Assembly (NCBI GenBank): GCA_949840345.1
Contig: CATKWX010000003.1
Location: forward strand, 23,370 to 87,369
Length of the DNA: 64,000 nucleotides
From: an uncultured Eubacteriales bacterium
GTDB lineage: Bacteria; Bacillota; Clostridia; TANB77; CAG-508
Reading direction: 5' to 3'
Shown: one piece after another, positions 1-64,000 of the stretch
Position numbering within the stretch: position 1 is the stretch's first letter
How the letters are laid out: the number at the start of each line of letters is the position of its first letter
Position numbers and translations under genes: made by a program
Notes under the pieces: generated by a model
The model's input: the letters and a program-made list of their open reading frames with translations, nothing else
Databases searched by the model: none
What the model was told of the DNA's origin: nothing

Positions 1-3000
1 AATGGAAACCATATTCAATTATCTAATGTAGTACAAGTTGCAGCAGGAGAATTTCATGCAGTAGCTTTAACAGCAAATGGTAAAGTTTATATGTGGGGTT
101 ACAATTATTATGGTCAAGCAGGAAGTGTTACAAAAAGAACAGAATTGTATCCACAATTAATAAGCATGCCAAATAATGTTACTATAAAAGAAATTGGAGC
201 TGGAAAAGACTATACAGTAATGGTAACTACTGCTGGAAAAGTATTAGGTATAGGTGATAGTGCATATGGACAATTAGGTTATAAGAATAGTTTACAATTT
301 ACTTCTATTAGAGAAATAGAAGAAAACAAATCAGAAAAAGAATTACCTATAATAGAAAAAATATCTGCTGGTATGAGACATGTAGTTGCATTAGATAGTA
401 ATGGACAAGTTTGGTTATGGGGGCTTGATGCAGGAAATGCTTTTGATTTCACACCAATTTATCAAACAACATTAAATGGTTTAGAAGTTGGCGAAAAAAT
501 CCAAGAAATAGAAGCTGGACATGGTGGAAGAACAATGGCCCTAAGTTCAAATGGCAAAGTTTATACATGGGAATTAGGCGATATAGGACCTATCGAACCA
601 ATGAATTTAGATAATGTACAAGTAAGAACGGATAAAGAAAAAGATAATATAGCAATAGTAGGAACAGCTTATTATGTAGTAAGCACAGATAATAAAGTAT
701 ATGGTTGGGGATATAATCAGTTTGGACAACTAGGAATAGGAAATACAAATTCACCAATAAACGTACCAACAGAATTAGTAATAGATGATGCTGTTAAAAA
801 TAAAGAGATAGATAAAGTATCAAGTTATTCAGCTGGTTATTACTATTATGGTCCTGCAGAATATGCAATAAATTCAGATGGATATGTATTAGGTTGGGGA
901 GAAGCAGGAACAGATATAATAGATCCAAATTATACAGATGGAAGCAATAACTTTAAATTATTAGGAGATGGAACAAGATATACTGCAAATTATATAGGAA
1001 GCATAAGTGTAAAGAATATTGTAGGAGATGATATAGTATTAGATATAACAGCACAAGGATTACAAGCAGGAAAAGATAGCAAAAACGTTTTAGATGTATT
1101 AGATAATGGTGGATATGTAACAGGAGGAAGAGTAAACTTATATAATTCTTCAATAAGTGAAAATTCAAAAGATAGTTTAACAATAAAATCAGTAGATGAA
1201 ACAATAGCAAGCTATGACGAAAAAACTGGAATATTAGTAGGAAAACAACAAGGAAGAACACTAGTAGAAGTTGTAACTTCAAAAAATACTATATACTTAA
1301 ATGTAGAAGTTATAGGAGATAATGTTGCATTTGCAAAAGTGGAAACTAAAGATAACTTTACAGTTGCCTTAAAAGCAGACGGAACAGTTTGGGCTTGGGG
1401 ATATAATAGCAATTTAGGAATTATAGATTCAGAACACAGCAATTACACAGGAATAATAGTACCAACTCAAGTAAAAGGATTAGAAAATGTAAAAGACATA
1501 GCTGTAGGAACAAACTTTGTATTAGTATTAAAAACAGATGGAACAGTTTGGGCTTGGGGTGCAAATAATTATGGACAATTAGGAAATGGAACAATTGACA
1601 CATCATCATATGCATCAATATTAACAACAGAACCAAAATTAACACAAGTAAAGCGTTATCAATTAGATAAAGTAACAACAGATGAAAAGATAACAATGCC
1701 AACGCCAACAGTAAAAGATGATTCAGGCGAAAATGTAATATATGCATATACTGAAAATGGTGTTGAAAAAGAATGTTATTTAAATGATGCAAAAGATACA
1801 TATACAGATATAAACGGAAATATTGTAATAAAAAAAGATACAGACGGAATTTTATACAAATGGGAAAATGGAGCATTCAAAACACAACCTGTAACAAGAG
1901 ACGTTTTAGGAAATTATAAATTAGAAAATATTACATCAATATCAGCAGGAGAAAATTACTCACTAGCATTAGACAGCAATGGAAAAGTTTGGAGTTGGGG
2001 ATATAATGGACATAGAGAATTAGGATTAGGAAATACAACTTCAAACGAGACACGTGCAAAAGAAGTTAACTTAAGCAATTTAAGTAATGAAGAATCAATA
2101 AAACAAATTGAGGCTGGAAAATATACATCATATATACTAACAAATGTAGGAAATGTATATGCATTTGGATACAATGGAAATCATCAATGCGCGACAGCTG
2201 GAAACTTCTATATTCCTACAAAAGCTAGCGCATTAAATAAGATTATAAAAATATCAACTTCTGTGGCAGGTAACGGTAGTGCATTTGCATTAACTGTAAA
2301 TGGACAAGTATATGCATTTGGATATGGATATAATTATCCAACAATGTTAGGATTAGACAAAGTTGTAGATATTTCAGGTGCATCTGGAAACAATGGAGCA
2401 ATTGCAAAATTCTCAGATGGAACAATAGGATACTGGACCTCTGGAAATGTAAATAATTCTACAATTACAAAATTAAAAGCAGAAGATGGAACAGACTTTA
2501 ATAACGTAATGCTAATAGATGCAGGTTCAAACTACTATACTGTTGTAAAATCAGATGGAACAGTTTGGACAGTGGGATCAAATTCAAGTTATGGACAATT
2601 AGGTAATAGAACTACATTATCAACTGCTATACCAACACTAAAATGTATAAGCTATCCATATTTAACATTAGATAAGAATGAAGTTACATTAAGTATAGGA
2701 CAAACAAGCAATATCAATGCTAAATATAGCTATGGATTTAACTTATTAAATACAGAAAAAGATATTGATGTAACATATACATCAAAAGATGAAAATATTG
2801 CAACAGTATCAGGAAATACAATTTTAGCAAAACAAGCTGGAACAACATATGTAACAGTAGAAAATCAAGATACAGGAGCAAAATTAAGAGTAAAAGTAAA
2901 TGTATTAGCAAACGATGAAGTAACAATGCCAAATATATCTGTTGGCTATACTCATACAGTTGCAGTTAAAACAGATGGAACAGTTTGGGGATGGGGTCAA

Positions 3001-6000
3001 AACTCATACGGAGAATTAGGACAAACTTCAAATAACCCAGTAAAAACACCAGAAAAATTAGCTATTGATGTAAAAGTAAAAGACGTTGCAGCAGGACTTA
3101 ATGAAACATTAATGGTAACAGAAGACGGAAAAGTATTGGCTATGGGATATAATAACTATGGATTAGGAGATAATGCTAATACAACATCTAATAAACCAGT
3201 AATTGTAAAAACACAAGTAGTAGATGAAAATGGAAATGTTTCATATGTAGATTTAGAAAACATAGTAAAAGTAACAACATTTGATAATATTAATTTAGCA
3301 TTAGATAATACAGGAAAACTATATGCATGGGGATATAATGGAAGCGGATATGCAAAAGTTGTAAATACATTTGGATTAGAAGTAAGAGACATATCTGAAA
3401 GATTAATATTAACAGAAGACGGAAAAGTATGGGAATACGACAATTCAAATAGAATTACATTTAAAGATGGATTAGAAAATATAGTACAAGTATCAAGTTC
3501 AGCATATTCAAAAAATGCAACATATGGATATTATATTGCACTAGATGCTGAAGGAAATGTATATACTTGGACAAAAAACAACAATAGTACAAATTTAGTA
3601 TCTGGAACAGAAACAACAATACCTACAAAAGTAACATTTGCAGAAGGAGTAAACATTGTTGATATAGAAGCCGGAGTAAGAGTAGCTTATGCAAAAGACG
3701 AACTAGGAAACGTATATACTTGGGGTAGAAGTGCAATTGCTGGAACATTAGGATTAGGATCAAGTATAGGTTCAGTTACAGCACCAACAAAGATAGAAAC
3801 ATTAGCAAATATAGAAGTAATGGCAGCATCAAAATATAGTAGTAGCTATAATCGTACATTTGTATCAACAAACATTGGTACAGTTTATGGATTCGGAAGA
3901 AACTCAAATTATAGTTTACTTGGAAATATTGACACAACTTCTTACTATTATGAACCAGTACAAGTAGGACAAAGTTACTTAGGATTCATAGATGAAAATG
4001 GAAATGAAATAACAAGAGTATCAATTGAAAAAGGAAAAACTGCTACTGTAGAGACAAGTATGATTGACTCATTTAATATAAGAAATAGAAAATCAAGTTC
4101 AACTGATAGTAATTGCACATGGCGTGTAATCAATTCAGATTTATTAAGCATACTTGGAGGAGATAGAAAAGAAAATACAATAACAGCTAATAACATATTA
4201 GGTGAAGCAGTAGTAATTGCAGAAGAAATTGATGAAGAAGGAAATAAAACAGGAGTATATGCAAAACTATATGTAGATGTTGTAGAAACAGCTACACTAG
4301 TTACTCCAAAAATGGAATCTGTAGGAAATCATACGATAGCTTTAAAGGCAGACGGAACAGTATGGGCTTGGGGAAACAATGTAAATTACGGAAATTCAGG
4401 AACAATAGTAGAGCCAACTCAAGTAAGAATTGCAAAACAAGTTGAAGTAGTAGAACCACAAGCAAAGACAAATACAGACGGAACACCAAAAGTTGATGAT
4501 AATGGAACACAAATATATGCATATATGAACAATGGTGTAGAAGTAGAGTGTTATAAAGTTGGAAACAATTATACAGATTTATCAGGCAAATTTGTAATTA
4601 GACAAGATAGTAAAGATAATAAATTATATGCATGGGATGCAGAACAGAATAAATTTGCTTTAGAAGATTTAGTAGATAAAAATGGAGAAAAAATTGTTGT
4701 AGTAGATATTGCTACATCTAATAATCATACATTATTATTAACAAATACAGGAGATGTATATAGCTTTGGATATAACTACTATGGACAATTAGGATATTCA
4801 ACATCAAGTAACTATTCATACTTACCAATAAAAGTAACTGATTTAAGAGATATAGTAAAAATTGCAGTTGGAGATAATTACAGCTTAGCAATGGATAAAT
4901 ATGGAACATTATGGGCATTTGGATATCAAAGATATTATAAAAATAGAGTATATCATACATCAATAAATACAACAGTACCTAAACAAATAACAAAATTAGA
5001 AAATGTAGATTTAAGTGAAAACTTAAAAAATGCTATAGATATAACAAATGAATATATAGTAACAAAAGATGGAAAAGTATTTACAATAGGACTATATAAC
5101 AAAACATTAACAGCAGGACAACAAGTACCAGGAATTACTGGAAGTGTAATAAAAGCAACAAGAACAAGTAGTTCTGGAAATGGACATACAGCATTTTTAA
5201 CAGAAGATGGAGAAGTATTTACAATAGGAAGAGGAACATCAGGACAATTAGGAAATGATATATATTCTAATTCAAATAATACAGCAGTACAAGTATTATA
5301 TGGAGAGGAAAATTCTAAATTAACTAATATAAGAGACATAAATGTTGGAGAAAACCACACAATGGCTATTGGAAAAGATGGAACATTATATACTTGGGGA
5401 TATAATGGAAGTGGTGAGCTAAGAAATAGCACAGTAGAAGCAGGAGTAAATACAGCACGTGCATTCGAAGTTAAATCAGACGAAAAGATAAAAGATATAA
5501 TATTAGTTTCTGGTGGAGATGGGTTTACAGTAGTAGCTGATTCAACAGGATATGCGTTTGCTTGGGGAAGAGGAGAAATAGGGCAATTAGGAAATAGACT
5601 AGCAATAACAAGCTATAATGCAGTAAGAGTTGGAACAGAAGGAGCAACATTAAGTACAAATCATATAACTCTACAGGAAAATGGAGATAGTGTAAAAGTT
5701 ACAGGAGTAAGCAAATTATTAAATGTATTATACGAACAAGGAATAGATGTAGAAAGTGCAACATCAAATGACATTAGTATAACAACAACAGTTGTAAATA
5801 AAGATACAGACGAAATAACAATAAGACCAGTAAAGGCAGGAACAGCAAGCGTTACTGTAAGAACAAAATCTGCAATGGGTAAAGATTTTGAAAATATTAT
5901 ACAAGTAACAGTATTACCAGAAGTAGCAGAAATTGCAGATGATATTAAATTACCTTCAGATAGAATAATTATGCCTATGACAGTAAGTGGAAAAGCTCAT

Positions 6001-9000
6001 ACATTAATACTAAAATCAGATGGAACAGTTTGGGCATATGGAGATAATAGATATGGACAAACAGGTGCAAAAGTTAACTACTCAGACAAAGCAACCAAAG
6101 TAGAATTCCCAGTTGGAACTGCATCAATAATAGCAATAGCAGCAGGAGACGAGTTTAGCGTTGCATTAGATGCCGGAGGTAATGTATGGACATGGGGATA
6201 CAATGCAAATGGAAGATTAGGAACAGGAACTGCAGATTCAAGTGTACACGCAGAACCAACAAAAGTATTATCAAATATAGTAAAAATAGATGCAGGATTA
6301 AGTGAAGTTATCGCATTAGACAAAAACGGATATGCATATACTTGGGGTAAAAATAATGGCGGTTCTTTAGGAATAATTGGAACAAATGCAGATCAATATT
6401 CACCAGTAAGAATAAATAATATAGCAGGAATAATAGATGTAGCAGCTGGAGAATATCATGCAATGATATTAACATCAGATGGAACAGTATACACAACAGG
6501 TAGAAATACATCAGGGCAATTAGGAAGAGATGTACAAAAGAGCGAATACTTTGAAAAGGTAGAGTTAGGAGCAAAAATAGCATACATAGAAGCAGGAAAC
6601 AGATCAAGTGCAGCAATAGACGTATCTGGAAGATTATGGGTATGGGGAGAAAACTCAAATGGACAATTAGGTTTAGGAATAAATGATAATAGAGTAAATG
6701 AACCTAGACTTGTAACAACAATTAAAGAAATAGTACAAAATGCTTCAATTGGAGAAAATCATATACATGTAGTAACAAATACTGGAAGACTATATGTAGC
6801 TGGTTCTAATAATCGTGGGCAATTGGGAATTGGAAAATCAATAGATAAAATAAATACATTTAGACAAGTAACAAGCTTAGGAACTAGTGTTATGAATTCA
6901 AATGCTGGAACAACATATAGCACAGTTATAAAGAAAGACGGAACTGTTTTCGGATTTGGAGATTATGATATTACAAGAACAAACTTTACAGATAGCTATG
7001 AGCCAGTTATGATAACAAACACAACATTATATCTAGATGAACAAGAAGTAGTAGTTAACATAGATGGAACACATACAATAAATGCAAATGGACAATACAA
7101 ACTAAATGTATTACGCAAAGATAATTCTGACTTGACATATTCAACAGCAAATAAAGACATTGCAACAGTAGATAATTCTGGTGTAATAACAGGAGTTTCT
7201 GTAGGTACTACTATAATTAATGTAGAAGATAAAAACGAAGGAAAAACAAAATCAGTAATAGTAAAAGTAATACCAAAAGATGCTGTACAAGCACCAGCAA
7301 TTGAAGGTGGAGATAAATTCACAATAGTAACAAATGCAAGTGGAGAAAGTTATTCATTTGGTACAAATGATAATATTGCAAAAACAAATATACCATCACT
7401 ATTAAATAACAGCTTGTCATTTAATAGGATTAAAGCAGGAAGAGACTTTGTAGTTGGTATAAATAAAGATAAAACAGTTTGGGTATTAGGAGATAATACA
7501 AATCATCAATTAGGATTAGAAGGAATAGATGCAACAGATAAAATGACTGTATTAAATACAAATAACATTAACAACCTTGTTCAAATAGATGCAGGAGAAA
7601 CTCAAGTAATAGCATTAGATGAATTTGGAATAGTATATGTATGGGGAGATACAGTTGAAATTCCAACAGCTATAAGACCAGTAAATAATAGAGTAATATC
7701 AGTATCTGCTGGTGGAAACTACAGTGCAATAGCAGATATAGAAGGAAACGCATATATTCTTTCAAATGGAATAGCAACAAAAATTAACGGAATAGAGAAT
7801 GCTATAAAAGTTGCAACAGGCTCAGAATATACGATGGTTCTAACAAGTGAAGGTACAGTATATAAAGTACTTAATTTAGCACCAACTGTATATAGTGAGT
7901 TAACAGGTTTAGGTAAAGTAGTAGATATAAGTGTAAATAGCGATTCATTTATGTGCTTAAATAGCGACAAAGAATTATATACATTTGGAAACAATGCAAA
8001 TGGACAATTAGGATTAGAGAGTGCAAATAATAAAGTTAATAATCCAAGAAAAGCAGCTGAAGATGTATTTACAATGGGAGCAGGATATAACAATACATAC
8101 TATATTAATACAAATGGTGATGTACTTTCAGCAGGATTAAACACATCAGGAGAATTAGGAAATGGAACAAGCGCAAAAATAGATGCTATAACATATAAAT
8201 CAAGTAACAAATATGTAAAAGTTGGAGACCAAGAATTTGAGTTAGATCCAAAAGCAGTAAGAGTAGCACCAGATTGGAAAGTGTTAGTAGGAGAAAAGGA
8301 TTTAAAAGATAGAGCAGAAAAAGAAGAAAAAACAAAAGCTTCAACTATAAAAGAAAAATCTAATTTCAATGTATTTGGAAATGGAACATTTGATTTAGAT
8401 AAATATGAATTTGAAATAAGCAATACACAAATAGCAGAAATAACAGATGAAAAAGTGTTAGAAATAACAGCGAAGAATTTAGGAAAAACAGTATTAAAAA
8501 TAACAAACAAAGTAACAAAAGAAGAAAAAGAATTAACAATAAAAGTAGTTACAGAAGATTTATTAAGAATAGAAAATATGTTTATAAACGATACATTACA
8601 AGACTTTATTGCAGAGCCAGATGAAAATGTAGATAATAAATTTGTAGTAAATGTAGAAGGTTCAAACCCAACAGGTACATTAAACATAGAATTAGAATTT
8701 AATGATACAGTACAAGTAGAAGATGAAGATGGAAATATATTAACTGCAACATTTAATTCAGACAAAAATATTTGGCAAGTAGAAGGATTAGATTTAACAA
8801 AATCTGTACAAGAGTTAAAGATAACATTAACTGCAGATGATGGAAGCAAATATGAATTTATTCTACTAATATACAATGAACTTATTGTAAAAGTAAATGA
8901 TGTAATGCTATCTGCAAAAGATGTATTAAATAAAGAAACATTAAAAACAGAAAAAGTATTTACAAAATATGTAGATCCAAAATCTAATACAGCTAAAGTA

Positions 9001-12000
9001 GAAATATCTATAGATAATATTGAAAATAAAATACAATTAGAAACAACAGATGGAACTGTAATTAAAACTACAAATCCTGGTGAAGTATTTGAAATGGCAG
9101 ATTTAAGCTTACCAAATGTAGACAATAGATTTATAGTAAAAATATTAAATGCAAATGGAAAAGCAGAAAAACAATATGTATTAAGAATATCAAAATCTTC
9201 TATAGAAGCTATAAAAATAAAAGATATGAGCGAAATTAAAACTACAGATAGAGTTTTAGGAGAAGATGGCTCAGTATATCTACAAGAATTTAATGCACAA
9301 ATTCTTGATAAAAACAAACTTGCAAATATTACTATAGAATTAGAAAATAAAGATATAGCAAAAATAGAAATCGATGGAGTAGATAAAACTAGCGATATAA
9401 GTAATTCAAAATTAGTAATATCTAAAGAATTAGAAGAAGATGAAAGCAAAACTACAGATGTAGTAGTAAAGGTTACAACAAACGAAGGATATACTGAAGA
9501 CTACATAATAAAAGTTTCAACAATATCTTCAAATAACAATATAGATGTAATAAAATTAATAGATATTGGAGGTATTTCAAGAGATCCAATAGTAGAGTCA
9601 AGGGAAGTGCCAGGTAATATACTTGAAATAGTATTACATGATAAAACAGCAGAGTTAGATAAAACAATTGGAATAATACCATTAACAGAAAGCAAAAAGG
9701 CAACAATCTCTTTCAACGGAGGACTTACATTTATGAAACAAGGAAGAGATGTAGGTTTAGAGCCTAAAAAGGTAACAGATAATAAATATGAAGTACCTGT
9801 AATTGTAAAAGCAGAAAACGGAGACACAAAAGCATATACACTATATATCTATAAAGAATCAGAAAATACTGAAATAGAGGTATTAAAAGTTACAGGAACA
9901 CCAAGTAACTATGAGAGTACTGCTACAAGAACAAAGGGAACAAATAACTATATAGGAAAAGTAGTAAAAACAGATACTGGATATACATTATCAATTGATT
10001 TAGTAGATGAATATTCTATAATAGAGTCAATTACAGTAAACGATGAAGAATTAACAGGATTAACAGGTTCACAAGGAAAATATACTATTGACATAGATAG
10101 TGATAAGGTAGGAGAGACAATTAAGATAAAAGTAAAAGCAGAATATGGAAATACAGATACCTATGCATTAGTATTAAAGGAAATGGATGATAATGCTGAA
10201 TTCGATTCTGTAAAAATAGATGCAACAATATATAATGAATTAGAAACAGTTACAGAAATAAATGCAAAAGTAAAATCAACAGAGGATGGAAAACTAACAG
10301 TAAAAGCTGAAAGTGAATATGCAACAGTAAGAGTATATGAAGCAGATCCTAGAATAGATAATACAGTAAAACCTATTGCAGAAGGAACAGAAGAAGTAGA
10401 ATTAACTATCCCATTCAATGGAGCAAGAACAAAGACATTGTATTTAGAAGTAACTTCTGAAGATGGACAAAATAAAACAATAAAAGTATTAAATGCAACA
10501 AAAACAACTGACAATACAAATGTAACTAGCGTAACAGTAGATGGAGATTTGGCAACACTTGATGCAAAAGATGCAAGCAAAACAACATATACAATAGATG
10601 TATCAGAGTCAACAACTAATGCAACAATAGTTGTAACTGCAGAAGATGCAAATTCAACAGTACAAATAGATTCAGCATCTGGAAAAGGTAAAGTTGAAAT
10701 TACAACAGACATATCAAATGCAAATGAAGTTAAATTTACAGTAACATCAGAAGAAGGAACTAAGAAAAACTATACATTAAAATTGAATAAATTATCAGCA
10801 GATACAAGTTTCACTAAAGAATTACAAAACTCAGAGGGTGGTGTAGTAGCATCAAATAGTGAGTTTGTTCAAGATGCAACAGATAAGCTTAAATACAAAG
10901 TAGAGGTACTAGATAATTTAGGAGATATTAAACTAGTAATTAAACCAAACGATTCAAAGACAACAGTAGTAATAAAAGATAAAGACGGAAATGTAATACC
11001 AAATGGAGTAATACCATCAGATATAAGCCAAGACATTACAGTAGAAATGACATCTGAAGATGGAAATACTACAACATATACAATACAAGTAGTATCAAAA
11101 CATCATATGATACAATCAGCAAGCGTTACAGGAAACACAACAAATGCTAAGACAATTTCACTTACAGCAGAGGATATTGCTAAACTATATAAAGTTGTAA
11201 GAGTACATCCGGATTCTACACAAGCAAGCATATATGTAGAAGTAAATTCAAGCTATAGTTTAACAGGTGTAAATGCTAATGTAGCTTATATAGATAAAGA
11301 CGGAAATCCTTTACATGATGATTTAAAAGATGAAGATATAACAGCAAGTGTAACAGGAACAGTAAGCAGTAATAGAAGCTCAACATTTAATGTAAACTTA
11401 TTATCAGAAAAAGCTACTGTACAAGTAACATTAACAATATCTACTGGAGAAACACAAGTTTTAACATTAGATATAGTTAAAGGAAGCACAGAAGCTAAGT
11501 TAAACTATGTAGAATTAGTAGGTTCAACTCTAGGAGAAAAGAAAAAAGCAACATATGGAGATGCTGATACAACAAAAGAAATAGTTATGACTTCAAAAGA
11601 TAGTAAATTTACTATGGAAGCGGTAGCAAAAAACAATGGAACAGTTAAAATTTACAAATTAGAAGATCCAGAACAAGATTTTCAAACAGTAGATTTAGCA
11701 ACACTTACAGAAATTACAAACAAATCAGAAGTAACTTTATCAACAGAAGATTCATTGTATGTAATAGAAGTAACTTCAGAATTTGATAACAATAAGGCAC
11801 GTTACTTAGTAAATACAAGAAAACAACATAGTGATGCAAGCTTAGTAAACTTAACACTAACAGTAGGTAATGCTGAGAAAGGTGATACAGTAAAGCATTT
11901 AGGAGATTTCGGTAAATTTACTTATGATAAAGCAACAGATACTTATAAACTTACAGCTGGTGTTCCAGAAAAAATGGATAGCTTAACTATAAGTGAGTTA

Positions 12001-15000
12001 GTAGCAGACTCTAAAGCAAAAATAGAGTGGACAGATATAGGTGGAACAGAGTATGCAGAATATAAGGATAAAGACATAAAAGAATTATCTCAAGCAGATT
12101 TAATAGGAAATATTGAAAAACACATAAAGATAAAAGTAACAGCAGAAAATGGAACTGTTAAAAACTACGATATAACATTAAAAACAATAAACCCTAATAT
12201 GACAGTAGGAGACATTACTTTATACAATGTAACTGACCAAAAGAACGTAGATATAGAAAATAAGAATGACAAAAACAAAACAGCAAAAATACTACAATCA
12301 GTAAATGATGTTACAGTAAAAGGAATTGCTACTAATGGAGCAGTAAGCTTAAAAGTATTGTCAATAAATGGACATAAAATCAATGAAGAAGTAGCAACAG
12401 ATCCAGAATTCGTTATGAATGAAAATGCATTAGATATAAGTGTAGTTGGACCTTATACATATATAGACGAAGAAGGAAATACACAAACAATATCTGGAGA
12501 TGAAATTCAAACAATAGTTGTAGAAAGACAAGTAAAATCAGAAGGAAAACATTTATATCCAGCATATTACGAAGATGAGGAAATAAAAACAGATACTTTA
12601 ACAATTACAAAATTAATGACAGATGCAAACATAAAAGTTACATACTTAGATGATGGTACACCAAATACAATTACATCTACTAACTTTGGTGGAGTAAAGG
12701 TAGACAAAGATACGGGTGACAAAGTAAGAGAAGCAACAGTTTACTTAGCATCTGCACAAACAAGTGTAGTAATAAATAATATTACAGCTGATAATAAACA
12801 TGTAAAAGTATCACATAGAGGTAATGGAGATACATACACTTTATATAAAGCAGCTGCACCATATACAAGAGACTTCTCAGTAGATGATAAAGCAACTATT
12901 ACAGAAGAAATAGAAGTAACAACAGATGTAGAGGAAAATGACATAACATATAGAATTAAATTTGTTAAAAAATCTGCAAATAACAATATAAATACAGTAA
13001 CAGTAAATACAGATCAAGCGCAAAAAGTAGCAGATAGAGACGAATTTACACATGCAATATTATCATCAACAAACAAATTAGAAGTAGGAATTACAGATAT
13101 AGAGAAAAATGCAACAGTAAAAATGTATATATCAGCTATAAATAATATTGGTGTAACAACTTCAGATAAAGCAGTTACATATAGTGATGTAAGAGAAAAA
13201 GAAGAACTTAAAGACGCAACAAAAGATCTTTATGCACAATTATTAAATGCTTTAACTCAAACAAATATTGAAAGAAAAGATTTAAATAAAATTACTGTAA
13301 AAATAGAAGTACAAGCAGAAGATTCAGATGTAACTTTAAGAACATATACATTAAATATAGAAGTTCAGAACTCTAACTTAGTATCTATAAATGGTATAGA
13401 TCTAAATGGAAATATAAAGAAAACATCACAATTATTAGGTGGAGACTTTAGTGTTGGAAGCAATCCATATAAAACACCAATAATTAAAGTTGCATCAAGT
13501 GTATCTACAGTAGAATTGACAGATATAACATGCACAGGAGATGAAACAGCTATATTAACAGATGGATTAGGAAATGTACTAAAAAATAAGAGCCTAACAG
13601 TTAATGTAAGTGATACTGGAGTCACAGAAGCAAAAATTATTGTTACGCTAAATGGAGTTAAACAAGAATTTGTTGTAAGAATTCAAAAGAAATCAACAGA
13701 TGTAGCTATAAAAGAAATTAGTGCAGACTTAGATAAAACTAGTGCAACAAGCCAAACAACTGGAAGCTATGAACTAAACGTAAGAAGCACAGTTGACCCA
13801 GAAGTAAAAGTTACATTAAATGATACTGGTGCAAAAGTTAAAAAGGCAGTATCAAATGTAGCTGGAGTAAATGTATCAACTATTAAAAATAATACATTTA
13901 CAGTGTCAGGAATTGCAGAAGGTACACATAAAGATCCAAGTGCAATTGCTAAACAAATAGGAATAACTATTACAGTAGAAGCAGAAGATGGAAATACTCA
14001 AGATTATGTAATAATGTTAAATAGAAAACATACTGAAACTGGATTAGGAGTAGTTGCAGTTGAAGAGAGTTTTGTAGGAGACAATGTACCTCCAATAAAC
14101 TTCACAAATGTAAGCACAATAAATAGAACAATATCTTCAAGTACAAATGGAATAACAATTAAGAAAGCTCAAGCTAAATGTAATTTAGCAAAAGTATATG
14201 TACTAAACGATGCAGGAGAAAAACGAGAAATAGGAGAAATAGGCTTACATATAGACATAACTGCAGGAACTACTAAATCAATTAAGTTACTAGTTGTAGC
14301 TGAATATGGAAACGAAAGAACATATACATTAAATGTTAGAAGACAATCAGCAAATACAAACTTAAGTGGTGTAACAGTAACTTCAGGTGGAAAAGCTAAA
14401 CAAGATACAGTTAAACCTTATGAAATTGATATAAATGTAAGTGATAATCCAGCAATAGTAATAGCACCAAGCGATTCTAATGCAAAAGTTACAGGAATAA
14501 AAGTATATAGACAAGGTGAATCAAATACAGTAAATATTGCTAATATAAGCAGTATAGTAAATGGTACAACATTTAGCATAACAGATTTATCTAAACTATA
14601 TACAGATGATGATACAGAAGATGCAAGTGATGATTTAAATAGATATATTACAGTAGAAGTTGAAATTACAGCAGAGGACACAAATGTTAAAGCAACTCAC
14701 ATAATAACTTTAAATAGAAGACATATAGAAACTGGACTTCAAGATATTTCATATGAATATGAGCAAACAGTTGAAAAAGAAGTAGCAGTAGAACCAACAG
14801 AAGGTGAGACAACAGAAGGTGAGACAACAAAAGTAACAGTAACAGAAACAGTAGAAGGAACAGCTAAATTGAGTACAACAGAAACAAAAGAAATTTTTGT
14901 AAGCTCAACAACTGAAAGCATAGCCTTTGCAAAATTTGTACCAGCTTGTAAAGAAGCAGAAAAAGTAGAAATAACAGTAGATGGAGAAAAAGTAACACAA

Positions 15001-18000
15001 ACAGATGATGGAATTATTGTAGATTTAGCAGAAAAAGTTGAAGGAAATGGACGCATAAGAAATATTGTAATTACAGTAACTGCAGAATCTGAAGGTACAG
15101 CTACATACACTATAAAAGTAATAAGAATGGCAACAAATGCAAGCCTTGAGAAAGTTTTAGTAAATGGAAACGAAATAGAAATGACAGAAGAAAACTTACC
15201 AGAAGGAATTTCAGGAATATTTAATGCAAATGTAAAAGACAGCGATAAACAAGCTATAATAGAAGCAATGTCTGCAAATCCATACGCAACAGTATCTATA
15301 GCAGATACAGATTACACAACAATGAACACTGAACCATCATATGATGAAAAAGGTAAATATGACTTAAGCAAAGCTAGTGGAAGAACAGTAACAATAACAA
15401 TTGTTGTAACACCACAAGATAGCACAAAACCTACAAAGACATATCAATTAGTATTAACAAGAATATATGATAGCACAGTATTAGAAAGTGTTAGTGTAAA
15501 ACCAGCAGTAGACGGAGTAAAAAATAGTGACCCAATAGTTAAGAAGGATAATAATACACATACATTAGATTTTGCTAAAACAGCAAGCAAAGCTAACGAT
15601 AAGAATGTTTACTTTAAATCAGGAAGAATTACTGTTGATACAGATTGGACATCAGTAGCAATAGGAGATTTATTACCACAAGATTTAGCAGATACTGATT
15701 ATATACAACAATATACAATAACAAGAATAAATGGAGAAGATCCATACACAGCAAGCAAAGTTACAGATTACACAATAGATTCAGAATTCGAAATGCCAGA
15801 AGGAACACCTGTATACTTTAAAATAGTAACAAAAGCAGAATCTGGAAGCGAAGGAATCTATGTTGTAGAAGTATATAAAAATGCAACAAATACTACTCTA
15901 ACAAATATAAGAGTAGATGGAAAACTAGCAGTATTAGATGAAGACAGTGGAATTTACAAAGTAAATGTGTCTGTATTAAAAGACAAATTACCTATTGTAA
16001 TAACTGGACAAAACAACCTAAGCAAAGATAAAACAAAATTAAGTAGTATTACTGCAAATGGAGTAGATATAACAAATTTACTTGGACAAAGCAATACTGG
16101 AAGCGGTAAAACAGTACAAATTACATTACGAGATATAGTAAATGAACTAAACAAAAATAAAACAACATGTAGCGATTTAGATGGACTAGATAATAAAGTA
16201 ATTACTGTAGTAATATCAGTAGTTCCAGAGGACACAAGCATAGATGCAAGAGAATATACTGTAGAAATAACAAGACAACATAGTGATGAAACAATTAAAA
16301 ACATAGTATTAAACCAAGGTCAAACAATAGAAATTGAAGGAGTAGAGACATCTGTTGAAAAGATAGTACCTGCAGGATTTAGGTATAAATACTATGGAAC
16401 AGAGTCTAATAGATATAGACTTTATGAACAAGAAATAAAAGTAACATCTAAGTTAGATACAGTAACAATAAATGCAATCAATTTAACTTGTGAATATGCA
16501 ACTGGAACAATGATAGTAGATGGAAAAACATATGAATTACCATTAAAAGAGCCAGTTCCAGTATCATTACCAACAGAAGGATCATCAAAGAGAATTGAAA
16601 TCCACACAGTAGCAGAAGATGGTACTATAAACGAAGACACAGATCCAAAATATATAATCTTAACAAGAATGTATTCAGATGATTCTATTAGAAATATAAT
16701 GGTACAAAGAGAATATATAGCAGTGGATAGCGATGGAGAACCTTTAGAAGATAATCCAAGATATGAAACATATGTAAATGATACAAAAGTAGAAAATGAA
16801 GAAACATATAATATTCGCCAAAATGCAGAAACAACAAAATTAACATTGTATGCAAATAATTCATTAGCTAGAATAAATATGCAACTTGTAGATGTGCTAG
16901 ACAGAGATGGAAATAGCATAAAAACAGATAGTGATATATTAACGTTAAGCTATGTTCAAGGAAGAAATATATATGATCGCTTATACAACATAATGAATAC
17001 AAGAATAGCTAAATTTAATACATCAAATCCACTTGCTAGAACATTTGTAATAAAAGTATCAGTAAAATCTGAAGACCCACAAGTTCCAGCTGAAGTTTAT
17101 ACAATAAATGTGGTAAAACAAGATAATTCAGCTGAAATAAGCAAGGTTGTTGAAGTAAATGATACAGAAATAGACATACCAGTAGATACTGAAAATACTC
17201 ATTACGAATATATCGGAAGCGAACTAGATGATGGCAATATTTATACAAAATATATAACATCTGATATAGAAGAAGTAGTAACAAAAGTATATGCTGAAAG
17301 CAAATTTGCAAAAGTAGAGTTATTCAATACTGATCCAAGAGAAGATACAAGTGCAGAAGCATTTGCAACTGGAACTGGAACAGTAATAGGAAATATAGCA
17401 ACTACTGAAGGTTGGACAAGAGTATTTGTAAAAATCACAGCAGAAGATAGATTAACAAATAACATATACGAAGTATGGTTCATTAAGAAATCTGAAACTG
17501 ATGATGTATCAATAAAAGAATTATATGTTGACGGAGAGGCAATTCCAGCAAGAGAAGATGGAAACTATGAAATAGAAATTCCAGATACATTAACAGAAAT
17601 TACTGTAAAAATGATACCAAATTATGAATTTGCAAATGTATCTATAAATGGACAACCATTTACATGGCAAGAAGCAGAAGAAATAATTAATGAATATACT
17701 CTAAAAGGTGAAAACGTAGAAATTAAGTTACAAGTAAATATTCCAGAGCAACAAAGTACATCTGGTAAAGCCATAAATAATACAAAATTCTTGTACATTC
17801 ATAGAGTATCTACAAGTAACGAAATTGAAGAAATAACAACAGATAATAATAGAGATAGCATTACACCAGGAGGCTCACCACAATTTAATGATGCAACAGG
17901 AATTAATGACACATACGTAGTTAACCTTTATGGAGATAGAGAATTCGTAGACTTAAGAATAGTACCAGTAAGTCTTGGAGCAACTCTAACCTTATACGAT

Positions 18001-21000
18001 CTAGATGGAAATGAATTAACTTCAAGTAAAGGAACATTATTCTATGAAAATATAGAAGTTAATTCAGAAGATACAATAACATTTAAAGTAAAAGTAGCTC
18101 CAGAACAAGGCGAAGCTAAAGAGTATTATATAAATATAGTTCCAAAAGCAAGTCAAGCAGAATTAATGCAAATAATTGTTGATAGTAATATTATAGATGT
18201 TACTCCAGGGGTATATGAATATCCAGTATACGATTTAACATTACCAGAAATTGGAGCTATAGAAGCAATAGCGGAAGATTCACAAGCTTTAGTAAACATT
18301 TATACGAAAGAACATCCAGCAGGAATAGGAGATACTTTAGGAAGTGCTATAGTAAGTGATGTAAACTTCGAGCAAGCAATTATTGTACAAATAACAGTAA
18401 TGTCACCTAATAGAAAGAATCAAAATACTTACAAACTATACTTTAAAGATGTATCTGATGATACTACATTAAAAGAAGTAAGCTATAATACTACAGGAAA
18501 CGAGGCAGATAAAGTTATAGTAGAAATGACTGAATCAAGCGATCCAAGCTTTGCAGGCGAATACATAATAAAATTAGAACCAGAGGCACAAACCATCAAT
18601 ATAGGAATGATTGCAAATGCAGAATTAACAACTATAGCTGTAGAAGAATTAGAAAAGGAACATTCACTTGAATTATCTAAAGATGTAAGTTCAATGACAG
18701 AAGATATCGTAATATATGTACTTACTACAGCAGAGAGTGATAGTCAATCAGTGTATAAAGTAATAATTAAAAAACCTATATCAATTACAGGAAAAGTAGT
18801 AACAGAAAGCGATTCAGGTAACTATTCAAATGTACCAGTTCAAATACTAGATAGTGCAAATGTAGAAATTGCAACAACTTTAACTAATTCAGATGGGACA
18901 TTTGAAGTTAGTGTACCAGAAGGTGAAGGATACAGTGTAGTAATTAAAAAACCAGGATACTTAAGATATACAATAACTGATATCCCAGTAGTTTATGGAG
19001 TAAGAACATATGTAGGAATCGCAAACTTAATAGCTGGAGAAGTAGCAGGAAATGATGAACATATTGAATTAAGAGACATGGTACAACTTAACAAAAAAGT
19101 AAGAAATGCAGGTTCAGTAGAAGCAGATTCTCCAGATAAAATATACGATTTTGATGAAAATGGATATATTGAACAAAAAGATTTAGCTATTCTACTTAAA
19201 AATTATGACAAAACTGCTCAAAAAGATTCAACATTTACATATACAAGATATATAAATGTAAAAGGATTAGTAATAGACAAAACTGGAGCAATAGTTCAAG
19301 ACGCAACAATAGAATTAGGAAACAGAGCAACTACAAGTAAATCTGGAGAATTCGATGTAGAAGACATTAAAGTGGGAGACTATACTCTAACTGTAAAAGA
19401 TTCAAACGGAAATATAATAGGACAAAATGATATATCTATAGTTGAAGGTAACGAGTATACAATAAAAGATAATACTATTACAATAGCAGCAAACACATCA
19501 GTAGTAGATTTACAAGTAATAGTAAATGGGACAAAAGCAATAATATCAAAACGTGGAGAAGAATCAGATATTGATATGATAGAGCCAAAAGCAACTATGG
19601 AAGAAAATGCAGTAGAGTTTGTAGATGATGAAATAAAAGTAACTGTAACAGGTGAAGACCAAAACTTATCTAGCTTCGAATTATACACAACAGACGAAAA
19701 TGGTGAAAATGCTACACTGATAGCAAGCAAGACTGTATCAGGAGTAAAATCATATACAACTACATTAGAAGGTAAAGTAGAAACAGAATTTAACAAACTT
19801 CACTATATAAAAGTAGTTGTAAGAGATAAGTCAGGAAATGCAACAGAACTATCATCAAAAGTAACTGATAATACAATTAGAACAGAAGAAGATTTAGTAA
19901 CATTTAGTAATATAGTAAATGGTCAAAATGGTGAAACTAGAAAGAAATATACAAAAGAGACAGTAACATTAGGAAGAGATTTAGATTTATCAACAACTAG
20001 ATTTAATCCAATTGGAATGAGTGGACTAAAGGTATTTGAGGGAACATTCGATGGTAAAGGACATACAATTTCTAATATAAATATAGATAGTACTAATAAT
20101 TATGTTGGATTATTTGGATATGTAAAAAATGCAACAATTAAGAATGTAGGAATTGAAAGTGGAAGCATAAATAGCAGTAAAAATAGTGTTGGTGGAATTG
20201 TAGGTTATGCTATAGGAACTATAACAATAGAAAATTGTTACAATAAGGCAAACATAAGTGGAACATCTAAAGTAGGAGGAATCATAGGTTCTTCAGATGA
20301 TACAATAACAATTGAAAACTGCTACAATGCAGGAAATGTTACAGGAACATCTAAAGTGGGAGGAATTGTAGGCGAATTAAATAAAGGAAAAATAAACAAA
20401 TGCTACAATATAGGAACAATAGAAGGAACATCAATTGCGGGAGAAATCGCTGGATTCCAAAAGGTAACATTAGAAAATGATAATGTAAAAACAGCTCAAA
20501 TAACAAACTCTTATTATTCAAATACAGTAGGAAAAGGAATTGGAGAAATAGGAACAGTTGAAGGTTCTGAGATAATAGATACAACTGAAGCTATAACAGA
20601 CGTGGATACATTATTAACAAACTTAGGAGATGCATTTAAAGCAGATTCAGATGGAATAAACAAGAATTACCCAATACTAGTTTGGGAAAAACAAGCAGAA
20701 CCAGAAGTAGCAGTAATGAAATTAAGCAAACCAGTAGCTTCTGAATATATCTTACCAGTTACAACAGATTATACAATCACATCAGAATTTGGTGTAAGAG
20801 TACATCCAGTAACAGGGGAAACCAGCAAAATGCATTATGGAATTGATATAGCAGCTGAGTGGAAATCAGAAGTTATAGCAATAGAGGAAGGTACAGTAAC
20901 ATTTGCAGGTGAAAACGGAGGATATGGATACTGTATAGAAATAGAACACGAAATAAATGGCGAAAAAGTATACAGTGTATATGCCCACCTATTTAGGATA

Positions 21001-21174
21001 GATGTAGAAGTTGGAGATACAGTAACTAAAGGACAAACAATAGGTAAGGTTGGAGGAATGCCGGGTACAGAAGGTGCCGGAACATCAACAGGACCACATC
21101 TACACTTAGAAACAAGAAAACAATCAGGATCATACGCATCAGCCGTAGACCCAAGAAACTATTTAGAATTCTAA
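1..21174 (+). CDS. Giant secreted/surface multidomain protein (>7050 aa, 5' end outside window). RCC1-like beta-propeller blades, Big_2 Ig-like domains, long array of cadherin-like beta-sandwich repeats, CarboxypepD_reg-like domain, one dockerin/EF-hand-like Ca-binding segment, GLUG-type beta-helix repeats, C-terminal M23 (LytM) peptidase.
   Basis: Frame 1 is open from nt 1 (no stop before 91) to TAA at 21172-21174. Many WGxNxxGQLG RCC1 motifs in the first ~8 kb. Cadherin-like ~90-aa repeats run from ~8.5 to 18.7 kb. The M23 motifs HYGIDIA...HLHLE are encoded at ~20.78-21.12 kb. Hairpin terminator directly downstream. Confidence 0.9.
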   Translation, partial: NGNHIQLSNVVQVAAGEFHAVALTANGKVYMWGYNYYGQAGSVTKRTELYPQLISMPNNVTIKEIGAGKDYTVMVTTAGKVLGIGDSAYGQLGYKNSLQFTSIREIEENKSEKELPIIEKISAGMRHVVALDSNGQVWLWGLDAGNAFDFTPIYQTTLNGLEVGEKIQEIEAGHGGRTMALSSNGKVYTWELGDIGPIEPMNLDNVQVRTDKEKDNIAIVGTAYYVVSTDNKVYGWGYNQFGQLGIGNTNSPINVPTELVIDDAVKNKEIDKVSSYSAGYYYYGPAEYAINSDGYVLGWGEAGTDIIDPNYTDGSNNFKLLGDGTRYTANYIGSISVKNIVGDDIVLDITAQGLQAGKDSKNVLDVLDNGGYVTGGRVNLYNSSISENSKDSLTIKSVDETIASYDEKTGILVGKQQGRTLVEVVTSKNTIYLNVEVIGDNVAFAKVETKDNFTVALKADGTVWAWGYNSNLGIIDSEHSNYTGIIVPTQVKGLENVKDIAVGTNFVLVLKTDGTVWAWGANNYGQLGNGTIDTSSYASILTTEPKLTQVKRYQLDKVTTDEKITMPTPTVKDDSGENVIYAYTENGVEKECYLNDAKDTYTDINGNIVIKKDTDGILYKWENGAFKTQPVTRDVLGNYKLENITSISAGENYSLALDSNGKVWSWGYNGHRELGLGNTTSNETRAKEVNLSNLSNEESIKQIEAGKYTSYILTNVGNVYAFGYNGNHQCATAGNFYIPTKASALNKIIKISTSVAGNGSAFALTVNGQVYAFGYGYNYPTMLGLDKVVDISGASGNNGAIAKFSDGTIGYWTSGNVNNSTITKLKAEDGTDFNNVMLIDAGSNYYTVVKSDGTVWTVGSNSSYGQLGNRTTLSTAIPTLKCISYPYLTLDKNEVTLSIGQTSNINAKYSYGFNLLNTEKDIDVTYTSKDENIATVSGNTILAKQAGTTYVTVENQDTGAKLRVKVNVLANDEVTMPNISVGYTHTVAVKTDGTVWGWGQNSYGELGQTSNNPVKTPEKLAIDVKVKDVAAGLNETLMVTEDGKVLAMGYNNYGLGDNANTTSNKPVIVKTQVVDENGNVSYVDLENIVKVTTFDNINLALDNTGKLYAWGYNGSGYAKVVNTFGLEVRDISERLILTEDGKVWEYDNSNRITFKDGLENIVQVSSSAYSKNATYGYYIALDAEGNVYTWTKNNNSTNLVSGTETTIPTKVTFAEGVNIVDIEAGVRVAYAKDELGNVYTWGRSAIAGTLGLGSSIGSVTAPTKIETLANIEVMAASKYSSSYNRTFVSTNIGTVYGFGRNSNYSLLGNIDTTSYYYEPVQVGQSYLGFIDENGNEITRVSIEKGKTATVETSMIDSFNIRNRKSSSTDSNCTWRVINSDLLSILGGDRKENTITANNILGEAVVIAEEIDEEGNKTGVYAKLYVDVVETATLVTPKMESVGNHTIALKADGTVWAWGNNVNYGNSGTIVEPTQVRIAKQVEVVEPQAKTNTDGTPKVDDNGTQIYAYMNNGVEVECYKVGNNYTDLSGKFVIRQDSKDNKLYAWDAEQNKFALEDLVDKNGEKIVVVDIATSNNHTLLLTNTGDVYSFGYNYYGQLGYSTSSNYSYLPIKVTDLRDIVKIAVGDNYSLAMDKYGTLWAFGYQRYYKNRVYHTSINTTVPKQITKLENVDLSENLKNAIDITNEYIVTKDGKVFTIGLYNKTLTAGQQVPGITGSVIKATRTSSSGNGHTAFLTEDGEVFTIGRGTSGQLGNDIYSNSNNTAVQVLYGEENSKLTNIRDINVGENHTMAIGKDGTLYTWGYNGSGELRNSTVEAGVNTARAFEVKSDEKIKDIILVSGGDGFTVVADSTGYAFAWGRGEIGQLGNRLAITSYNAVRVGTEGATLSTNHITLQENGDSVKVTGVSKLLNVLYEQGIDVESATSNDISITTTVVNKDTDEITIRPVKAGTASVTVRTKSAMGKDFENIIQVTVLPEVAEIADDIKLPSDRIIMPMTVSGKAHTLILKSDGTVWAYGDNRYGQTGAKVNYSDKATKVEFPVGTASIIAIAAGDEFSVALDAGGNVWTWGYNANGRLGTGTADSSVHAEPTKVLSNIVKIDAGLSEVIALDKNGYAYTWGKNNGGSLGIIGTNADQYSPVRINNIAGIIDVAAGEYHAMILTSDGTVYTTGRNTSGQLGRDVQKSEYFEKVELGAKIAYIEAGNRSSAAIDVSGRLWVWGENSNGQLGLGINDNRVNEPRLVTTIKEIVQNASIGENHIHVVTNTGRLYVAGSNNRGQLGIGKSIDKINTFRQVTSLGTSVMNSNAGTTYSTVIKKDGTVFGFGDYDITRTNFTDSYEPVMITNTTLYLDEQEVVVNIDGTHTINANGQYKLNVLRKDNSDLTYSTANKDIATVDNSGVITGVSVGTTIINVEDKNEGKTKSVIVKVIPKDAVQAPAIEGGDKFTIVTNASGESYSFGTNDNIAKTNIPSLLNNSLSFNRIKAGRDFVVGINKDKTVWVLGDNTNHQLGLEGIDATDKMTVLNTNNINNLVQIDAGETQVIALDEFGIVYVWGDTVEIPTAIRPVNNRVISVSAGGNYSAIADIEGNAYILSNGIATKINGIENAIKVATGSEYTMVLTSEGTVYKVLNLAPTVYSELTGLGKVVDISVNSDSFMCLNSDKELYTFGNNANGQLGLESANNKVNNPRKAAEDVFTMGAGYNNTYYINTNGDVLSAGLNTSGELGNGTSAKIDAITYKSSNKYVKVGDQEFELDPKAVRVAPDWKVLVGEKDLKDRAEKEEKTKASTIKEKSNFNVFGNGTFDLDKYEFEISNTQIAEITDEKVLEITAKNLGKTVLKITNKVTKEEKELTIKVVTEDLLRIENMFINDTLQDFIAEPDENVDNKFVVNVEGSNPTGTLNIELEFNDTVQVEDEDGNILTATFNSDKNIWQVEGLDLTKSVQELKITLTADDGSKYEFILLIYNELIVKVNDVMLSAKDVLNKETLKTEKVFTKYVDPKSNTAKVEISIDNIENKIQLETTDGTVIKTTNPGEVFEMADLSLPNVDNRFIVKILNANGKAEKQYVLRISKSSIEAIKIKDMSEIKTTDRVLGEDGSVYLQEFNAQILDKNKLANITIELENKDIAKIEIDGVDKTSDISNSKLVISKELEEDESKTTDVVVKVTTNEGYTEDYIIKVSTISSNNNIDVIKLIDIGGISRDPIVESREVPGNILEIVLHDKTAELDKTIGIIPLTESKKATISFNGGLTFMKQGRDVGLEPKKVTDNKYEVPVIVKAENGDTKAYTLYIYKESENTEIEVLKVTGTPSNYESTATRTKGTNNYIGKVVKTDTGYTLSIDLVDEYSIIESITVNDEELTGLTGSQGKYTIDIDSDKVGETIKIKVKAEYGNTDTYALVLKEMDDNAEFDSVKIDATIYNELETVTEINAKVKSTEDGKLTVKAESEYATVRVYEADPRIDNTVKPIAEGTEEVELTIPFNGARTKTLYLEVTSEDGQNKTIKVLNATKTTDNTNVTSVTVDGDLATLDAKDASKTTYTIDVSESTTNATIVVTAEDANSTVQIDSASGKGKVEITTDISNANEVKFTVTSEEGTKKNYTLKLNKLSADTSFTKELQNSEGGVVASNSEFVQDATDKLKYKVEVLDNLGDIKLVIKPNDSKTTVVIKDKDGNVIPNGVIPSDISQDITVEMTSEDGNTTTYTIQVVSKHHMIQSASVTGNTTNAKTISLTAEDIAKLYKVVRVHPDSTQASIYVEVNSSYSLTGVNANVAYIDKDGNPLHDDLKDEDITASVTGTVSSNRSSTFNVNLLSEKATVQVTLTISTGETQVLTLDIVKGSTEAKLNYVELVGSTLGEKKKATYGDADTTKEIVMTSKDSKFTMEAVAKNNGTVKIYKLEDPEQDFQTVDLATLTEITNKSEVTLSTEDSLYVIEVTSEFDNNKARYLVNTRKQHSDASLVNLTLTVGNAEKGDTVKHLGDFGKFTYDKATDTYKLTAGVPEKMDSLTISELVADSKAKIEWTDIGGTEYAEYKDKDIKELSQADLIGNIEKHIKIKVTAENGTVKNYDITLKTINPNMTVGDITLYNVTDQKNVDIENKNDKNKTAKILQSVNDVTVKGIATNGAVSLKVLSINGHKINEEVATDPEFVMNENALDISVVGPYTYIDEEGNTQTISGDEIQTIVVERQVKSEGKHLYPAYYEDEEIKTDTLTITKLMTDANIKVTYLDDGTPNTITSTNFGGVKVDKDTGDKVREATVYLASAQTSVVINNITADNKHVKVSHRGNGDTYTLYKAAAPYTRDFSVDDKATITEEIEVTTDVEENDITYRIKFVKKSANNNINTVTVNTDQAQKVADRDEFTHAILSSTNKLEVGITDIEKNATVKMYISAINNIGVTTSDKAVTYSDVREKEELKDATKDLYAQLLNALTQTNIERKDLNKITVKIEVQAEDSDVTLRTYTLNIEVQNSNLVSINGIDLNGNIKKTSQLLGGDFSVGSNPYKTPIIKVASSVSTVELTDITCTGDETAILTDGLGNVLKNKSLTVNVSDTGVTEAKIIVTLNGVKQEFVVRIQKKSTDVAIKEISADLDKTSATSQTTGSYELNVRSTVDPEVKVTLNDTGAKVKKAVSNVAGVNVSTIKNNTFTVSGIAEGTHKDPSAIAKQIGITITVEAEDGNTQDYVIMLNRKHTETGLGVVAVEESFVGDNVPPINFTNVSTINRTISSSTNGITIKKAQAKCNLAKVYVLNDAGEKREIGEIGLHIDITAGTTKSIKLLVVAEYGNERTYTLNVRRQSANTNLSGVTVTSGGKAKQDTVKPYEIDINVSDNPAIVIAPSDSNAKVTGIKVYRQGESNTVNIANISSIVNGTTFSITDLSKLYTDDDTEDASDDLNRYITVEVEITAEDTNVKATHIITLNRRHIETGLQDISYEYEQTVEKEVAVEPTEGETTEGETTKVTVTETVEGTAKLSTTETKEIFVSSTTESIAFAKFVPACKEAEKVEITVDGEKVTQTDDGIIVDLAEKVEGNGRIRNIVITVTAESEGTATYTIKVIRMATNASLEKVLVNGNEIEMTEENLPEGISGIFNANVKDSDKQAIIEAMSANPYATVSIADTDYTTMNTEPSYDEKGKYDLSKASGRTVTITIVVTPQDSTKPTKTYQLVLTRIYDSTVLESVSVKPAVDGVKNSDPIVKKDNNTHTLDFAKTASKANDKNVYFKSGRITVDTDWTSVAIGDLLPQDLADTDYIQQYTITRINGEDPYTASKVTDYTIDSEFEMPEGTPVYFKIVTKAESGSEGIYVVEVYKNATNTTLTNIRVDGKLAVLDEDSGIYKVNVSVLKDKLPIVITGQNNLSKDKTKLSSITANGVDITNLLGQSNTGSGKTVQITLRDIVNELNKNKTTCSDLDGLDNKVITVVISVVPEDTSIDAREYTVEITRQHSDETIKNIVLNQGQTIEIEGVETSVEKIVPAGFRYKYYGTESNRYRLYEQEIKVTSKLDTVTINAINLTCEYATGTMIVDGKTYELPLKEPVPVSLPTEGSSKRIEIHTVAEDGTINEDTDPKYIILTRMYSDDSIRNIMVQREYIAVDSDGEPLEDNPRYETYVNDTKVENEETYNIRQNAETTKLTLYANNSLARINMQLVDVLDRDGNSIKTDSDILTLSYVQGRNIYDRLYNIMNTRIAKFNTSNPLARTFVIKVSVKSEDPQVPAEVYTINVVKQDNSAEISKVVEVNDTEIDIPVDTENTHYEYIGSELDDGNIYTKYITSDIEEVVTKVYAESKFAKVELFNTDPREDTSAEAFATGTGTVIGNIATTEGWTRVFVKITAEDRLTNNIYEVWFIKKSETDDVSIKELYVDGEAIPAREDGNYEIEIPDTLTEITVKMIPNYEFANVSINGQPFTWQEAEEIINEYTLKGENVEIKLQVNIPEQQSTSGKAINNTKFLYIHRVSTSNEIEEITTDNNRDSITPGGSPQFNDATGINDTYVVNLYGDREFVDLRIVPVSLGATLTLYDLDGNELTSSKGTLFYENIEVNSEDTITFKVKVAPEQGEAKEYYINIVPKASQAELMQIIVDSNIIDVTPGVYEYPVYDLTLPEIGAIEAIAEDSQALVNIYTKEHPAGIGDTLGSAIVSDVNFEQAIIVQITVMSPNRKNQNTYKLYFKDVSDDTTLKEVSYNTTGNEADKVIVEMTESSDPSFAGEYIIKLEPEAQTINIGMIANAELTTIAVEELEKEHSLELSKDVSSMTEDIVIYVLTTAESDSQSVYKVIIKKPISITGKVVTESDSGNYSNVPVQILDSANVEIATTLTNSDGTFEVSVPEGEGYSVVIKKPGYLRYTITDIPVVYGVRTYVGIANLIAGEVAGNDEHIELRDMVQLNKKVRNAGSVEADSPDKIYDFDENGYIEQKDLAILLKNYDKTAQKDSTFTYTRYINVKGLVIDKTGAIVQDATIELGNRATTSKSGEFDVEDIKVGDYTLTVKDSNGNIIGQNDISIVEGNEYTIKDNTITIAANTSVVDLQVIVNGTKAIISKRGEESDIDMIEPKATMEENAVEFVDDEIKVTVTGEDQNLSSFELYTTDENGENATLIASKTVSGVKSYTTTLEGKVETEFNKLHYIKVVVRDKSGNATELSSKVTDNTIRTEEDLVTFSNIVNGQNGETRKKYTKETVTLGRDLDLSTTRFNPIGMSGLKVFEGTFDGKGHTISNINIDSTNNYVGLFGYVKNATIKNVGIESGSINSSKNSVGGIVGYAIGTITIENCYNKANISGTSKVGGIIGSSDDTITIENCYNAGNVTGTSKVGGIVGELNKGKINKCYNIGTIEGTSIAGEIAGFQKVTLENDNVKTAQITNSYYSNTVGKGIGEIGTVEGSEIIDTTEAITDVDTLLTNLGDAFKADSDGINKNYPILVWEKQAEPEVAVMKLSKPVASEYILPVTTDYTITSEFGVRVHPVTGETSKMHYGIDIAAEWKSEVIAIEEGTVTFAGENGGYGYCIEIEHEINGEKVYSVYAHLFRIDVEVGDTVTKGQTIGKVGGMPGTEGAGTSTGPHLHLETRKQSGSYASAVDPRNYLEF

Positions 21175-21183
21175 AATAATTTA

Positions 21184-21226
21184 TAAGAAAATAGAATGTG
21201 TAAAAGCACATTCTATTTTTTGTGGT
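21184..21226 (+). terminator. Rho-independent terminator of the giant gene
   Basis: 10-bp stem atagaatgtg/cacattctat, loop taaaagc, followed by TTTTTTG. Confidence 0.7.
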
Positions 21227-21251
21227 ATAGGAGAAAGCGAATTTTTGCTTG

Positions 21252-21360
21252 ATATATTGCGGGCGGATTTTGGGGCTCGCTTGCAAATGAATAGTGAAGA
21301 ATACAAAATTCTTCGAATTTTGATGTAGGGGCGGGACTCGTGTCCGCCCGCAAATAAATA
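21252..21360. repeat. GC-rich REP/BIME-like element cluster R1 (GTAGGGG head plus palindrome gggcgggac-tcgt-gtccgccc; module aatgaatagtgaagaatacaaaattcttcgaattttga)
   Basis: GC-rich imperfect palindromes in AT-rich DNA. Shares modules with 15 other clusters in this window. Confidence 0.75.
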
Positions 21361-21638
21361 TTACAAAAAATCAAAAATATATTTACAAATAAAACATATT
21401 AGTATATATCAAACTCGCTTCGCGAGAGTGAAGAAATAAGAGTGAATAATTAAGAATGATGGAGAATGTGTAAGAGTATAAATCAATAGCGAGTTTGTAC
21501 TCTTAACTTTTAAATATTCACTATTAATTTTTCACTAAATCTATTTACATTTAAAATATATTAATATATAGTATATAATATAAACAAAACCAAAGGAGAA
21601 AACTCAATTATGGCAAACGCTAAAACCCTTGATACTGT

Positions 21639-21652
21639 ACACACACACACAC
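21639..21652. repeat. (AC)7 dinucleotide microsatellite
   Basis: acacacacacacac lies inside a 17-codon ORF MANAKTLDTVHTHTHIM (21610-21663) that has an upstream GGAG. Confidence 0.8.
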
Positions 21653-21765
21653 ACATTATGTAGCCTAGTAAACCCAAAAAAATTATATAAAACATAGATA
21701 AACACGTAAAACCTATGTGTATTTTTAATACACATAAGATTTACGTGTTTTTTTGCTGTGCCGAA

Positions 21766-21890
21766 AACATATTACACATTGTAGGGCGGACGGCTCTGTC
21801 TGCCTGTTCTTCGGAGGCATACCCTAACAAAATATTAATGAATAATGAAGAATGAATAGTGAAAAATACAAAATTCTTCGAATTTTGAAG
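21766..21890. repeat. REP/BIME-like element cluster R2 (gtagggcggac-ggctct-gtctgcc hairpin plus aatgaatagtgaaaaatacaaaattcttcgaattttga module). Supplies the RBS of the next gene.
   Basis: Module identical to R1. Ends in gaaggaggaaaccca immediately before ATG 21902. Confidence 0.7.
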
Positions 21891-21901
21891 GAGGAAACCC
21901 A

Positions 21902-24193
21902 ATGCAAAAGAAAAAACAAACTAAACCAATAAAACAAATAATAATAATAACAATAATAGCAATATTATTACTATTACTAATATTGTCAGAGGATATAATA
22001 AAATTTACCAATAAAAACAAAATAAATCTAGCAGAAAACACACCAAATGCAACAGCAATAGTAGATCCAAATATTCCACAATTATCAGCAGGAATGATAC
22101 CGATAAGATGGGAAAGTGACCATTTTATAATAACAACCCAAAACGATCCTAAATGGTATGACTACAAAAACGGAAAGCCAGCATATATAATGCTAAACGA
22201 TGGATATTACCAAAGCGAATTAATACGAGGAATAACAGATGATCAACTAATGTCAAACGCCGTAGGAAACGACGCTCTTGTTATTCCGAAGGTACCAAAC
22301 AATAATCCAACCATACTAATGTGGATACCTCGATTTGCAGTAAATGACGAAACAAATGAGATACAATACATAAAAAATACAGAAGCAATAGAAGGAAATT
22401 GGACAATACCAGAAATGTTCACTTACAAGCAAGAAGCCGAGACTTCTCCAGACTTCCTATTAACAGGAATATGGCTAGAAAAAGATGTAGATACAAACAT
22501 TACAACTAAAATAAATCAAATGAACAGTGAAGAAGGCATATATGGATTTATAAAAAACACAATTGTTGTTTCATCAAACCAAACAATTCAAAACACAATC
22601 CAAGACTATATTGCAAATACCGTAGGGGCTCATGATTGCGCTCTAGATGACCCAACCAACCCAAATCGTGTAATCCTAAAAATAATAAACCAAAATAACC
22701 AAGAACCAATAAAAGCAAAGGCAATTTTAGATGTTAATACTATGGAAATAACAATAAATATTACTTATTCTAAAAATAAAATAACAAAAATAGAAGATGC
22801 AAGAGGAAATATATTAAGCGAAAATTCAATTACTGCTGTAGATAGAGATATACCTAGCAATGGTACATATCATTATATAATAACAGATGAACTAGGCAAT
22901 AAAAAGAATTTAAGTGTAAAAGTAAATATAACAAGTACAATAACATACAATATAAATGGAGGAACAAAGGCAGTTGCAAGTATTACTGCAGGATATGGAG
23001 AGACAATTGAAATGCCTATTCCAGAAAGGAAATATATTGTAAGCTATAATACAGGAGGAAATGGATCAATACCTAGCACAAGTGCAGAATATGAATTTAA
23101 TGGATGGTATACACAAGCAATTGACGGGGAGAAAAGAGAATATACAACAATGCCAAAAAATAACCAAACTTTATATGCTCAATGGACCGCTAAAGGAGTA
23201 AGTTTACCAAACTTTCCAAAAGAAGATTACTTAGGAAATTGGTATTTAAATAATGCATTAACTACTATTGTTGGTCGTGTAGGAGATGAGTATATACCAA
23301 CAAAAAATATTACACTATATGCTGGATATAAATCAGGAATTTATGCATTCTATTATGATGATAGAACATTAGCATTTAACACAGTAAATTCTGGAATTGA
23401 AGGAAAAACTGCAAAATTTTCGTATGGAGAAATATCTAATACGCATTTAACAGGTGATAATGCTCCTTGGGGTTATTATTATGTCGATAGAGTTGTTTTT
23501 CTCGATGTTATTACTCCAAAATATACATCGTATTGGTTTACAGGAAGCAATTTTAAAGAAATAGATACTAGATACATAAGGACAAATAATGTAACAGATA
23601 TGAAAGGAATGTTTGAAAGTTGCAGATATCTTAAAAGTATAGATTTAAGCAGATGGAATACAAGTAAAGTAACGGATATGAGTTGGATGTTTTATTACTG
23701 TAATGATTTAACAAGTTTGGATTTAAGTAATTTTAATACAAGTAATGTTACGGATATGACATATATGTTTGGAGATTGTGATGAATTAACAAGTCTAAAT
23801 ATAAGTAGTTTCAATACAAGTAGAGTAACAGATATGAGTTGGATGTTTCAAGAATGTAGGAAGTTAACAACTTTAGATTTGAGTAATTTTAATACAATCA
23901 ATGTTACCAATATGAGAGGTATGTTTTATCTTTGTAATAATCTAACAAGCCTAAATTTAAAAAGCTTTAATACAAGCAAAGTGACAAGTATGCTTGAAAT
24001 GTTTTATATGTGTACTTCTTTAACAAGCTTAGATTTAAGTAGTTTTAATACAAATAAAGTAACTAATATGGGTAGTATGTTTAAATATTGTTCTAACTTA
24101 AAAACAATATATGTAGGGGCATATTGGAATGTTCCTAGTGGTACTAAAGAGATGTTTTATAGTTGTGGCACAAGTACTACAACAATAAAATAA
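21902..24193 (+). CDS. Surface protein with N-terminal signal anchor, InlB B-repeat (Flg_new) domain and C-terminal DUF285/BspA-type leucine-rich repeats
   Basis: 763-aa ORF with GGAGG RBS. Seven repeats of the form NTSxVTxMxxMFxxCxxLTSLDLSxF. Confidence 0.85.
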   Translation: MQKKKQTKPIKQIIIITIIAILLLLLILSEDIIKFTNKNKINLAENTPNATAIVDPNIPQLSAGMIPIRWESDHFIITTQNDPKWYDYKNGKPAYIMLNDGYYQSELIRGITDDQLMSNAVGNDALVIPKVPNNNPTILMWIPRFAVNDETNEIQYIKNTEAIEGNWTIPEMFTYKQEAETSPDFLLTGIWLEKDVDTNITTKINQMNSEEGIYGFIKNTIVVSSNQTIQNTIQDYIANTVGAHDCALDDPTNPNRVILKIINQNNQEPIKAKAILDVNTMEITINITYSKNKITKIEDARGNILSENSITAVDRDIPSNGTYHYIITDELGNKKNLSVKVNITSTITYNINGGTKAVASITAGYGETIEMPIPERKYIVSYNTGGNGSIPSTSAEYEFNGWYTQAIDGEKREYTTMPKNNQTLYAQWTAKGVSLPNFPKEDYLGNWYLNNALTTIVGRVGDEYIPTKNITLYAGYKSGIYAFYYDDRTLAFNTVNSGIEGKTAKFSYGEISNTHLTGDNAPWGYYYVDRVVFLDVITPKYTSYWFTGSNFKEIDTRYIRTNNVTDMKGMFESCRYLKSIDLSRWNTSKVTDMSWMFYYCNDLTSLDLSNFNTSNVTDMTYMFGDCDELTSLNISSFNTSRVTDMSWMFQECRKLTTLDLSNFNTINVTNMRGMFYLCNNLTSLNLKSFNTSKVTSMLEMFYMCTSLTSLDLSSFNTNKVTNMGSMFKYCSNLKTIYVGAYWNVPSGTKEMFYSCGTSTTTIK

Positions 24194-24340
24194 ATATATT
24201 GCACACTGTAGGGAACGGCGTCCTCGCCGTTCCGTGCTTCGAAGGCACATCTAATTAACGTAGGGGTCGGCGGCCCCGACGACTCGTTAATGAATAGTGA
24301 ATAATGATATGTAGGGAACGACGTTAGTTTGTTCCCTACG
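24190..24340. repeat. REP-like cluster R3: three tandem GTAG-hairpin units (gggaacggcgtcctcgccgttcc; ggggtcggcggccccgacgac; gggaacgacg...ttccctac)
   Basis: Starts at the stop codon of 21902..24193. The last unit overlaps the final codons and stop of the minus-strand gene ending at 24336. Confidence 0.75.
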
Positions 24341-26333
24341 TTACTTCTCCTACAAATTCCCACGAATGTCCGTTATCTTTAGAAATATATTTTGCTTTTA
24401 TTTTTGCATTATTATATGTATCTTGATATCCTCCGGAAGCTAATACTACTAATGTGCCATCGTCTAATTTCGTTGGTAAATGGTAATAATCATAGCAATT
24501 TTGCCATTCTTCTTTGCTATAGTTAGATAAAGTAAATTCTCCTATAGGAAAATCAATTTTTTGAAATGTCTCGCCTGAATCAAATGTTACAAGTAATTCG
24601 GAAGCTAAACAATGTATAGTAGTTGGCTTTTCTAAAAATCCTAAGCCATTTTCAAAAAATTTTATTTTGCTAGCACCTGAAACATCAATTTGATTAGTTT
24701 CTGTATAAATGCTATGTTTATCTGTTAATTTTCCAATTGACCATAATTCAGAAGACATAGCAGAGTCAATTCTTCTTACATAGTATTCTTCATTTTCATT
24801 TATTTTTTCATTATATATAGTATTTTGTGGATTTTCTGAAACTTTCTTTAAAAACATTTTTCTTGCTGTAACTAAATCTTCTAGATGCATTTTTTCGTCT
24901 CTTAATTTCTTAACATTAATGTTCTTTTCCTTCAATTTAAATTTCGATATATTAAATTCTTGCCATTTAATCTCATCTGAAGTATTTGCTATATTAAATA
25001 ATATTTTTAGTATTTCTACTTTTTCATCTATTGATATATTTTCTTTTAATTTTTCTTCTAACAAACTATAACTATCTTCAGTTGCAATTTTATATATGTA
25101 TTTATAATCTATATCTTCATCTCTATTAATATTTTTAGCTATTATTATTTTTTCTATATTAATAAAATTAGCAGTGCAATATATTGATAAAATAATTATC
25201 ATACACCATTTTACAAAATCAAATTTAGCTTTAAAAATATACAAAAGAGTTGGTATAAATAATAATATTTCAGTAAATAAAATAATAAACACAAAAGCTC
25301 TTAAATAAGTTAGTCCAAATTCTAATTCATACATATGCATTCTATACATAGAAGATATAACTATAATAATGGTAAATATAACTAAAAATATATTTGAAGT
25401 TCTTATAAACTTATTCTTATTTTCGGTTTGCCTATTTGAAATAATAATAATTATAAAATTAATAAATGAAACAAACATAAGCTGGAAAAATCCTGTTCTT
25501 GCATATTCTGCGTAATCAAAGTCGGCGGTTATATTTATTTTTGCAAATAATGAGCTTATTTGAATACAACAGAAAACAAAATAAATAATATTTAAGCTAA
25601 TTAAAAGTAACTCTAAAGTAAATGGATTTTTATTGTTATCTTTTTCCATTGAATTATTATATTCTAAATCCTCGTCATCATTTTCTTTGATTTTAAGTTT
25701 TAAGATTAAATTTAAAAATAAAATACTAAATATTACAATAAATAATAATCTTAAACTTAAATTTAAAATATTTACTAAATTTATATTTTCAAATATGCTA
25801 CTTACATCAGGAAACATATTGGCAAATAAACTATCAGCAGAGCCTAATAAAATAATAACAATTCCTACAACAATAGATACAATAATTATAGCTTGTAAAA
25901 TTTTTTTAATGTTATCTCTATCAATTTTTTTAGTATTTTTAAGCTTTATATTGTCTTTTACATATTCTATACTAGCATTATATTCAAAAATAGTATTTGA
26001 AAACAATGCTATTGCTTTAGAAATATGATTTTTTAAATAATCTTTTTTATTAGTAATAATTGCAAACATTAAACAATGCAATATTATTAAAACAAGAACA
26101 TTTGCTATATAAAAGGCTTTATTTGCAAATATAAAATATGAACTACTTAATAATATTATAGGTATCATTAGTAAAAAGCCATTACTATTTATAATCTTAT
26201 TTTTCTTTTTAAGTATGTAAAAAATTATTCCATTACCTACAAAAGCAAATATTAGCATTGAAATTCCTATGTGTTTTTCATAAAACAAAACAGATTGAAA
26301 TACAGCTAATATCAAGCTTCCTATAATTTCCAT
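24336..26333 (-). CDS. Large polytopic membrane protein (N-terminal multi-TM region, C-terminal ~200-aa soluble domain), DUF4153-like. Translationally coupled to the upstream HTH gene.
   Basis: 665-aa ORF. Its start overlaps the stop of the 26336..26545 gene. Hydrophobic segments throughout the N-terminal two-thirds. Confidence 0.75.
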   Translation of the reverse strand: MEIIGSLILAVFQSVLFYEKHIGISMLIFAFVGNGIIFYILKKKNKIINSNGFLLMIPIILLSSSYFIFANKAFYIANVLVLIILHCLMFAIITNKKDYLKNHISKAIALFSNTIFEYNASIEYVKDNIKLKNTKKIDRDNIKKILQAIIIVSIVVGIVIILLGSADSLFANMFPDVSSIFENINLVNILNLSLRLLFIVIFSILFLNLILKLKIKENDDEDLEYNNSMEKDNNKNPFTLELLLISLNIIYFVFCCIQISSLFAKINITADFDYAEYARTGFFQLMFVSFINFIIIIISNRQTENKNKFIRTSNIFLVIFTIIIVISSMYRMHMYELEFGLTYLRAFVFIILFTEILLFIPTLLYIFKAKFDFVKWCMIIILSIYCTANFINIEKIIIAKNINRDEDIDYKYIYKIATEDSYSLLEEKLKENISIDEKVEILKILFNIANTSDEIKWQEFNISKFKLKEKNINVKKLRDEKMHLEDLVTARKMFLKKVSENPQNTIYNEKINENEEYYVRRIDSAMSSELWSIGKLTDKHSIYTETNQIDVSGASKIKFFENGLGFLEKPTTIHCLASELLVTFDSGETFQKIDFPIGEFTLSNYSKEEWQNCYDYYHLPTKLDDGTLVVLASGGYQDTYNNAKIKAKYISKDNGHSWEFVGEVT

Positions 26334-26335
26334 AG

Positions 26336-26545
26336 TTAGTCTCCTCTCTCAAAATCTAATATGTCTCCGGGCTTGCACTTAAGAACTTCACATATTTTTT
26401 CTAATGTTGAAAATCGTATTGCTTTTGCTTTATTAGTTTTAAGTATTGAAAGATTAGCAGGTGTAATTCCTACTTTTTCGGCTAATTCTTGTGAAGACAT
26501 TTTTCTTTTTGCTAACATTACATCTACATTAACTATTATTGGCAT
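26336..26545 (-). CDS. YozG-like XRE/Cro-family HTH transcriptional regulator (69 aa)
   Basis: MPIIVNVDVMLAKRKMSSQELAEKVGITPANLSILKTNKAKAIRFSTLEKICEVLKCKPGDIL matches the YozG/DUF2975-partner HTH family signature. Confidence 0.85.
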   Translation of the reverse strand: MPIIVNVDVMLAKRKMSSQELAEKVGITPANLSILKTNKAKAIRFSTLEKICEVLKCKPGDILDFERGD

Positions 26546-26654
26546 AATTTAATCACGTTCCTTTCTAATTGTATAGAAAAAATCAATTTTTTTCGTTGAT
26601 ATAATGGTATTTTATTATGCAATTAAATATAGTTTCAAAAAAATCTGCCACTCC

Positions 26655-26855
26655 TTAAACGCGGCAAATGTTGTAGGGAACGACGCCCTCGTCGTTCCAT
26701 TAAAGTGTATCGCTACGATAGTGACAGTAGAAAGCCGTTCTAATCCGTAAAAGCGGAGTTCGATTTTTTAAAAATATATTTAATTGCTTATAATAAATAT
26801 ATTGCAAATGTTGTAGGGGTTTAGACCTAAATCGACCCGTCTAGGCAATATGCTG
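26655..26855. repeat. REP/BIME-like cluster R4 (gtagggaacgacgccctcgtcgttcc; linker taaatatattgcaaatgt; gtaggggtttagacctaaatcgaccc)
   Basis: Two GTAG-headed GC palindromes and the conserved ATATATTGCAAA linker. Confidence 0.75.
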
Positions 26856-26869
26856 ATTCTTTTTTAAAC

Positions 26870-27391
26870 TCATATTGTGAAATCATTTTCTTCCTTATAC
26901 TCAATTGCTTTTTTATAAATTTCATTTAATATTTTAATTCCTATTCCAGCAACAGCAAATATAATCATAAGCATTATTGAAAAAGCAAATATATAATATA
27001 TAAATTCTCCCATTAAGTTACTCATTATTAAAAATATAAGTATTGCTATAACAAGATATATAAAACTTATTATAAAACAACTATTACTTATTACATTTAA
27101 CCTTTTAGCATTATTTTCACAAAATAATATATTGTTTTTTAAATTTTTAAATATTTTAATAAATTGATAAATAACAAAAAGTGCTATTATTCCTGTAGTT
27201 ATAATCATAATAAATAAAATAAGATCAGATGTATTATTTTGTACGTTTTCTTTCATAACAATATGAAATATTATTTTTATTATTATGCTTAATACTATTG
27301 CATCAACAAGACTTATTATAGCAAAAAGTATCTCAAGCCCTACTATTACTTTAGATGATAAACTTTTTTCTCCTAAAATTTTCATTTTCAC
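26870..27391 (-). CDS. Small 4-5 TM membrane protein, DUF2975 (YoaS)-like
   Basis: 173-aa hydrophobic ORF. Sits next to a YozG-like regulator, as in yozG-yoaS pairs. Confidence 0.6.
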   Translation of the reverse strand: MKMKILGEKSLSSKVIVGLEILFAIISLVDAIVLSIIIKIIFHIVMKENVQNNTSDLILFIMIITTGIIALFVIYQFIKIFKNLKNNILFCENNAKRLNVISNSCFIISFIYLVIAILIFLIMSNLMGEFIYYIFAFSIMLMIIFAVAGIGIKILNEIYKKAIEYKEENDFTI

Positions 27392-27490
27392 TTCCTCCTT
27401 AATTTTTACTTAGTATACAATTTATATTTTCGTTTGTCAATACTTTTTTATTGTTTTACGATAATTAAGTTACCGTTCCTAACAAAATAA

Positions 27491-27640
27491 AAACATATTG
27501 TATATTATAGAGGCGTAATCGGTCTGTAGGGGTCGGCGTCCTCGACGACCCGTAAATGAATAGTTAATAATGAATAGTGAAGAATACAAAATTTGCCTTT
27601 GGCAAATTTTGATGTAGGGGTCGATGCCTACATCTACCTG
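27491..27640. repeat. REP/BIME-like cluster R5 (ggggtcggcgtcctcgacgaccc; aatgaatagtgaagaatacaaaatttgcctttggcaaattttga; ggggtcgatgcctacatctacc)
   Basis: Same modules as R1/R2. The caaaatt..aattttg stem is kept with a different loop, which is a compensatory change. Confidence 0.75.
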
Positions 27641-27793
27641 TATGACAAAGACTTATCTGTTTTTCAGTCTAAAGTATTGACAATGCTAGAAAATCATACT
27701 AAAATAATACTTTAAAAATAAATAAAATTATTATAATTAAAAATGAAAGGTTATAGTAACAATCTAAATTTAACTTAAGGAGAAATAGAGGAA

Positions 27794-29125
27794 ATGAACA
27801 TAGGATTATCAGAGCATTTTACATATAAAAAATTAATAAAATTCACAATACCAACAATAATAATGATGATATTTACATCAATTTATGGAGTAGTAGATGG
27901 CATATTTGTATCAAATTGTGTAGGCTCAAATGCCTTTGCAGCAGTAAATTTAATTATGCCAGCAATAATGATTTTAGGAACATTAGGTTTTATGATGGGA
28001 ACTGGTGGAAGTGCACTAGTTTCAAAAACAATAGGAGAAGGAGATAAGAAAAAAGCCAATAGATATTTTTCAATGTTAATATATTTGTTAGCAATAGTAG
28101 GATTTATACTTACAGTTGTTGGAATAGCATTAGTAGAGCCAATGGCAAAATTATTGCGTGCAGATGATAGTATGTTACAAGATTGTGTAACTTACGGAAG
28201 GACACTACTTTTATTTTTAGTACCATTTTGTTTACAAAACGCTTTTCAAAGCTTTTTAATAGTAGCAGAAAAACCAACATTTGGATTAATTATCTCAATT
28301 GTATCAGGTGTTAGTAATATGATACTAGATTTCTTACTTATTTATGTGTTTAAAATGGGAGTTTTTGGAGCAGCACTTGCTACTGGAATTAGTCAAGTAA
28401 TTGGAGTAATTATTCCTATAATCTATTTTGCTACTAAGAAAAATCATATTTTGCAATTCACAAAAACTAAATTTGAATTAAAGCCTATAATCAAAAGCTG
28501 TACTAATGGTTCATCAGAAATGTTAACAAATTTATCGATGTCACTTGTAAATATGCTGTTTAATGCACAACTTATGAAATATGCAGGGGCAGATGGTGTT
28601 GTTGCATTTGGAATAATTATGTATGTTGGATTTATATTTTCTGGAACATATATAGGGTATTCAGTAGGAACGGCACCAATTATAGGCTATCACTATGGAG
28701 CACAGAATGAAGGTGAACTAAAAAGCTTATTAAAGAAAAGTTTTATTTTAATAGGTGTAACTTCAGTAGTAATGACGGGACTTGCAGAAATTTTATCAAA
28801 ATTACTTGCATCAATTTTTGTAAGCTATGATGAAGGATTATTAAATATAACAACAAACGCAATAAGGCTATTTTCTATATCATATTTAATTAGTGGATTT
28901 AATATATTTAGCTCGTCATTCTTTACAGCTTTAAATAATGGATTTGTTTCAGCAGCCATATCATTTATGAGAACATTAGTATTTCAAGTTGCAATGATAT
29001 TTTTACTTCCAGCAATTTGGGGAATAAATGGAATCTGGCTTGCAGTTGCAGTAGCAGAAACCTTATCGTTATTTATATGTATAATATTCTTAATAAAAAA
29101 CAAGAAGAAATACCAATATGCGTAA
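27794..29125 (+). CDS. MATE-family multidrug efflux transporter
   Basis: 443 aa, 12 predicted TM segments, typical MATE N-terminus. Upstream TTGACA-17-TAAAAT promoter and AGGAG RBS. Confidence 0.85.
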   Translation: MNIGLSEHFTYKKLIKFTIPTIIMMIFTSIYGVVDGIFVSNCVGSNAFAAVNLIMPAIMILGTLGFMMGTGGSALVSKTIGEGDKKKANRYFSMLIYLLAIVGFILTVVGIALVEPMAKLLRADDSMLQDCVTYGRTLLLFLVPFCLQNAFQSFLIVAEKPTFGLIISIVSGVSNMILDFLLIYVFKMGVFGAALATGISQVIGVIIPIIYFATKKNHILQFTKTKFELKPIIKSCTNGSSEMLTNLSMSLVNMLFNAQLMKYAGADGVVAFGIIMYVGFIFSGTYIGYSVGTAPIIGYHYGAQNEGELKSLLKKSFILIGVTSVVMTGLAEILSKLLASIFVSYDEGLLNITTNAIRLFSISYLISGFNIFSSSFFTALNNGFVSAAISFMRTLVFQVAMIFLLPAIWGINGIWLAVAVAETLSLFICIIFLIKNKKKYQYA

Positions 29126-29241
29126 TTTAGGGAATATATGACGTTTGTGCTTAGAAAAAAGATAAAGATTGATAATCACTTAAGTTTATGATATTATATG
29201 GTTAGATAAATAGTAATTTATTTGATAGAAATGGAGGACTT

Positions 29242-29835
29242 ATGAGAATAGGCATAGATATTGATGGGGTTTTGACAGATAGAGAACGATTTGCTATAGA
29301 TTATATTAGTAAATACTGCGTTGAGAATAATATTGAATACAATATTGGCGATAGTAATTATGAAGATTGTAAAACATTCAATATTAATAAAGAACAGGAA
29401 AATGATTTTTGGAATAAATATTTGGAATATTACTCAATAAATGAAAAAGCAAGACCTTTTGCATCAGAAGTTATAAAGAAACTAAAAGAGGACGGGAATG
29501 AAATATATATAATAACTGCTAGATGGTTAACAAATAGGGACGACGATGTTGGAAACAAGATGAGGGAAATAGTTAAAGATTGGTTATATGAAAATAAAAT
29601 ATTATATGATAAATTAATATTTTCAAAAGCAACAAATGAAAGAAAATCTCAAGAAATTATTGAAAATAAAATAGATTTAATTATTGAAGATAGCCCTAAT
29701 AATATAAACGAGTTATCCAAAGTAGTTCCAGTAATTTGCTATCATGCAGAATATAATAAAAATTGTTTAGGTAGTAAAATAATCAGATGCTATAGTTGGT
29801 ATGATATATATAGTAAGATAAATAATTTAAAATAA
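29242..29835 (+). CDS. HAD-superfamily hydrolase, NT5C-like 5'(3')-deoxyribonucleotidase family
   Basis: N-terminal IGIDIDGVLTD (DxDxT/V) HAD motif. 197 aa. Confidence 0.55.
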   Translation: MRIGIDIDGVLTDRERFAIDYISKYCVENNIEYNIGDSNYEDCKTFNINKEQENDFWNKYLEYYSINEKARPFASEVIKKLKEDGNEIYIITARWLTNRDDDVGNKMREIVKDWLYENKILYDKLIFSKATNERKSQEIIENKIDLIIEDSPNNINELSKVVPVICYHAEYNKNCLGSKIIRCYSWYDIYSKINNLK

Positions 29836-29858
29836 TAAATTACAATTTATTTTATAAT

Positions 29859-29889
29859 TTGCTTGTAATCAAAAACAAAATATTATATA
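29859..29889 (+). promoter_or_regulatory. Candidate sigma-A promoter of the Mn riboswitch-mntP unit
   Basis: TTGCTT, 17-19 bp spacer, TATATA/ATTATA. Hexamer assignment is approximate. Confidence 0.4.
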
Positions 29890-29895
29890 ATAATT

Positions 29896-30025
29896 CCTAA
29901 ATAAGGGAGTAGTTAGCATTATATATGTAATAAAGTCAACATACTGATATAAATATCTGGCTTTATTTTAAATAACGAGACTTGTTTGCAAAATAAAAGT
30001 TGCAGACAAAGTTTCGTTTTTTGTT
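29896..30025 (+). ncRNA. yybP-ykoY Mn2+ riboswitch with terminator expression platform
   Basis: Conserved blocks AAGGGAGUAG, GUCAACAUAC and AACGAGACUUG are present. Imperfect hairpin plus UUUUUU at 29983-30022. Directly 5' of an MntP gene, the canonical riboswitch context. Confidence 0.7.
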
Positions 30026-30043
30026 TGCGGAAAAGAGGTTAGT

Positions 30044-30610
30044 ATGAGTATTTTTGAAATTATGCTTATTGGAGTAAGCTTAGCAATGGATGCGTTTGCA
30101 GTATCTATATGCAAAGGTTTATCTATGAAAAAAATGAATTGGAAAAGTGCAGTAATAATAGCATTATATTTTGGGGTATTTCAAGCATTTATGCCAGTTT
30201 TGGGTTATTTGTTAGGGACAACCTTTAGTGGCTTTGTAGAGAGCATAGACCATTGGATTGCATTTATTTTATTATCTATTATTGGTGGAAATATGATAAA
30301 GGAATCTTTTGATAATGAAGAAGAAAAGAGAAATGATAATATTGATGTAAAAACTATGGTAATATTAGCTATTGCAACAAGCATAGATGCCCTAGCAGTT
30401 GGCGTTACATTTGCCTTTTTTAAAACAAACGTTGTTTTATCAGTATCAATTATAGGTTTAATTACATTTGCATTATCTATAATAGGTGTAAAAATAGGCA
30501 ATAAATTCGGAGATAAATTCCAAAATAAAGCTGAATTATCAGGAGGAGTTATACTAATAATTATAGGGCTAAAAATATTATTAGGACATTTAGGACTTTT
30601 GCCATTTTAA
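30044..30610 (+). CDS. mntP: Manganese efflux pump MntP
   Basis: 188 aa. MSIFEIMLIGVSLAMDAFAVS..., duplicated DUF204 halves. Downstream of a yybP-ykoY element. Confidence 0.85.
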   Translation: MSIFEIMLIGVSLAMDAFAVSICKGLSMKKMNWKSAVIIALYFGVFQAFMPVLGYLLGTTFSGFVESIDHWIAFILLSIIGGNMIKESFDNEEEKRNDNIDVKTMVILAIATSIDALAVGVTFAFFKTNVVLSVSIIGLITFALSIIGVKIGNKFGDKFQNKAELSGGVILIIIGLKILLGHLGLLPF

Positions 30611-30749
30611 TATGCAGTAAGAATTTAAATAATTATAATATTCGACATATACAGCAAATATCATATAATTTTAAACAGTTTTTGCACTACGCAGCAAAAA
30701 CTTGACGAAAATAATAATATATGTTATCATAAATTAGAGGTGATTTAAG

Positions 30750-31956
30750 TTGAAAAGCATATACCGCAAAAATTATATGGATAAATTAATATCACTAAAA
30801 GATAAACAAATAATAAAAGTTATAACTGGAATTCGTAGAGCTGGTAAATCTACTATTTTAAAAGAATTTTATAATTATTTAATTAAAAATGGTATAGACA
30901 AAAAGAATATTATATTTATTAATTTTGATGATGCAAATAATAAACACTTATTAGATACAGACAAATTACATGAATATATAATAAATAATACTGATGAAAG
31001 TAAAAATAATTATATAATTTTAGATGAAATACAGAATGTTCCTAGTTTTCAAAAATGTATAGATAGTTTATTTTTAAGAGAGTATTTAGATATTTATATA
31101 ACTGGTTCAAATTCATATATGTTATCTCGGAGAACTCGCAACTTATCTTACAGGAAGATATATACAAATTCATGTATTACCCTTGTCATTCAGAGAATTC
31201 TTAGATTATTATGGAGAAGGTGACGAGTTTAAAAAATATAATCAATATATAACATATGGAGCTTTTCCATATTTAATTAATTTAGATAGTTCTAAAGATA
31301 AATTAGATTATTTAGATGGAATTTATAATACAGTTATTATGAAAGATGTTATATCTAGAAAAAAAGTAAATGATTCACTAATGTTAGAAAACATATGCAG
31401 ATTTTTGTTTGATAATATTGGGTCTAATATATCAGTTAAAAAAATAAGCGATACAATAGCTTCAGATGGCAGACCTAATTCAGTTCATACTATCGAGGAA
31501 TATTTAAATGCTTTAGTGGAAAGCTATATTTTATACAAAGTAGATAGATATGATATAAAAGGTAAAGAATTATTAAAAACACAGTCTAAATATTATCTTT
31601 CCGATTTGGGATTAAGAACTTATCTACTTGGAAGCTCAAGAGATAAGGATTTAGGACATATACTCGAGAATGTAATTTTTTTAGAGTTAAAACGACTTGG
31701 CTTTAAAATATTTGTTGGAAAAAATGATGTAAATGAAGTAGATTTTGTTATACAAAATGAAGAAGATTTAATATATATTCAGGTTGCATTAAGTGTTAGA
31801 GATAGTCAAACATTAGAAAGAGAGCTAAAGCCATTAAATTCAATAGCAGACCACTATAAGAAATATTTAATAACACTAGATTATGATACAAATAATTATA
31901 ATGGAATAAAGCAAATAAGTGCAATAGATTTTTTAACGGGAAAAATAAAGTTATAA
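30750..31956 (+). pseudogene. DUF4143 AAA+ ATPase, interrupted by a +1 frameshift at ~31128-31130 (CGG)
   Basis: Two overlapping ORFs (30750..31223 and 31183..31956) together give a full-length DUF4143 ATPase (Walker A GIRRAGKST). Deleting one base near tctCGGag restores ...GSNSYMLS(G/R)ELATYLTGRYIQIHVLPLSFREF. Confidence 0.7.
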
Positions 31957-32126
31957 ATATATTATAATGTTCTTGATATAGCAATCAAATGACTACATTT
32001 ATATAACAAGATTACGCCATGTTATGCAAACAAAACACTTTACATTAAAGTTTTAAACAATCATTTATTTAATGTAATTTAAACTTATAAAATTGATTGT
32101 AAATATATTATACGAGGAAAATAAAT

Positions 32127-32714
32127 ATGAAAGATAAACTCACGCTGGAAAGACCATCGATTATAAGGAAAAATGATGCAATTGACTTCATAAACGAATT
32201 TAAGCAATACAAATCTGATACTGATGGAGATGGAGGATTAGACAGATATTTGAATAATTATGAAGAATGGTTAAAAAAATTAGAAAATGATAGAAATACA
32301 TTACCATTTGAAGAAAAAATTTCGTCTGAAACATACTTTTTAGTTAGAGAAAGTGATAAAAGAATACTTGGGATGTGTAACATAAGATTTAATTTAAATA
32401 AAAAACTAATTGAACTTAATGCTTGGCATATAGGTTATTGCATTAGACCTACAGAAAGAAGAAAAGGATATGCTAAAGAAATGCTATTTTTAGCTTTAGA
32501 AGAATGTAAGAAACATAATATGAAGGAAGTTATAATCGGATGTGATAAAGATAATATCGGATCATCTAAAACAATAACTAGTTTTCCTTCAAAACTAATT
32601 AAAGAATATATGGATATAAAATACTATAATTGTATACAACAACAATTTCTAATAGACGTTAACAAAGCTATAAAATATTATAATGAATTAAATAATAATA
32701 AAAGTGGAGAGTAG
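32127..32714 (+). CDS. GNAT-family N-acetyltransferase
   Basis: 195 aa. Acetyl-CoA-binding-like RRKGYAKEML motif. Confidence 0.65.
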   Translation: MKDKLTLERPSIIRKNDAIDFINEFKQYKSDTDGDGGLDRYLNNYEEWLKKLENDRNTLPFEEKISSETYFLVRESDKRILGMCNIRFNLNKKLIELNAWHIGYCIRPTERRKGYAKEMLFLALEECKKHNMKEVIIGCDKDNIGSSKTITSFPSKLIKEYMDIKYYNCIQQQFLIDVNKAIKYYNELNNNKSGE

Positions 32715-32766
32715 TACATACTCTTCACTTTTCACTCTTATCTCTTAATTCTCGCGAAAGCAAGTC

Positions 32767-32842
32767 TGGTGGGCAATCGGGGGGTCGAACCCCGGACCTT
32801 CTGATTAAGAGTCAGCTGCTCTACCAACTGAGCTAATCACCC
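32767..32842 (-). tRNA. tRNA-Lys (anticodon CUU)
   Basis: The reverse complement folds as a cloverleaf: D-arm GCTC-AGTTGGTA-GAGC, anticodon loop CTCTTAA, T-arm CGGGG-TTCGACC-CCCCG, encoded CCA. Acceptor stem needs two G-U pairs and the anticodon stem has one mismatch. Confidence 0.7.
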
Positions 32843-32963
32843 ATAAACTTAAATACGAAAGTAATTATAATACATAATAAACATAATTGTCAAGATATTG
32901 AGGGAAATTTACACTTGCCAAAATATCCTAAAAATGATATATTAATCTATACGTAAAAAGGAG

Positions 32964-33100
32964 AAATATATTGCAAACTTCGGACGACCTTTTGCATTGC
33001 CCCTACGATAAATATATTGCAAAATTGTAGGGGCAGCACGTTTAAAGGTAATACCCACTATACGTGACACCACTGTGCTTGTTTTAATATATTTGCAAAT
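32964..33100. repeat. BIME-like cluster R6: inverted REP (gcaatgcaaaaggtcgtccgaag ... cccctac), linker ataaatatattgcaaaat, forward REP (gtaggggcagcacg...cgtgacaccactgtgc), then a second linker variant that carries the RBS of the ABC gene
   Basis: Head-to-head GTAG units around the conserved linker. Ends in atatatttgcaaatttcagggagg 11 nt before ATG 33118. Confidence 0.75.
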
Positions 33101-33117
33101 TTCAGGGAGGAAAATAA

Positions 33118-35362
33118 ATGTTCAAAGTACTAAAAAATCTAAAAAACTCACTAGTATCAGTAATAATAATTGTTGCTCTATTATGCATACAGGCAATGGC
33201 AGATTTGGCTTTACCAGATTATACTTCTAAAGTAGTAAATACAGGAATACAAGCTCGGAGGAATAGAAAGCATTGTACCAGAGGCAATTAGAAAAGAGCA
33301 AATGGAGAATCTACTAGTATTTACATTAGAAGATGATAAGATATTAGAAAATTATTCATTAATAACAAAGAAAAATATATCTGAAAAAGATTATGAGAAG
33401 TATTTAAAAAAATATCCGAACTTAGAAAAAGAAGATATATATGTATTAAATAAAATAAGTAAAAAGAAAAAGGAAGACTTAAAAAACACTATTATAAAGC
33501 CTCTTTTAGCATTAAATATATTAAGCAATAAAGAAGAAAATGCTATGTTAATTAATGGTATGATACAAATAGTACCAGAAGAATATAGAGAGGGTGTTTT
33601 AAATTTAGATATAAATAGCGTAAAACAAATACCAGAAGATAAGTTAGTAGGTTTTGTTGATATAGCTTATTCAATGATAGAAAATGGATTTGGAACAATG
33701 CTTGACCAATTAGCAATATCTGCTACAAGACATGAATATATAGAGCTTGGAATAAATATGGATGATTATCAAACAAGATACATATTTAAAGTTGGGGCGC
33801 AAATGTTAGGAATTGCCCTAGTTAGTATGGTATCAGCAATATCAATAATGTTATTATCATCAAGAGTTGCTGCAAGATTAAGTAGAAATTTAAGAGATAA
33901 AGTATTTAAAAAAGTTTTAGGTTTTTCTAGCAAGGAATTTAGAGAATTTTCAACAGCTTCATTAATCACGAGAAGTACAAACGATATTCAGCAAATACAA
34001 ATGCTAATATCAATGTTATTTAGAGTTGTTGTATATGCGCCAATAATGGGAATTGGAGGATTCTTAAGGGTACTTGGAAACAGTAATACATCAATGGCAT
34101 GGATTATAGGAATGGCAATTTTAGCAATACTTGCAATTGTTATGACATTATTTATAGTAGCAATGCCTAAATTTAAAAAATTACAAGATTTAATAGACAG
34201 ACTAAATCTTGTATCAAGAGAAATATTAACAGGTTTACCAGTTATTAGAGCTTTTAATACAGAAAAGAAAGAAGAAGGAAGATTTGACACAGCAAATAAA
34301 GATTTAATGAAAACAAATATATTTGTAAATACAGCAATGAGCGTAATGATGCCAGCATTAATGCTAGTAATGAATGTTATTGCAATAGTAATAGTATGGT
34401 TTGGAGGAAAAAACGTAGATGCAGGGGTAATGCAAGTAGGAGATATGATGGCATTTATACAATACACAATGCAAATAGTAATGTCTTTCTTAATGATATC
34501 TATGATATCTATAATGTTACCAAGAGCTTCTGTTTCTGCTAATCGTATTAATGAGATATTAGAAACAGAGCCAAATATTAAAGAGCCAGAAAAGGAATTA
34601 GAATTTAAACCAGAAAAGACTGGATATGTAGAATTTAAAAATGTGTCTTTTAGGTATCCAGATGCAGATACAGAAATATTAACAGATATAAACTTTGTAG
34701 CGAAACCAGGGGAGACAACAGCAATAATAGGTAGTACAGGAAGCGGTAAATCTACTGTAGTAAATTTAATACCTCGTTTTTATGATGTAACAGGTGGAGA
34801 ATTATTAGTAGATGGAGTTAATGTAAAAGATATATCTGGAAAGAAGTTAAGAGAGAAAATAGGTTTTGTACCACAAAAGGGTATGTTATTTTCAGGAACA
34901 ATAGAGTCGAATATAAAATATGGTAGAGACGATATAACAGACGAACAAATGGAATGGGCGGCTAGTATCGCACAAGCAGATGAATTTATATTAAAAAAGC
35001 AAGATGGATATGTATCTGAAATAGCACAAGGTGGAAGCAATGTTTCAGGTGGACAAAAACAACGTTTATCAATAGCAAGAGCAATTGCAATTAATCCAGA
35101 AATATTAATATTTGACGATAGTTTTTCAGCATTAGACTTTAAAACAGATGCAAAATTAAGAGAGGAACTAGCAAAGAACACTGAAAATAAAACAGTAATA
35201 ATAGTAGCGCAAAGAATTAGCACAGTATTAAATGCTGAACAAATAATAGTTTTAGAAGAAGGAAAGATAGTAGGACTAGGACGCCACGAAGAATTAATGA
35301 AGAATTGCGAAACTTATAGGCAGATTGCATTATCACAATTATCAGAAGAAGAACTAGGCTAA
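33118..35362 (+). CDS. ABC transporter, fused permease-ATPase (exporter type) with ~150-aa N-terminal extension. +1 frameshift at 33256-33258.
   Basis: ATG 33118 (RBS AGGGAGG) encodes MFKVLKNLKNSLVSVIIIVALLCIQAMADLALPDYTSKVVNTGIQA. Deleting one base at gctCGGagg joins it in frame to the 33302..35362 ORF (...GGIESIVPEAIRKEQMENL...). Walker A GSTGSGKST, signature VSGGQKQR, Walker B ILIFDD. Confidence 0.8.
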
Positions 35363-35496
35363 TTTCAAAAATAATCAGCATCTTGCGTTGTTAAAATTTA
35401 TTTAAAAATCCTTTGGCGTACAATCGTACGCCTCCGGTATTTTAAATAAATTTTGCTTAAGCAATATACTAATTCTTTTTGAAATTAAAAATTACA

Positions 35497-35626
35497 AATG
35501 AATAATTATTGTAGGGGCACCGTTTGCGGGAATACCCGTGATACGTGACACCACTGTGCCCTAAATGAACATATACAACAAAATATATTGCAAACATTGT
35601 AGGGGTCGATGCCCACATCGACCCGT
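35497..35626. repeat. REP/BIME-like cluster R7 (ggggcaccgtttgcgggaatacccgtgatacgtgacaccactgtgccc compound hairpin; linker aaaatatattgcaaacat; ggggtcgatgcccacatcgaccc)
   Basis: The same compound hairpin recurs at 45541-45588 and 48850-48897 with compensatory changes. Confidence 0.75.
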
Positions 35627-35652
35627 ATATTAATTAATATAGGAGGAACAAA

Positions 35653-37494
35653 ATGGAACATAAACCGAAAAGATTTGGACCAGGAGCTAAAAATGCAAGA
35701 GTAGTAGAAAAGGCCAAAGATTTTAAAGGAACAACAAAAAAATTAGTAAAAGACTACTTATCACAATACAAATTGAAGTTAATAATAGTATTTATATTTG
35801 CTATTGGAAGTACTATATTTGCTATTGTAGGTCCAAAGATATTAGGAAATGCTACAACAGAAATATTTAATGGGTTAATTAGTAAAATATCTGGTGGAAG
35901 CGGAATAGATTTTGGAAAAATTGGTGGAATATTGATAACTCTGTTAATACTATATGTAATAAGCACATTTTTCTCATTAATACAAGGATTTACAATGACA
36001 CATGTAGCACAAAAACTTACATATAGATTAAGAACAGATTTAGTAAAAAAGATAAATAAGTTGCCAATGAGTTACTTTGATAAAAAAACAAATGGAGAAG
36101 TATTATCAATAATAACAAATGACATAGATACTCTAAGCCAGAACTTAAACCAAAGTGTTACACAAATTATAACATCAATATGCACAATTATAGGAATTGC
36201 AATAATGATGATTTCAATAAGTGTTCCAATGACATTAATATCAATATTAATACTACCAATTTCAGGAATAATTGTAGGTTTAATTGCTAAAAAATCTCAG
36301 AAATATTTTAAAAAGCAACAAGATTATTTAGGTCACGTAAATGGTCAAGTAGAAGAAGTTTATGGAGGGCACCTAATAGTAAAAGCATTTAATGGAGAAG
36401 AAAAAGCCATAAAGGAATTTACAAAAGCGAATGAAGAATTATATCATTCAGCTTGGAAATCTCAATTTTTATCAGGTGTAATGCATCCTATAATGAATTT
36501 TATTGGAAATGTCGGATATGTAGCAGTAGCAATACTTGGAGGATACTATGCAGCACAAGGAATAATAACAGTAGGAAACATACAGTCTTTTATACAATAC
36601 AACAAACAATTTACACAGCCGATAGGTCAAATTGCTCAAATATCTAGTATGATACAATCTATGATAGCTTCAGCAGAAAGGGTATTTGAATTTTTAGAAG
36701 AGCCAGAAGAAAGAGAAACTAATAAAGGTAATATCGATGAAAACAATATTAAAGGAAATATTGAATTTAAAAATGTCGAGTTTAAGTATGACAATTCAGA
36801 TAGAACAATAATAAATAACTTTTCAGCTGAAATTAAACAAGGACAAAAAATTGCTATAGTAGGACCAACAGGTGCTGGAAAGACTACAATTGTAAAACTT
36901 CTGATGAGATTTTATGATGTAAATAAAGGCGAAATAATAATAGATGGGCATAATATAAAAGATTTTACAAGAGGAGATTTAAGAAAACAATTTGGTATGG
37001 TGCTTCAAGACACTTGGCTATTTGGAGGAACTATAAAAGATAATATAAAATACGGAAAACCAGATGCAACACAAGCAGAAGTAATAGAAGCAGCTAAGGC
37101 AGCAAATGTACATCACTTTATAAAAACATTACCAAATTCATACGATATGGTAATAAATGAGGAAAGTACGAACATATCAGCAGGGCAAAAGCAATTGTTA
37201 ACAATAGCAAGAGTAATACTTACAGATCCTAAGATACTAATATTAGATGAAGCAACAAGCTCAATAGACACAAGAACAGAGCTACAAATACAATCAGCAA
37301 TGGATAATTTAATGAAGGGAAGAACAAGCTTCATAATAGCACATAGATTATCAACAATAAAAAATGCAGATTTAATACTAGTAATGAATAATGGAGATAT
37401 AGTAGAAAAAGGAACTCACGAAGAGTTGTTAAGTAAAAAAGGATTTTATGCAGAGTTGTATAATTCACAATTTACTGAAGAAGAAGCAGGGTAA
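35653..37494 (+). CDS. ABC transporter, fused permease-ATPase (exporter). Likely heterodimer partner of 33118..35362.
   Basis: 613 aa. Six TM segments plus NBD (GPTGAGKTT, ISAGQKQLL, ILILDEATS). Confidence 0.85.
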   Translation: MEHKPKRFGPGAKNARVVEKAKDFKGTTKKLVKDYLSQYKLKLIIVFIFAIGSTIFAIVGPKILGNATTEIFNGLISKISGGSGIDFGKIGGILITLLILYVISTFFSLIQGFTMTHVAQKLTYRLRTDLVKKINKLPMSYFDKKTNGEVLSIITNDIDTLSQNLNQSVTQIITSICTIIGIAIMMISISVPMTLISILILPISGIIVGLIAKKSQKYFKKQQDYLGHVNGQVEEVYGGHLIVKAFNGEEKAIKEFTKANEELYHSAWKSQFLSGVMHPIMNFIGNVGYVAVAILGGYYAAQGIITVGNIQSFIQYNKQFTQPIGQIAQISSMIQSMIASAERVFEFLEEPEERETNKGNIDENNIKGNIEFKNVEFKYDNSDRTIINNFSAEIKQGQKIAIVGPTGAGKTTIVKLLMRFYDVNKGEIIIDGHNIKDFTRGDLRKQFGMVLQDTWLFGGTIKDNIKYGKPDATQAEVIEAAKAANVHHFIKTLPNSYDMVINEESTNISAGQKQLLTIARVILTDPKILILDEATSSIDTRTELQIQSAMDNLMKGRTSFIIAHRLSTIKNADLILVMNNGDIVEKGTHEELLSKKGFYAELYNSQFTEEEAG

Positions 37495-37509
37495 ATGGTA
37501 GATTAGCTA

Positions 37510-37662
37510 CGAAGCGGGTGCCGAATGAATAGTGAATAGTGAATAATGAATAATTACTGTAGGGGCACACCGATGGTGTGCCCTAAATGCATATACAACG
37601 AAACATATTGCAAATGCCGTAGGGAACGACGCCCTCGTCGTTCCGCTGATATCACTGTGCCC
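37510..37662. repeat. REP/BIME-like cluster R8 with tandem heptamer tract (tgaatag/tgaataa x4), ggggcacaccgatggtgtgccc, linker, gggaacgacgccctcgtcgttcc ... cactgtgccc
   Basis: Contains aatgaatagtgaatagtgaataatgaataatt followed by two GTAG-headed palindromes. Confidence 0.75.
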
Positions 37663-37702
37663 TTATGTTTAAAAGCCAAAACAACAAATTTACATAAAGT
37701 AG

Positions 37703-37731
37703 TTGACATAATTGCAAAAATAAGTTATAAT
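37703..37731 (+). promoter_or_regulatory. Sigma-A promoter (TTGACA-17-TATAAT) upstream of the CAP-domain gene
   Basis: Consensus hexamers with 17-bp spacer. Confidence 0.5.
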
Positions 37732-37928
37732 AAAAGAGGCAACTGGGAAAGACGTAATATTAATATATAACTTTAAAATTAAGTCTAAATTTTACTAATT
37801 TTAGACTTAGCCAATTAAAATTTAATAATTTAAAATTTAAATCTTGAATAATACTAAAGAAGAGGTATAAGAATTTCACACACAAGAGAAAATATTAAAA
37901 AAATAATATTTTAAAGGAGTGAAGTTAA

Positions 37929-38457
37929 GTGAGAGTCATAAACTCTAAATTTTCAAGATTTATTTTTTATGTTTCAATCTTATTTTGTATATCATTAGTA
38001 TTTCAATGTTTTGTTTATGGAGCAAGTAATGTATCAGATGCAGACACAATAATAGATACAGAAAACACAGTATTAACAGCTGAAGAACAAGAAGTATTAA
38101 ATTTAATAAATGAACAAAGAAGACAATATGGACTTTCTGAATTAAAAGCATATGGAGAATTACAAAGAGTAGCAAAAATAAAAGCACAAGATTTAGTAAA
38201 TAATAACTATTTTTCACATACATCACCTAGCTTACGGAACACCATTTGAGATGTTACAAAAAGAAGGAGTAACATACAAATTTGCAGGAGAAAACTTAGC
38301 AGGAAATGAAACAGGAGTTAAGGCAGTAAATGCTTGGATGAATTCACCAGCACATAAAGATAACATATTAGATGAAGATTACGAATATACAGGAATATGT
38401 GTTGTAGATAGCGAAGTTTATGGGAAAGTTTATGTGCAATTATTTATGGGCGTATAA
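37929..38457 (+). CDS. Secreted CAP/SCP-domain protein (YkwD-like). +1 frameshift at 38235-38237.
   Basis: GTG start with AAGGAG RBS and a signal peptide. ...NNYFSHTSPS in one frame and ...PFEMLQKEGVTYKFAGENLAGN... in the next. Removing one base at ttaCGGaac gives the canonical SHTSPxYGTPFEM core. Confidence 0.7.
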
Positions 38458-38466
38458 AAAATCTAT

Positions 38467-38495
38467 TTGACAACATAATATATTAGTGCTATAAT
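38467..38495 (+). promoter_or_regulatory. Promoter PA1 (TTGACA-17-TATAAT) driving small RNA A1
   Basis: Perfect consensus hexamers. A near-identical ~50-bp copy lies at 38786-38830. Confidence 0.65.
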
Positions 38496-38501
38496 AATTA
38501 T

Positions 38502-38565
38502 AGCTTAAGCAGTTTATAGTGTGAATTGCTAGAGATATGTTTGACCGACATATCTCATTTTTTTT
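38502..38565 (+). ncRNA. Small RNA A1 (~64 nt), candidate type I antitoxin RNA
   Basis: Runs from PA1 to an intrinsic terminator (gagatatgt-ttgaccg-acatatctc + TTTTTTTT at 38532-38565). Segment 38515-38530 (tatagtgtgaattgct) is a direct repeat of 38685-38700, so it is complementary (15/16 with one G-U) to the start codon region of the convergent peptide mRNA. Confidence 0.55.
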
Positions 38566-38606
38566 GCAAAAATAAAGAGTGGCTGACCTTTGCCACTCTG
38601 GTATTT

Positions 38607-38687
38607 CTACCTTCTGCCTTTTCCTTTTCCCCATTGTTTGCCTAAAAGCAATACAATGACTAAAAAGATAATATCATATTTTGTCAT
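38607..38687 (-). CDS. 26-aa hydrophobic peptide MTKYDIIFLVIVLLLGKQWGKGKGRR, candidate type I toxin (Fst/Ldr-like)
   Basis: Own TTGCTT-17-TATAAT promoter. 5'UTR has UCCUUUUCU anti-SD and AGAAAGGAGGAG SD. Terminator hairpin agagtggc...gccactct (38577-38599) sits next to the convergent sRNA terminator. Confidence 0.55.
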   Translation of the reverse strand: MTKYDIIFLVIVLLLGKQWGKGKGRR

Positions 38688-38742
38688 AGTGTGAATTACT
38701 CCTCCTTTCTTTGAGATTTCCTCATAGAAAAGGATGTAATAC

Positions 38743-38771
38743 ATTATACAGCGTAATTGGCAAAAAAGCAA
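38743..38771 (-). promoter_or_regulatory. Promoter of toxin-A peptide mRNA (TTGCTT-17-TATAAT on minus strand)
   Basis: Minus-strand sequence atatgTTGCTTttttgccaattacgctgTATAATgtattac. Confidence 0.55.
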
Positions 38772-38792
38772 CATATAAATATAAAAATCTAT

Positions 38793-38821
38793 TTGACAAT
38801 ATAATATGCTAGTGCTATAAT
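38793..38821 (+). promoter_or_regulatory. Promoter PA2, duplicate of PA1, divergent from the toxin-A promoter
   Basis: TTGACA-17-TATAAT. 50-bp near-identity to 38461-38510. Confidence 0.6.
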
Positions 38822-38827
38822 AATCAT

Positions 38828-38942
38828 AGCTTAAGCAAGTAAAAAGTAAAACACAATAAAAAACTTCGTACCGCTAATACGAGGGTTCTTGCTATTTATG
38901 TAAGTTGTGAGCAAAAAAATAGGCTAAATGCCTATTTTTTCT
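38828..38942 (+). ncRNA. Candidate small RNA A2 (~110 nt) from PA2 to the bidirectional terminator at 38913-38942
   Basis: Promoter plus terminator with no ORF between. Its 5' end (agcttaagcaagt) parallels sRNA A1. Confidence 0.3.
38913..38942. terminator. Bidirectional intrinsic terminator (A-run, ataggc-taaat-gcctat, T-run) overlapping the stop codon of the 38924..43243 gene
   Basis: aaaaaaataggctaaatgcctattttttc. Confidence 0.65.
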
Positions 38943-41900
38943 TGTGTTTTTTTATCTTCTTCATTCTCACGTTCAATTGCTTTTAGTGAATTTTCTTTTT
39001 GTTTTAAGTTATCTTTTGCAACTGTCATAAGAAGTTTTATTCTGTTTGTCTGGTTTGCTTCACTTGCTCCTGGGTCATAGTCAACAGGGGCTATGTTTGC
39101 ATCTGGGAACATTTGTCTAATTGTTTTTATAACACCTTTACCAACTACGTGGTTTGGTAAACAAGCAAATGGTTGAACACAAACTATATTTGGTATATCG
39201 TTTTCTATGTATTCTATCATTTCTGCTGTTAAGAACCAGCCTTCACCAGTTTGGTTTCCGATAGATAGTACATCTTTAACCTTATCTTCTAAATGCCATA
39301 TATCACAAGGTGGTAGGTAGTTTTTCTTTGAGCTTGCAAGAGCTTTTCTTACATCTTTTTCTAATATATCTATTAGTTTTATTGCTACTTTAGAAATTTT
39401 TGAAGAAGTTTTGTTTGTATTTAATAACTTATTAAAGGTTATTTTATGTGTAGCCATAAATTTAACAAATCCCATAAAATCAGGAAGTATAACTTCTGCA
39501 CCTTCATCTTCTAGAAGGTTTGCAACAAAGTTGTTTCCAAATGGATGATATTTAATTAAAACTTCACCAACTATACCAACTTTAGGTTTTTTAACTGAAG
39601 TATCTAACTCGATTTTTTCGAAGTCATTTACAATATCATAAATACTTTGTTTAAATTGCTTATTAGTAGACTTTCTAACTAGTGATTTACATTTTTCCAT
39701 CCATTCATTATAAAGTTTTTCAGTCTCGCCTTTATTTATCTCATAAGCTCTATTTTTAGTTAGCATTTTTTGTAATAAATCACCATATATTACGCCTTTT
39801 AGTAAGCCTTCAAAAAGACCTATGCTTAGCTTAAATCCTGGCATTTTTTCCATACCAACAACATTAAATGATATAACAGGAATATTTGGAAAACCTGCAT
39901 CTTTTAAGGCCTTTCTAATAAATCCAATGTAGTTAGTTGCACGGCAACCTCCACCTGTTTGGCTCATTATTAAAGCTGTTTTATTTAAATCATATTCACC
40001 TGATTCTAATGCTTCTATCATTTGACCTGTTACTAATATAGATGGATAACACGCATCATTATTTACATATTTTAAACCAGTTTCAACAGTATGAGGAGTA
40101 CACTCTCTTAAAAGTTTTACTTTATATCCGCAAGCTTGTAAAACAGATTCTAATAATTCAAAATGTACTGGTGCCATTTGTGGTACTAAAATTGTATAAT
40201 CGTCTCTCATTTCTTTAGTAAATATAACTTTATTTTGTTCATAATTACCAGGATTTTGGTTTGGCTTTGGAGCTTCTTTTAAACGTTTATTAATACTTGC
40301 AAGTAATGAACGAATACGAATTCTTACAGCACCTAAATTATTTACTTCATCGATTTTAATTAGTGTATACATTTTGTCATAACTTGAAAGTATTTCTTCA
40401 ACTTGGTCTGTTGTAACTGCATCTACACCACAACCAAAAGAATTTAATTGTACTAATTCTAAATTTTTATTTTTCCCTACAACTTCTGCTGCAGCATAAA
40501 GCCTAGCATGGAACATCCATTGATCAACAACTCTAATAGGCCTTTTTGCTTCACCTAAATGTGCAATAGAGTCTTCAGATAACACACATAACCCAAGGCT
40601 TGTAATAAGAGTGTCGATACCGTGATTTATTTCTGGGTCAACGTGATATGGTCTTCCTGATAGTACAATACCTTTTTGATTATTTTCTTCTATGTATTTT
40701 AATATTTCTTCACCTTTTTTATGAACGTCATCTCTAAATTTTTGGTATTCTTCTTCTGCCTTTATTGCAGCGTTTGTAAGTTCTTTCTTATTAAAGTTAT
40801 AACATTTAAATTCATCTAGTTCTAATATTTTCTTAACAAGGTTTTTAGTATCCATTGGTAAGAAAGGATTTATAAACTTAATATCTTTTAATTCCTCAAC
40901 ATTGTTTTTTATAACTTCTGAATAAGATATAACAATAGGGCAATTGTAGTGGTTATCTGCCTTTTCATATTCCTTACGTGAATATGGAATACAAGGATAA
41001 AATATGGTTTTAATACCTTGGTCAATTAGGCTAATTATATGACCGTGTACAAGTTTTGCAGGATAACAAACAGATTCAGAAGGCATAGATTCCATACCTT
41101 TTTCATAAGTTTTCCTATTACTTTTTTCAGATAAAACAACTCTAAAGCCTAAATTTGTAAGGAAGGTAAACCAAAATGGATAATCTTCGTACATATTTAA
41201 AACCCTAGGTATACCAATTGTTCCTCTAGCAGCTTTTTCTTCAGATAAAGGTTCATAATTAAATAATCTATTAAACTTATATTGATACATATTAGGTAAT
41301 TTTGAATTTTCTGTAACATTTCCTGAGCCTCTCTCGCATCTATTTCCGGAAATGAACTTCTTTCCATTGCTAAATGCATTAACTGTAAGAAGACAGTTGT
41401 TTTCACAACGACCACACCTAACATGGGTAACTTTAACATTAACACTATCTAAATCTTTTAAACTAGTTATTGTAGATACATATGTCATGTCCATATTAGC
41501 TTCATATTGTTCTTTTGAAAGCAATGCCATACCATAAGCACCCATTAATCCTGCAATATTAGGACGAATAACTTCTTTTCCAACAGTTAATTCAAATGCA
41601 CGAAGTACTGCATCATTATAGAAAGTACCACCTTGAACTACTATATGATTTCCCAAAGTTTCAACGTCTCTTACCTTCATAACTTTTTGAATAGCATTTT
41701 TAACAACAGAGTAAGAAAGTCCTGCAGAAATATCTCCAACAGAATAGCCTTCTTTTTGTGATTGCTTTATTTTTGAATTCATAAATACTGTACAACGTGA
41801 GCCTAAAGGTGCTGGTCTTCTAGACTGTAAAGCTTCTTCAACAAATTCACTAATAGAAATATTTAGGCTACTTGCAAAAGTTTGTATAAATGAACCACAA

Positions 41901-49668: not shown

Positions 49669-50226
49669 TTAATTCATTAATAACCAATTTCTAGCTAAAA
49701 TTGTATCTGTATGAATTGGTCTATTTTTTTCTATACATTCTTGTATAGTTAAGTTTAGCATATATAAAATACTAGAATCTAAATCTTTAAAAGCTAAATC
49801 TCTTATATAATCAGCCTCTTCATAAGTTCTATCTAATCCAATTCCATCACCAATAAATAATATTTTAGATAACATGTCCATATCTTCTCCGCCTGTTGTA
49901 TGTAAAGAAATCGCTTTGCACATTACATCTGAAAAGCCAAATTGCTTTTTGCAAATATCAGCTCCAATTTTTGCATGAAGTAAACCTTGAGAAGCTAGTT
50001 CAACATCATTAATAGGTATATTGTTTTCTTTGGCATATTTAATTTTTTCATCTGATGGCATTTCTTTTGCAATGTCGTGAGCTAGTCCTACTAATTTAGC
50101 AACGTCAGGATTTACATTATAATGAAGGGCTAGTTTTTCACACATATCCATCACACATAAGCTATGGTAGAAACGTTTTTCAGATAATTTTGTTTTTAAT
50201 ACATCTTTAATTTCTTCTAATTCCAT
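49669..50226 (-). CDS. yqeK: HD-domain bis(5'-nucleosyl)-tetraphosphatase YqeK
   Basis: Start at MELEEIKDVLKTKLSEKRFYHSL (AAAGGAG RBS). HD motif LAHDIAKE. Confidence 0.8.
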   Translation of the reverse strand: MELEEIKDVLKTKLSEKRFYHSLCVMDMCEKLALHYNVNPDVAKLVGLAHDIAKEMPSDEKIKYAKENNIPINDVELASQGLLHAKIGADICKKQFGFSDVMCKAISLHTTGGEDMDMLSKILFIGDGIGLDRTYEEADYIRDLAFKDLDSSILYMLNLTIQECIEKNRPIHTDTILARNWLLMN

Positions 50227-50320
50227 AAAAAATTCTCCTTTTTTTAGATGGTTATAGTAATTATAATAATATTTTTTATGCTTATTCATTATGCAATTAA
50301 ATATAATTTTAATTGCTCGT

Positions 50321-50486
50321 AATAAATATATTGCAAACGTTGTAGGGGTCGGCGTCCTCGACGACCCGCCTAGGCGTTGCTACTTTCTTTATGTATTAAA
50401 AAAGTTCGGCTTTAACAAAAAGAACCCTCAGTCTCCTTCGTCGACAGCTCCCTTGAATAAGGGAGCCAAGCCTAGGCGTTGCCATT
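50321..50486. repeat. REP/BIME-like cluster R16 (linker aataaatatattgcaaacgt; gtaggggtcggcgtcctcgacgacccgcctaggcgttgctac; gacagctcccttgaataagggagccaagcctaggcgttgcc)
   Basis: Near-identical to R15 and R5 units. Preceded by AT palindrome atgcaattaaatataattttaattgc (50291-50316), whose 17-mer also occurs at 26614-26632. Confidence 0.75.
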
Positions 50487-50527
50487 ATATATATATATTT
50501 CATAATTATATACATAGTAAATTATAA

Positions 50528-51580
50528 TTAATAATTACTTATTGCCAATTCAATTAACTTATCTAACAATTCGCTATAGCAAATTCCACTTTCCTCCCAC
50601 AACTTAGGGTACATACTAATATTTGTGAATCCAGGAAGAGTATTTATTTCATTTATGTATATATTATAATTGTCCTTGTCAACAAAGAAATCTACCCTAG
50701 ATAATCCTTTTCCATCTATAGCTTTAAATGCTTTTATTGCTAAAGTTCTAATTTCTTTAGATATATTCTCGGGCAAGTCTGCGGGTATGCAAACCCTTGA
50801 TTCAGAGTTTTTATATTTTGCATCAAAACTATAAAATTCTTCTGCGGGCAATATTTCTCCTAAGCAAGAGGCTTTTACATCTTCGTTACCAAGAACTGCA
50901 CATTCGATTTCTCTAGCATTTATAAATTCTTCTAGCAATATTTTTTTATCATATTTGCTTGCATACTCTATGCATTTTTCTAGTTCATCTAAACTCTTTG
51001 CTTTAGTTATACCAACAGATGACCCAGAATTCGAAGGCTTTACAAATACAGGAAAGCTTAAGCGTTGAGATATTAAGGGACAGATATCTTTTATAGAAAG
51101 CAGTTGCTCATTAAACTCATTATCAACATATATGTAGTTTTCGTTATATTTTCTAATATAAATATATTTTGCTTGATTTATATTTGCTTTTTCGAAAACT
51201 ATTTTTGAATATACTTTATCCATACCTACTGAACTAGATAAAACATTACAACCAACATAAGGCACATTTAATAATTCAAACAGTCCTTGAATTGTTCCAT
51301 CTTCGCCATATAAACCATGAAGTACAGGAAATATTACATCTAAGTTTTTTAAGTAATCCATTATATTTTCTATTTTTCTAGAAACATTTATGTGTGCTCC
51401 AAGACTTATGTTTTCTAGTTTTAAACTAGAGCAAGTATACCAATTGCCACTTTTATCAATATAAATAGGATAAATATCATATTTATTTTTATCTAAATTT
51501 TGTACAACTGATGTTCCAGAAACAACAGAAACATCATGTTCTGTGGATTTTCCACCAAAGATGACACCAACTTTTTTCAT
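50528..51580 (-). CDS. ddl: D-alanine--D-alanine ligase
   Basis: Start MKKVGVIFGGKSTEHDVS (GGAGG RBS). ATP-grasp family, ~350 aa. Confidence 0.9.
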   Translation of the reverse strand: MKKVGVIFGGKSTEHDVSVVSGTSVVQNLDKNKYDIYPIYIDKSGNWYTCSSLKLENISLGAHINVSRKIENIMDYLKNLDVIFPVLHGLYGEDGTIQGLFELLNVPYVGCNVLSSSVGMDKVYSKIVFEKANINQAKYIYIRKYNENYIYVDNEFNEQLLSIKDICPLISQRLSFPVFVKPSNSGSSVGITKAKSLDELEKCIEYASKYDKKILLEEFINAREIECAVLGNEDVKASCLGEILPAEEFYSFDAKYKNSESRVCIPADLPENISKEIRTLAIKAFKAIDGKGLSRVDFFVDKDNYNIYINEINTLPGFTNISMYPKLWEESGICYSELLDKLIELAISNY

Positions 51581-51811
51581 AGAACCAAACCTCCATTTAA
51601 GCATTTTGAATATCATCTTTTGTATGAGATTACAATAAATATTAAATTTGTACAGAATAAATATATATTATTTTTTACGAGTGCGACCGGTCAATTTTTG
51701 TCTTTAAATATGGCAGAGTGTGTCACTAAAAGTTCGTTAAGCCGTATCTTAAACGCCTTGGAGCACGGAATAAAAAATAATATATATTTATTCTGTATAG
51801 TGTATAAAATA

Positions 51812-53197
51812 TTATTCCATAATTCCATTAAAAATTTCTATAAATTTTAGACCATGAGATGCCTTTAATAATACAACATCATTAGGCTGCATTAAATTAT
51901 TTAATTTTTCAATGGCTTCAGTGTTACTGCTAAACCAAAAAGCATTATCAGTCGTAAATCCTAGTTCCAAAGCCTTTTGATAAGTATATTTAGATTCAGG
52001 TCCAACACTAACAAGAATATCTACTTTATTTCTTACAGCTTCATAGGCTGTTTTTTCGTGTAGTTCTTTTGAGTACTCACCTAAGTCTAACATATCGCCT
52101 AAAACTGCTATTCTTCTTCTAGTAGTGTATTCTCTTAAATATTCAAGAGCAGCTATATTAGCACCAGTACTAGAATTATATGCATCATTAATAATTATTG
52201 TTCCACTTTTTTTATGATGAATTTCCATTCTTCCCTTTGTTAATTTAAAGCTTTCTATACCTTTAATAATATCTTCTACAGGAATATTTAATTCCATACC
52301 AACCAAAATTGCAGCTAAACTGTTATATACAAAGTGCTTTCCAGGAGTAGGTATTGTGATATTATAATTTGAATTATTAATTGTAATATCATAAGTAGTA
52401 TTTTCAGTAGTGCTAACTATATTAGTTGGATTTAGTAAAGAATACTCATCTATTCCAAAAGGTAAAATATTATCGGCTTTATTTTCTTCATAATATTTAT
52501 GCAATAAATCATTATCATTATTAAGTATTAATTTACCATTTGTAGTTAGATAATCCCTAACTTTTAGTTTTTCTTCAAGAATTTTTTCTCTTGAGCCAAT
52601 ATCTCCTATATGAGGAGTACCAATATTTGTAACTACTGCAATAGTTGGCATAGCTGTTCTAGCAATCTTATCCATTTCTCCAGGGAATCCTATTCCTAAT
52701 TCAACAACAACTGCTGTATGATCTTTTAATTGTAAAAGAGTTAATGGCAAACCAATTTGATTATTAAGATTTCCTTCAGTTTTTAGTACATTATATTTTG
52801 TAGATAGAACGTTTGCAATCATTTCTTTTGTGCTAGTTTTACCAACGCTTCCTGTAATTGCAACAACAGGAATATCATATAAACTTCTTTTATAATTAGC
52901 TAATTTTTGTAGTGCTTCTACAGAATTTTCTACTTTCAATATAACTTTAGAATTATTATTTTTTAAAATTGAAGAATCGATGTCGCTATCTATAATACAT
53001 CCAATAGCACCTAAATCTAGAGCATCTTTACAAAAAATATTCCCGTTAAAATTTTCACCAGTTATTCCAACATACATATCTCCTTTAGAAATAGTACGAG
53101 TATCTTTAGAAAATGTGGTTATTACAGTATTTATATCTCCACATAAAAGCTTTGCATTACAAACATTTACAACATCTTTAGCAGTAATCTCGTTCAT
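51812..53197 (-). CDS. murF: UDP-N-acetylmuramoyl-tripeptide--D-alanyl-D-alanine ligase
   Basis: 461 aa. Mur ligase P-loop AITGSVGKTSTKEM. Adjacent to ddl. Confidence 0.75.
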   Translation of the reverse strand: MNEITAKDVVNVCNAKLLCGDINTVITTFSKDTRTISKGDMYVGITGENFNGNIFCKDALDLGAIGCIIDSDIDSSILKNNNSKVILKVENSVEALQKLANYKRSLYDIPVVAITGSVGKTSTKEMIANVLSTKYNVLKTEGNLNNQIGLPLTLLQLKDHTAVVVELGIGFPGEMDKIARTAMPTIAVVTNIGTPHIGDIGSREKILEEKLKVRDYLTTNGKLILNNDNDLLHKYYEENKADNILPFGIDEYSLLNPTNIVSTTENTTYDITINNSNYNITIPTPGKHFVYNSLAAILVGMELNIPVEDIIKGIESFKLTKGRMEIHHKKSGTIIINDAYNSSTGANIAALEYLREYTTRRRIAVLGDMLDLGEYSKELHEKTAYEAVRNKVDILVSVGPESKYTYQKALELGFTTDNAFWFSSNTEAIEKLNNLMQPNDVVLLKASHGLKFIEIFNGIME

Positions 53198-53338
53198 AAA
53201 AACCTCCCATAAATTAATCTCATATATAATAATATGACTATTTTATAACAAATTACACAAAAAATAAAGCAAATTTAAAAATTTGACAAATGAAAATATA
53301 AAATATAAAATAATTTATAATAATGAAATGGAGAAACA

Positions 53339-53788
53339 ATGAAAAATTTATTTAATAAAATAATGAAAATTTATAATCAGCACAGGGAAGTAATTTTATA
53401 TCTTATATTTGGAGTATTAACCACACTTGTGAACCTAATTGTAAAAAATGCATTATTATTTACTGTATTAGAAGCAAGTAATGCATTTGAGCTTCAAATT
53501 GCAGTTATTATATCTTGGATTATTGCTGTACTATTTGCGTATTTTACTAATAGAAAATTTGTATTTGAGAGTAATAAAAGCAACAAATCAAAAGAATTCA
53601 TAAGTTTTGTTATTGCTAGAATTACAACGCTATTACTAGAGATGCTTATTATGTGGTTTTTCATAACATTACTTAAATTAAATTCAGATTTTTATGTATT
53701 AATAATTACTGTAATTTCTCAGGGGCTAGTAATAGTAGGAAATTATATATTAAGTAAAGTATTTGTATTTAAAAAGACGGATAAATAA
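53339..53788 (+). CDS. GtrA-family membrane protein
   Basis: 149 aa, 4 TM segments. GtrA-like NRKFVF motif. Confidence 0.7.
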   Translation: MKNLFNKIMKIYNQHREVILYLIFGVLTTLVNLIVKNALLFTVLEASNAFELQIAVIISWIIAVLFAYFTNRKFVFESNKSNKSKEFISFVIARITTLLLEMLIMWFFITLLKLNSDFYVLIITVISQGLVIVGNYILSKVFVFKKTDK

Positions 53789-53800
53789 TCCGTCTTTAAC
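53771..53800. terminator. Bidirectional terminator between the gtrA-like and SASP genes
   Basis: aaaaagacggat-aaataa-tccgtcttt. Confidence 0.55.
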
Positions 53801-53967
53801 TATACTTTTCTATTTGCTATTTCAATAGCTTTTTTTACCATACTACCACAAGTTTTTGATGAGACATTTTCCCATCCACCATCTTGTTTTACTTGGTCGA
53901 AAACACCTAGTTCTTTTGCAATTTCTTCTTTAAGGTTTTCAGACATTATAGTGCTTTTTCTAGACAT
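53800..53967 (-). CDS. Alpha/beta-type small acid-soluble spore protein
   Basis: Start MSRKSTIMSENLKEEIAKELGV (GGAGG RBS at 53968-53980). ...GGWENVSSKTCGSMVKKAIEIA. Confidence 0.75.
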   Translation of the reverse strand: MSRKSTIMSENLKEEIAKELGVFDQVKQDGGWENVSSKTCGSMVKKAIEIANRKV

Positions 53968-54060
53968 TATAACTACCTCCTTAAGAAAGATAAAATCATA
54001 TCTTTCTATATATATTATTTGCAAAGAACTAAATATTATTAATGAAAAATTTTCAAAAAA

Positions 54061-55452
54061 CTACATTGTCAAAGTTCCATTTGGGGTATTTATTATTACT
54101 AATATATTTTCTTCTTTTCCGTTTTCAGCATTTATATAAACTAAAAAGTCTGTATCATCAACTTTTCCCTTAAATTCATAACAGAATATTTCTGTTTTCC
54201 ACTCGGTTGGAATAATTGCTAATCCTTCACTAATAATTTCCAATTTTTTATTTAAATGAGACTTTGCTTCATCTAAAGATATTTTTGGAGTTGAAATGTT
54301 CCTTTCGGTATGTGAATTTAAATATCCTGTTGTTTCCATACCAAGAACTTCTCCATTATCAAGGGCTATTTTTAATTTAATTAAATCTGTATAAATTGTA
54401 ACATCATTTTGAGTATATGCGTAATTTATTGTTACAATACCATCTTGTTTTAGAAAATAAGTTTCCTTCATACTAGGGTATCCTTTAGCTTCTAAGAATT
54501 CCTTTCCAATTCTGTTTGCATCATCTTGTGATATAACTTCTGCTCCTACATCACGATTATAATTCATAAATATAACGTGTCCACCTTTTTTAGATATAGA
54601 AACACTTACAGGATTATTTTTGTCACCATCATTTAATATAATTGAAAAACTAAAAGAAGCAATGTTTCCATTTTCAGATAATCCGTTAGAATTAACTTCT
54701 TTTATTTTATCATTTCCTAATAAATTTATAGCAATTTCACGTGCTTGATCTTCAGATACATCATCTCCTGTAAGTCCCTTTTTTTCTGCTTTATCTATGT
54801 GCTCTGAATAAGCACCATCATATATTAAACCAGCATACTCTCCAAAATTTGTATCAATATTGCTAAAGCTATCTTTAGAATTATTACTTACCTGTTGAGC
54901 AAACATATTAGAACCCTTTTTAGTTAATTCTTTCCAACTAATTGTTCCATCAGTCATTTCTGCTGATAATTGATTAAGCGTATTTTGTAAATCTACACAA
55001 TAAGTATGAAGATCTTGCAAATTGTCTAAATCTTCTTGAGTAAGAGCTTCATTATAAATATTTTTTCTTGAGAGAGAATAGCTATAATCGCTAACCTGAT
55101 TTAAAAATCTAGCAGTATTAGAGAGCCCTTCGTTGTTAATTGGAATTTGAGATAGATAAATTTGAGCTAAATTTGCCTCTTTCCAAACTCTAGTTAATGT
55201 TTCTGCACCATGTTCTGGAGTTGTAGAAATTAGAGATTTTGCTAAATAATTTTCAACATTTTGAACATAATCTACTAATTCAAAAAATGCTAAATTATAT
55301 TGATTTTCCATTACTTGCCTATATTCTCTTTGCTTTTTATATATAATTCCACCTAAAATAAGACATACTATTATAAGACCAATAATAATGCTAAACATAT
55401 GTCTATCTTTTAATCTGTTTTTCCAGTCTATAACCTTATCTTTAAAACTCAT
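54061..55452 (-). CDS. ypeB: Germination protein YpeB (PepSY-domain, N-terminal membrane anchor)
   Basis: Start MSFKDKVIDW with GGAGG RBS. Downstream of a SleB-like hydrolase gene in the same orientation. Confidence 0.75.
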   Translation of the reverse strand: MSFKDKVIDWKNRLKDRHMFSIIIGLIIVCLILGGIIYKKQREYRQVMENQYNLAFFELVDYVQNVENYLAKSLISTTPEHGAETLTRVWKEANLAQIYLSQIPINNEGLSNTARFLNQVSDYSYSLSRKNIYNEALTQEDLDNLQDLHTYCVDLQNTLNQLSAEMTDGTISWKELTKKGSNMFAQQVSNNSKDSFSNIDTNFGEYAGLIYDGAYSEHIDKAEKKGLTGDDVSEDQAREIAINLLGNDKIKEVNSNGLSENGNIASFSFSIILNDGDKNNPVSVSISKKGGHVIFMNYNRDVGAEVISQDDANRIGKEFLEAKGYPSMKETYFLKQDGIVTINYAYTQNDVTIYTDLIKLKIALDNGEVLGMETTGYLNSHTERNISTPKISLDEAKSHLNKKLEIISEGLAIIPTEWKTEIFCYEFKGKVDDTDFLVYINAENGKEENILVIINTPNGTLTM

Positions 55453-55543
55453 AAAAACCTCCATTCGAGCAATTTATGCTCTGATAAATATTAGAATTTA
55501 ATATTTCATAAAAGTTAATTTATTAAAATGTATATACAAAAAT

Positions 55544-56014
55544 CTATTTACAAAAATGATGTTTACCTATAGTTTTTACAATTTGTCTTGACCAAATCCA
55601 CTTACTAGTTGCAGTATTTGGATTAAAATAATAAATACACCCACCTGTTGGGTCCCAACCATTTAGCGCATCTCTTGCAGCCTTTACAACAGTTGAATTT
55701 TCAGCAATTGCAACATTAATCTGTCCATCAGAAACAGCTGTAAAAGCACCGGGTTGATATATTACTCCAGCTATTGTATTAGGAAAGCTAGAATGTCTAA
55801 CTCTATTTAAGATTACCGCACCTACTGCTACCTGACCTTCATATGCTTCACCACGTGCTTCACCGTTAATAGCACGAGCTAAAAGTTGAACATCAGAAGT
55901 TGAATTACTTGTTCCTGCTGCCAAAACATCAATAGGGAGAGTAGTTATACAAAAATGAAGAAATATTAAAATAAATGACAATAATATTATTAAAATAAAA
56001 CTGACTTTTTTCAA
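55544..56014 (-). CDS. sleB: Spore cortex-lytic enzyme / cell wall hydrolase, SleB catalytic domain only
   Basis: Signal peptide plus Hydrolase_2 motifs (ARAINGEARGE...AVGAVILNRV...CIYYFNP). Only 156 aa, so it lacks a peptidoglycan-binding domain. Confidence 0.65.
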   Translation of the reverse strand: MKKVSFILIILLSFILIFLHFCITTLPIDVLAAGTSNSTSDVQLLARAINGEARGEAYEGQVAVGAVILNRVRHSSFPNTIAGVIYQPGAFTAVSDGQINVAIAENSTVVKAARDALNGWDPTGGCIYYFNPNTATSKWIWSRQIVKTIGKHHFCK

Positions 56015-56131
56015 AACGTCCTCCTAAAAATAAATTTAAATATAGTTTGTATTAAATTTCATAATTTATACTTTTTATAGAAAAAATTTGCAAATAATGA
56101 TATAATTTTAAAAAAATAATTGGAGGATAAG

Positions 56132-57259
56132 ATGGATAAAATATTAATACTATATGGCTCATATGGCGGAGGGCATAAATCTGCAGCTAATGCAATAAAA
56201 AAACATATAGAAGAAAATTATGAAGAATTTAATGTAACAGCAGTTGATTGTATAGAATATATAAGTAAAATCATAAACAAAATAACTACTGGTGCCTATA
56301 ATCAAATGGCAAAGAAGGCTCCTTGGGCTTGGAAGAGAGTATACTTTGGTTCAGAAAAAGGATTTTTATCTAAAATAAGTAATGGAATGAATAAACTAAT
56401 GGCAAAAAAATTATACCATTTAATAGAAGAAGAAAATCCTAATATAATAGTATCAACACACCCATTTGCAACTCAAATGGTGGGTAGATTAAAAAGAAAA
56501 GGTAAAATAAACTGTAAAGTTTCTACAATAATGACAGACTTTGAGATACATAGCCAATGGTTACAAGAATCAGAATACATAGATAACTATTTTGTTGCAC
56601 AAACAGGTATGAAAGAATCTATGGTAAAACTTGGGATTGATTCTTCTAAAATTTATGTTACAGGAATACCAATGTCTGAAAGATTTTTAGAGAACTTTGA
56701 TAGAAAAGAAATCTTAAGGGAATTCGAATTAGAAGATAATAAAAAAACAGTACTTTTCTTCGGTGGTGGAGAAATGGGACTTGGGAAAGATAGAACTTGT
56801 GAGATTTTAAAAACATTAGTGGAAAGTTTTGAAAACATACAAGTAGTTGCAATATCTGGCAGAAATGAAGTTATGCAAGATGCTTTTCAAGAAATTGTAG
56901 CAAATAGTAATAGTAGTAATAGAGTAAAAATATTAGATTACACTCAAAAAGTACCTGAACTTATGAGTATATCTAGTTTAGTAATAACAAAACCGGGAGG
57001 TCTAACCACTACGGAAAGTTTAGCTTCAGGATTACCAATGATTATAATAAACCCAATACCAGGTCAAGAAGAACAAAATGCAGAATTTTTAGAGAAAAGT
57101 AAAGTAGGAATATGGCTACAGAAAAACGATGATATAAAAAAAGTACTAGAAACAGTAATTTTAAATGATGAATTACTAGAGCAAATGAGAAAGAATACAA
57201 ATAAATTTGCTAAAAAAACTTCAACAAAAGACATATGTGAAATTATATTGAAGAAATAA
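56132..57259 (+). CDS. Monoglycosyl-diacylglycerol synthase / processive diacylglycerol glycosyltransferase (UgtP-like, GT28)
   Basis: Start MDKILILYGSYGGGHKSAANAI (GGAGG RBS), chosen over the upstream ATG 56120 used by the ORF track. Confidence 0.75.
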   Translation: MDKILILYGSYGGGHKSAANAIKKHIEENYEEFNVTAVDCIEYISKIINKITTGAYNQMAKKAPWAWKRVYFGSEKGFLSKISNGMNKLMAKKLYHLIEEENPNIIVSTHPFATQMVGRLKRKGKINCKVSTIMTDFEIHSQWLQESEYIDNYFVAQTGMKESMVKLGIDSSKIYVTGIPMSERFLENFDRKEILREFELEDNKKTVLFFGGGEMGLGKDRTCEILKTLVESFENIQVVAISGRNEVMQDAFQEIVANSNSSNRVKILDYTQKVPELMSISSLVITKPGGLTTTESLASGLPMIIINPIPGQEEQNAEFLEKSKVGIWLQKNDDIKKVLETVILNDELLEQMRKNTNKFAKKTSTKDICEIILKK

Positions 57260-57261
57260 TG

Positions 57262-57322
57262 TCGAAATGCTAATAAAAAAGACGAAAAACAGAACATAAA
57301 AACGTTCTGTTTTTCGTCTTTT
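57262..57322 (+). terminator. Intrinsic terminator (long hairpin aaaaagacgaaaaacagaac...gttctgtttttcgtctttttt)
   Basis: ~20-bp stem followed by a T-run. Confidence 0.7.
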
Positions 57323-57562
57323 TTATTAGCATTTATTATTACCATTTAATGCGAATTTCCGTAATATAACATATAAAATATACATTTAATATTACAAAAT
57401 TTTAATACAAAATTAATATAATAAAAACATTTTCAAAGTCTAAAAATCCCTAATAATTAGACGTATGATTACAAAATATGGCAAGATAGCCTACTTTAAA
57501 TAAAAAATAAAGCTTATATAATATAAATATAAAATATATAAACAAAAAAGGTGAGGAACAAA

Positions 57563-60500
57563 TGAAGAGGTTTTCTATTAACAATTTAGATTACGAAAAA
57601 AGGAAAAGGTTAAAGTTAATCGCAATAATTGCATTAATTATTGTTTTAAATGCACTGTTAATTTGGGTATTTGCATCAAATTCAGGAGATAAATCAATTG
57701 AAGCTGCATTAACTGAACCAGATACTCGAGTTCACGAAACCAATGTGCCAGAAGGATATACAGCTATCTACAATGTAGATGGCTTAAAAGCTATGTCCTC
57801 AAACTTAAGTGGAAAATATATACTTATGAGTGATATAGACTTAACTGGCACTATTTGGGATGTAATCGGAACATCTTCTTCATCATCTTTTATAGGAACA
57901 TTAGATGGAAACAATTACACAATAAGCAACTTAAATATAGAATCAAACAACCAATATGTAGGAATGTTTGGATATACAAAAGGAGCAGCGATAAAGAATT
58001 TAATAGTAGAAAATATAACAGTAAAAAGTACATATTCAGATAGTTCAAATGGATATGTAGGAGGACTTGTAGGTTATACTACAGGAACAAGTTCAGTAAA
58101 AACAACAATAGAAAACGTAGGAGTAACAGGAACAAGCAAAATAGAAAATTCAACAGAAGGTTCTAATATTATAAGCATGGGAGGATTAGTAGGATATGCA
58201 TACAATTATACAGATATAACAAATTCATATTCAAATGCAGAAGTAGTAGGAAGTACAAAATCAGGTACATTACATGTAGGAGGATTAGTAGGATATAATG
58301 TAGGATATAGTAGTTCAAATAAAAATACTCTAACAAATGTATATTCAACAGGTAATGTAACAGGAACATCAATATCAGGAATGATATGTGAAGGAGGACT
58401 TGTAGGAGGTATAGGCCCATATACAACAATAGAAAATGCATTTACAACTTCAAATACAACAGCAACAAAAACAACGGGAACTACATATGTAGGAGGATTA
58501 GTTGGGTATTCAGCTGGAGCATATATAAAAAATATAAACAATACATATGCAGTAGGAAAAATAGACGCTGAAATTGCTGGAAGAAAAAGTATTGGAGGAC
58601 TAATAGGATATAATTATAGGTATACAACAGTTACAAACTCATATTGGAGTCCAGAAACAATAGGTGTAGACACAAGTGCAACTACAGGAGAACAAGCAAA
58701 ATTATTGCAAGAAATGTTATATATGAATACATACACAGACTGGGATTTTGATACAGTATGGGATATAGATGAAGGAAATACATTACCATATTTACAAGGA
58801 ATGCCAAAGCCAGCATCAGTAAATGAAAATAATTATACATATTTAAAATATGAAGGAGAAGGAACAGCAAGTAACCCATATATAATAAGAACAAAAGAAC
58901 AGTTACAGGGAATTAATAACAATTTAAACCAAGCACATTATAAATTAGGAAACGATATAGATGTAACAGGGATAGAAAACTTTGAGCCAATAGGAAATGC
59001 AACATACCCATTTACAGGAACATTAGATGGAGCAGGATTTAAAATAAGCAATGTAAATATAGAATCTGCAGAACCATATATAGGAATGTTTGGATACACA
59101 AGTGGAGCGATAATAAAAGATTTAATAATAGAAAATATAATCGTAAAGAGTAATTTTGTTAATGATTCAAGTAGTATATATTATGCATACGTTGGAGGAT
59201 TAGCAGGATATACAAAGGGAGGTAAATTAGAAAATATTAAGTTAATAGGAACAAGTAAAGTGGAATTGAGTACGGCAAGTCATGTATACATTGGTGGAAT
59301 TGCAGGTTCAATATCAGATAATGCAAACGTTGTAAATACAAGTTCCAATACAGAAGTTTTAGCAATAGTAGGTGGAACTACAAAAAATATAGGAGGCTTA
59401 ATAGGTAGTGTAAACGGAGTAACAATAAGTTCAAGTTATGCAACAGGAAGTATAACAGTAATAGGAGGTTCATCAGCATATGCAGGAGGATTAATTGGAG
59501 AAGTAAATGGAACAGGAACGATAATAGATAAATGCTATTCAACAGGAAATTTAGATGTAAATATAAGTGGTAACCAATATATAGGAGGATTAATAGGTAA
59601 ATCATTTGGAACAATAACAAATGTATATTCAACGAGTAATGTTAATTTAAATAAAAAATCAACTTTAGATTATATAGGAGGATTAATAGGTTATAATGAT
59701 GCAAGCCTAACAAATGCTTATGCAGTAGGAAGAGTAGATATTCAAAATTTGTCAACAAGCGGATGTTTAGGTGGATTACTTGGAACTAGTGTAAATAATA
59801 GGTCAGTAAATAATTGTTATTGGAGTCCAGAAACAACGAAACAGTACGAAACAGCAAAAGGTATAGGAAAATTATTTTCTAATATGCTATATTCAGATTC
59901 TTACGATAACTGGGATTTTGAAAATGTATGGAGCATACAAGAAGGACAAACTTTACCATATATACAAGGAATAGATACACCTACTTCAATTGCAAAAACA
60001 AATTATAATTACATACCATATGAAGGAAAGGGAACTATAAGCAATCCAAATATAATAAGAACAGAAGAACAACTTCAAGAAATAAGAAGCGATTTAAGTG
60101 GAACACATTATGAATTAGCAAATGATATAATTTTAACTAAAAACTTCGAGCCAATAGGAAATGCAACATATCCATTTACAGGAACATTAGATGGATTAGG
60201 GCATACAATAACTGGACTAAATATAGATTTAGGATTACAAAGTGTGGGAATGTTTGGATATGTAAGTGGAGCTACAATTAAAAACCTAATATTAAAAGAT
60301 GTAAATGTTAAAAGCACATATAGTAATAGCTCATATGTAGCATATGTAGGTGGGTTAATTGGTTATGCAATAAATAATACATTAATTGAAGGAATAGAAA
60401 TACTAGGAGAAAGCAGTGTAGAAAATGTTGCAGGACTAAGCATAATTAGAATTGGTGGATTGATAGGAACTTTAGATAAAAGTACTTTAAGTAAGGTTGG

Positions 60501-64000: not shown

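Follow-up and report, generated by a model that had tools for sequence, protein, structure and literature searches.

Very little is known about the giant surface proteins of uncultured gut Clostridia, which have hitherto been described as repetitive binding scaffolds. The locus analysed here, at the start of a 64,000-nucleotide stretch of DNA (referred to as the window), raises the question of why one such scaffold should end in a peptidoglycan endopeptidase, and whose cell wall this enzyme would cut. A sequence-only reading of the window had placed a lytic enzyme at the tip of an adhesin-like stalk and proposed a contact-dependent weapon. The analysis leads us to a different and tentative prediction, quite possible though short of probable, of a giant protein that is both adhesin and murein endopeptidase and carries the enzyme at its base. 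What stands out here is the coupling of the scaffold to an M23 endopeptidase that is catalytically complete by its residues and to a dockerin, in a small conserved family.

The giant gene and its repetitive domains

Frame 1 of the window reads without interruption from base 1 to the stop codon at 21172-21174, giving 7,057 codons with zero internal stops (1..21174, + strand, as for all features of this gene given below). This stretch is the 3′ part of a gene of 7,179 codons, of which 122 lie upstream of the window and the rest on bases 1-21171; its translation is an exact suffix of the 7,179-aa protein P0269, and the product amounts to ~790 kDa. The gene call in assembly GCA_948567395.1 is a single gene (L014 10001-31540). 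The uninterrupted frame of more than 7,000 residues that had been read from the window is thereby confirmed, and its suspected upstream continuation is only those 122 codons long.

That the frame is an artefact, either a collapsed-repeat assembly chimera or a decaying pseudogene, could be argued from the short-read MAG origin of every source and from the existence of broken relatives (P0127 and P0001, described below). Against this, the 7,057 codons are stop-free in host DNA of ~30% G+C, and the longest DNA self-match within the gene is 180 bp at 69% identity. At least 11 contigs of 50-200 kb, assembled independently and drawn from several sources, carry the same protein; L004 and L003, which belong to other assemblies, are 100% and 99.96% identical over 17-21 kb, and five strain variants have lengths of 7,173-7,184 aa. 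Since colinear orthologues exist as well, these observations argue for a real gene, which thus withstands the concern about collapsed repeats attached to the first reading; an assembly chimera is unlikely, and the artefact view as a whole is scarcely credible.

The N-terminus, which lies just outside the window, is signal-peptide-like, with residues 14-33 forming the sole hydrophobic segment of the protein. At the end of the hydrophobic core, four orthologues and the window's second giant protein retain V/L-F-A. This motif is typical of a signal-peptidase site, so that the N-terminus looks cleavable from its sequence. Among orthologues, the N-terminal segment is 47-68% identical and the linker after V/L-F-A only ~20%. 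The hydrophobic segment could alternatively be an uncleaved membrane anchor, in which case the distal tip would be formed by the M23 domain. No LPx[TAS]G sortase motif was detected anywhere in the protein, nor any other C-terminal anchor.

Each of the Pfam families named from the letters alone was confirmed by profile search. RCC1, RCC1_2 and WD40_RLD match with E values from 0 to 1e-164 and Big_2 with 1.5e-5; the RCC1 region extends over residues 72-2867 of the full-length protein, i.e., the first 40% only. A blade map resolves it into six RCC1-like propellers with an Ig-like domain after each. Propeller 1 starts ~50 codons upstream of the window and enters it with its C-terminal part (1..990; Pfam RCC1, RCC1_2 and WD40_RLD, and blade map), followed by a Big_2-type Ig-like domain (1075..1317; own-protein profile, E = 1e-34). 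Propeller 2 (1333..2670; Pfam and blade map) carries an insertion of ~75 aa and precedes a further Big_2-type Ig-like domain (2671..2910; own-protein profile, E = 1.6e-37; Pfam HL_N-beta at aa 922-957). Propellers 3 (2953..4134) and 4 (4333..5715), the latter with an insertion of the propeller-2 type, are placed by the same two methods; the short Ig-like segment after the former (~4138-4320) is assigned from position only, and the one after the latter (~5716-5985) is putative. Propeller 5 (5998..7020) gives the best WD40_RLD match (aa 2040-2343) and leads into an Ig-like domain recognised as Big_2 by Pfam itself (7036..7275; aa 2346-2419; own-protein profile, E = 2e-39), after which propeller 6 (7288..8235; Pfam and blade map) closes the row. 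Propeller 1 is the hot spot of strain-level variation, with 74 variable columns in residues 1-600 versus 0-7 per 300 residues in most remaining parts. Such clustering is what an exposed tip would show.

A stalk of cadherin-like beta-sandwich repeats follows (8254..18777), identified by an own-protein profile and by PF12733, which matches with E = 4.6e-11 in a Pfam search of the protein. The ~35 repeats counted earlier were not recovered: the profile gives 24 confident repeats and leaves room for approximately 5-6 more diverged ones, hence roughly 30 (~24-30 in total). Mean column identity between repeats is 14%, and the stalk is the least conserved region among orthologues. When segments were searched singly, 10 of 30 matched PF12733 at E <= 0.01 (best 3e-11), the remaining 14 confident repeats being tied in by the own-protein profile only.

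The C-terminal module and its M23 domain

The stalk gives way to a conserved C-terminal module of ~800 aa comprising, in order, a CarboxypepD_reg domain, a dockerin, another CarboxypepD_reg domain, a beta-rich domain, a GLUG beta-helix, a linker and the M23 domain. The CarboxypepD_reg family had been named correctly (Pfam E = 2.1e-14), but there are two copies instead of one (18784..18972 and 19258..19464, the second with E = 2.9e-9). Between them lies a degenerate copy of a type I dockerin-like module (Dockerin_1; 19015..19224), which aligns to the dockerin of the small relative P0034. What had been read as a single dockerin/EF-hand-like segment is a module of two segments. The window copy scores 16 bits, under the Dockerin_1 cut-off of 22.9; in three orthologues, where profile positions 4-55 of 57 are covered, the scores are 24.5, 31.7 and 37.7 bits. 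No cohesin was detected by Pfam in neighbouring genes; one suspected by eye in the adjacent 1,909-aa protein is supported neither by Pfam nor by a PDB sequence search.

The beta-rich domain (19579..19875) has no Pfam family and is probably Ig/Fn3-like, judging by its position; it is 33-54% identical in orthologues. It is followed by a GLUG-repeat right-handed beta-helix (19876..20700), matched by Pfam Glug at 34 bits (cut-off 20.5, E = 2.4e-8) and modelled by AlphaFold2 with pLDDT mostly >90. The top PDB matches of this helix are the IgA1 protease structures 7uvk and 6xja. A linker of ~45 aa (20701..20826), predicted to be flexible with pLDDT 37-60 in both models and 39-43% identical in orthologues, connects the helix to the enzyme.

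The Peptidase M23 domain itself (PF01551; 20827..21171) scores 92.1 bits against a cut-off of 28.7 (E = 2.6e-26), with alignment and structure model in agreement. Assessment of its active site covered the zinc ligands (H-x3-D plus the latter H in HxH) and the two catalytic His. Numbered within the last 181 aa, these residues are H69, D73, H120, H157 and H159 (first bases 20833, 20845, 20986, 21097 and 21103), and all five are invariant in a 50-sequence alignment and in four orthologues; the motifs HYGID, YAHL and HLH align with those of structures 3slu, 6muk and 9m7n. The AlphaFold2 model (pLDDT 85.6, >90 over the domain) matches LytM and lysostaphin in Foldseek (E = 2e-10, target-normalised TM 0.82-0.83, rmsd 2.0-2.3 A), with EnvC, DipM and SpoIIQ also among the structural matches. 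The complete M23/LytM domain of the sequence-only reading, including its zinc ligands, therefore stands up to alignment and modelling, and the predicted active site is complete.

By sequence, the domain is nearer to the DD-endopeptidase types NMB0315, Csd3, MepM and ShyA, and its nearest relatives are ordinary housekeeping enzymes of this type with 250-310 aa. NCBIfam gave sub-threshold matches only (MepM, ShyA, SpoIIQ, EnvC and similar), so that no specific subfamily can be assigned. Pfam found no SH3b, LysM or CW_binding domain in the protein, the GLUG beta-helix taking that place. A phage origin or tail lysin was considered and rejected: a phage collection returned only generic M23 matches of <=34% identity, and the surrounding genes are chromosomal. 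No other region of the protein is as well conserved as the M23 domain, which shows 74/74/66% identity to orthologues versus 50/42/38% for the whole protein. Because catalytic domains tend to be better conserved than the rest of a protein regardless of what they act on, this conservation is silent on whether self or non-self is cut.

Relatives and neighbouring genes

Giant relatives were obtained from a representative search. Colinear full-length orthologues of 6,814-7,226 aa with 38-50% identity occur in other gut metagenomes, and the same M23 domain is common to every full-length relative; the family with this M23-ended giant architecture comprises five or more lineages, including one from the human gut samples of the Hadza. 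A small protein, P0034, consists of only a dockerin and an M23 domain, the latter 54% identical to that of the giant. P0127 (1,526 aa) corresponds to the 3′ half of a giant gene that is split. P0001 (765 aa, 53% identical) might be taken for a free-standing C-terminal module, but this was rejected in favour of a 5′-truncated remnant: homology extends past the called start in the upstream direction as far as a stop codon, beyond which it breaks off sharply, and two samples share this junction. A one-genome-per-species scan with the N-terminal 420 aa retrieved only distant RCC1 relatives of 1,000-2,300 aa, none of them M23-ended; they finish in dockerins, DUF4214 or Fn3. Other RCC1 surface proteins of gut Clostridia (L007 and L010) bear canonical C-terminal dockerins. 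The combination of RCC1, cadherin-like, GLUG and M23 domains is unusual, and a literature search found no description of it.

Directly after the stop codon, a terminator-like hairpin (21186..21221, + strand; 16-bp stem, -17.9 kcal/mol, U-run in the 3′ arm) separates the giant gene from that of a 763-aa DUF285/LRR protein. The adjacent immunity-like gene raised by the first reading did not materialise: among the genes 10 kb upstream and 40 kb downstream, there is no FemABX-type or other immunity gene, and none is conserved across four loci. Small ORFs downstream in two orthologous loci (L015 and L016) were dismissed as candidates, being mutually unrelated, with one resembling IS3 OrfA. On the upstream side, three loci share a syntenic PG_binding_1-LysM-M14 peptidase gene; as it has no signal peptide and is truncated in two loci, it was rejected as an immunity gene and is probably just a neighbour. 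No glycosidase, amidase or muropeptide-uptake genes adjoin the giant gene.

Orientation and possible roles

The cleavable-looking N-terminus, the dockerin beside the enzyme and the concentration of variation in the first propeller suggest that the enzyme lies at the cell-proximal end, with the RCC1 propellers facing outward. Of the earlier proposal of a lytic tip rather than a simple adhesin, the part that sees more than a plain adhesin is upheld by the intact, conserved M23 domain; the distal position of the enzyme and its action as a contact-dependent weapon are not supported, and these same features, together with the absence of a C-terminal anchor, fit the opposite orientation at least equally well.

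In the base-enzyme model, the giant protein would be exported through Sec by its uncultured, spore-forming gut Clostridia host as a fibre of ~790 kDa, with the signal peptide cut after the conserved V/L-F-A. The C-terminal module would hold the fibre on the producer, through binding of the dockerin to a surface cohesin and/or of the beta-helix and M23 domain to the wall, and the variable RCC1 end would act as a binding head up to ~200 nm outward. On its ~45-residue linker, the M23 domain is predicted to cleave peptide cross-links of the peptidoglycan within reach, mainly in the producer's own sacculus, where this would serve to seat or anchor the fibre, or for local remodelling of the wall; the wall of a tightly held contacting cell may also be cut. 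Against this model stand the lack of a cohesin in neighbouring genes and the sub-threshold dockerin of the window. A catalytic M23 domain is, to our knowledge, no known wall anchor, and the enzyme, being exported last, could not open the wall for its own chain. In favour are the existence of P0034, the location of the dockerin inside the C-terminal module, and a precedent for dockerin-borne wall-active peptidases, including a VanY-type, in Ruminococcus flavefaciens (PMC2930009).

A bacteriolytic weapon, whose M23 domain would cut the peptidoglycan of neighbouring Gram-positive cells on contact and kill or weaken competitors, is possible but doubtful. The enzyme would then be displayed atop a stalk of ~200 nm held by an uncleaved N-terminal membrane anchor, or through the dockerin, and such display is consistent with the conserved N-terminal hydrophobic segment, the missing C-terminal wall anchor, and an intact, highly conserved M23 domain at the extreme C-terminus behind a flexible linker and next to a beta-helix of the type found beside the protease domain of IgA1 proteases. 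Among Firmicutes, secreted M23 bacteriolysins are well-established weapons, examples being lysostaphin, zoocin A and enterolysin A. These three are listed in PMC12116727, and in Omnitrophota a link has been drawn between giant proteins and the degradation of prey walls (bioRxiv 10.1101/2023.11.21.568195). However, no immunity gene is conserved beside the gene in the four loci, the enzyme domain is invariant and not polymorphic among homologues, and the signal-peptidase-like motif, dockerin position and N-terminal variability favour the opposite orientation. Furthermore, with nearest M23 relatives of the DD-endopeptidase housekeeping type, a producer with the same cross-link type would be self-sensitive. 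The more specific proposal of a free-standing, apparatus-independent contact-lysis weapon, in which a ~200-nm tether would let the M23 domain breach the target peptidoglycan from outside, with the target recognised via the variable RCC1 head or the dockerin and beta-helix and with neither a secretion machine nor a protein immunity factor, we consider unlikely.

Nutrient scavenging, in which the N-terminal part would bind particles or cell debris and the M23 domain, released or scaffold-displayed in a cellulosome-like extracellular system, would degrade gut peptidoglycan fragments as food, draws on the dockerin present in the family, on P0034, on the terminal canonical dockerins of L007 and L010, and on the R. 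flavefaciens peptidases already mentioned. It is nevertheless quite improbable, given that glycosidase, amidase and muropeptide-uptake genes do not adjoin the gene, that an endopeptidase alone yields little usable product, and that 790 kDa is a costly carrier for one small enzyme. Degenerate LytM domains, as in EnvC and NlpD, lack catalytic and zinc residues. They are widespread, and the structural matches include EnvC, DipM and SpoIIQ, so the giant might be a pure adhesin with M23 as a non-catalytic binding or regulatory module of the kind seen in EnvC, NlpD and SpoIIQ; the invariance of the five catalytic and zinc residues in four orthologues and 50 aligned homologues makes this very improbable.

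Compared with known systems, the protein shares with the M23 bacteriolysins and autolysins (lysostaphin, LytM, zoocin A, enterolysin A/EnpA) a Sec signal, putative in the giant, and an M23 domain (HxxxD...H...HxH) that is at the C-terminus or stands alone; the predicted fold here is within 2.0-2.3 A of lysostaphin and LytM, with 29-34% identity. Those enzymes, however, measure 25-50 kDa and carry a small targeting domain such as SH3b or TRD, and a FemABX-type immunity gene lies beside those of the bacteriolysins (class III bacteriocins), in contrast to the ~790-kDa product here. Polymorphic toxins (B. subtilis WapA, CdiA, Rhs and LXG) likewise form a long extracellular filament with an effector at the extreme C-terminus, but their toxin is interchangeable and followed by an immunity gene, whereas the C-terminus of the giant is its most conserved part. 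MSCRAMM-type sortase-anchored adhesins end in LPXTG, a hydrophobic segment and a charged tail, an arrangement that the giant lacks. A parallel may be drawn with the specialised wall-opening hydrolases of Gram-positive envelope machines (for instance PrgK/TcpG-type conjugation hydrolases with LytM domains, EssH and FlgJ), which serve the passage of one large structure through or into the wall; they are separate small proteins of a secretion apparatus, unlike the hydrolase here, which forms part of the exported fibre.

The protein also resembles the RCC1-type giants of Clostridia (West-Roberts et al. 2023), very large extracellular gut proteins with RCC1 propellers. These are described as consisting of one repeating RCC1 domain throughout, without anchors or enzymes, whereas here RCC1 gives way after the first 40% to the stalk and M23 domain; Clostridia giant proteins bearing dockerins are also on record (bioRxiv 10.1101/2023.11.21.568195). 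Ruminococcal dockerin proteins similarly join a type I dockerin to peptidase, LRR or unknown modules, and non-cellulolytic dockerin proteins and internal dockerins also occur in ruminococcal cellulosomes (PMC2930009), but they offer no counterpart to the size or the RCC1 and cadherin-like content seen here, and neighbouring genes here carry no cohesin.

If the enzyme does hit other cells, this would be a new, machinery-free form of contact-dependent antagonism among Gram-positives; if it hits the producer, it would reveal how so large a fibre, nearly 800 kDa, is seated in a thick Gram-positive wall. The last 180-460 residues constitute a small, expressible module.

The GLUG beta-helix N-terminal to a zinc metallopeptidase recalls the M26 IgA1 proteases of Streptococcus and Gemella (6xja, 7uvk), which, however, carry an M26 domain (HExxH) and cleave host IgA1, in contrast to the M23 peptidoglycan endopeptidase fold found here. 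A second giant ORF of >2,146 aa (57562..63999, + strand), a separate gene that runs off the window, begins with an N-terminus resembling that of the first and is matched by Peptidase_M26_N. The GLUG module common to both ORFs (38% identity, E = 4e-28) had been recognised earlier at 57.5 kb and is confirmed. Ahead of this second gene lie those of a YpeB-like protein (54061-55464) and a glycosyltransferase (56120-57259).

Gene integrity and domain architecture

Frame 1 of the first giant gene (window 1-21174, ~30% G+C) contains 7,057 codons without a stop between the window edge at base 1 and its TAA (21172-21174), and a 16-bp hairpin with a U-run (-17.9 kcal/mol) follows the stop codon. The sequence-only reading had described a 21-kb uninterrupted ORF continuing upstream; the open frame is confirmed, and the upstream part comprises only 122 codons. 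The window protein is exactly the C-terminal suffix of P0269, a 7,179-aa protein from a public collection that is annotated as a single gene on contig CAOYUV010000009.1 of MAG GCA_948567395.1 (L014 10001-31540) and occurs on no fewer than 11 contigs, each 50-200 kb long. A chimera of collapsed repeats, raised earlier as a possible flaw, is not borne out. Identity to the window is 100% over 17 kb in one other assembly (L004) and 99.96% over 20.9 kb in a second (L003); five full-length variants (7,173-7,184 aa) occur in a 90%-identity cluster drawn from NCBI, ENA and Logan assemblies; and the DNA contains no internal self-match longer than 180 bp (69% identity). That the ORF is an artefact is improbable in the extreme.

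Of the families named beforehand, Pfam recovered RCC1, Big_2, Cadherin-like, CarboxypepD_reg, Glug, and Peptidase_M23, together with RCC1_2 and WD40_RLD. The full-length protein (~790 kDa) begins with MNNLESAEKKRKRLLEIIAIIIVLCIFLVLVFAANLGEGDG..., followed by an acidic linker and, near aa 72, by propeller 1; its N-terminal hydrophobic segment is the only one in the whole protein. Profiles built from the protein itself revealed six RCC1-like propellers alternating with Ig-like domains, one after each propeller, and a stalk of 24 confident beta-sandwich repeats (window aa 2871-6259) with gaps that leave space for 5-6 more; the beta-sandwich stalk proposed earlier is present, with fewer than the suggested ~35 repeats. 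These repeats are extremely diverged (mean column identity 14%), and only 10 of 30 stalk segments searched individually matched PF12733. Propellers 2 and 4 carry an insertion of ~75 aa (window ~1700-1950 and ~4750-4980; aa ~570-650 and ~1585-1660) with a common motif, …IYAYTENGVEKECYLND… and …IYAYMNNGVEVECYKVG…, and with two of the protein's rare cysteines.

The M23 domain, C-terminal module and family

The M23 domain scored 92 bits with Pfam Peptidase_M23 and gave only sub-threshold matches in NCBIfam. Its HYGID, YAHL, and HLH motifs align with the zinc/catalytic motifs of NMB0315 (3slu), 6muk, and phage gp16 (9m7n). Within the last 181 aa, the only invariant His/Asp columns of a 50-sequence alignment are H69, D73, H120, H157, and H159 (first bases at window 20833, 20845, 20986, 21097, and 21103), so the complete M23/LytM domain claimed from the sequence stands, with no loss of zinc ligands. 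M23 bacteriolysins and autolysins are textbook enzymes. The AlphaFold2 model (pLDDT 85.6 overall, >90 across the domain) fits the LytM and lysostaphin structures with an rmsd of 2.0-2.3 Å and target-normalised TM values of 0.82-0.83. Outside the family, the closest relatives are M23 proteins of an ordinary kind, 250-310 aa long and named DD-metalloendopeptidases at source. By sequence, motifs and fold the giant protein belongs to peptidase family M23, and its domain looks catalytically competent on sequence and model grounds; that it serves as a non-catalytic LytM module is very unlikely.

The last ~800 aa comprise, in order, CarboxypepD_reg, a dockerin-like segment, CarboxypepD_reg, an unassigned beta-rich domain, the GLUG region, a linker, and M23; the CarboxypepD_reg-like domain of the earlier reading was thus correctly recognised but exists in two copies rather than one. 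The GLUG region was modelled as a beta-helix (pLDDT >90), closest among PDB entries to the IgA1 proteases 7uvk and 6xja. The dockerin-like segment scored only 16 bits with Dockerin_1 (cut-off 22.9), while the aligned segments of three orthologues reached 24.5, 31.7, and 37.7 bits over almost the entire profile; by this comparison it is most probably a true type I dockerin of two segments, with a degenerate window copy.

Searched exhaustively with HMMER against 1.84 billion representatives, the last 457 aa recovered the protein's own cluster (7,184 aa, 99% identity) and three further giants with the same C-terminus, P0151 (6,814 aa), P0152 (7,226 aa), and P0250 (7,212 aa), which match the query at 55-58% identity. 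Each of these orthologues, of which one was recovered from human gut samples of the Hadza, aligns colinearly with P0269 from end to end, with identities of 50, 42, and 38% overall, 74, 74, and 66% in M23, 30-64% in the propellers, 26-49% in the stalk, 47-68% in the signal segment, and about 20% in the acidic linker. P0127 (1,526 aa), matched at 71%, proved to derive from a split giant gene, of which it is the 3' portion, and P0001 and P0002 are incomplete too (truncated remnants or fragments); the remaining matches among the best 150 were multi-GLUG proteins aligned at internal GLUG repeats, not over the whole query. In two other metagenomes (L001 9906-12298, and L002), a homologous giant gene survives as a remnant that lacks its 5' part: its last 776 aa, at 53% identity, start abruptly after a stop codon at an identical junction in both samples, with an intact M23 domain and no signal peptide. 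The host is an uncultured member of the Clostridia. Its MurA shares 82% identity with proteins labelled 'Clostridia bacterium', and SpoIIR, SleB, and YpeB are encoded in the window.

Proposed topology and function of the fibre

The first giant protein is a very long, modular, exported product whose sequence and models predict a competent murein endopeptidase, attached by a flexible linker of ~45 residues and adjoining the beta-helix and dockerin. Four observations bear on which end lies outermost. In every orthologue, as in the paralogous second giant protein, the hydrophobic core ends with a conserved V/L-F-A motif that looks like a signal-peptidase site; the linker after it is not conserved. 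The dockerin is part of the C-terminal module, and dockerin and M23 are combined in the small protein P0034. Among strain variants (98.7% identical), 74 variable columns fall in full-length aa 1-600 (window ~1-1430) and 39 near aa 4,800-5,100 (window ~14030-14930, including a 6-aa indel at 5054-5059), compared with 0-7 per 300 aa elsewhere, the rest of the 7,179 aa being almost invariant; the two segments suggest recombination or diversifying selection, and clustering in the first 600 aa would be the pattern expected of an exposed recognition tip. Finally, the protein has no covalent C-terminal anchor. Because of these features we tentatively favour, at somewhat below even probability, a fibre held on its producer by the C-terminal module with the RCC1 end distal. 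The M23 domain would then cut whatever peptidoglycan it can reach, in the simplest case that of the producer itself.

The serious rival, a possible but doubtful one, is the weapon proposed in the sequence-only reading, with a lytic M23 tip on an adhesin-like stalk. It gains from the possibility that the N-terminal segment is an uncleaved anchor. The adjacent immunity-like gene sought for it has no conserved candidate in the neighbourhoods of the giant gene and its orthologues, and Gram-positives can resist external murein hydrolases without an adjacent immunity protein. A scavenging enzyme on a cellulosome-like scaffold appears improbable; the dockerin is consistent with it, and dockerin-borne peptidases have precedent in Ruminococcus flavefaciens (PMC2930009).

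In contrast to polymorphic toxins, the protein has neither a variable C-terminus nor an immunity gene; unlike classical bacteriolysins, it lacks a targeting SH3b domain and a FemABX-type neighbour; and the absence of LPXTG sets it apart from sortase-anchored adhesins. RCC1-type giant genes have been reported from gut Clostridia, and a role of giant proteins in cell-wall degradation has been proposed for Omnitrophota (bioRxiv 10.1101/2023.11.21.568195), while our literature search found no description of a giant combining RCC1 propellers, a cadherin-like stalk, and a terminal dockerin/GLUG beta-helix/M23 module. The main value of the protein is its tractability: the C-terminal module, small and expressible, could help to distinguish a novel device for contact-dependent lysis from a means of seating a giant adhesin in the wall.

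Gene neighbourhood and the second giant protein

Genes for large surface proteins cluster at this locus. Those upstream encode 2,719-aa and 1,909-aa proteins with Big_3 and Flg_new domains, and ~320 bp before the giant-gene start, outside the window, lies a divergent PG_binding_1-LysM-Peptidase_M14 gene (L014 8402-9679, minus strand) for a gamma-D-Glu-diamino-acid endopeptidase I-type enzyme without signal peptide, which is syntenic in three orthologous loci and truncated at the same point in two (L015, L016). The second giant ORF (window 57562-63999, plus strand; >2,146 aa) runs off the window; its counterpart in GCA_948498925.1 measures ~5,900 aa, split into 281- and 5,637-aa products. Its signal-like N-terminus (…EKRKRLKLIAIIALIIVLNALLIWVFASN…) resembles that of the first, and it displays many GLUG repeats, Peptidase_M26_N-like regions, CarboxypepD_reg, and SpaA/Cna_B stalk domains. 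The GLUG module was rightly said to be common to both giants (38% identity between them).

Downstream of the first giant gene follow the terminator, a gene for a 763-aa DUF285/LRR protein, and housekeeping genes. A tiny ORF, MANAKTLDTVHTHTHIM (window 21610-21663), with its own Shine-Dalgarno-like sequence precedes the DUF285/LRR gene and is followed by a hairpin (window 21700-21750; 24-nt arms, -26.5 kcal/mol) with a T-run; the two could constitute a leader peptide with attenuator, or merely a terminator. A 44-nt direct repeat (window 21286-21329 and 21851-21894; 93% identity, 565 bp apart), whose second copy overlaps the ribosome-binding site of the DUF285 gene, suggests that an intergenic segment was duplicated or inserted; GC-rich palindromes lie beside both copies, e.g., GGGGCGGGACTCGTGTCCGCCC near 21330. 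Synteny with GCA_948567395.1 (L003) ends at base 32828, inside tRNA-Lys(CTT) (window 32767-32842, minus strand), beyond which L003 carries a phage-type integrase gene in place of ABC transporter genes; the site looks like a strain-variable, tRNA-linked integration hot spot. AAA_14 and DUF4143, normally parts of one ATPase protein, are encoded by two overlapping ORFs (window 30750-31223 and 31183-31956, plus strand), which may represent a frameshifted gene; the same split is called in L003 and L014.

Follow-up and report, generated by a model that had tools for sequence, protein, structure and literature searches.

A candidate par-like type I toxin-antitoxin module in uncultured gut Clostridia

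Main finding

In regard to the 64-kb stretch of DNA analysed here (hereafter the window), sequence comparison identifies locus A as a genuine and conserved pair of genes: a small RNA of ~63 nt (A1) can pair with the mRNA of a 26-residue peptide and probably silences it. Together with a second locus of the window, locus B, it quite likely represents a par-like type I toxin-antitoxin-type module, belonging to a large family in uncultured low-GC gut Clostridia that was previously unannotated. All elements that an earlier, sequence-only reading had described in locus A were found where it had placed them, and the par/Fst-like regulatory logic proposed there is strongly supported by ~105 homologous loci, by co-varying complementarity between the sRNA and the translation initiation region (TIR), by conserved promoters and by a coding ORF. 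We consider the module to be wired as in par/Fst-RNA II because of the family-wide anatomy, the matched terminator loops and the existence of four relatives with a shared terminator.

Organization of loci A and B

Coordinates of the features of loci A and B in the window
Feature	Position	Strand	Details
Promoter of sRNA A1	38467..38495	+	TTGACA-17-TATAAT, TG-extended; 12/12 consensus match
sRNA A1, putative antitoxin	38502..38565	+	~63 nt; ends deduced from the -10 box (5') and the U-run (3')
A1 anti-TIR segment	38515..38530	+	UAUAGUGUGAAUUGCU; direct repeat of 38685-38700
A1 intrinsic terminator	38532..38556	+	loop 38540-38548 UUUGACCGA; kissing core UGACC 38542-38546
Peptide mRNA intrinsic terminator	38576..38599	-	loop AAAGGUCA; GGUCA complementary to A1 UGACC
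26-codon ORF, putative toxin	38607..38687	-	MTKYDIIFLVIVLLLGKQWGKGKGRR + stop; start 38687
mRNA 5' leader hairpin (predicted)	38701..38737	-	anti-SD UCCUUUUC + SD region
Peptide mRNA promoter	38743..38771	-	-35 TTGCTT 38771-38766; 17-nt spacer; -10 TATAAT 38748-38743
Promoter P2 and RNA A2	38793..38946	+	P2 38793-38821, TTGACA-17-TATAAT, 12/12; A2 ~38828-38946
Locus B promoter and sRNA B1	43523..43623	+	promoter 43523-43551; B1 ~43558-43623
Parts of B1		+	anti-TIR 43566-43583; terminator 43594-43616; loop core UCGCUG 43603-43608
Locus B peptide mRNA	43641..43836	-	promoter TTGCAT 43836-43831 / TATAAT 43813-43808
Locus B ORF	43760-43668	-	MTSFELIWRLIILLLLNNSNDKNQDETKKD; gene call in a public assembly
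Locus B mRNA terminator	43661-43641	-	loop ACAGCGA
Locus B leader hairpin (predicted)	43800-43771	-	
Second promoter of locus B, with RNA B2	43866..43968	+	terminator 43934-43961, loop GUGGUAG

Both plus-strand promoters of locus A had been described as perfect, and both are. The promoter claimed for the peptide mRNA is also present, with the correction that its -35 box is weak, agreeing with the consensus at merely 3 of 6 positions, so that a strong sRNA promoter faces a weak mRNA promoter. Transcription of the mRNA would start at ~38737. The 26-codon ORF, its GGAGG (38705-38701, nine nucleotides 5' of the ATG) and the anti-SD (38734-38727) stand as claimed, the anti-SD pairing with GAAAGGA in the SD region; the predicted leader hairpin has an inner stem UGAG/CUCA and a loop GAAAU. 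Its folding energy (MFE -12.3, z -2.1; in locus B -10.2, z -2.4) is to be read together with an outer stem preset by the search pattern and with an almost complete absence of covariation. A 55-aa in-frame extension of the ORF (ATG 38774) was rejected: its ATG precedes the promoter, and the family comparison sets the start at 38687, which is taken as the start codon.

The transcripts, previously given as ~65 and ~200 nt, were re-estimated at ~63 and ~170 nt, and their ends lie 3-5 nt apart with no overlap. A1 is predicted to fold into two hairpins (MFE -20.7, z -5.8), and B1 and the sRNAs of related loci are its homologues. The anti-TIR segment of A1 is predicted to be partly buried in a 10-bp hairpin of its own. 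The terminators, set back-to-back in the earlier reading and likened there to the shared terminator region of par, are not shared: they are two separate hairpins with unlike stems, in which only 5 loop nucleotides are complementary (6 in locus B). This loop-loop complementarity had gone unmentioned in the sequence-only reading. Locus B, said there to have the same architecture, is a true paralogue with an exact 18-nt repeat (43566-43583 / 43744-43761).

Complementarity between the sRNA and the peptide mRNA

The two copies of the locus A repeat, TATAGTGTGAATTGCT (38515-38530) and CATAGTGTGAATTACT (38685-38700), differ at only 2 of their 16 positions. Because both differences allow G-U pairing, A1 could form 14 Watson-Crick and 2 G-U pairs over positions -13 to +3 of the mRNA, instead of the 15 of 16 with a single G-U stated before. 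The duplex of A1 with its cognate mRNA (mRNA_A) is predicted at -33.9 kcal/mol (z = -2.8; 2 of 200 shuffles as good), which places the proposed pairing above chance, and that of B1 with mRNA_B at -38.9 kcal/mol (z -4.7), while the cross pairs A1-mRNA_B and B1-mRNA_A gave no significant duplex in the shuffle test. It had been considered that the 16-nt repeat might belong to a larger dispersed repeat; its 15-mer core, however, occurs only at its two sites in the 64-kb window, and the repeat is thus not dispersed. The 12-nt exact core of locus A was equalled or exceeded in ~1% of mismatched-locus controls.

The same arrangement recurs in the family, where most loci carry a direct repeat of the TIR 79-110 nt beyond the stop codon, with a median exact run of ~10-11 nt; the upstream control gave 7 nt and mismatched loci 7-8 nt. 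Over 90 loci, cognate duplexes averaged -30.7 kcal/mol, compared to -14.7 +/- 4.9 for non-cognate ones, and at 84% of these loci the cognate pair fell within the top 5%. The complementary sequence differs between loci, yet it is matched inside each locus. Likewise, in 46 of 47 unique pairs the cognate terminator loops are complementary over 5 or more consecutive nucleotides, as against 1.6% of non-cognate pairs, and ~30 distinct loop codes were found across the family, on stems that remain true to their class. Complementarity at both contact sites is, in the loci compared, locus-specific and co-varying. The contacts of locus A, with a 5-bp loop core and the 12-nt exact repeat core, are the weakest of the family.

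The family in gut Clostridia

Relatives were collected by scanning genomes with the conserved mRNA leader pattern, which returned more than 118 stretches, ~105 of them with an ORF of 21-44 aa located 7-12 nt past the SD. Further copies of the leader with a short ORF, for which the earlier reading had suggested a search, thus exist in number, and they come almost entirely from metagenome-assembled genomes of uncultured gut Clostridia. Related loci combine a convergent sRNA with a weak-promoter mRNA that begins with a predicted SD-sequestering hairpin. The mRNA promoter (consensus TTGTnn-17-TATAAT, with a weak conserved -35) lies 7-8 nt 5' of the hairpin, and a near-consensus convergent sRNA promoter is found at +230 to +310 from the start codon in ~80 of ~100 related loci. 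The leader motif is conserved in all of them, with inner stem variants AAAG/CUUU, UGAG/CUCA and UAG/CUA, although here too the outer stem was preset by the search pattern and covariation is almost nil. Terminator hairpins of the relatives lie 11-29 nt apart.

The genomic positions of related loci vary, several genomes hold multiple copies of the module, and orphan and tandem sRNAs are also present. One subfamily, with peptides of 43 aa, is located on integrase/Mob_Pre elements. A profile search yielded 447 unnamed peptide clusters.

Proposed mechanism

According to the model suggested by these features, the weak promoter would produce a peptide mRNA of ~170 nt, whose hairpin at the extreme 5' end may hide part of the SD, while the strong convergent promoter would produce the ~63-nt sRNA. 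The initial contact could be a "kissing" interaction between the loop of the sRNA terminator hairpin and that of the separate terminator hairpin of the mRNA (UGACC/GGUCA in locus A, UCGCUG/CAGCGA in locus B). The 5' part of the sRNA would next zip along the mRNA from just past the SD over the start codon, covering -13 to +3 in locus A, -1 to +16 in locus B and up to +24 in relatives, and the resulting start-codon duplex would block ribosome binding. Once the sRNA is no longer replenished, the 26-aa peptide would be produced. It carries an N-terminal helix of hydrophobic character, joined in locus A by a cationic tail, and presumably acts at the membrane. For loci A and B, we infer the order of the binding steps, the translational repression, the stabilities of the RNAs and the toxicity of the peptide.

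Comparison with known systems

The mechanism and the feature list of par used for comparison were taken from Weaver 2020 (PMC7472228). Convergent promoters are common to our loci, to par(pAD1) (Fst / RNA I - RNA II) of Enterococcus faecalis and to the par-like loci of Firmicutes. Further likenesses include a short sRNA next to a ~170-230-nt mRNA for a peptide of ~30 aa, direct repeats in DNA that give RNA complementarity across the start codon, complementary terminator loops as a possible kissing site, a stem-loop predicted to sequester the SD right at the 5' terminus of the mRNA, and copies both on chromosomes and on mobile elements. On the other hand, the RNAs of the window loci and of most relatives do not overlap, have their own terminators and are complementary in the terminator loops alone. 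The bidirectional terminator of par, with fully complementary stem-loops, was found only in L021, L023, L037 and L105, which share the same leader and encode classic hydrophobic peptides of 21-30 aa. There is also one continuous repeat in place of the DRa and DRb of par. In some par homologues the interacting loop lacks the YUNR U-turn motif (Weaver 2020, PMC7472228). More generally, the pair has traits of type I systems at large, namely a small ORF (<60 aa) with an SD and an adjacent sRNA with predicted complementarity to the TIR, and cmscan against all 4227 Rfam families brought up no relevant match, whether the gathering thresholds or, over 37400-44200, E<=10 were applied.

A similar use of the TIR is known from Staphylococcus aureus, where SprA1AS represses translation of SprA1 through a non-overlapping region that pairs with the TIR. 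Because this pairing region lies outside the overlap with the toxin gene, SprA1AS acts in trans in spite of its adjacent gene. The overlap is with the 3' end of SprA1, whose peptide, PepA1, is a transmembrane member of the Fst family. The predicted sRNA-TIR pairing of our loci is thus alike, whereas the window genes do not overlap and their peptide is unrelated. In the bsrG / SR4 pair of Bacillus subtilis, the initial loop-loop contact with the toxin mRNA involves the terminator loop of SR4, but the two RNAs overlap in cis at their 3' ends, and SR4, which mainly promotes mRNA decay and refolding, uses no TIR repeat. Our loci resemble it in the predicted terminator-loop contact and differ by non-overlap and by the TIR repeat. 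SprA1 / SprA1AS is mentioned in Weaver 2020 (PMC7472228), and bsrG / SR4 is treated in PMC3834814.

Closer in taxonomy are the type I pairs of Clostridioides difficile, among them CD2517.1-RCd8, CD2907.1-RCd9 and CD0956.2-RCd10, whose toxins have 50-53 aa with Lys-rich tails and whose RNAs overlap in a long complementary region, suggesting a degradation mechanism (Soutourina 2019, PMC6563280). The host class Clostridia and the convergent orientation are shared, as are the small size of the peptide, its charged C-terminus and an association with mobile elements, yet the window transcripts do not overlap and lack long perfect complementarity. In the C. difficile pairs, in turn, nothing corresponds to the leader hairpin, the TIR repeat or the layout with kissing loops.

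Nature of the peptide and alternative readings

The peptide belongs to no named family, as had been noted: there was no match in Pfam or NCBIfam (even at E<=10), in PHROG or in PADLOC. By its sequence it is not a member of Fst, as the PXXXG motif is missing (0 of 90 family peptides), the Trp lies within the N-terminal helix, and family peptides are mostly not transmembrane-grade. The best 19-residue Kyte-Doolittle mean is 1.25 in locus A, short of transmembrane grade, and 1.20 in locus B, and the threshold of 1.6 is reached by only 4 of 90 family peptides; for the sequence we take to be that of Fst it is 2.24. Both in hydrophobicity and in the missing PXXXG motif, the peptides depart from what is usual among type I toxins. 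In the locus A peptide the apolar run spans 10 residues and the tail carries a charge of +5, whereas that of locus B has a 7-residue run and a polar tail; amphipathic peptides ending in polar or acidic tails make up the large subfamilies of 43 aa and 31 aa. Because most family peptides are amphipathic and not transmembrane, the peptide is termed here a putative toxin.

In this respect, the same RNA wiring could control a peptide that is not a toxin but a small regulatory or structural protein gated by the sRNA, for example an amphipathic helix on a partner protein or membrane surface with a physiological or element-specific role. Such a reading is consistent with the 7-8 uninterrupted apolar residues of most family peptides, with a conserved Asp5/Arg9(/Glu12/Lys16) stripe along one helical face, with a heptad-like spacing in the 31-aa subfamily (...LIWILLQKIEKLEEEL...) and with the lack of toxin-family matches in Pfam, NCBIfam and PADLOC. 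The hydrophobic moment (residues 3-18) points the same way, being 0.29-0.47 in the representatives tested, although locus A, with 0.12, is close to our assumed Fst (0.11), and its apolar run and tail make its peptide the most toxin-like of the main family. Moreover, the same leader chassis bears classic hydrophobic peptides in a true par layout, and the multicopy paralogues with mutually exclusive address codes, the orphan sRNAs, the carriage on integrative mobilizable elements and the strong sRNA promoter facing a weak one for the mRNA all fit the usual picture of type I systems. We consider a non-toxin role rather unlikely. That the ORF is untranslated, the peptide being an AT-rich accident within a non-coding antisense pair such as an sRNA and its sponge, is very improbable. 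Although the ORF has few codons, the first 8 of which are under the added constraint of pairing with the sRNA, a strong SD stands at a fixed spacing of 7-12 nt in ~100 loci, the frame is maintained despite length variation, and Leu6, Trp8 and Leu10 are near-invariant. Codon-position entropy is highest at the third position (1.41, against 1.03 at the first and 0.72 at the second), Ser codons swap between TCN and AGY, and Leu codon families switch too, so that comparison marks the family ORF as coding. Least credible of all is that the repeat and hairpins are a coincidence, or a dispersed repeat devoid of regulatory role. Within the window, the 12-nt exact core of locus A is just moderately unlikely, and at least two matches to the 15-mer, with 2 mismatches allowed, occurred in 15 of 100 shuffles; however, the repeats of loci A and B occur exactly twice each, and their position and orientation are conserved in ~100 loci, co-varying at two independent sites, which refutes this reading as far as sequence comparison reaches.

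Returning to the par-like module, it is also possible, though we hold this only tentatively, that the family constitutes a naturally diversified two-key RNA addressing system with at least 30 mutually orthogonal specificities, controlling short effector peptides of a new class, amphipathic and for the most part not transmembrane, and that orphan sRNAs such as B2 are stand-alone immunity genes. If so, the two keys would be the kissing-loop code on two separate terminators and the start-site duplex, the effectors would reside, in uncultured gut Clostridia, on the chromosomes as well as on integrative mobilizable elements, and the orphan sRNAs would serve as anti-addiction genes against modules on incoming elements.

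Duplicated promoters and additional RNAs

The two sRNA-type promoters of locus A, that of A1 and P2, which had been recognized as duplicates of ~50 bp, sit in a 55-nt duplication (38457-38511 and 38783-38837, 93% identical). The RNA downstream of P2, A2, contains a hairpin (38864-38884) and a terminator (38914-38940) overlapping the stop of a 1439-aa gene. No significant pairing of A2 was found with mRNA_A or mRNA_B, its body has no homologue among 118 related loci, and a second upstream promoter is not a family feature in the loci compared; A2 is probably a remnant or an orphan outside the conserved module. The second RNA of locus B, B2, has no cognate mRNA in the window, and its pairing with mRNA_B is not significant. 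By homology, B2 is an orphan antitoxin-like sRNA, its terminator matching those of sRNAs at other loci (e.g. L044 and L108) with 93-100% identity.

Results

Locus A consists of the sRNA A1 and a convergent mRNA (mRNA_A) for a 26-codon ORF, and is situated in a window of 29.5% G+C whose genes are also present in uncultured-bacterium assemblies (e.g. GCA_948901475.1). The sequence-only reading, which had put this locus forward as a candidate type I toxin-antitoxin, described a 16-nt direct repeat through which A1 would pair with the translation initiation region (TIR) with a single G-U. The repeat is present (38515-38530 and 38685-38700), with an identity of 14/16 and two G-U pairs; positions -13 to +3 of mRNA_A can pair fully with A1, as both mismatches become G-U in the RNA duplex. 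The same reading had claimed an identical architecture near 43.5 kb, and the same order of parts is indeed found in this paralogue, locus B. Its ORF is preceded by the same leader, the 5' hairpin region with the SD (TCCTTTTC..AGGAAATCT..GAAAGGAGG), and its sRNA B1 shares an identical terminator stem (GAGAUAUG/CAUAUCUC) with A1. The sRNA/start-site repeat of locus B, unlike that of locus A in sequence, is an exact 18-nt one (43566-43583 and 43744-43761). Global MAFFT alignment of the two loci was poor, and element-wise pairwise alignment was used instead.

Features of loci A and B and copies of a dispersed repeat in the window
Feature	Position	Strand	Detail
A1 promoter	38467-38495	+	perfect TTGACA-17-TATAAT, 12/12 consensus positions
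Short untranslated stretch	between A1 promoter and A1 terminator	+	
A1 terminator	38532-38556	+	10-pair hairpin and U-run
mRNA_A terminator	38599-38576	-	8-pair, directly beyond A1 terminator
Locus A ORF	start 38687, stop 38607	-	26 codons
Locus A SD	nine nt 5' of ATG	-	GGAGG
mRNA_A leader hairpin		-	UCCUUUUC...GAAAGGA
mRNA_A promoter	38771-38743	-	TTGCTT-17-TATAAT
Copy of first promoter	38783-38837	+	55 nt, 93% identical; leads into RNA A2
A2 terminator	38914-38940	+	
Locus B, whole	43507-43975		
B1 promoter	43523-43551	+	
Locus B ORF			30 codons (MTSFELIWRLIILLLLNNSNDKNQDETKKD), convergent to sRNA, own terminator
Locus B duplicated promoter			leads into second short RNA, B2
B2	43866-43968		
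Repeat ATATTGCAAA, exact	22608, 26799, 35585, 37605, 43276, 45524, 50328	+	
Repeat ATATTGCAAA, 1 mismatch	48079	+	

In the duplex predictions for the window, the cognate pairs are specific with respect to the cross pairs: A1 with mRNA_A reaches -33.9 kcal/mol (z -2.8) and B1 with mRNA_B -38.9 kcal/mol (z -4.7), against -24.8 kcal/mol (z -0.9) for A1 with mRNA_B and -22.7 kcal/mol (z +0.8) for B1 with mRNA_A.

Further copies of the leader with a short ORF, for which the sequence-only reading had proposed a search, are numerous in relatives. A scan for the pattern CCTTTTC-N2-4-AGGAAA-N4-10-AAAGGAGG in one genome per species (185,579 species) gave at least 118 matching stretches. About a dozen, in unrelated phyla and without an ORF, look like chance, while at least about 105 carry a 21-44-codon ORF starting with ATG, GTG or TTG 7-12 nt past the SD. 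Carriers of the latter bear, with few exceptions, the label uncultured Clostridia or Clostridium and come from animal or human guts, the hosts being humans, mice, rabbits, ruminants and chickens. The peptides share a conserved N-terminus, M-x-S-[FY]-[DE]-L-[IV]-W-[RH]-L-[IV]-x-L-L-L, and their tails vary by subfamily; the locus A peptide belongs to a small 'DLIFFLI' subgroup and that of locus B to the main 29-30-aa group. The entropy over codons 2-15 (1.03, 0.72 and 1.41 at positions 1, 2 and 3; 78 distinct sequences), the almost invariant Leu6, Trp8 and Leu10, and the use of both TCN and AGY for Ser3 across the family all show the ORF to be coding.

A profile search of 5.8 billion proteins, with a 43-aa family member as the first sequence, recovered 447 peptide clusters, none with a Pfam domain or a name beyond 'hypothetical protein'. 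The earlier statement that the peptide fits no named family holds in Pfam, NCBIfam, PHROGs and PADLOC, which gave no credible match for family representatives or for the two window peptides; those that Pfam gave at E>0.005 are few, scattered and unrelated. Rfam detected only a tRNA in the whole window at gathering thresholds, and only chance-level matches to terminator-like models in 37400-44200 at E<=10.

Downstream of each ORF, read in the sRNA sense, come a promoter close to consensus (TTGACA...TATACT or TATAAT), a conserved 5' AGCUUAAG, a segment that varies, and a terminator, in this order. In about 80 of about 100 loci, a strict promoter motif in convergent orientation is located at +230 to +310 relative to the start codon, and it is nearly absent from other positions. 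When the start region was compared with the downstream 350 nt, the longest exact repeat had a median length of about 10-11 nt and was located 79-110 nt beyond the stop, compared with 7 nt in upstream controls and 7-8 nt for TIRs matched with other loci. The repeat sequence varies between loci and yet is matched inside each locus, as selection for RNA pairing predicts. Among 90 unique loci, the mean energy of the locus's own TIR with the 5' part of the sRNA was -30.7 kcal/mol, against -14.7 +/- 4.9 for non-cognate TIRs, and the cognate pair ranked first in 49% of loci and in the top 5% in 84%, with paired mRNA positions extending from about -10 to +24. Very likely, the small ORF is translated and its start region is the specific pairing target of the sRNA. 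Ungapped scoring allowing G-U pairs separated downstream sequences from upstream controls weakly in this AT-rich DNA, and was given no weight on whether every peptide gene has an sRNA. As to covariation in the leader, its sequence is nearly invariant and its outer stem is fixed by the search pattern itself. The conserved palindrome AGCUUAAG forms the first ~8 nt of the sRNAs in the window (38502-38509) and in most related loci; duplex predictions often reach codons 6-9 (Leu-Ile-Trp-Arg), and modelled pairing with these codons could be the reason for its conservation.

Overlooked by the sequence-only reading was the complementarity between the loop of the sRNA terminator and that of the mRNA's own terminator. 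When apical regions were compared, a complementary run of at least 5 nt was found in 46 of 47 unique hairpin pairs (at least 6 nt in 42/47), while non-cognate pairs shared a run of at least 5 nt in 30 of 1918 cases (1.6%). There are about 30 distinct loop cores, e.g. GUAGUGA, UUGACCA, UAGGGA, AUUGCGA and GUGGUAG, with UGACC/GGUCA at locus A and UCGCUG/CAGCGA at locus B, and the stems remain characteristically 'sRNA-type' or 'mRNA-type'. The two terminator hairpins are separate, 11-29 nt apart, and the transcripts therefore do not overlap.

Discussion

Par-like loci have convergent promoters and a shared bidirectional terminator, the complementary loops of which initiate a kissing complex; the initiation site is sequestered by direct repeats (DRa and DRb), the SD is covered by a 5' stem-loop, and a 5' helix stabilises the mRNA (Weaver 2020, PMC7472228). 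The window loci appear to have all of these in function, the 5' stem-loop as a predicted one, with one exception: of the logic of par/Fst-RNA II, the Enterococcus faecalis type I toxin-antitoxin to which locus A had been compared, the convergent wiring and the repeat-mediated TIR pairing stand, while the terminator is split and not shared. Four related loci (L021, L023, L037 and L105) combine the same mRNA leader with one bidirectional terminator common to sRNA and mRNA, an exact anti-TIR repeat (the sRNA segment complementary to the TIR) of 11-16 nt located 36-50 nt from the stop, and strongly hydrophobic, unrelated peptides of 21-30 aa, e.g. MSNFMKILALFLVYIILKNFD. Their single-terminator layout is an ancestral-looking par layout within the same chassis. 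Since these same-leader relatives share one terminator, the split layout can be read as a variant of the par layout in one RNA 'chassis', and since after the split complementarity was kept only in the loops, it can be argued that the loops are the working contact. Split terminators thus represent a natural experiment on par, giving independent evolutionary support for the loop-loop kiss as the functional contact, and the ~30 co-varying loop codes with their locus-specific start-site duplexes offer RNA engineering a catalogue of candidate orthogonal RNA-RNA pairs. The mRNA -35 in the family is TTGTnn or TTGCTT, the sRNA promoter having 12/12 consensus positions, an asymmetry that would fit an antitoxin in excess. 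Judged from its sequence, the locus seems to work like par without being a member of the Fst family.

In regard to the peptide, the PXXXG motif of Fst was found in 0 of 90 family peptides, and the best 19-residue Kyte-Doolittle mean was at least 1.6 in only 4 of the 90. Tails are mostly neutral to acidic, and the 43-aa and 31-aa subfamilies have amphipathic helices with long polar tails. With its apolar run IIFLVIVLLL and a +5 tail, the locus A peptide is the most toxin-like of the main family, although its Kyte-Doolittle score is only 1.25. The peptide is a putative toxin, and the full toxin-antitoxin reading of locus A is probable. The original observation is confirmed and its interpretation supported, and locus A belongs to a large new family, a type I variant of the par kind. 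If amphipathic, non-transmembrane peptides are toxic, the known range of type I toxins would be wider. In the literature, including two reviews (PMC7472228, PMC6563280), we found no description of the present peptide/sRNA family. For Clostridia, these reviews give only the overlapping type I modules of C. difficile, Fst-like sequences from C. asparagiforme and C. bolteae and, from the latter species, a TxpA-like sequence (PMC7472228, PMC6563280). The family adds to them at least about 105 loci in genomes and 447 clusters of peptides, all of them unnamed.

That the 16-nt repeat of locus A could be part of a dispersed-repeat element, a possibility which the sequence-only reading had raised against its own proposal, is rejected, as its core was found nowhere else in the 64-kb window; the locus B repeat likewise has exactly two copies there. 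A2 and B2, the RNAs of the second promoters, were considered as second antitoxins and also rejected, since neither pairs significantly with either mRNA. The similarity of A2 to A1 is confined to the promoter and ~16 nt at the start of the transcript; the body of A2 is without a homologue in related loci and is not significantly complementary to either mRNA. B2, which has its own promoter, is well formed as an antitoxin-type sRNA; its terminator, with the loop GUGGUAG, is of a different specificity class from that of locus B and matches the sRNAs of other classes (e.g. related loci L044 and L108). No mRNA matching B2 is present in the window, so its target, if any, must be elsewhere in the genome; the predicted partner mRNA would carry UACCAC in its terminator loop, with a TIR around AUGACCUC.

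An upstream second promoter was not found as a family feature in related loci. Locus L084 holds a tandem of two complete modules at a distance of 456 nt, and L049 two tandem sRNA genes, which indicates that modules form arrays. As the sRNA gene of the next module in such an array would occupy the position of A2 and B2, the simplest reading is that both are leftovers of neighbouring modules stripped of their peptide genes, A2 having decayed, while B2 may be an orphan that is still active. The A2 terminator overlaps the last codons and stop of a convergent 1439-aa BcrAD/BadFG-DUF2229 gene and, being flanked by an A-run and a T-run, probably terminates both transcripts, in which case A2 would run antisense to the final ~20 nt of that gene's mRNA.

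Several MAGs contain two or more modules of different subfamilies. Conserved synteny was rejected, as 0 other loci adjoin homologues of the window's neighbouring BcrAD-like, SpmA/B or CAP genes. As to phage carriage, just one copy was present in 2.9 million viral contigs. The 43-aa subfamily (MNNAELVWRLVELLLQKEKD..., loci L127-L132) is always located just downstream of a DUF6076 gene. The elements around it carry a tyrosine integrase, an HTH_17 excisionase-like gene and a Mob_Pre relaxase, and are therefore likely integrative mobilizable elements; one 31-aa member is placed between core metabolic genes. This mixture of mobile-element and chromosomal copies resembles that of par-like loci and of other type I systems (PMC7472228).

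Also dispersed between genes of the window is a repeat, ATATTGCAAA-N4-GTAGGG(G) with a G+C-rich hairpin after it, which has 12 matches at up to 3 mismatches against 1.2 expected by chance. Its exact and near-exact copies share a single orientation, and both loci are flanked by it, at 37605 and 43276. The CAP-domain gene at 37929-38457 is split by a frameshift near 38220-38250 into adjacent ORFs of 106 and 68 aa; as two other public assemblies share the split, a genuine pseudogene or a programmed frameshift is more probable than a sequencing error. A single ORF of 7027 codons occupies positions 91-21174 on the + strand.
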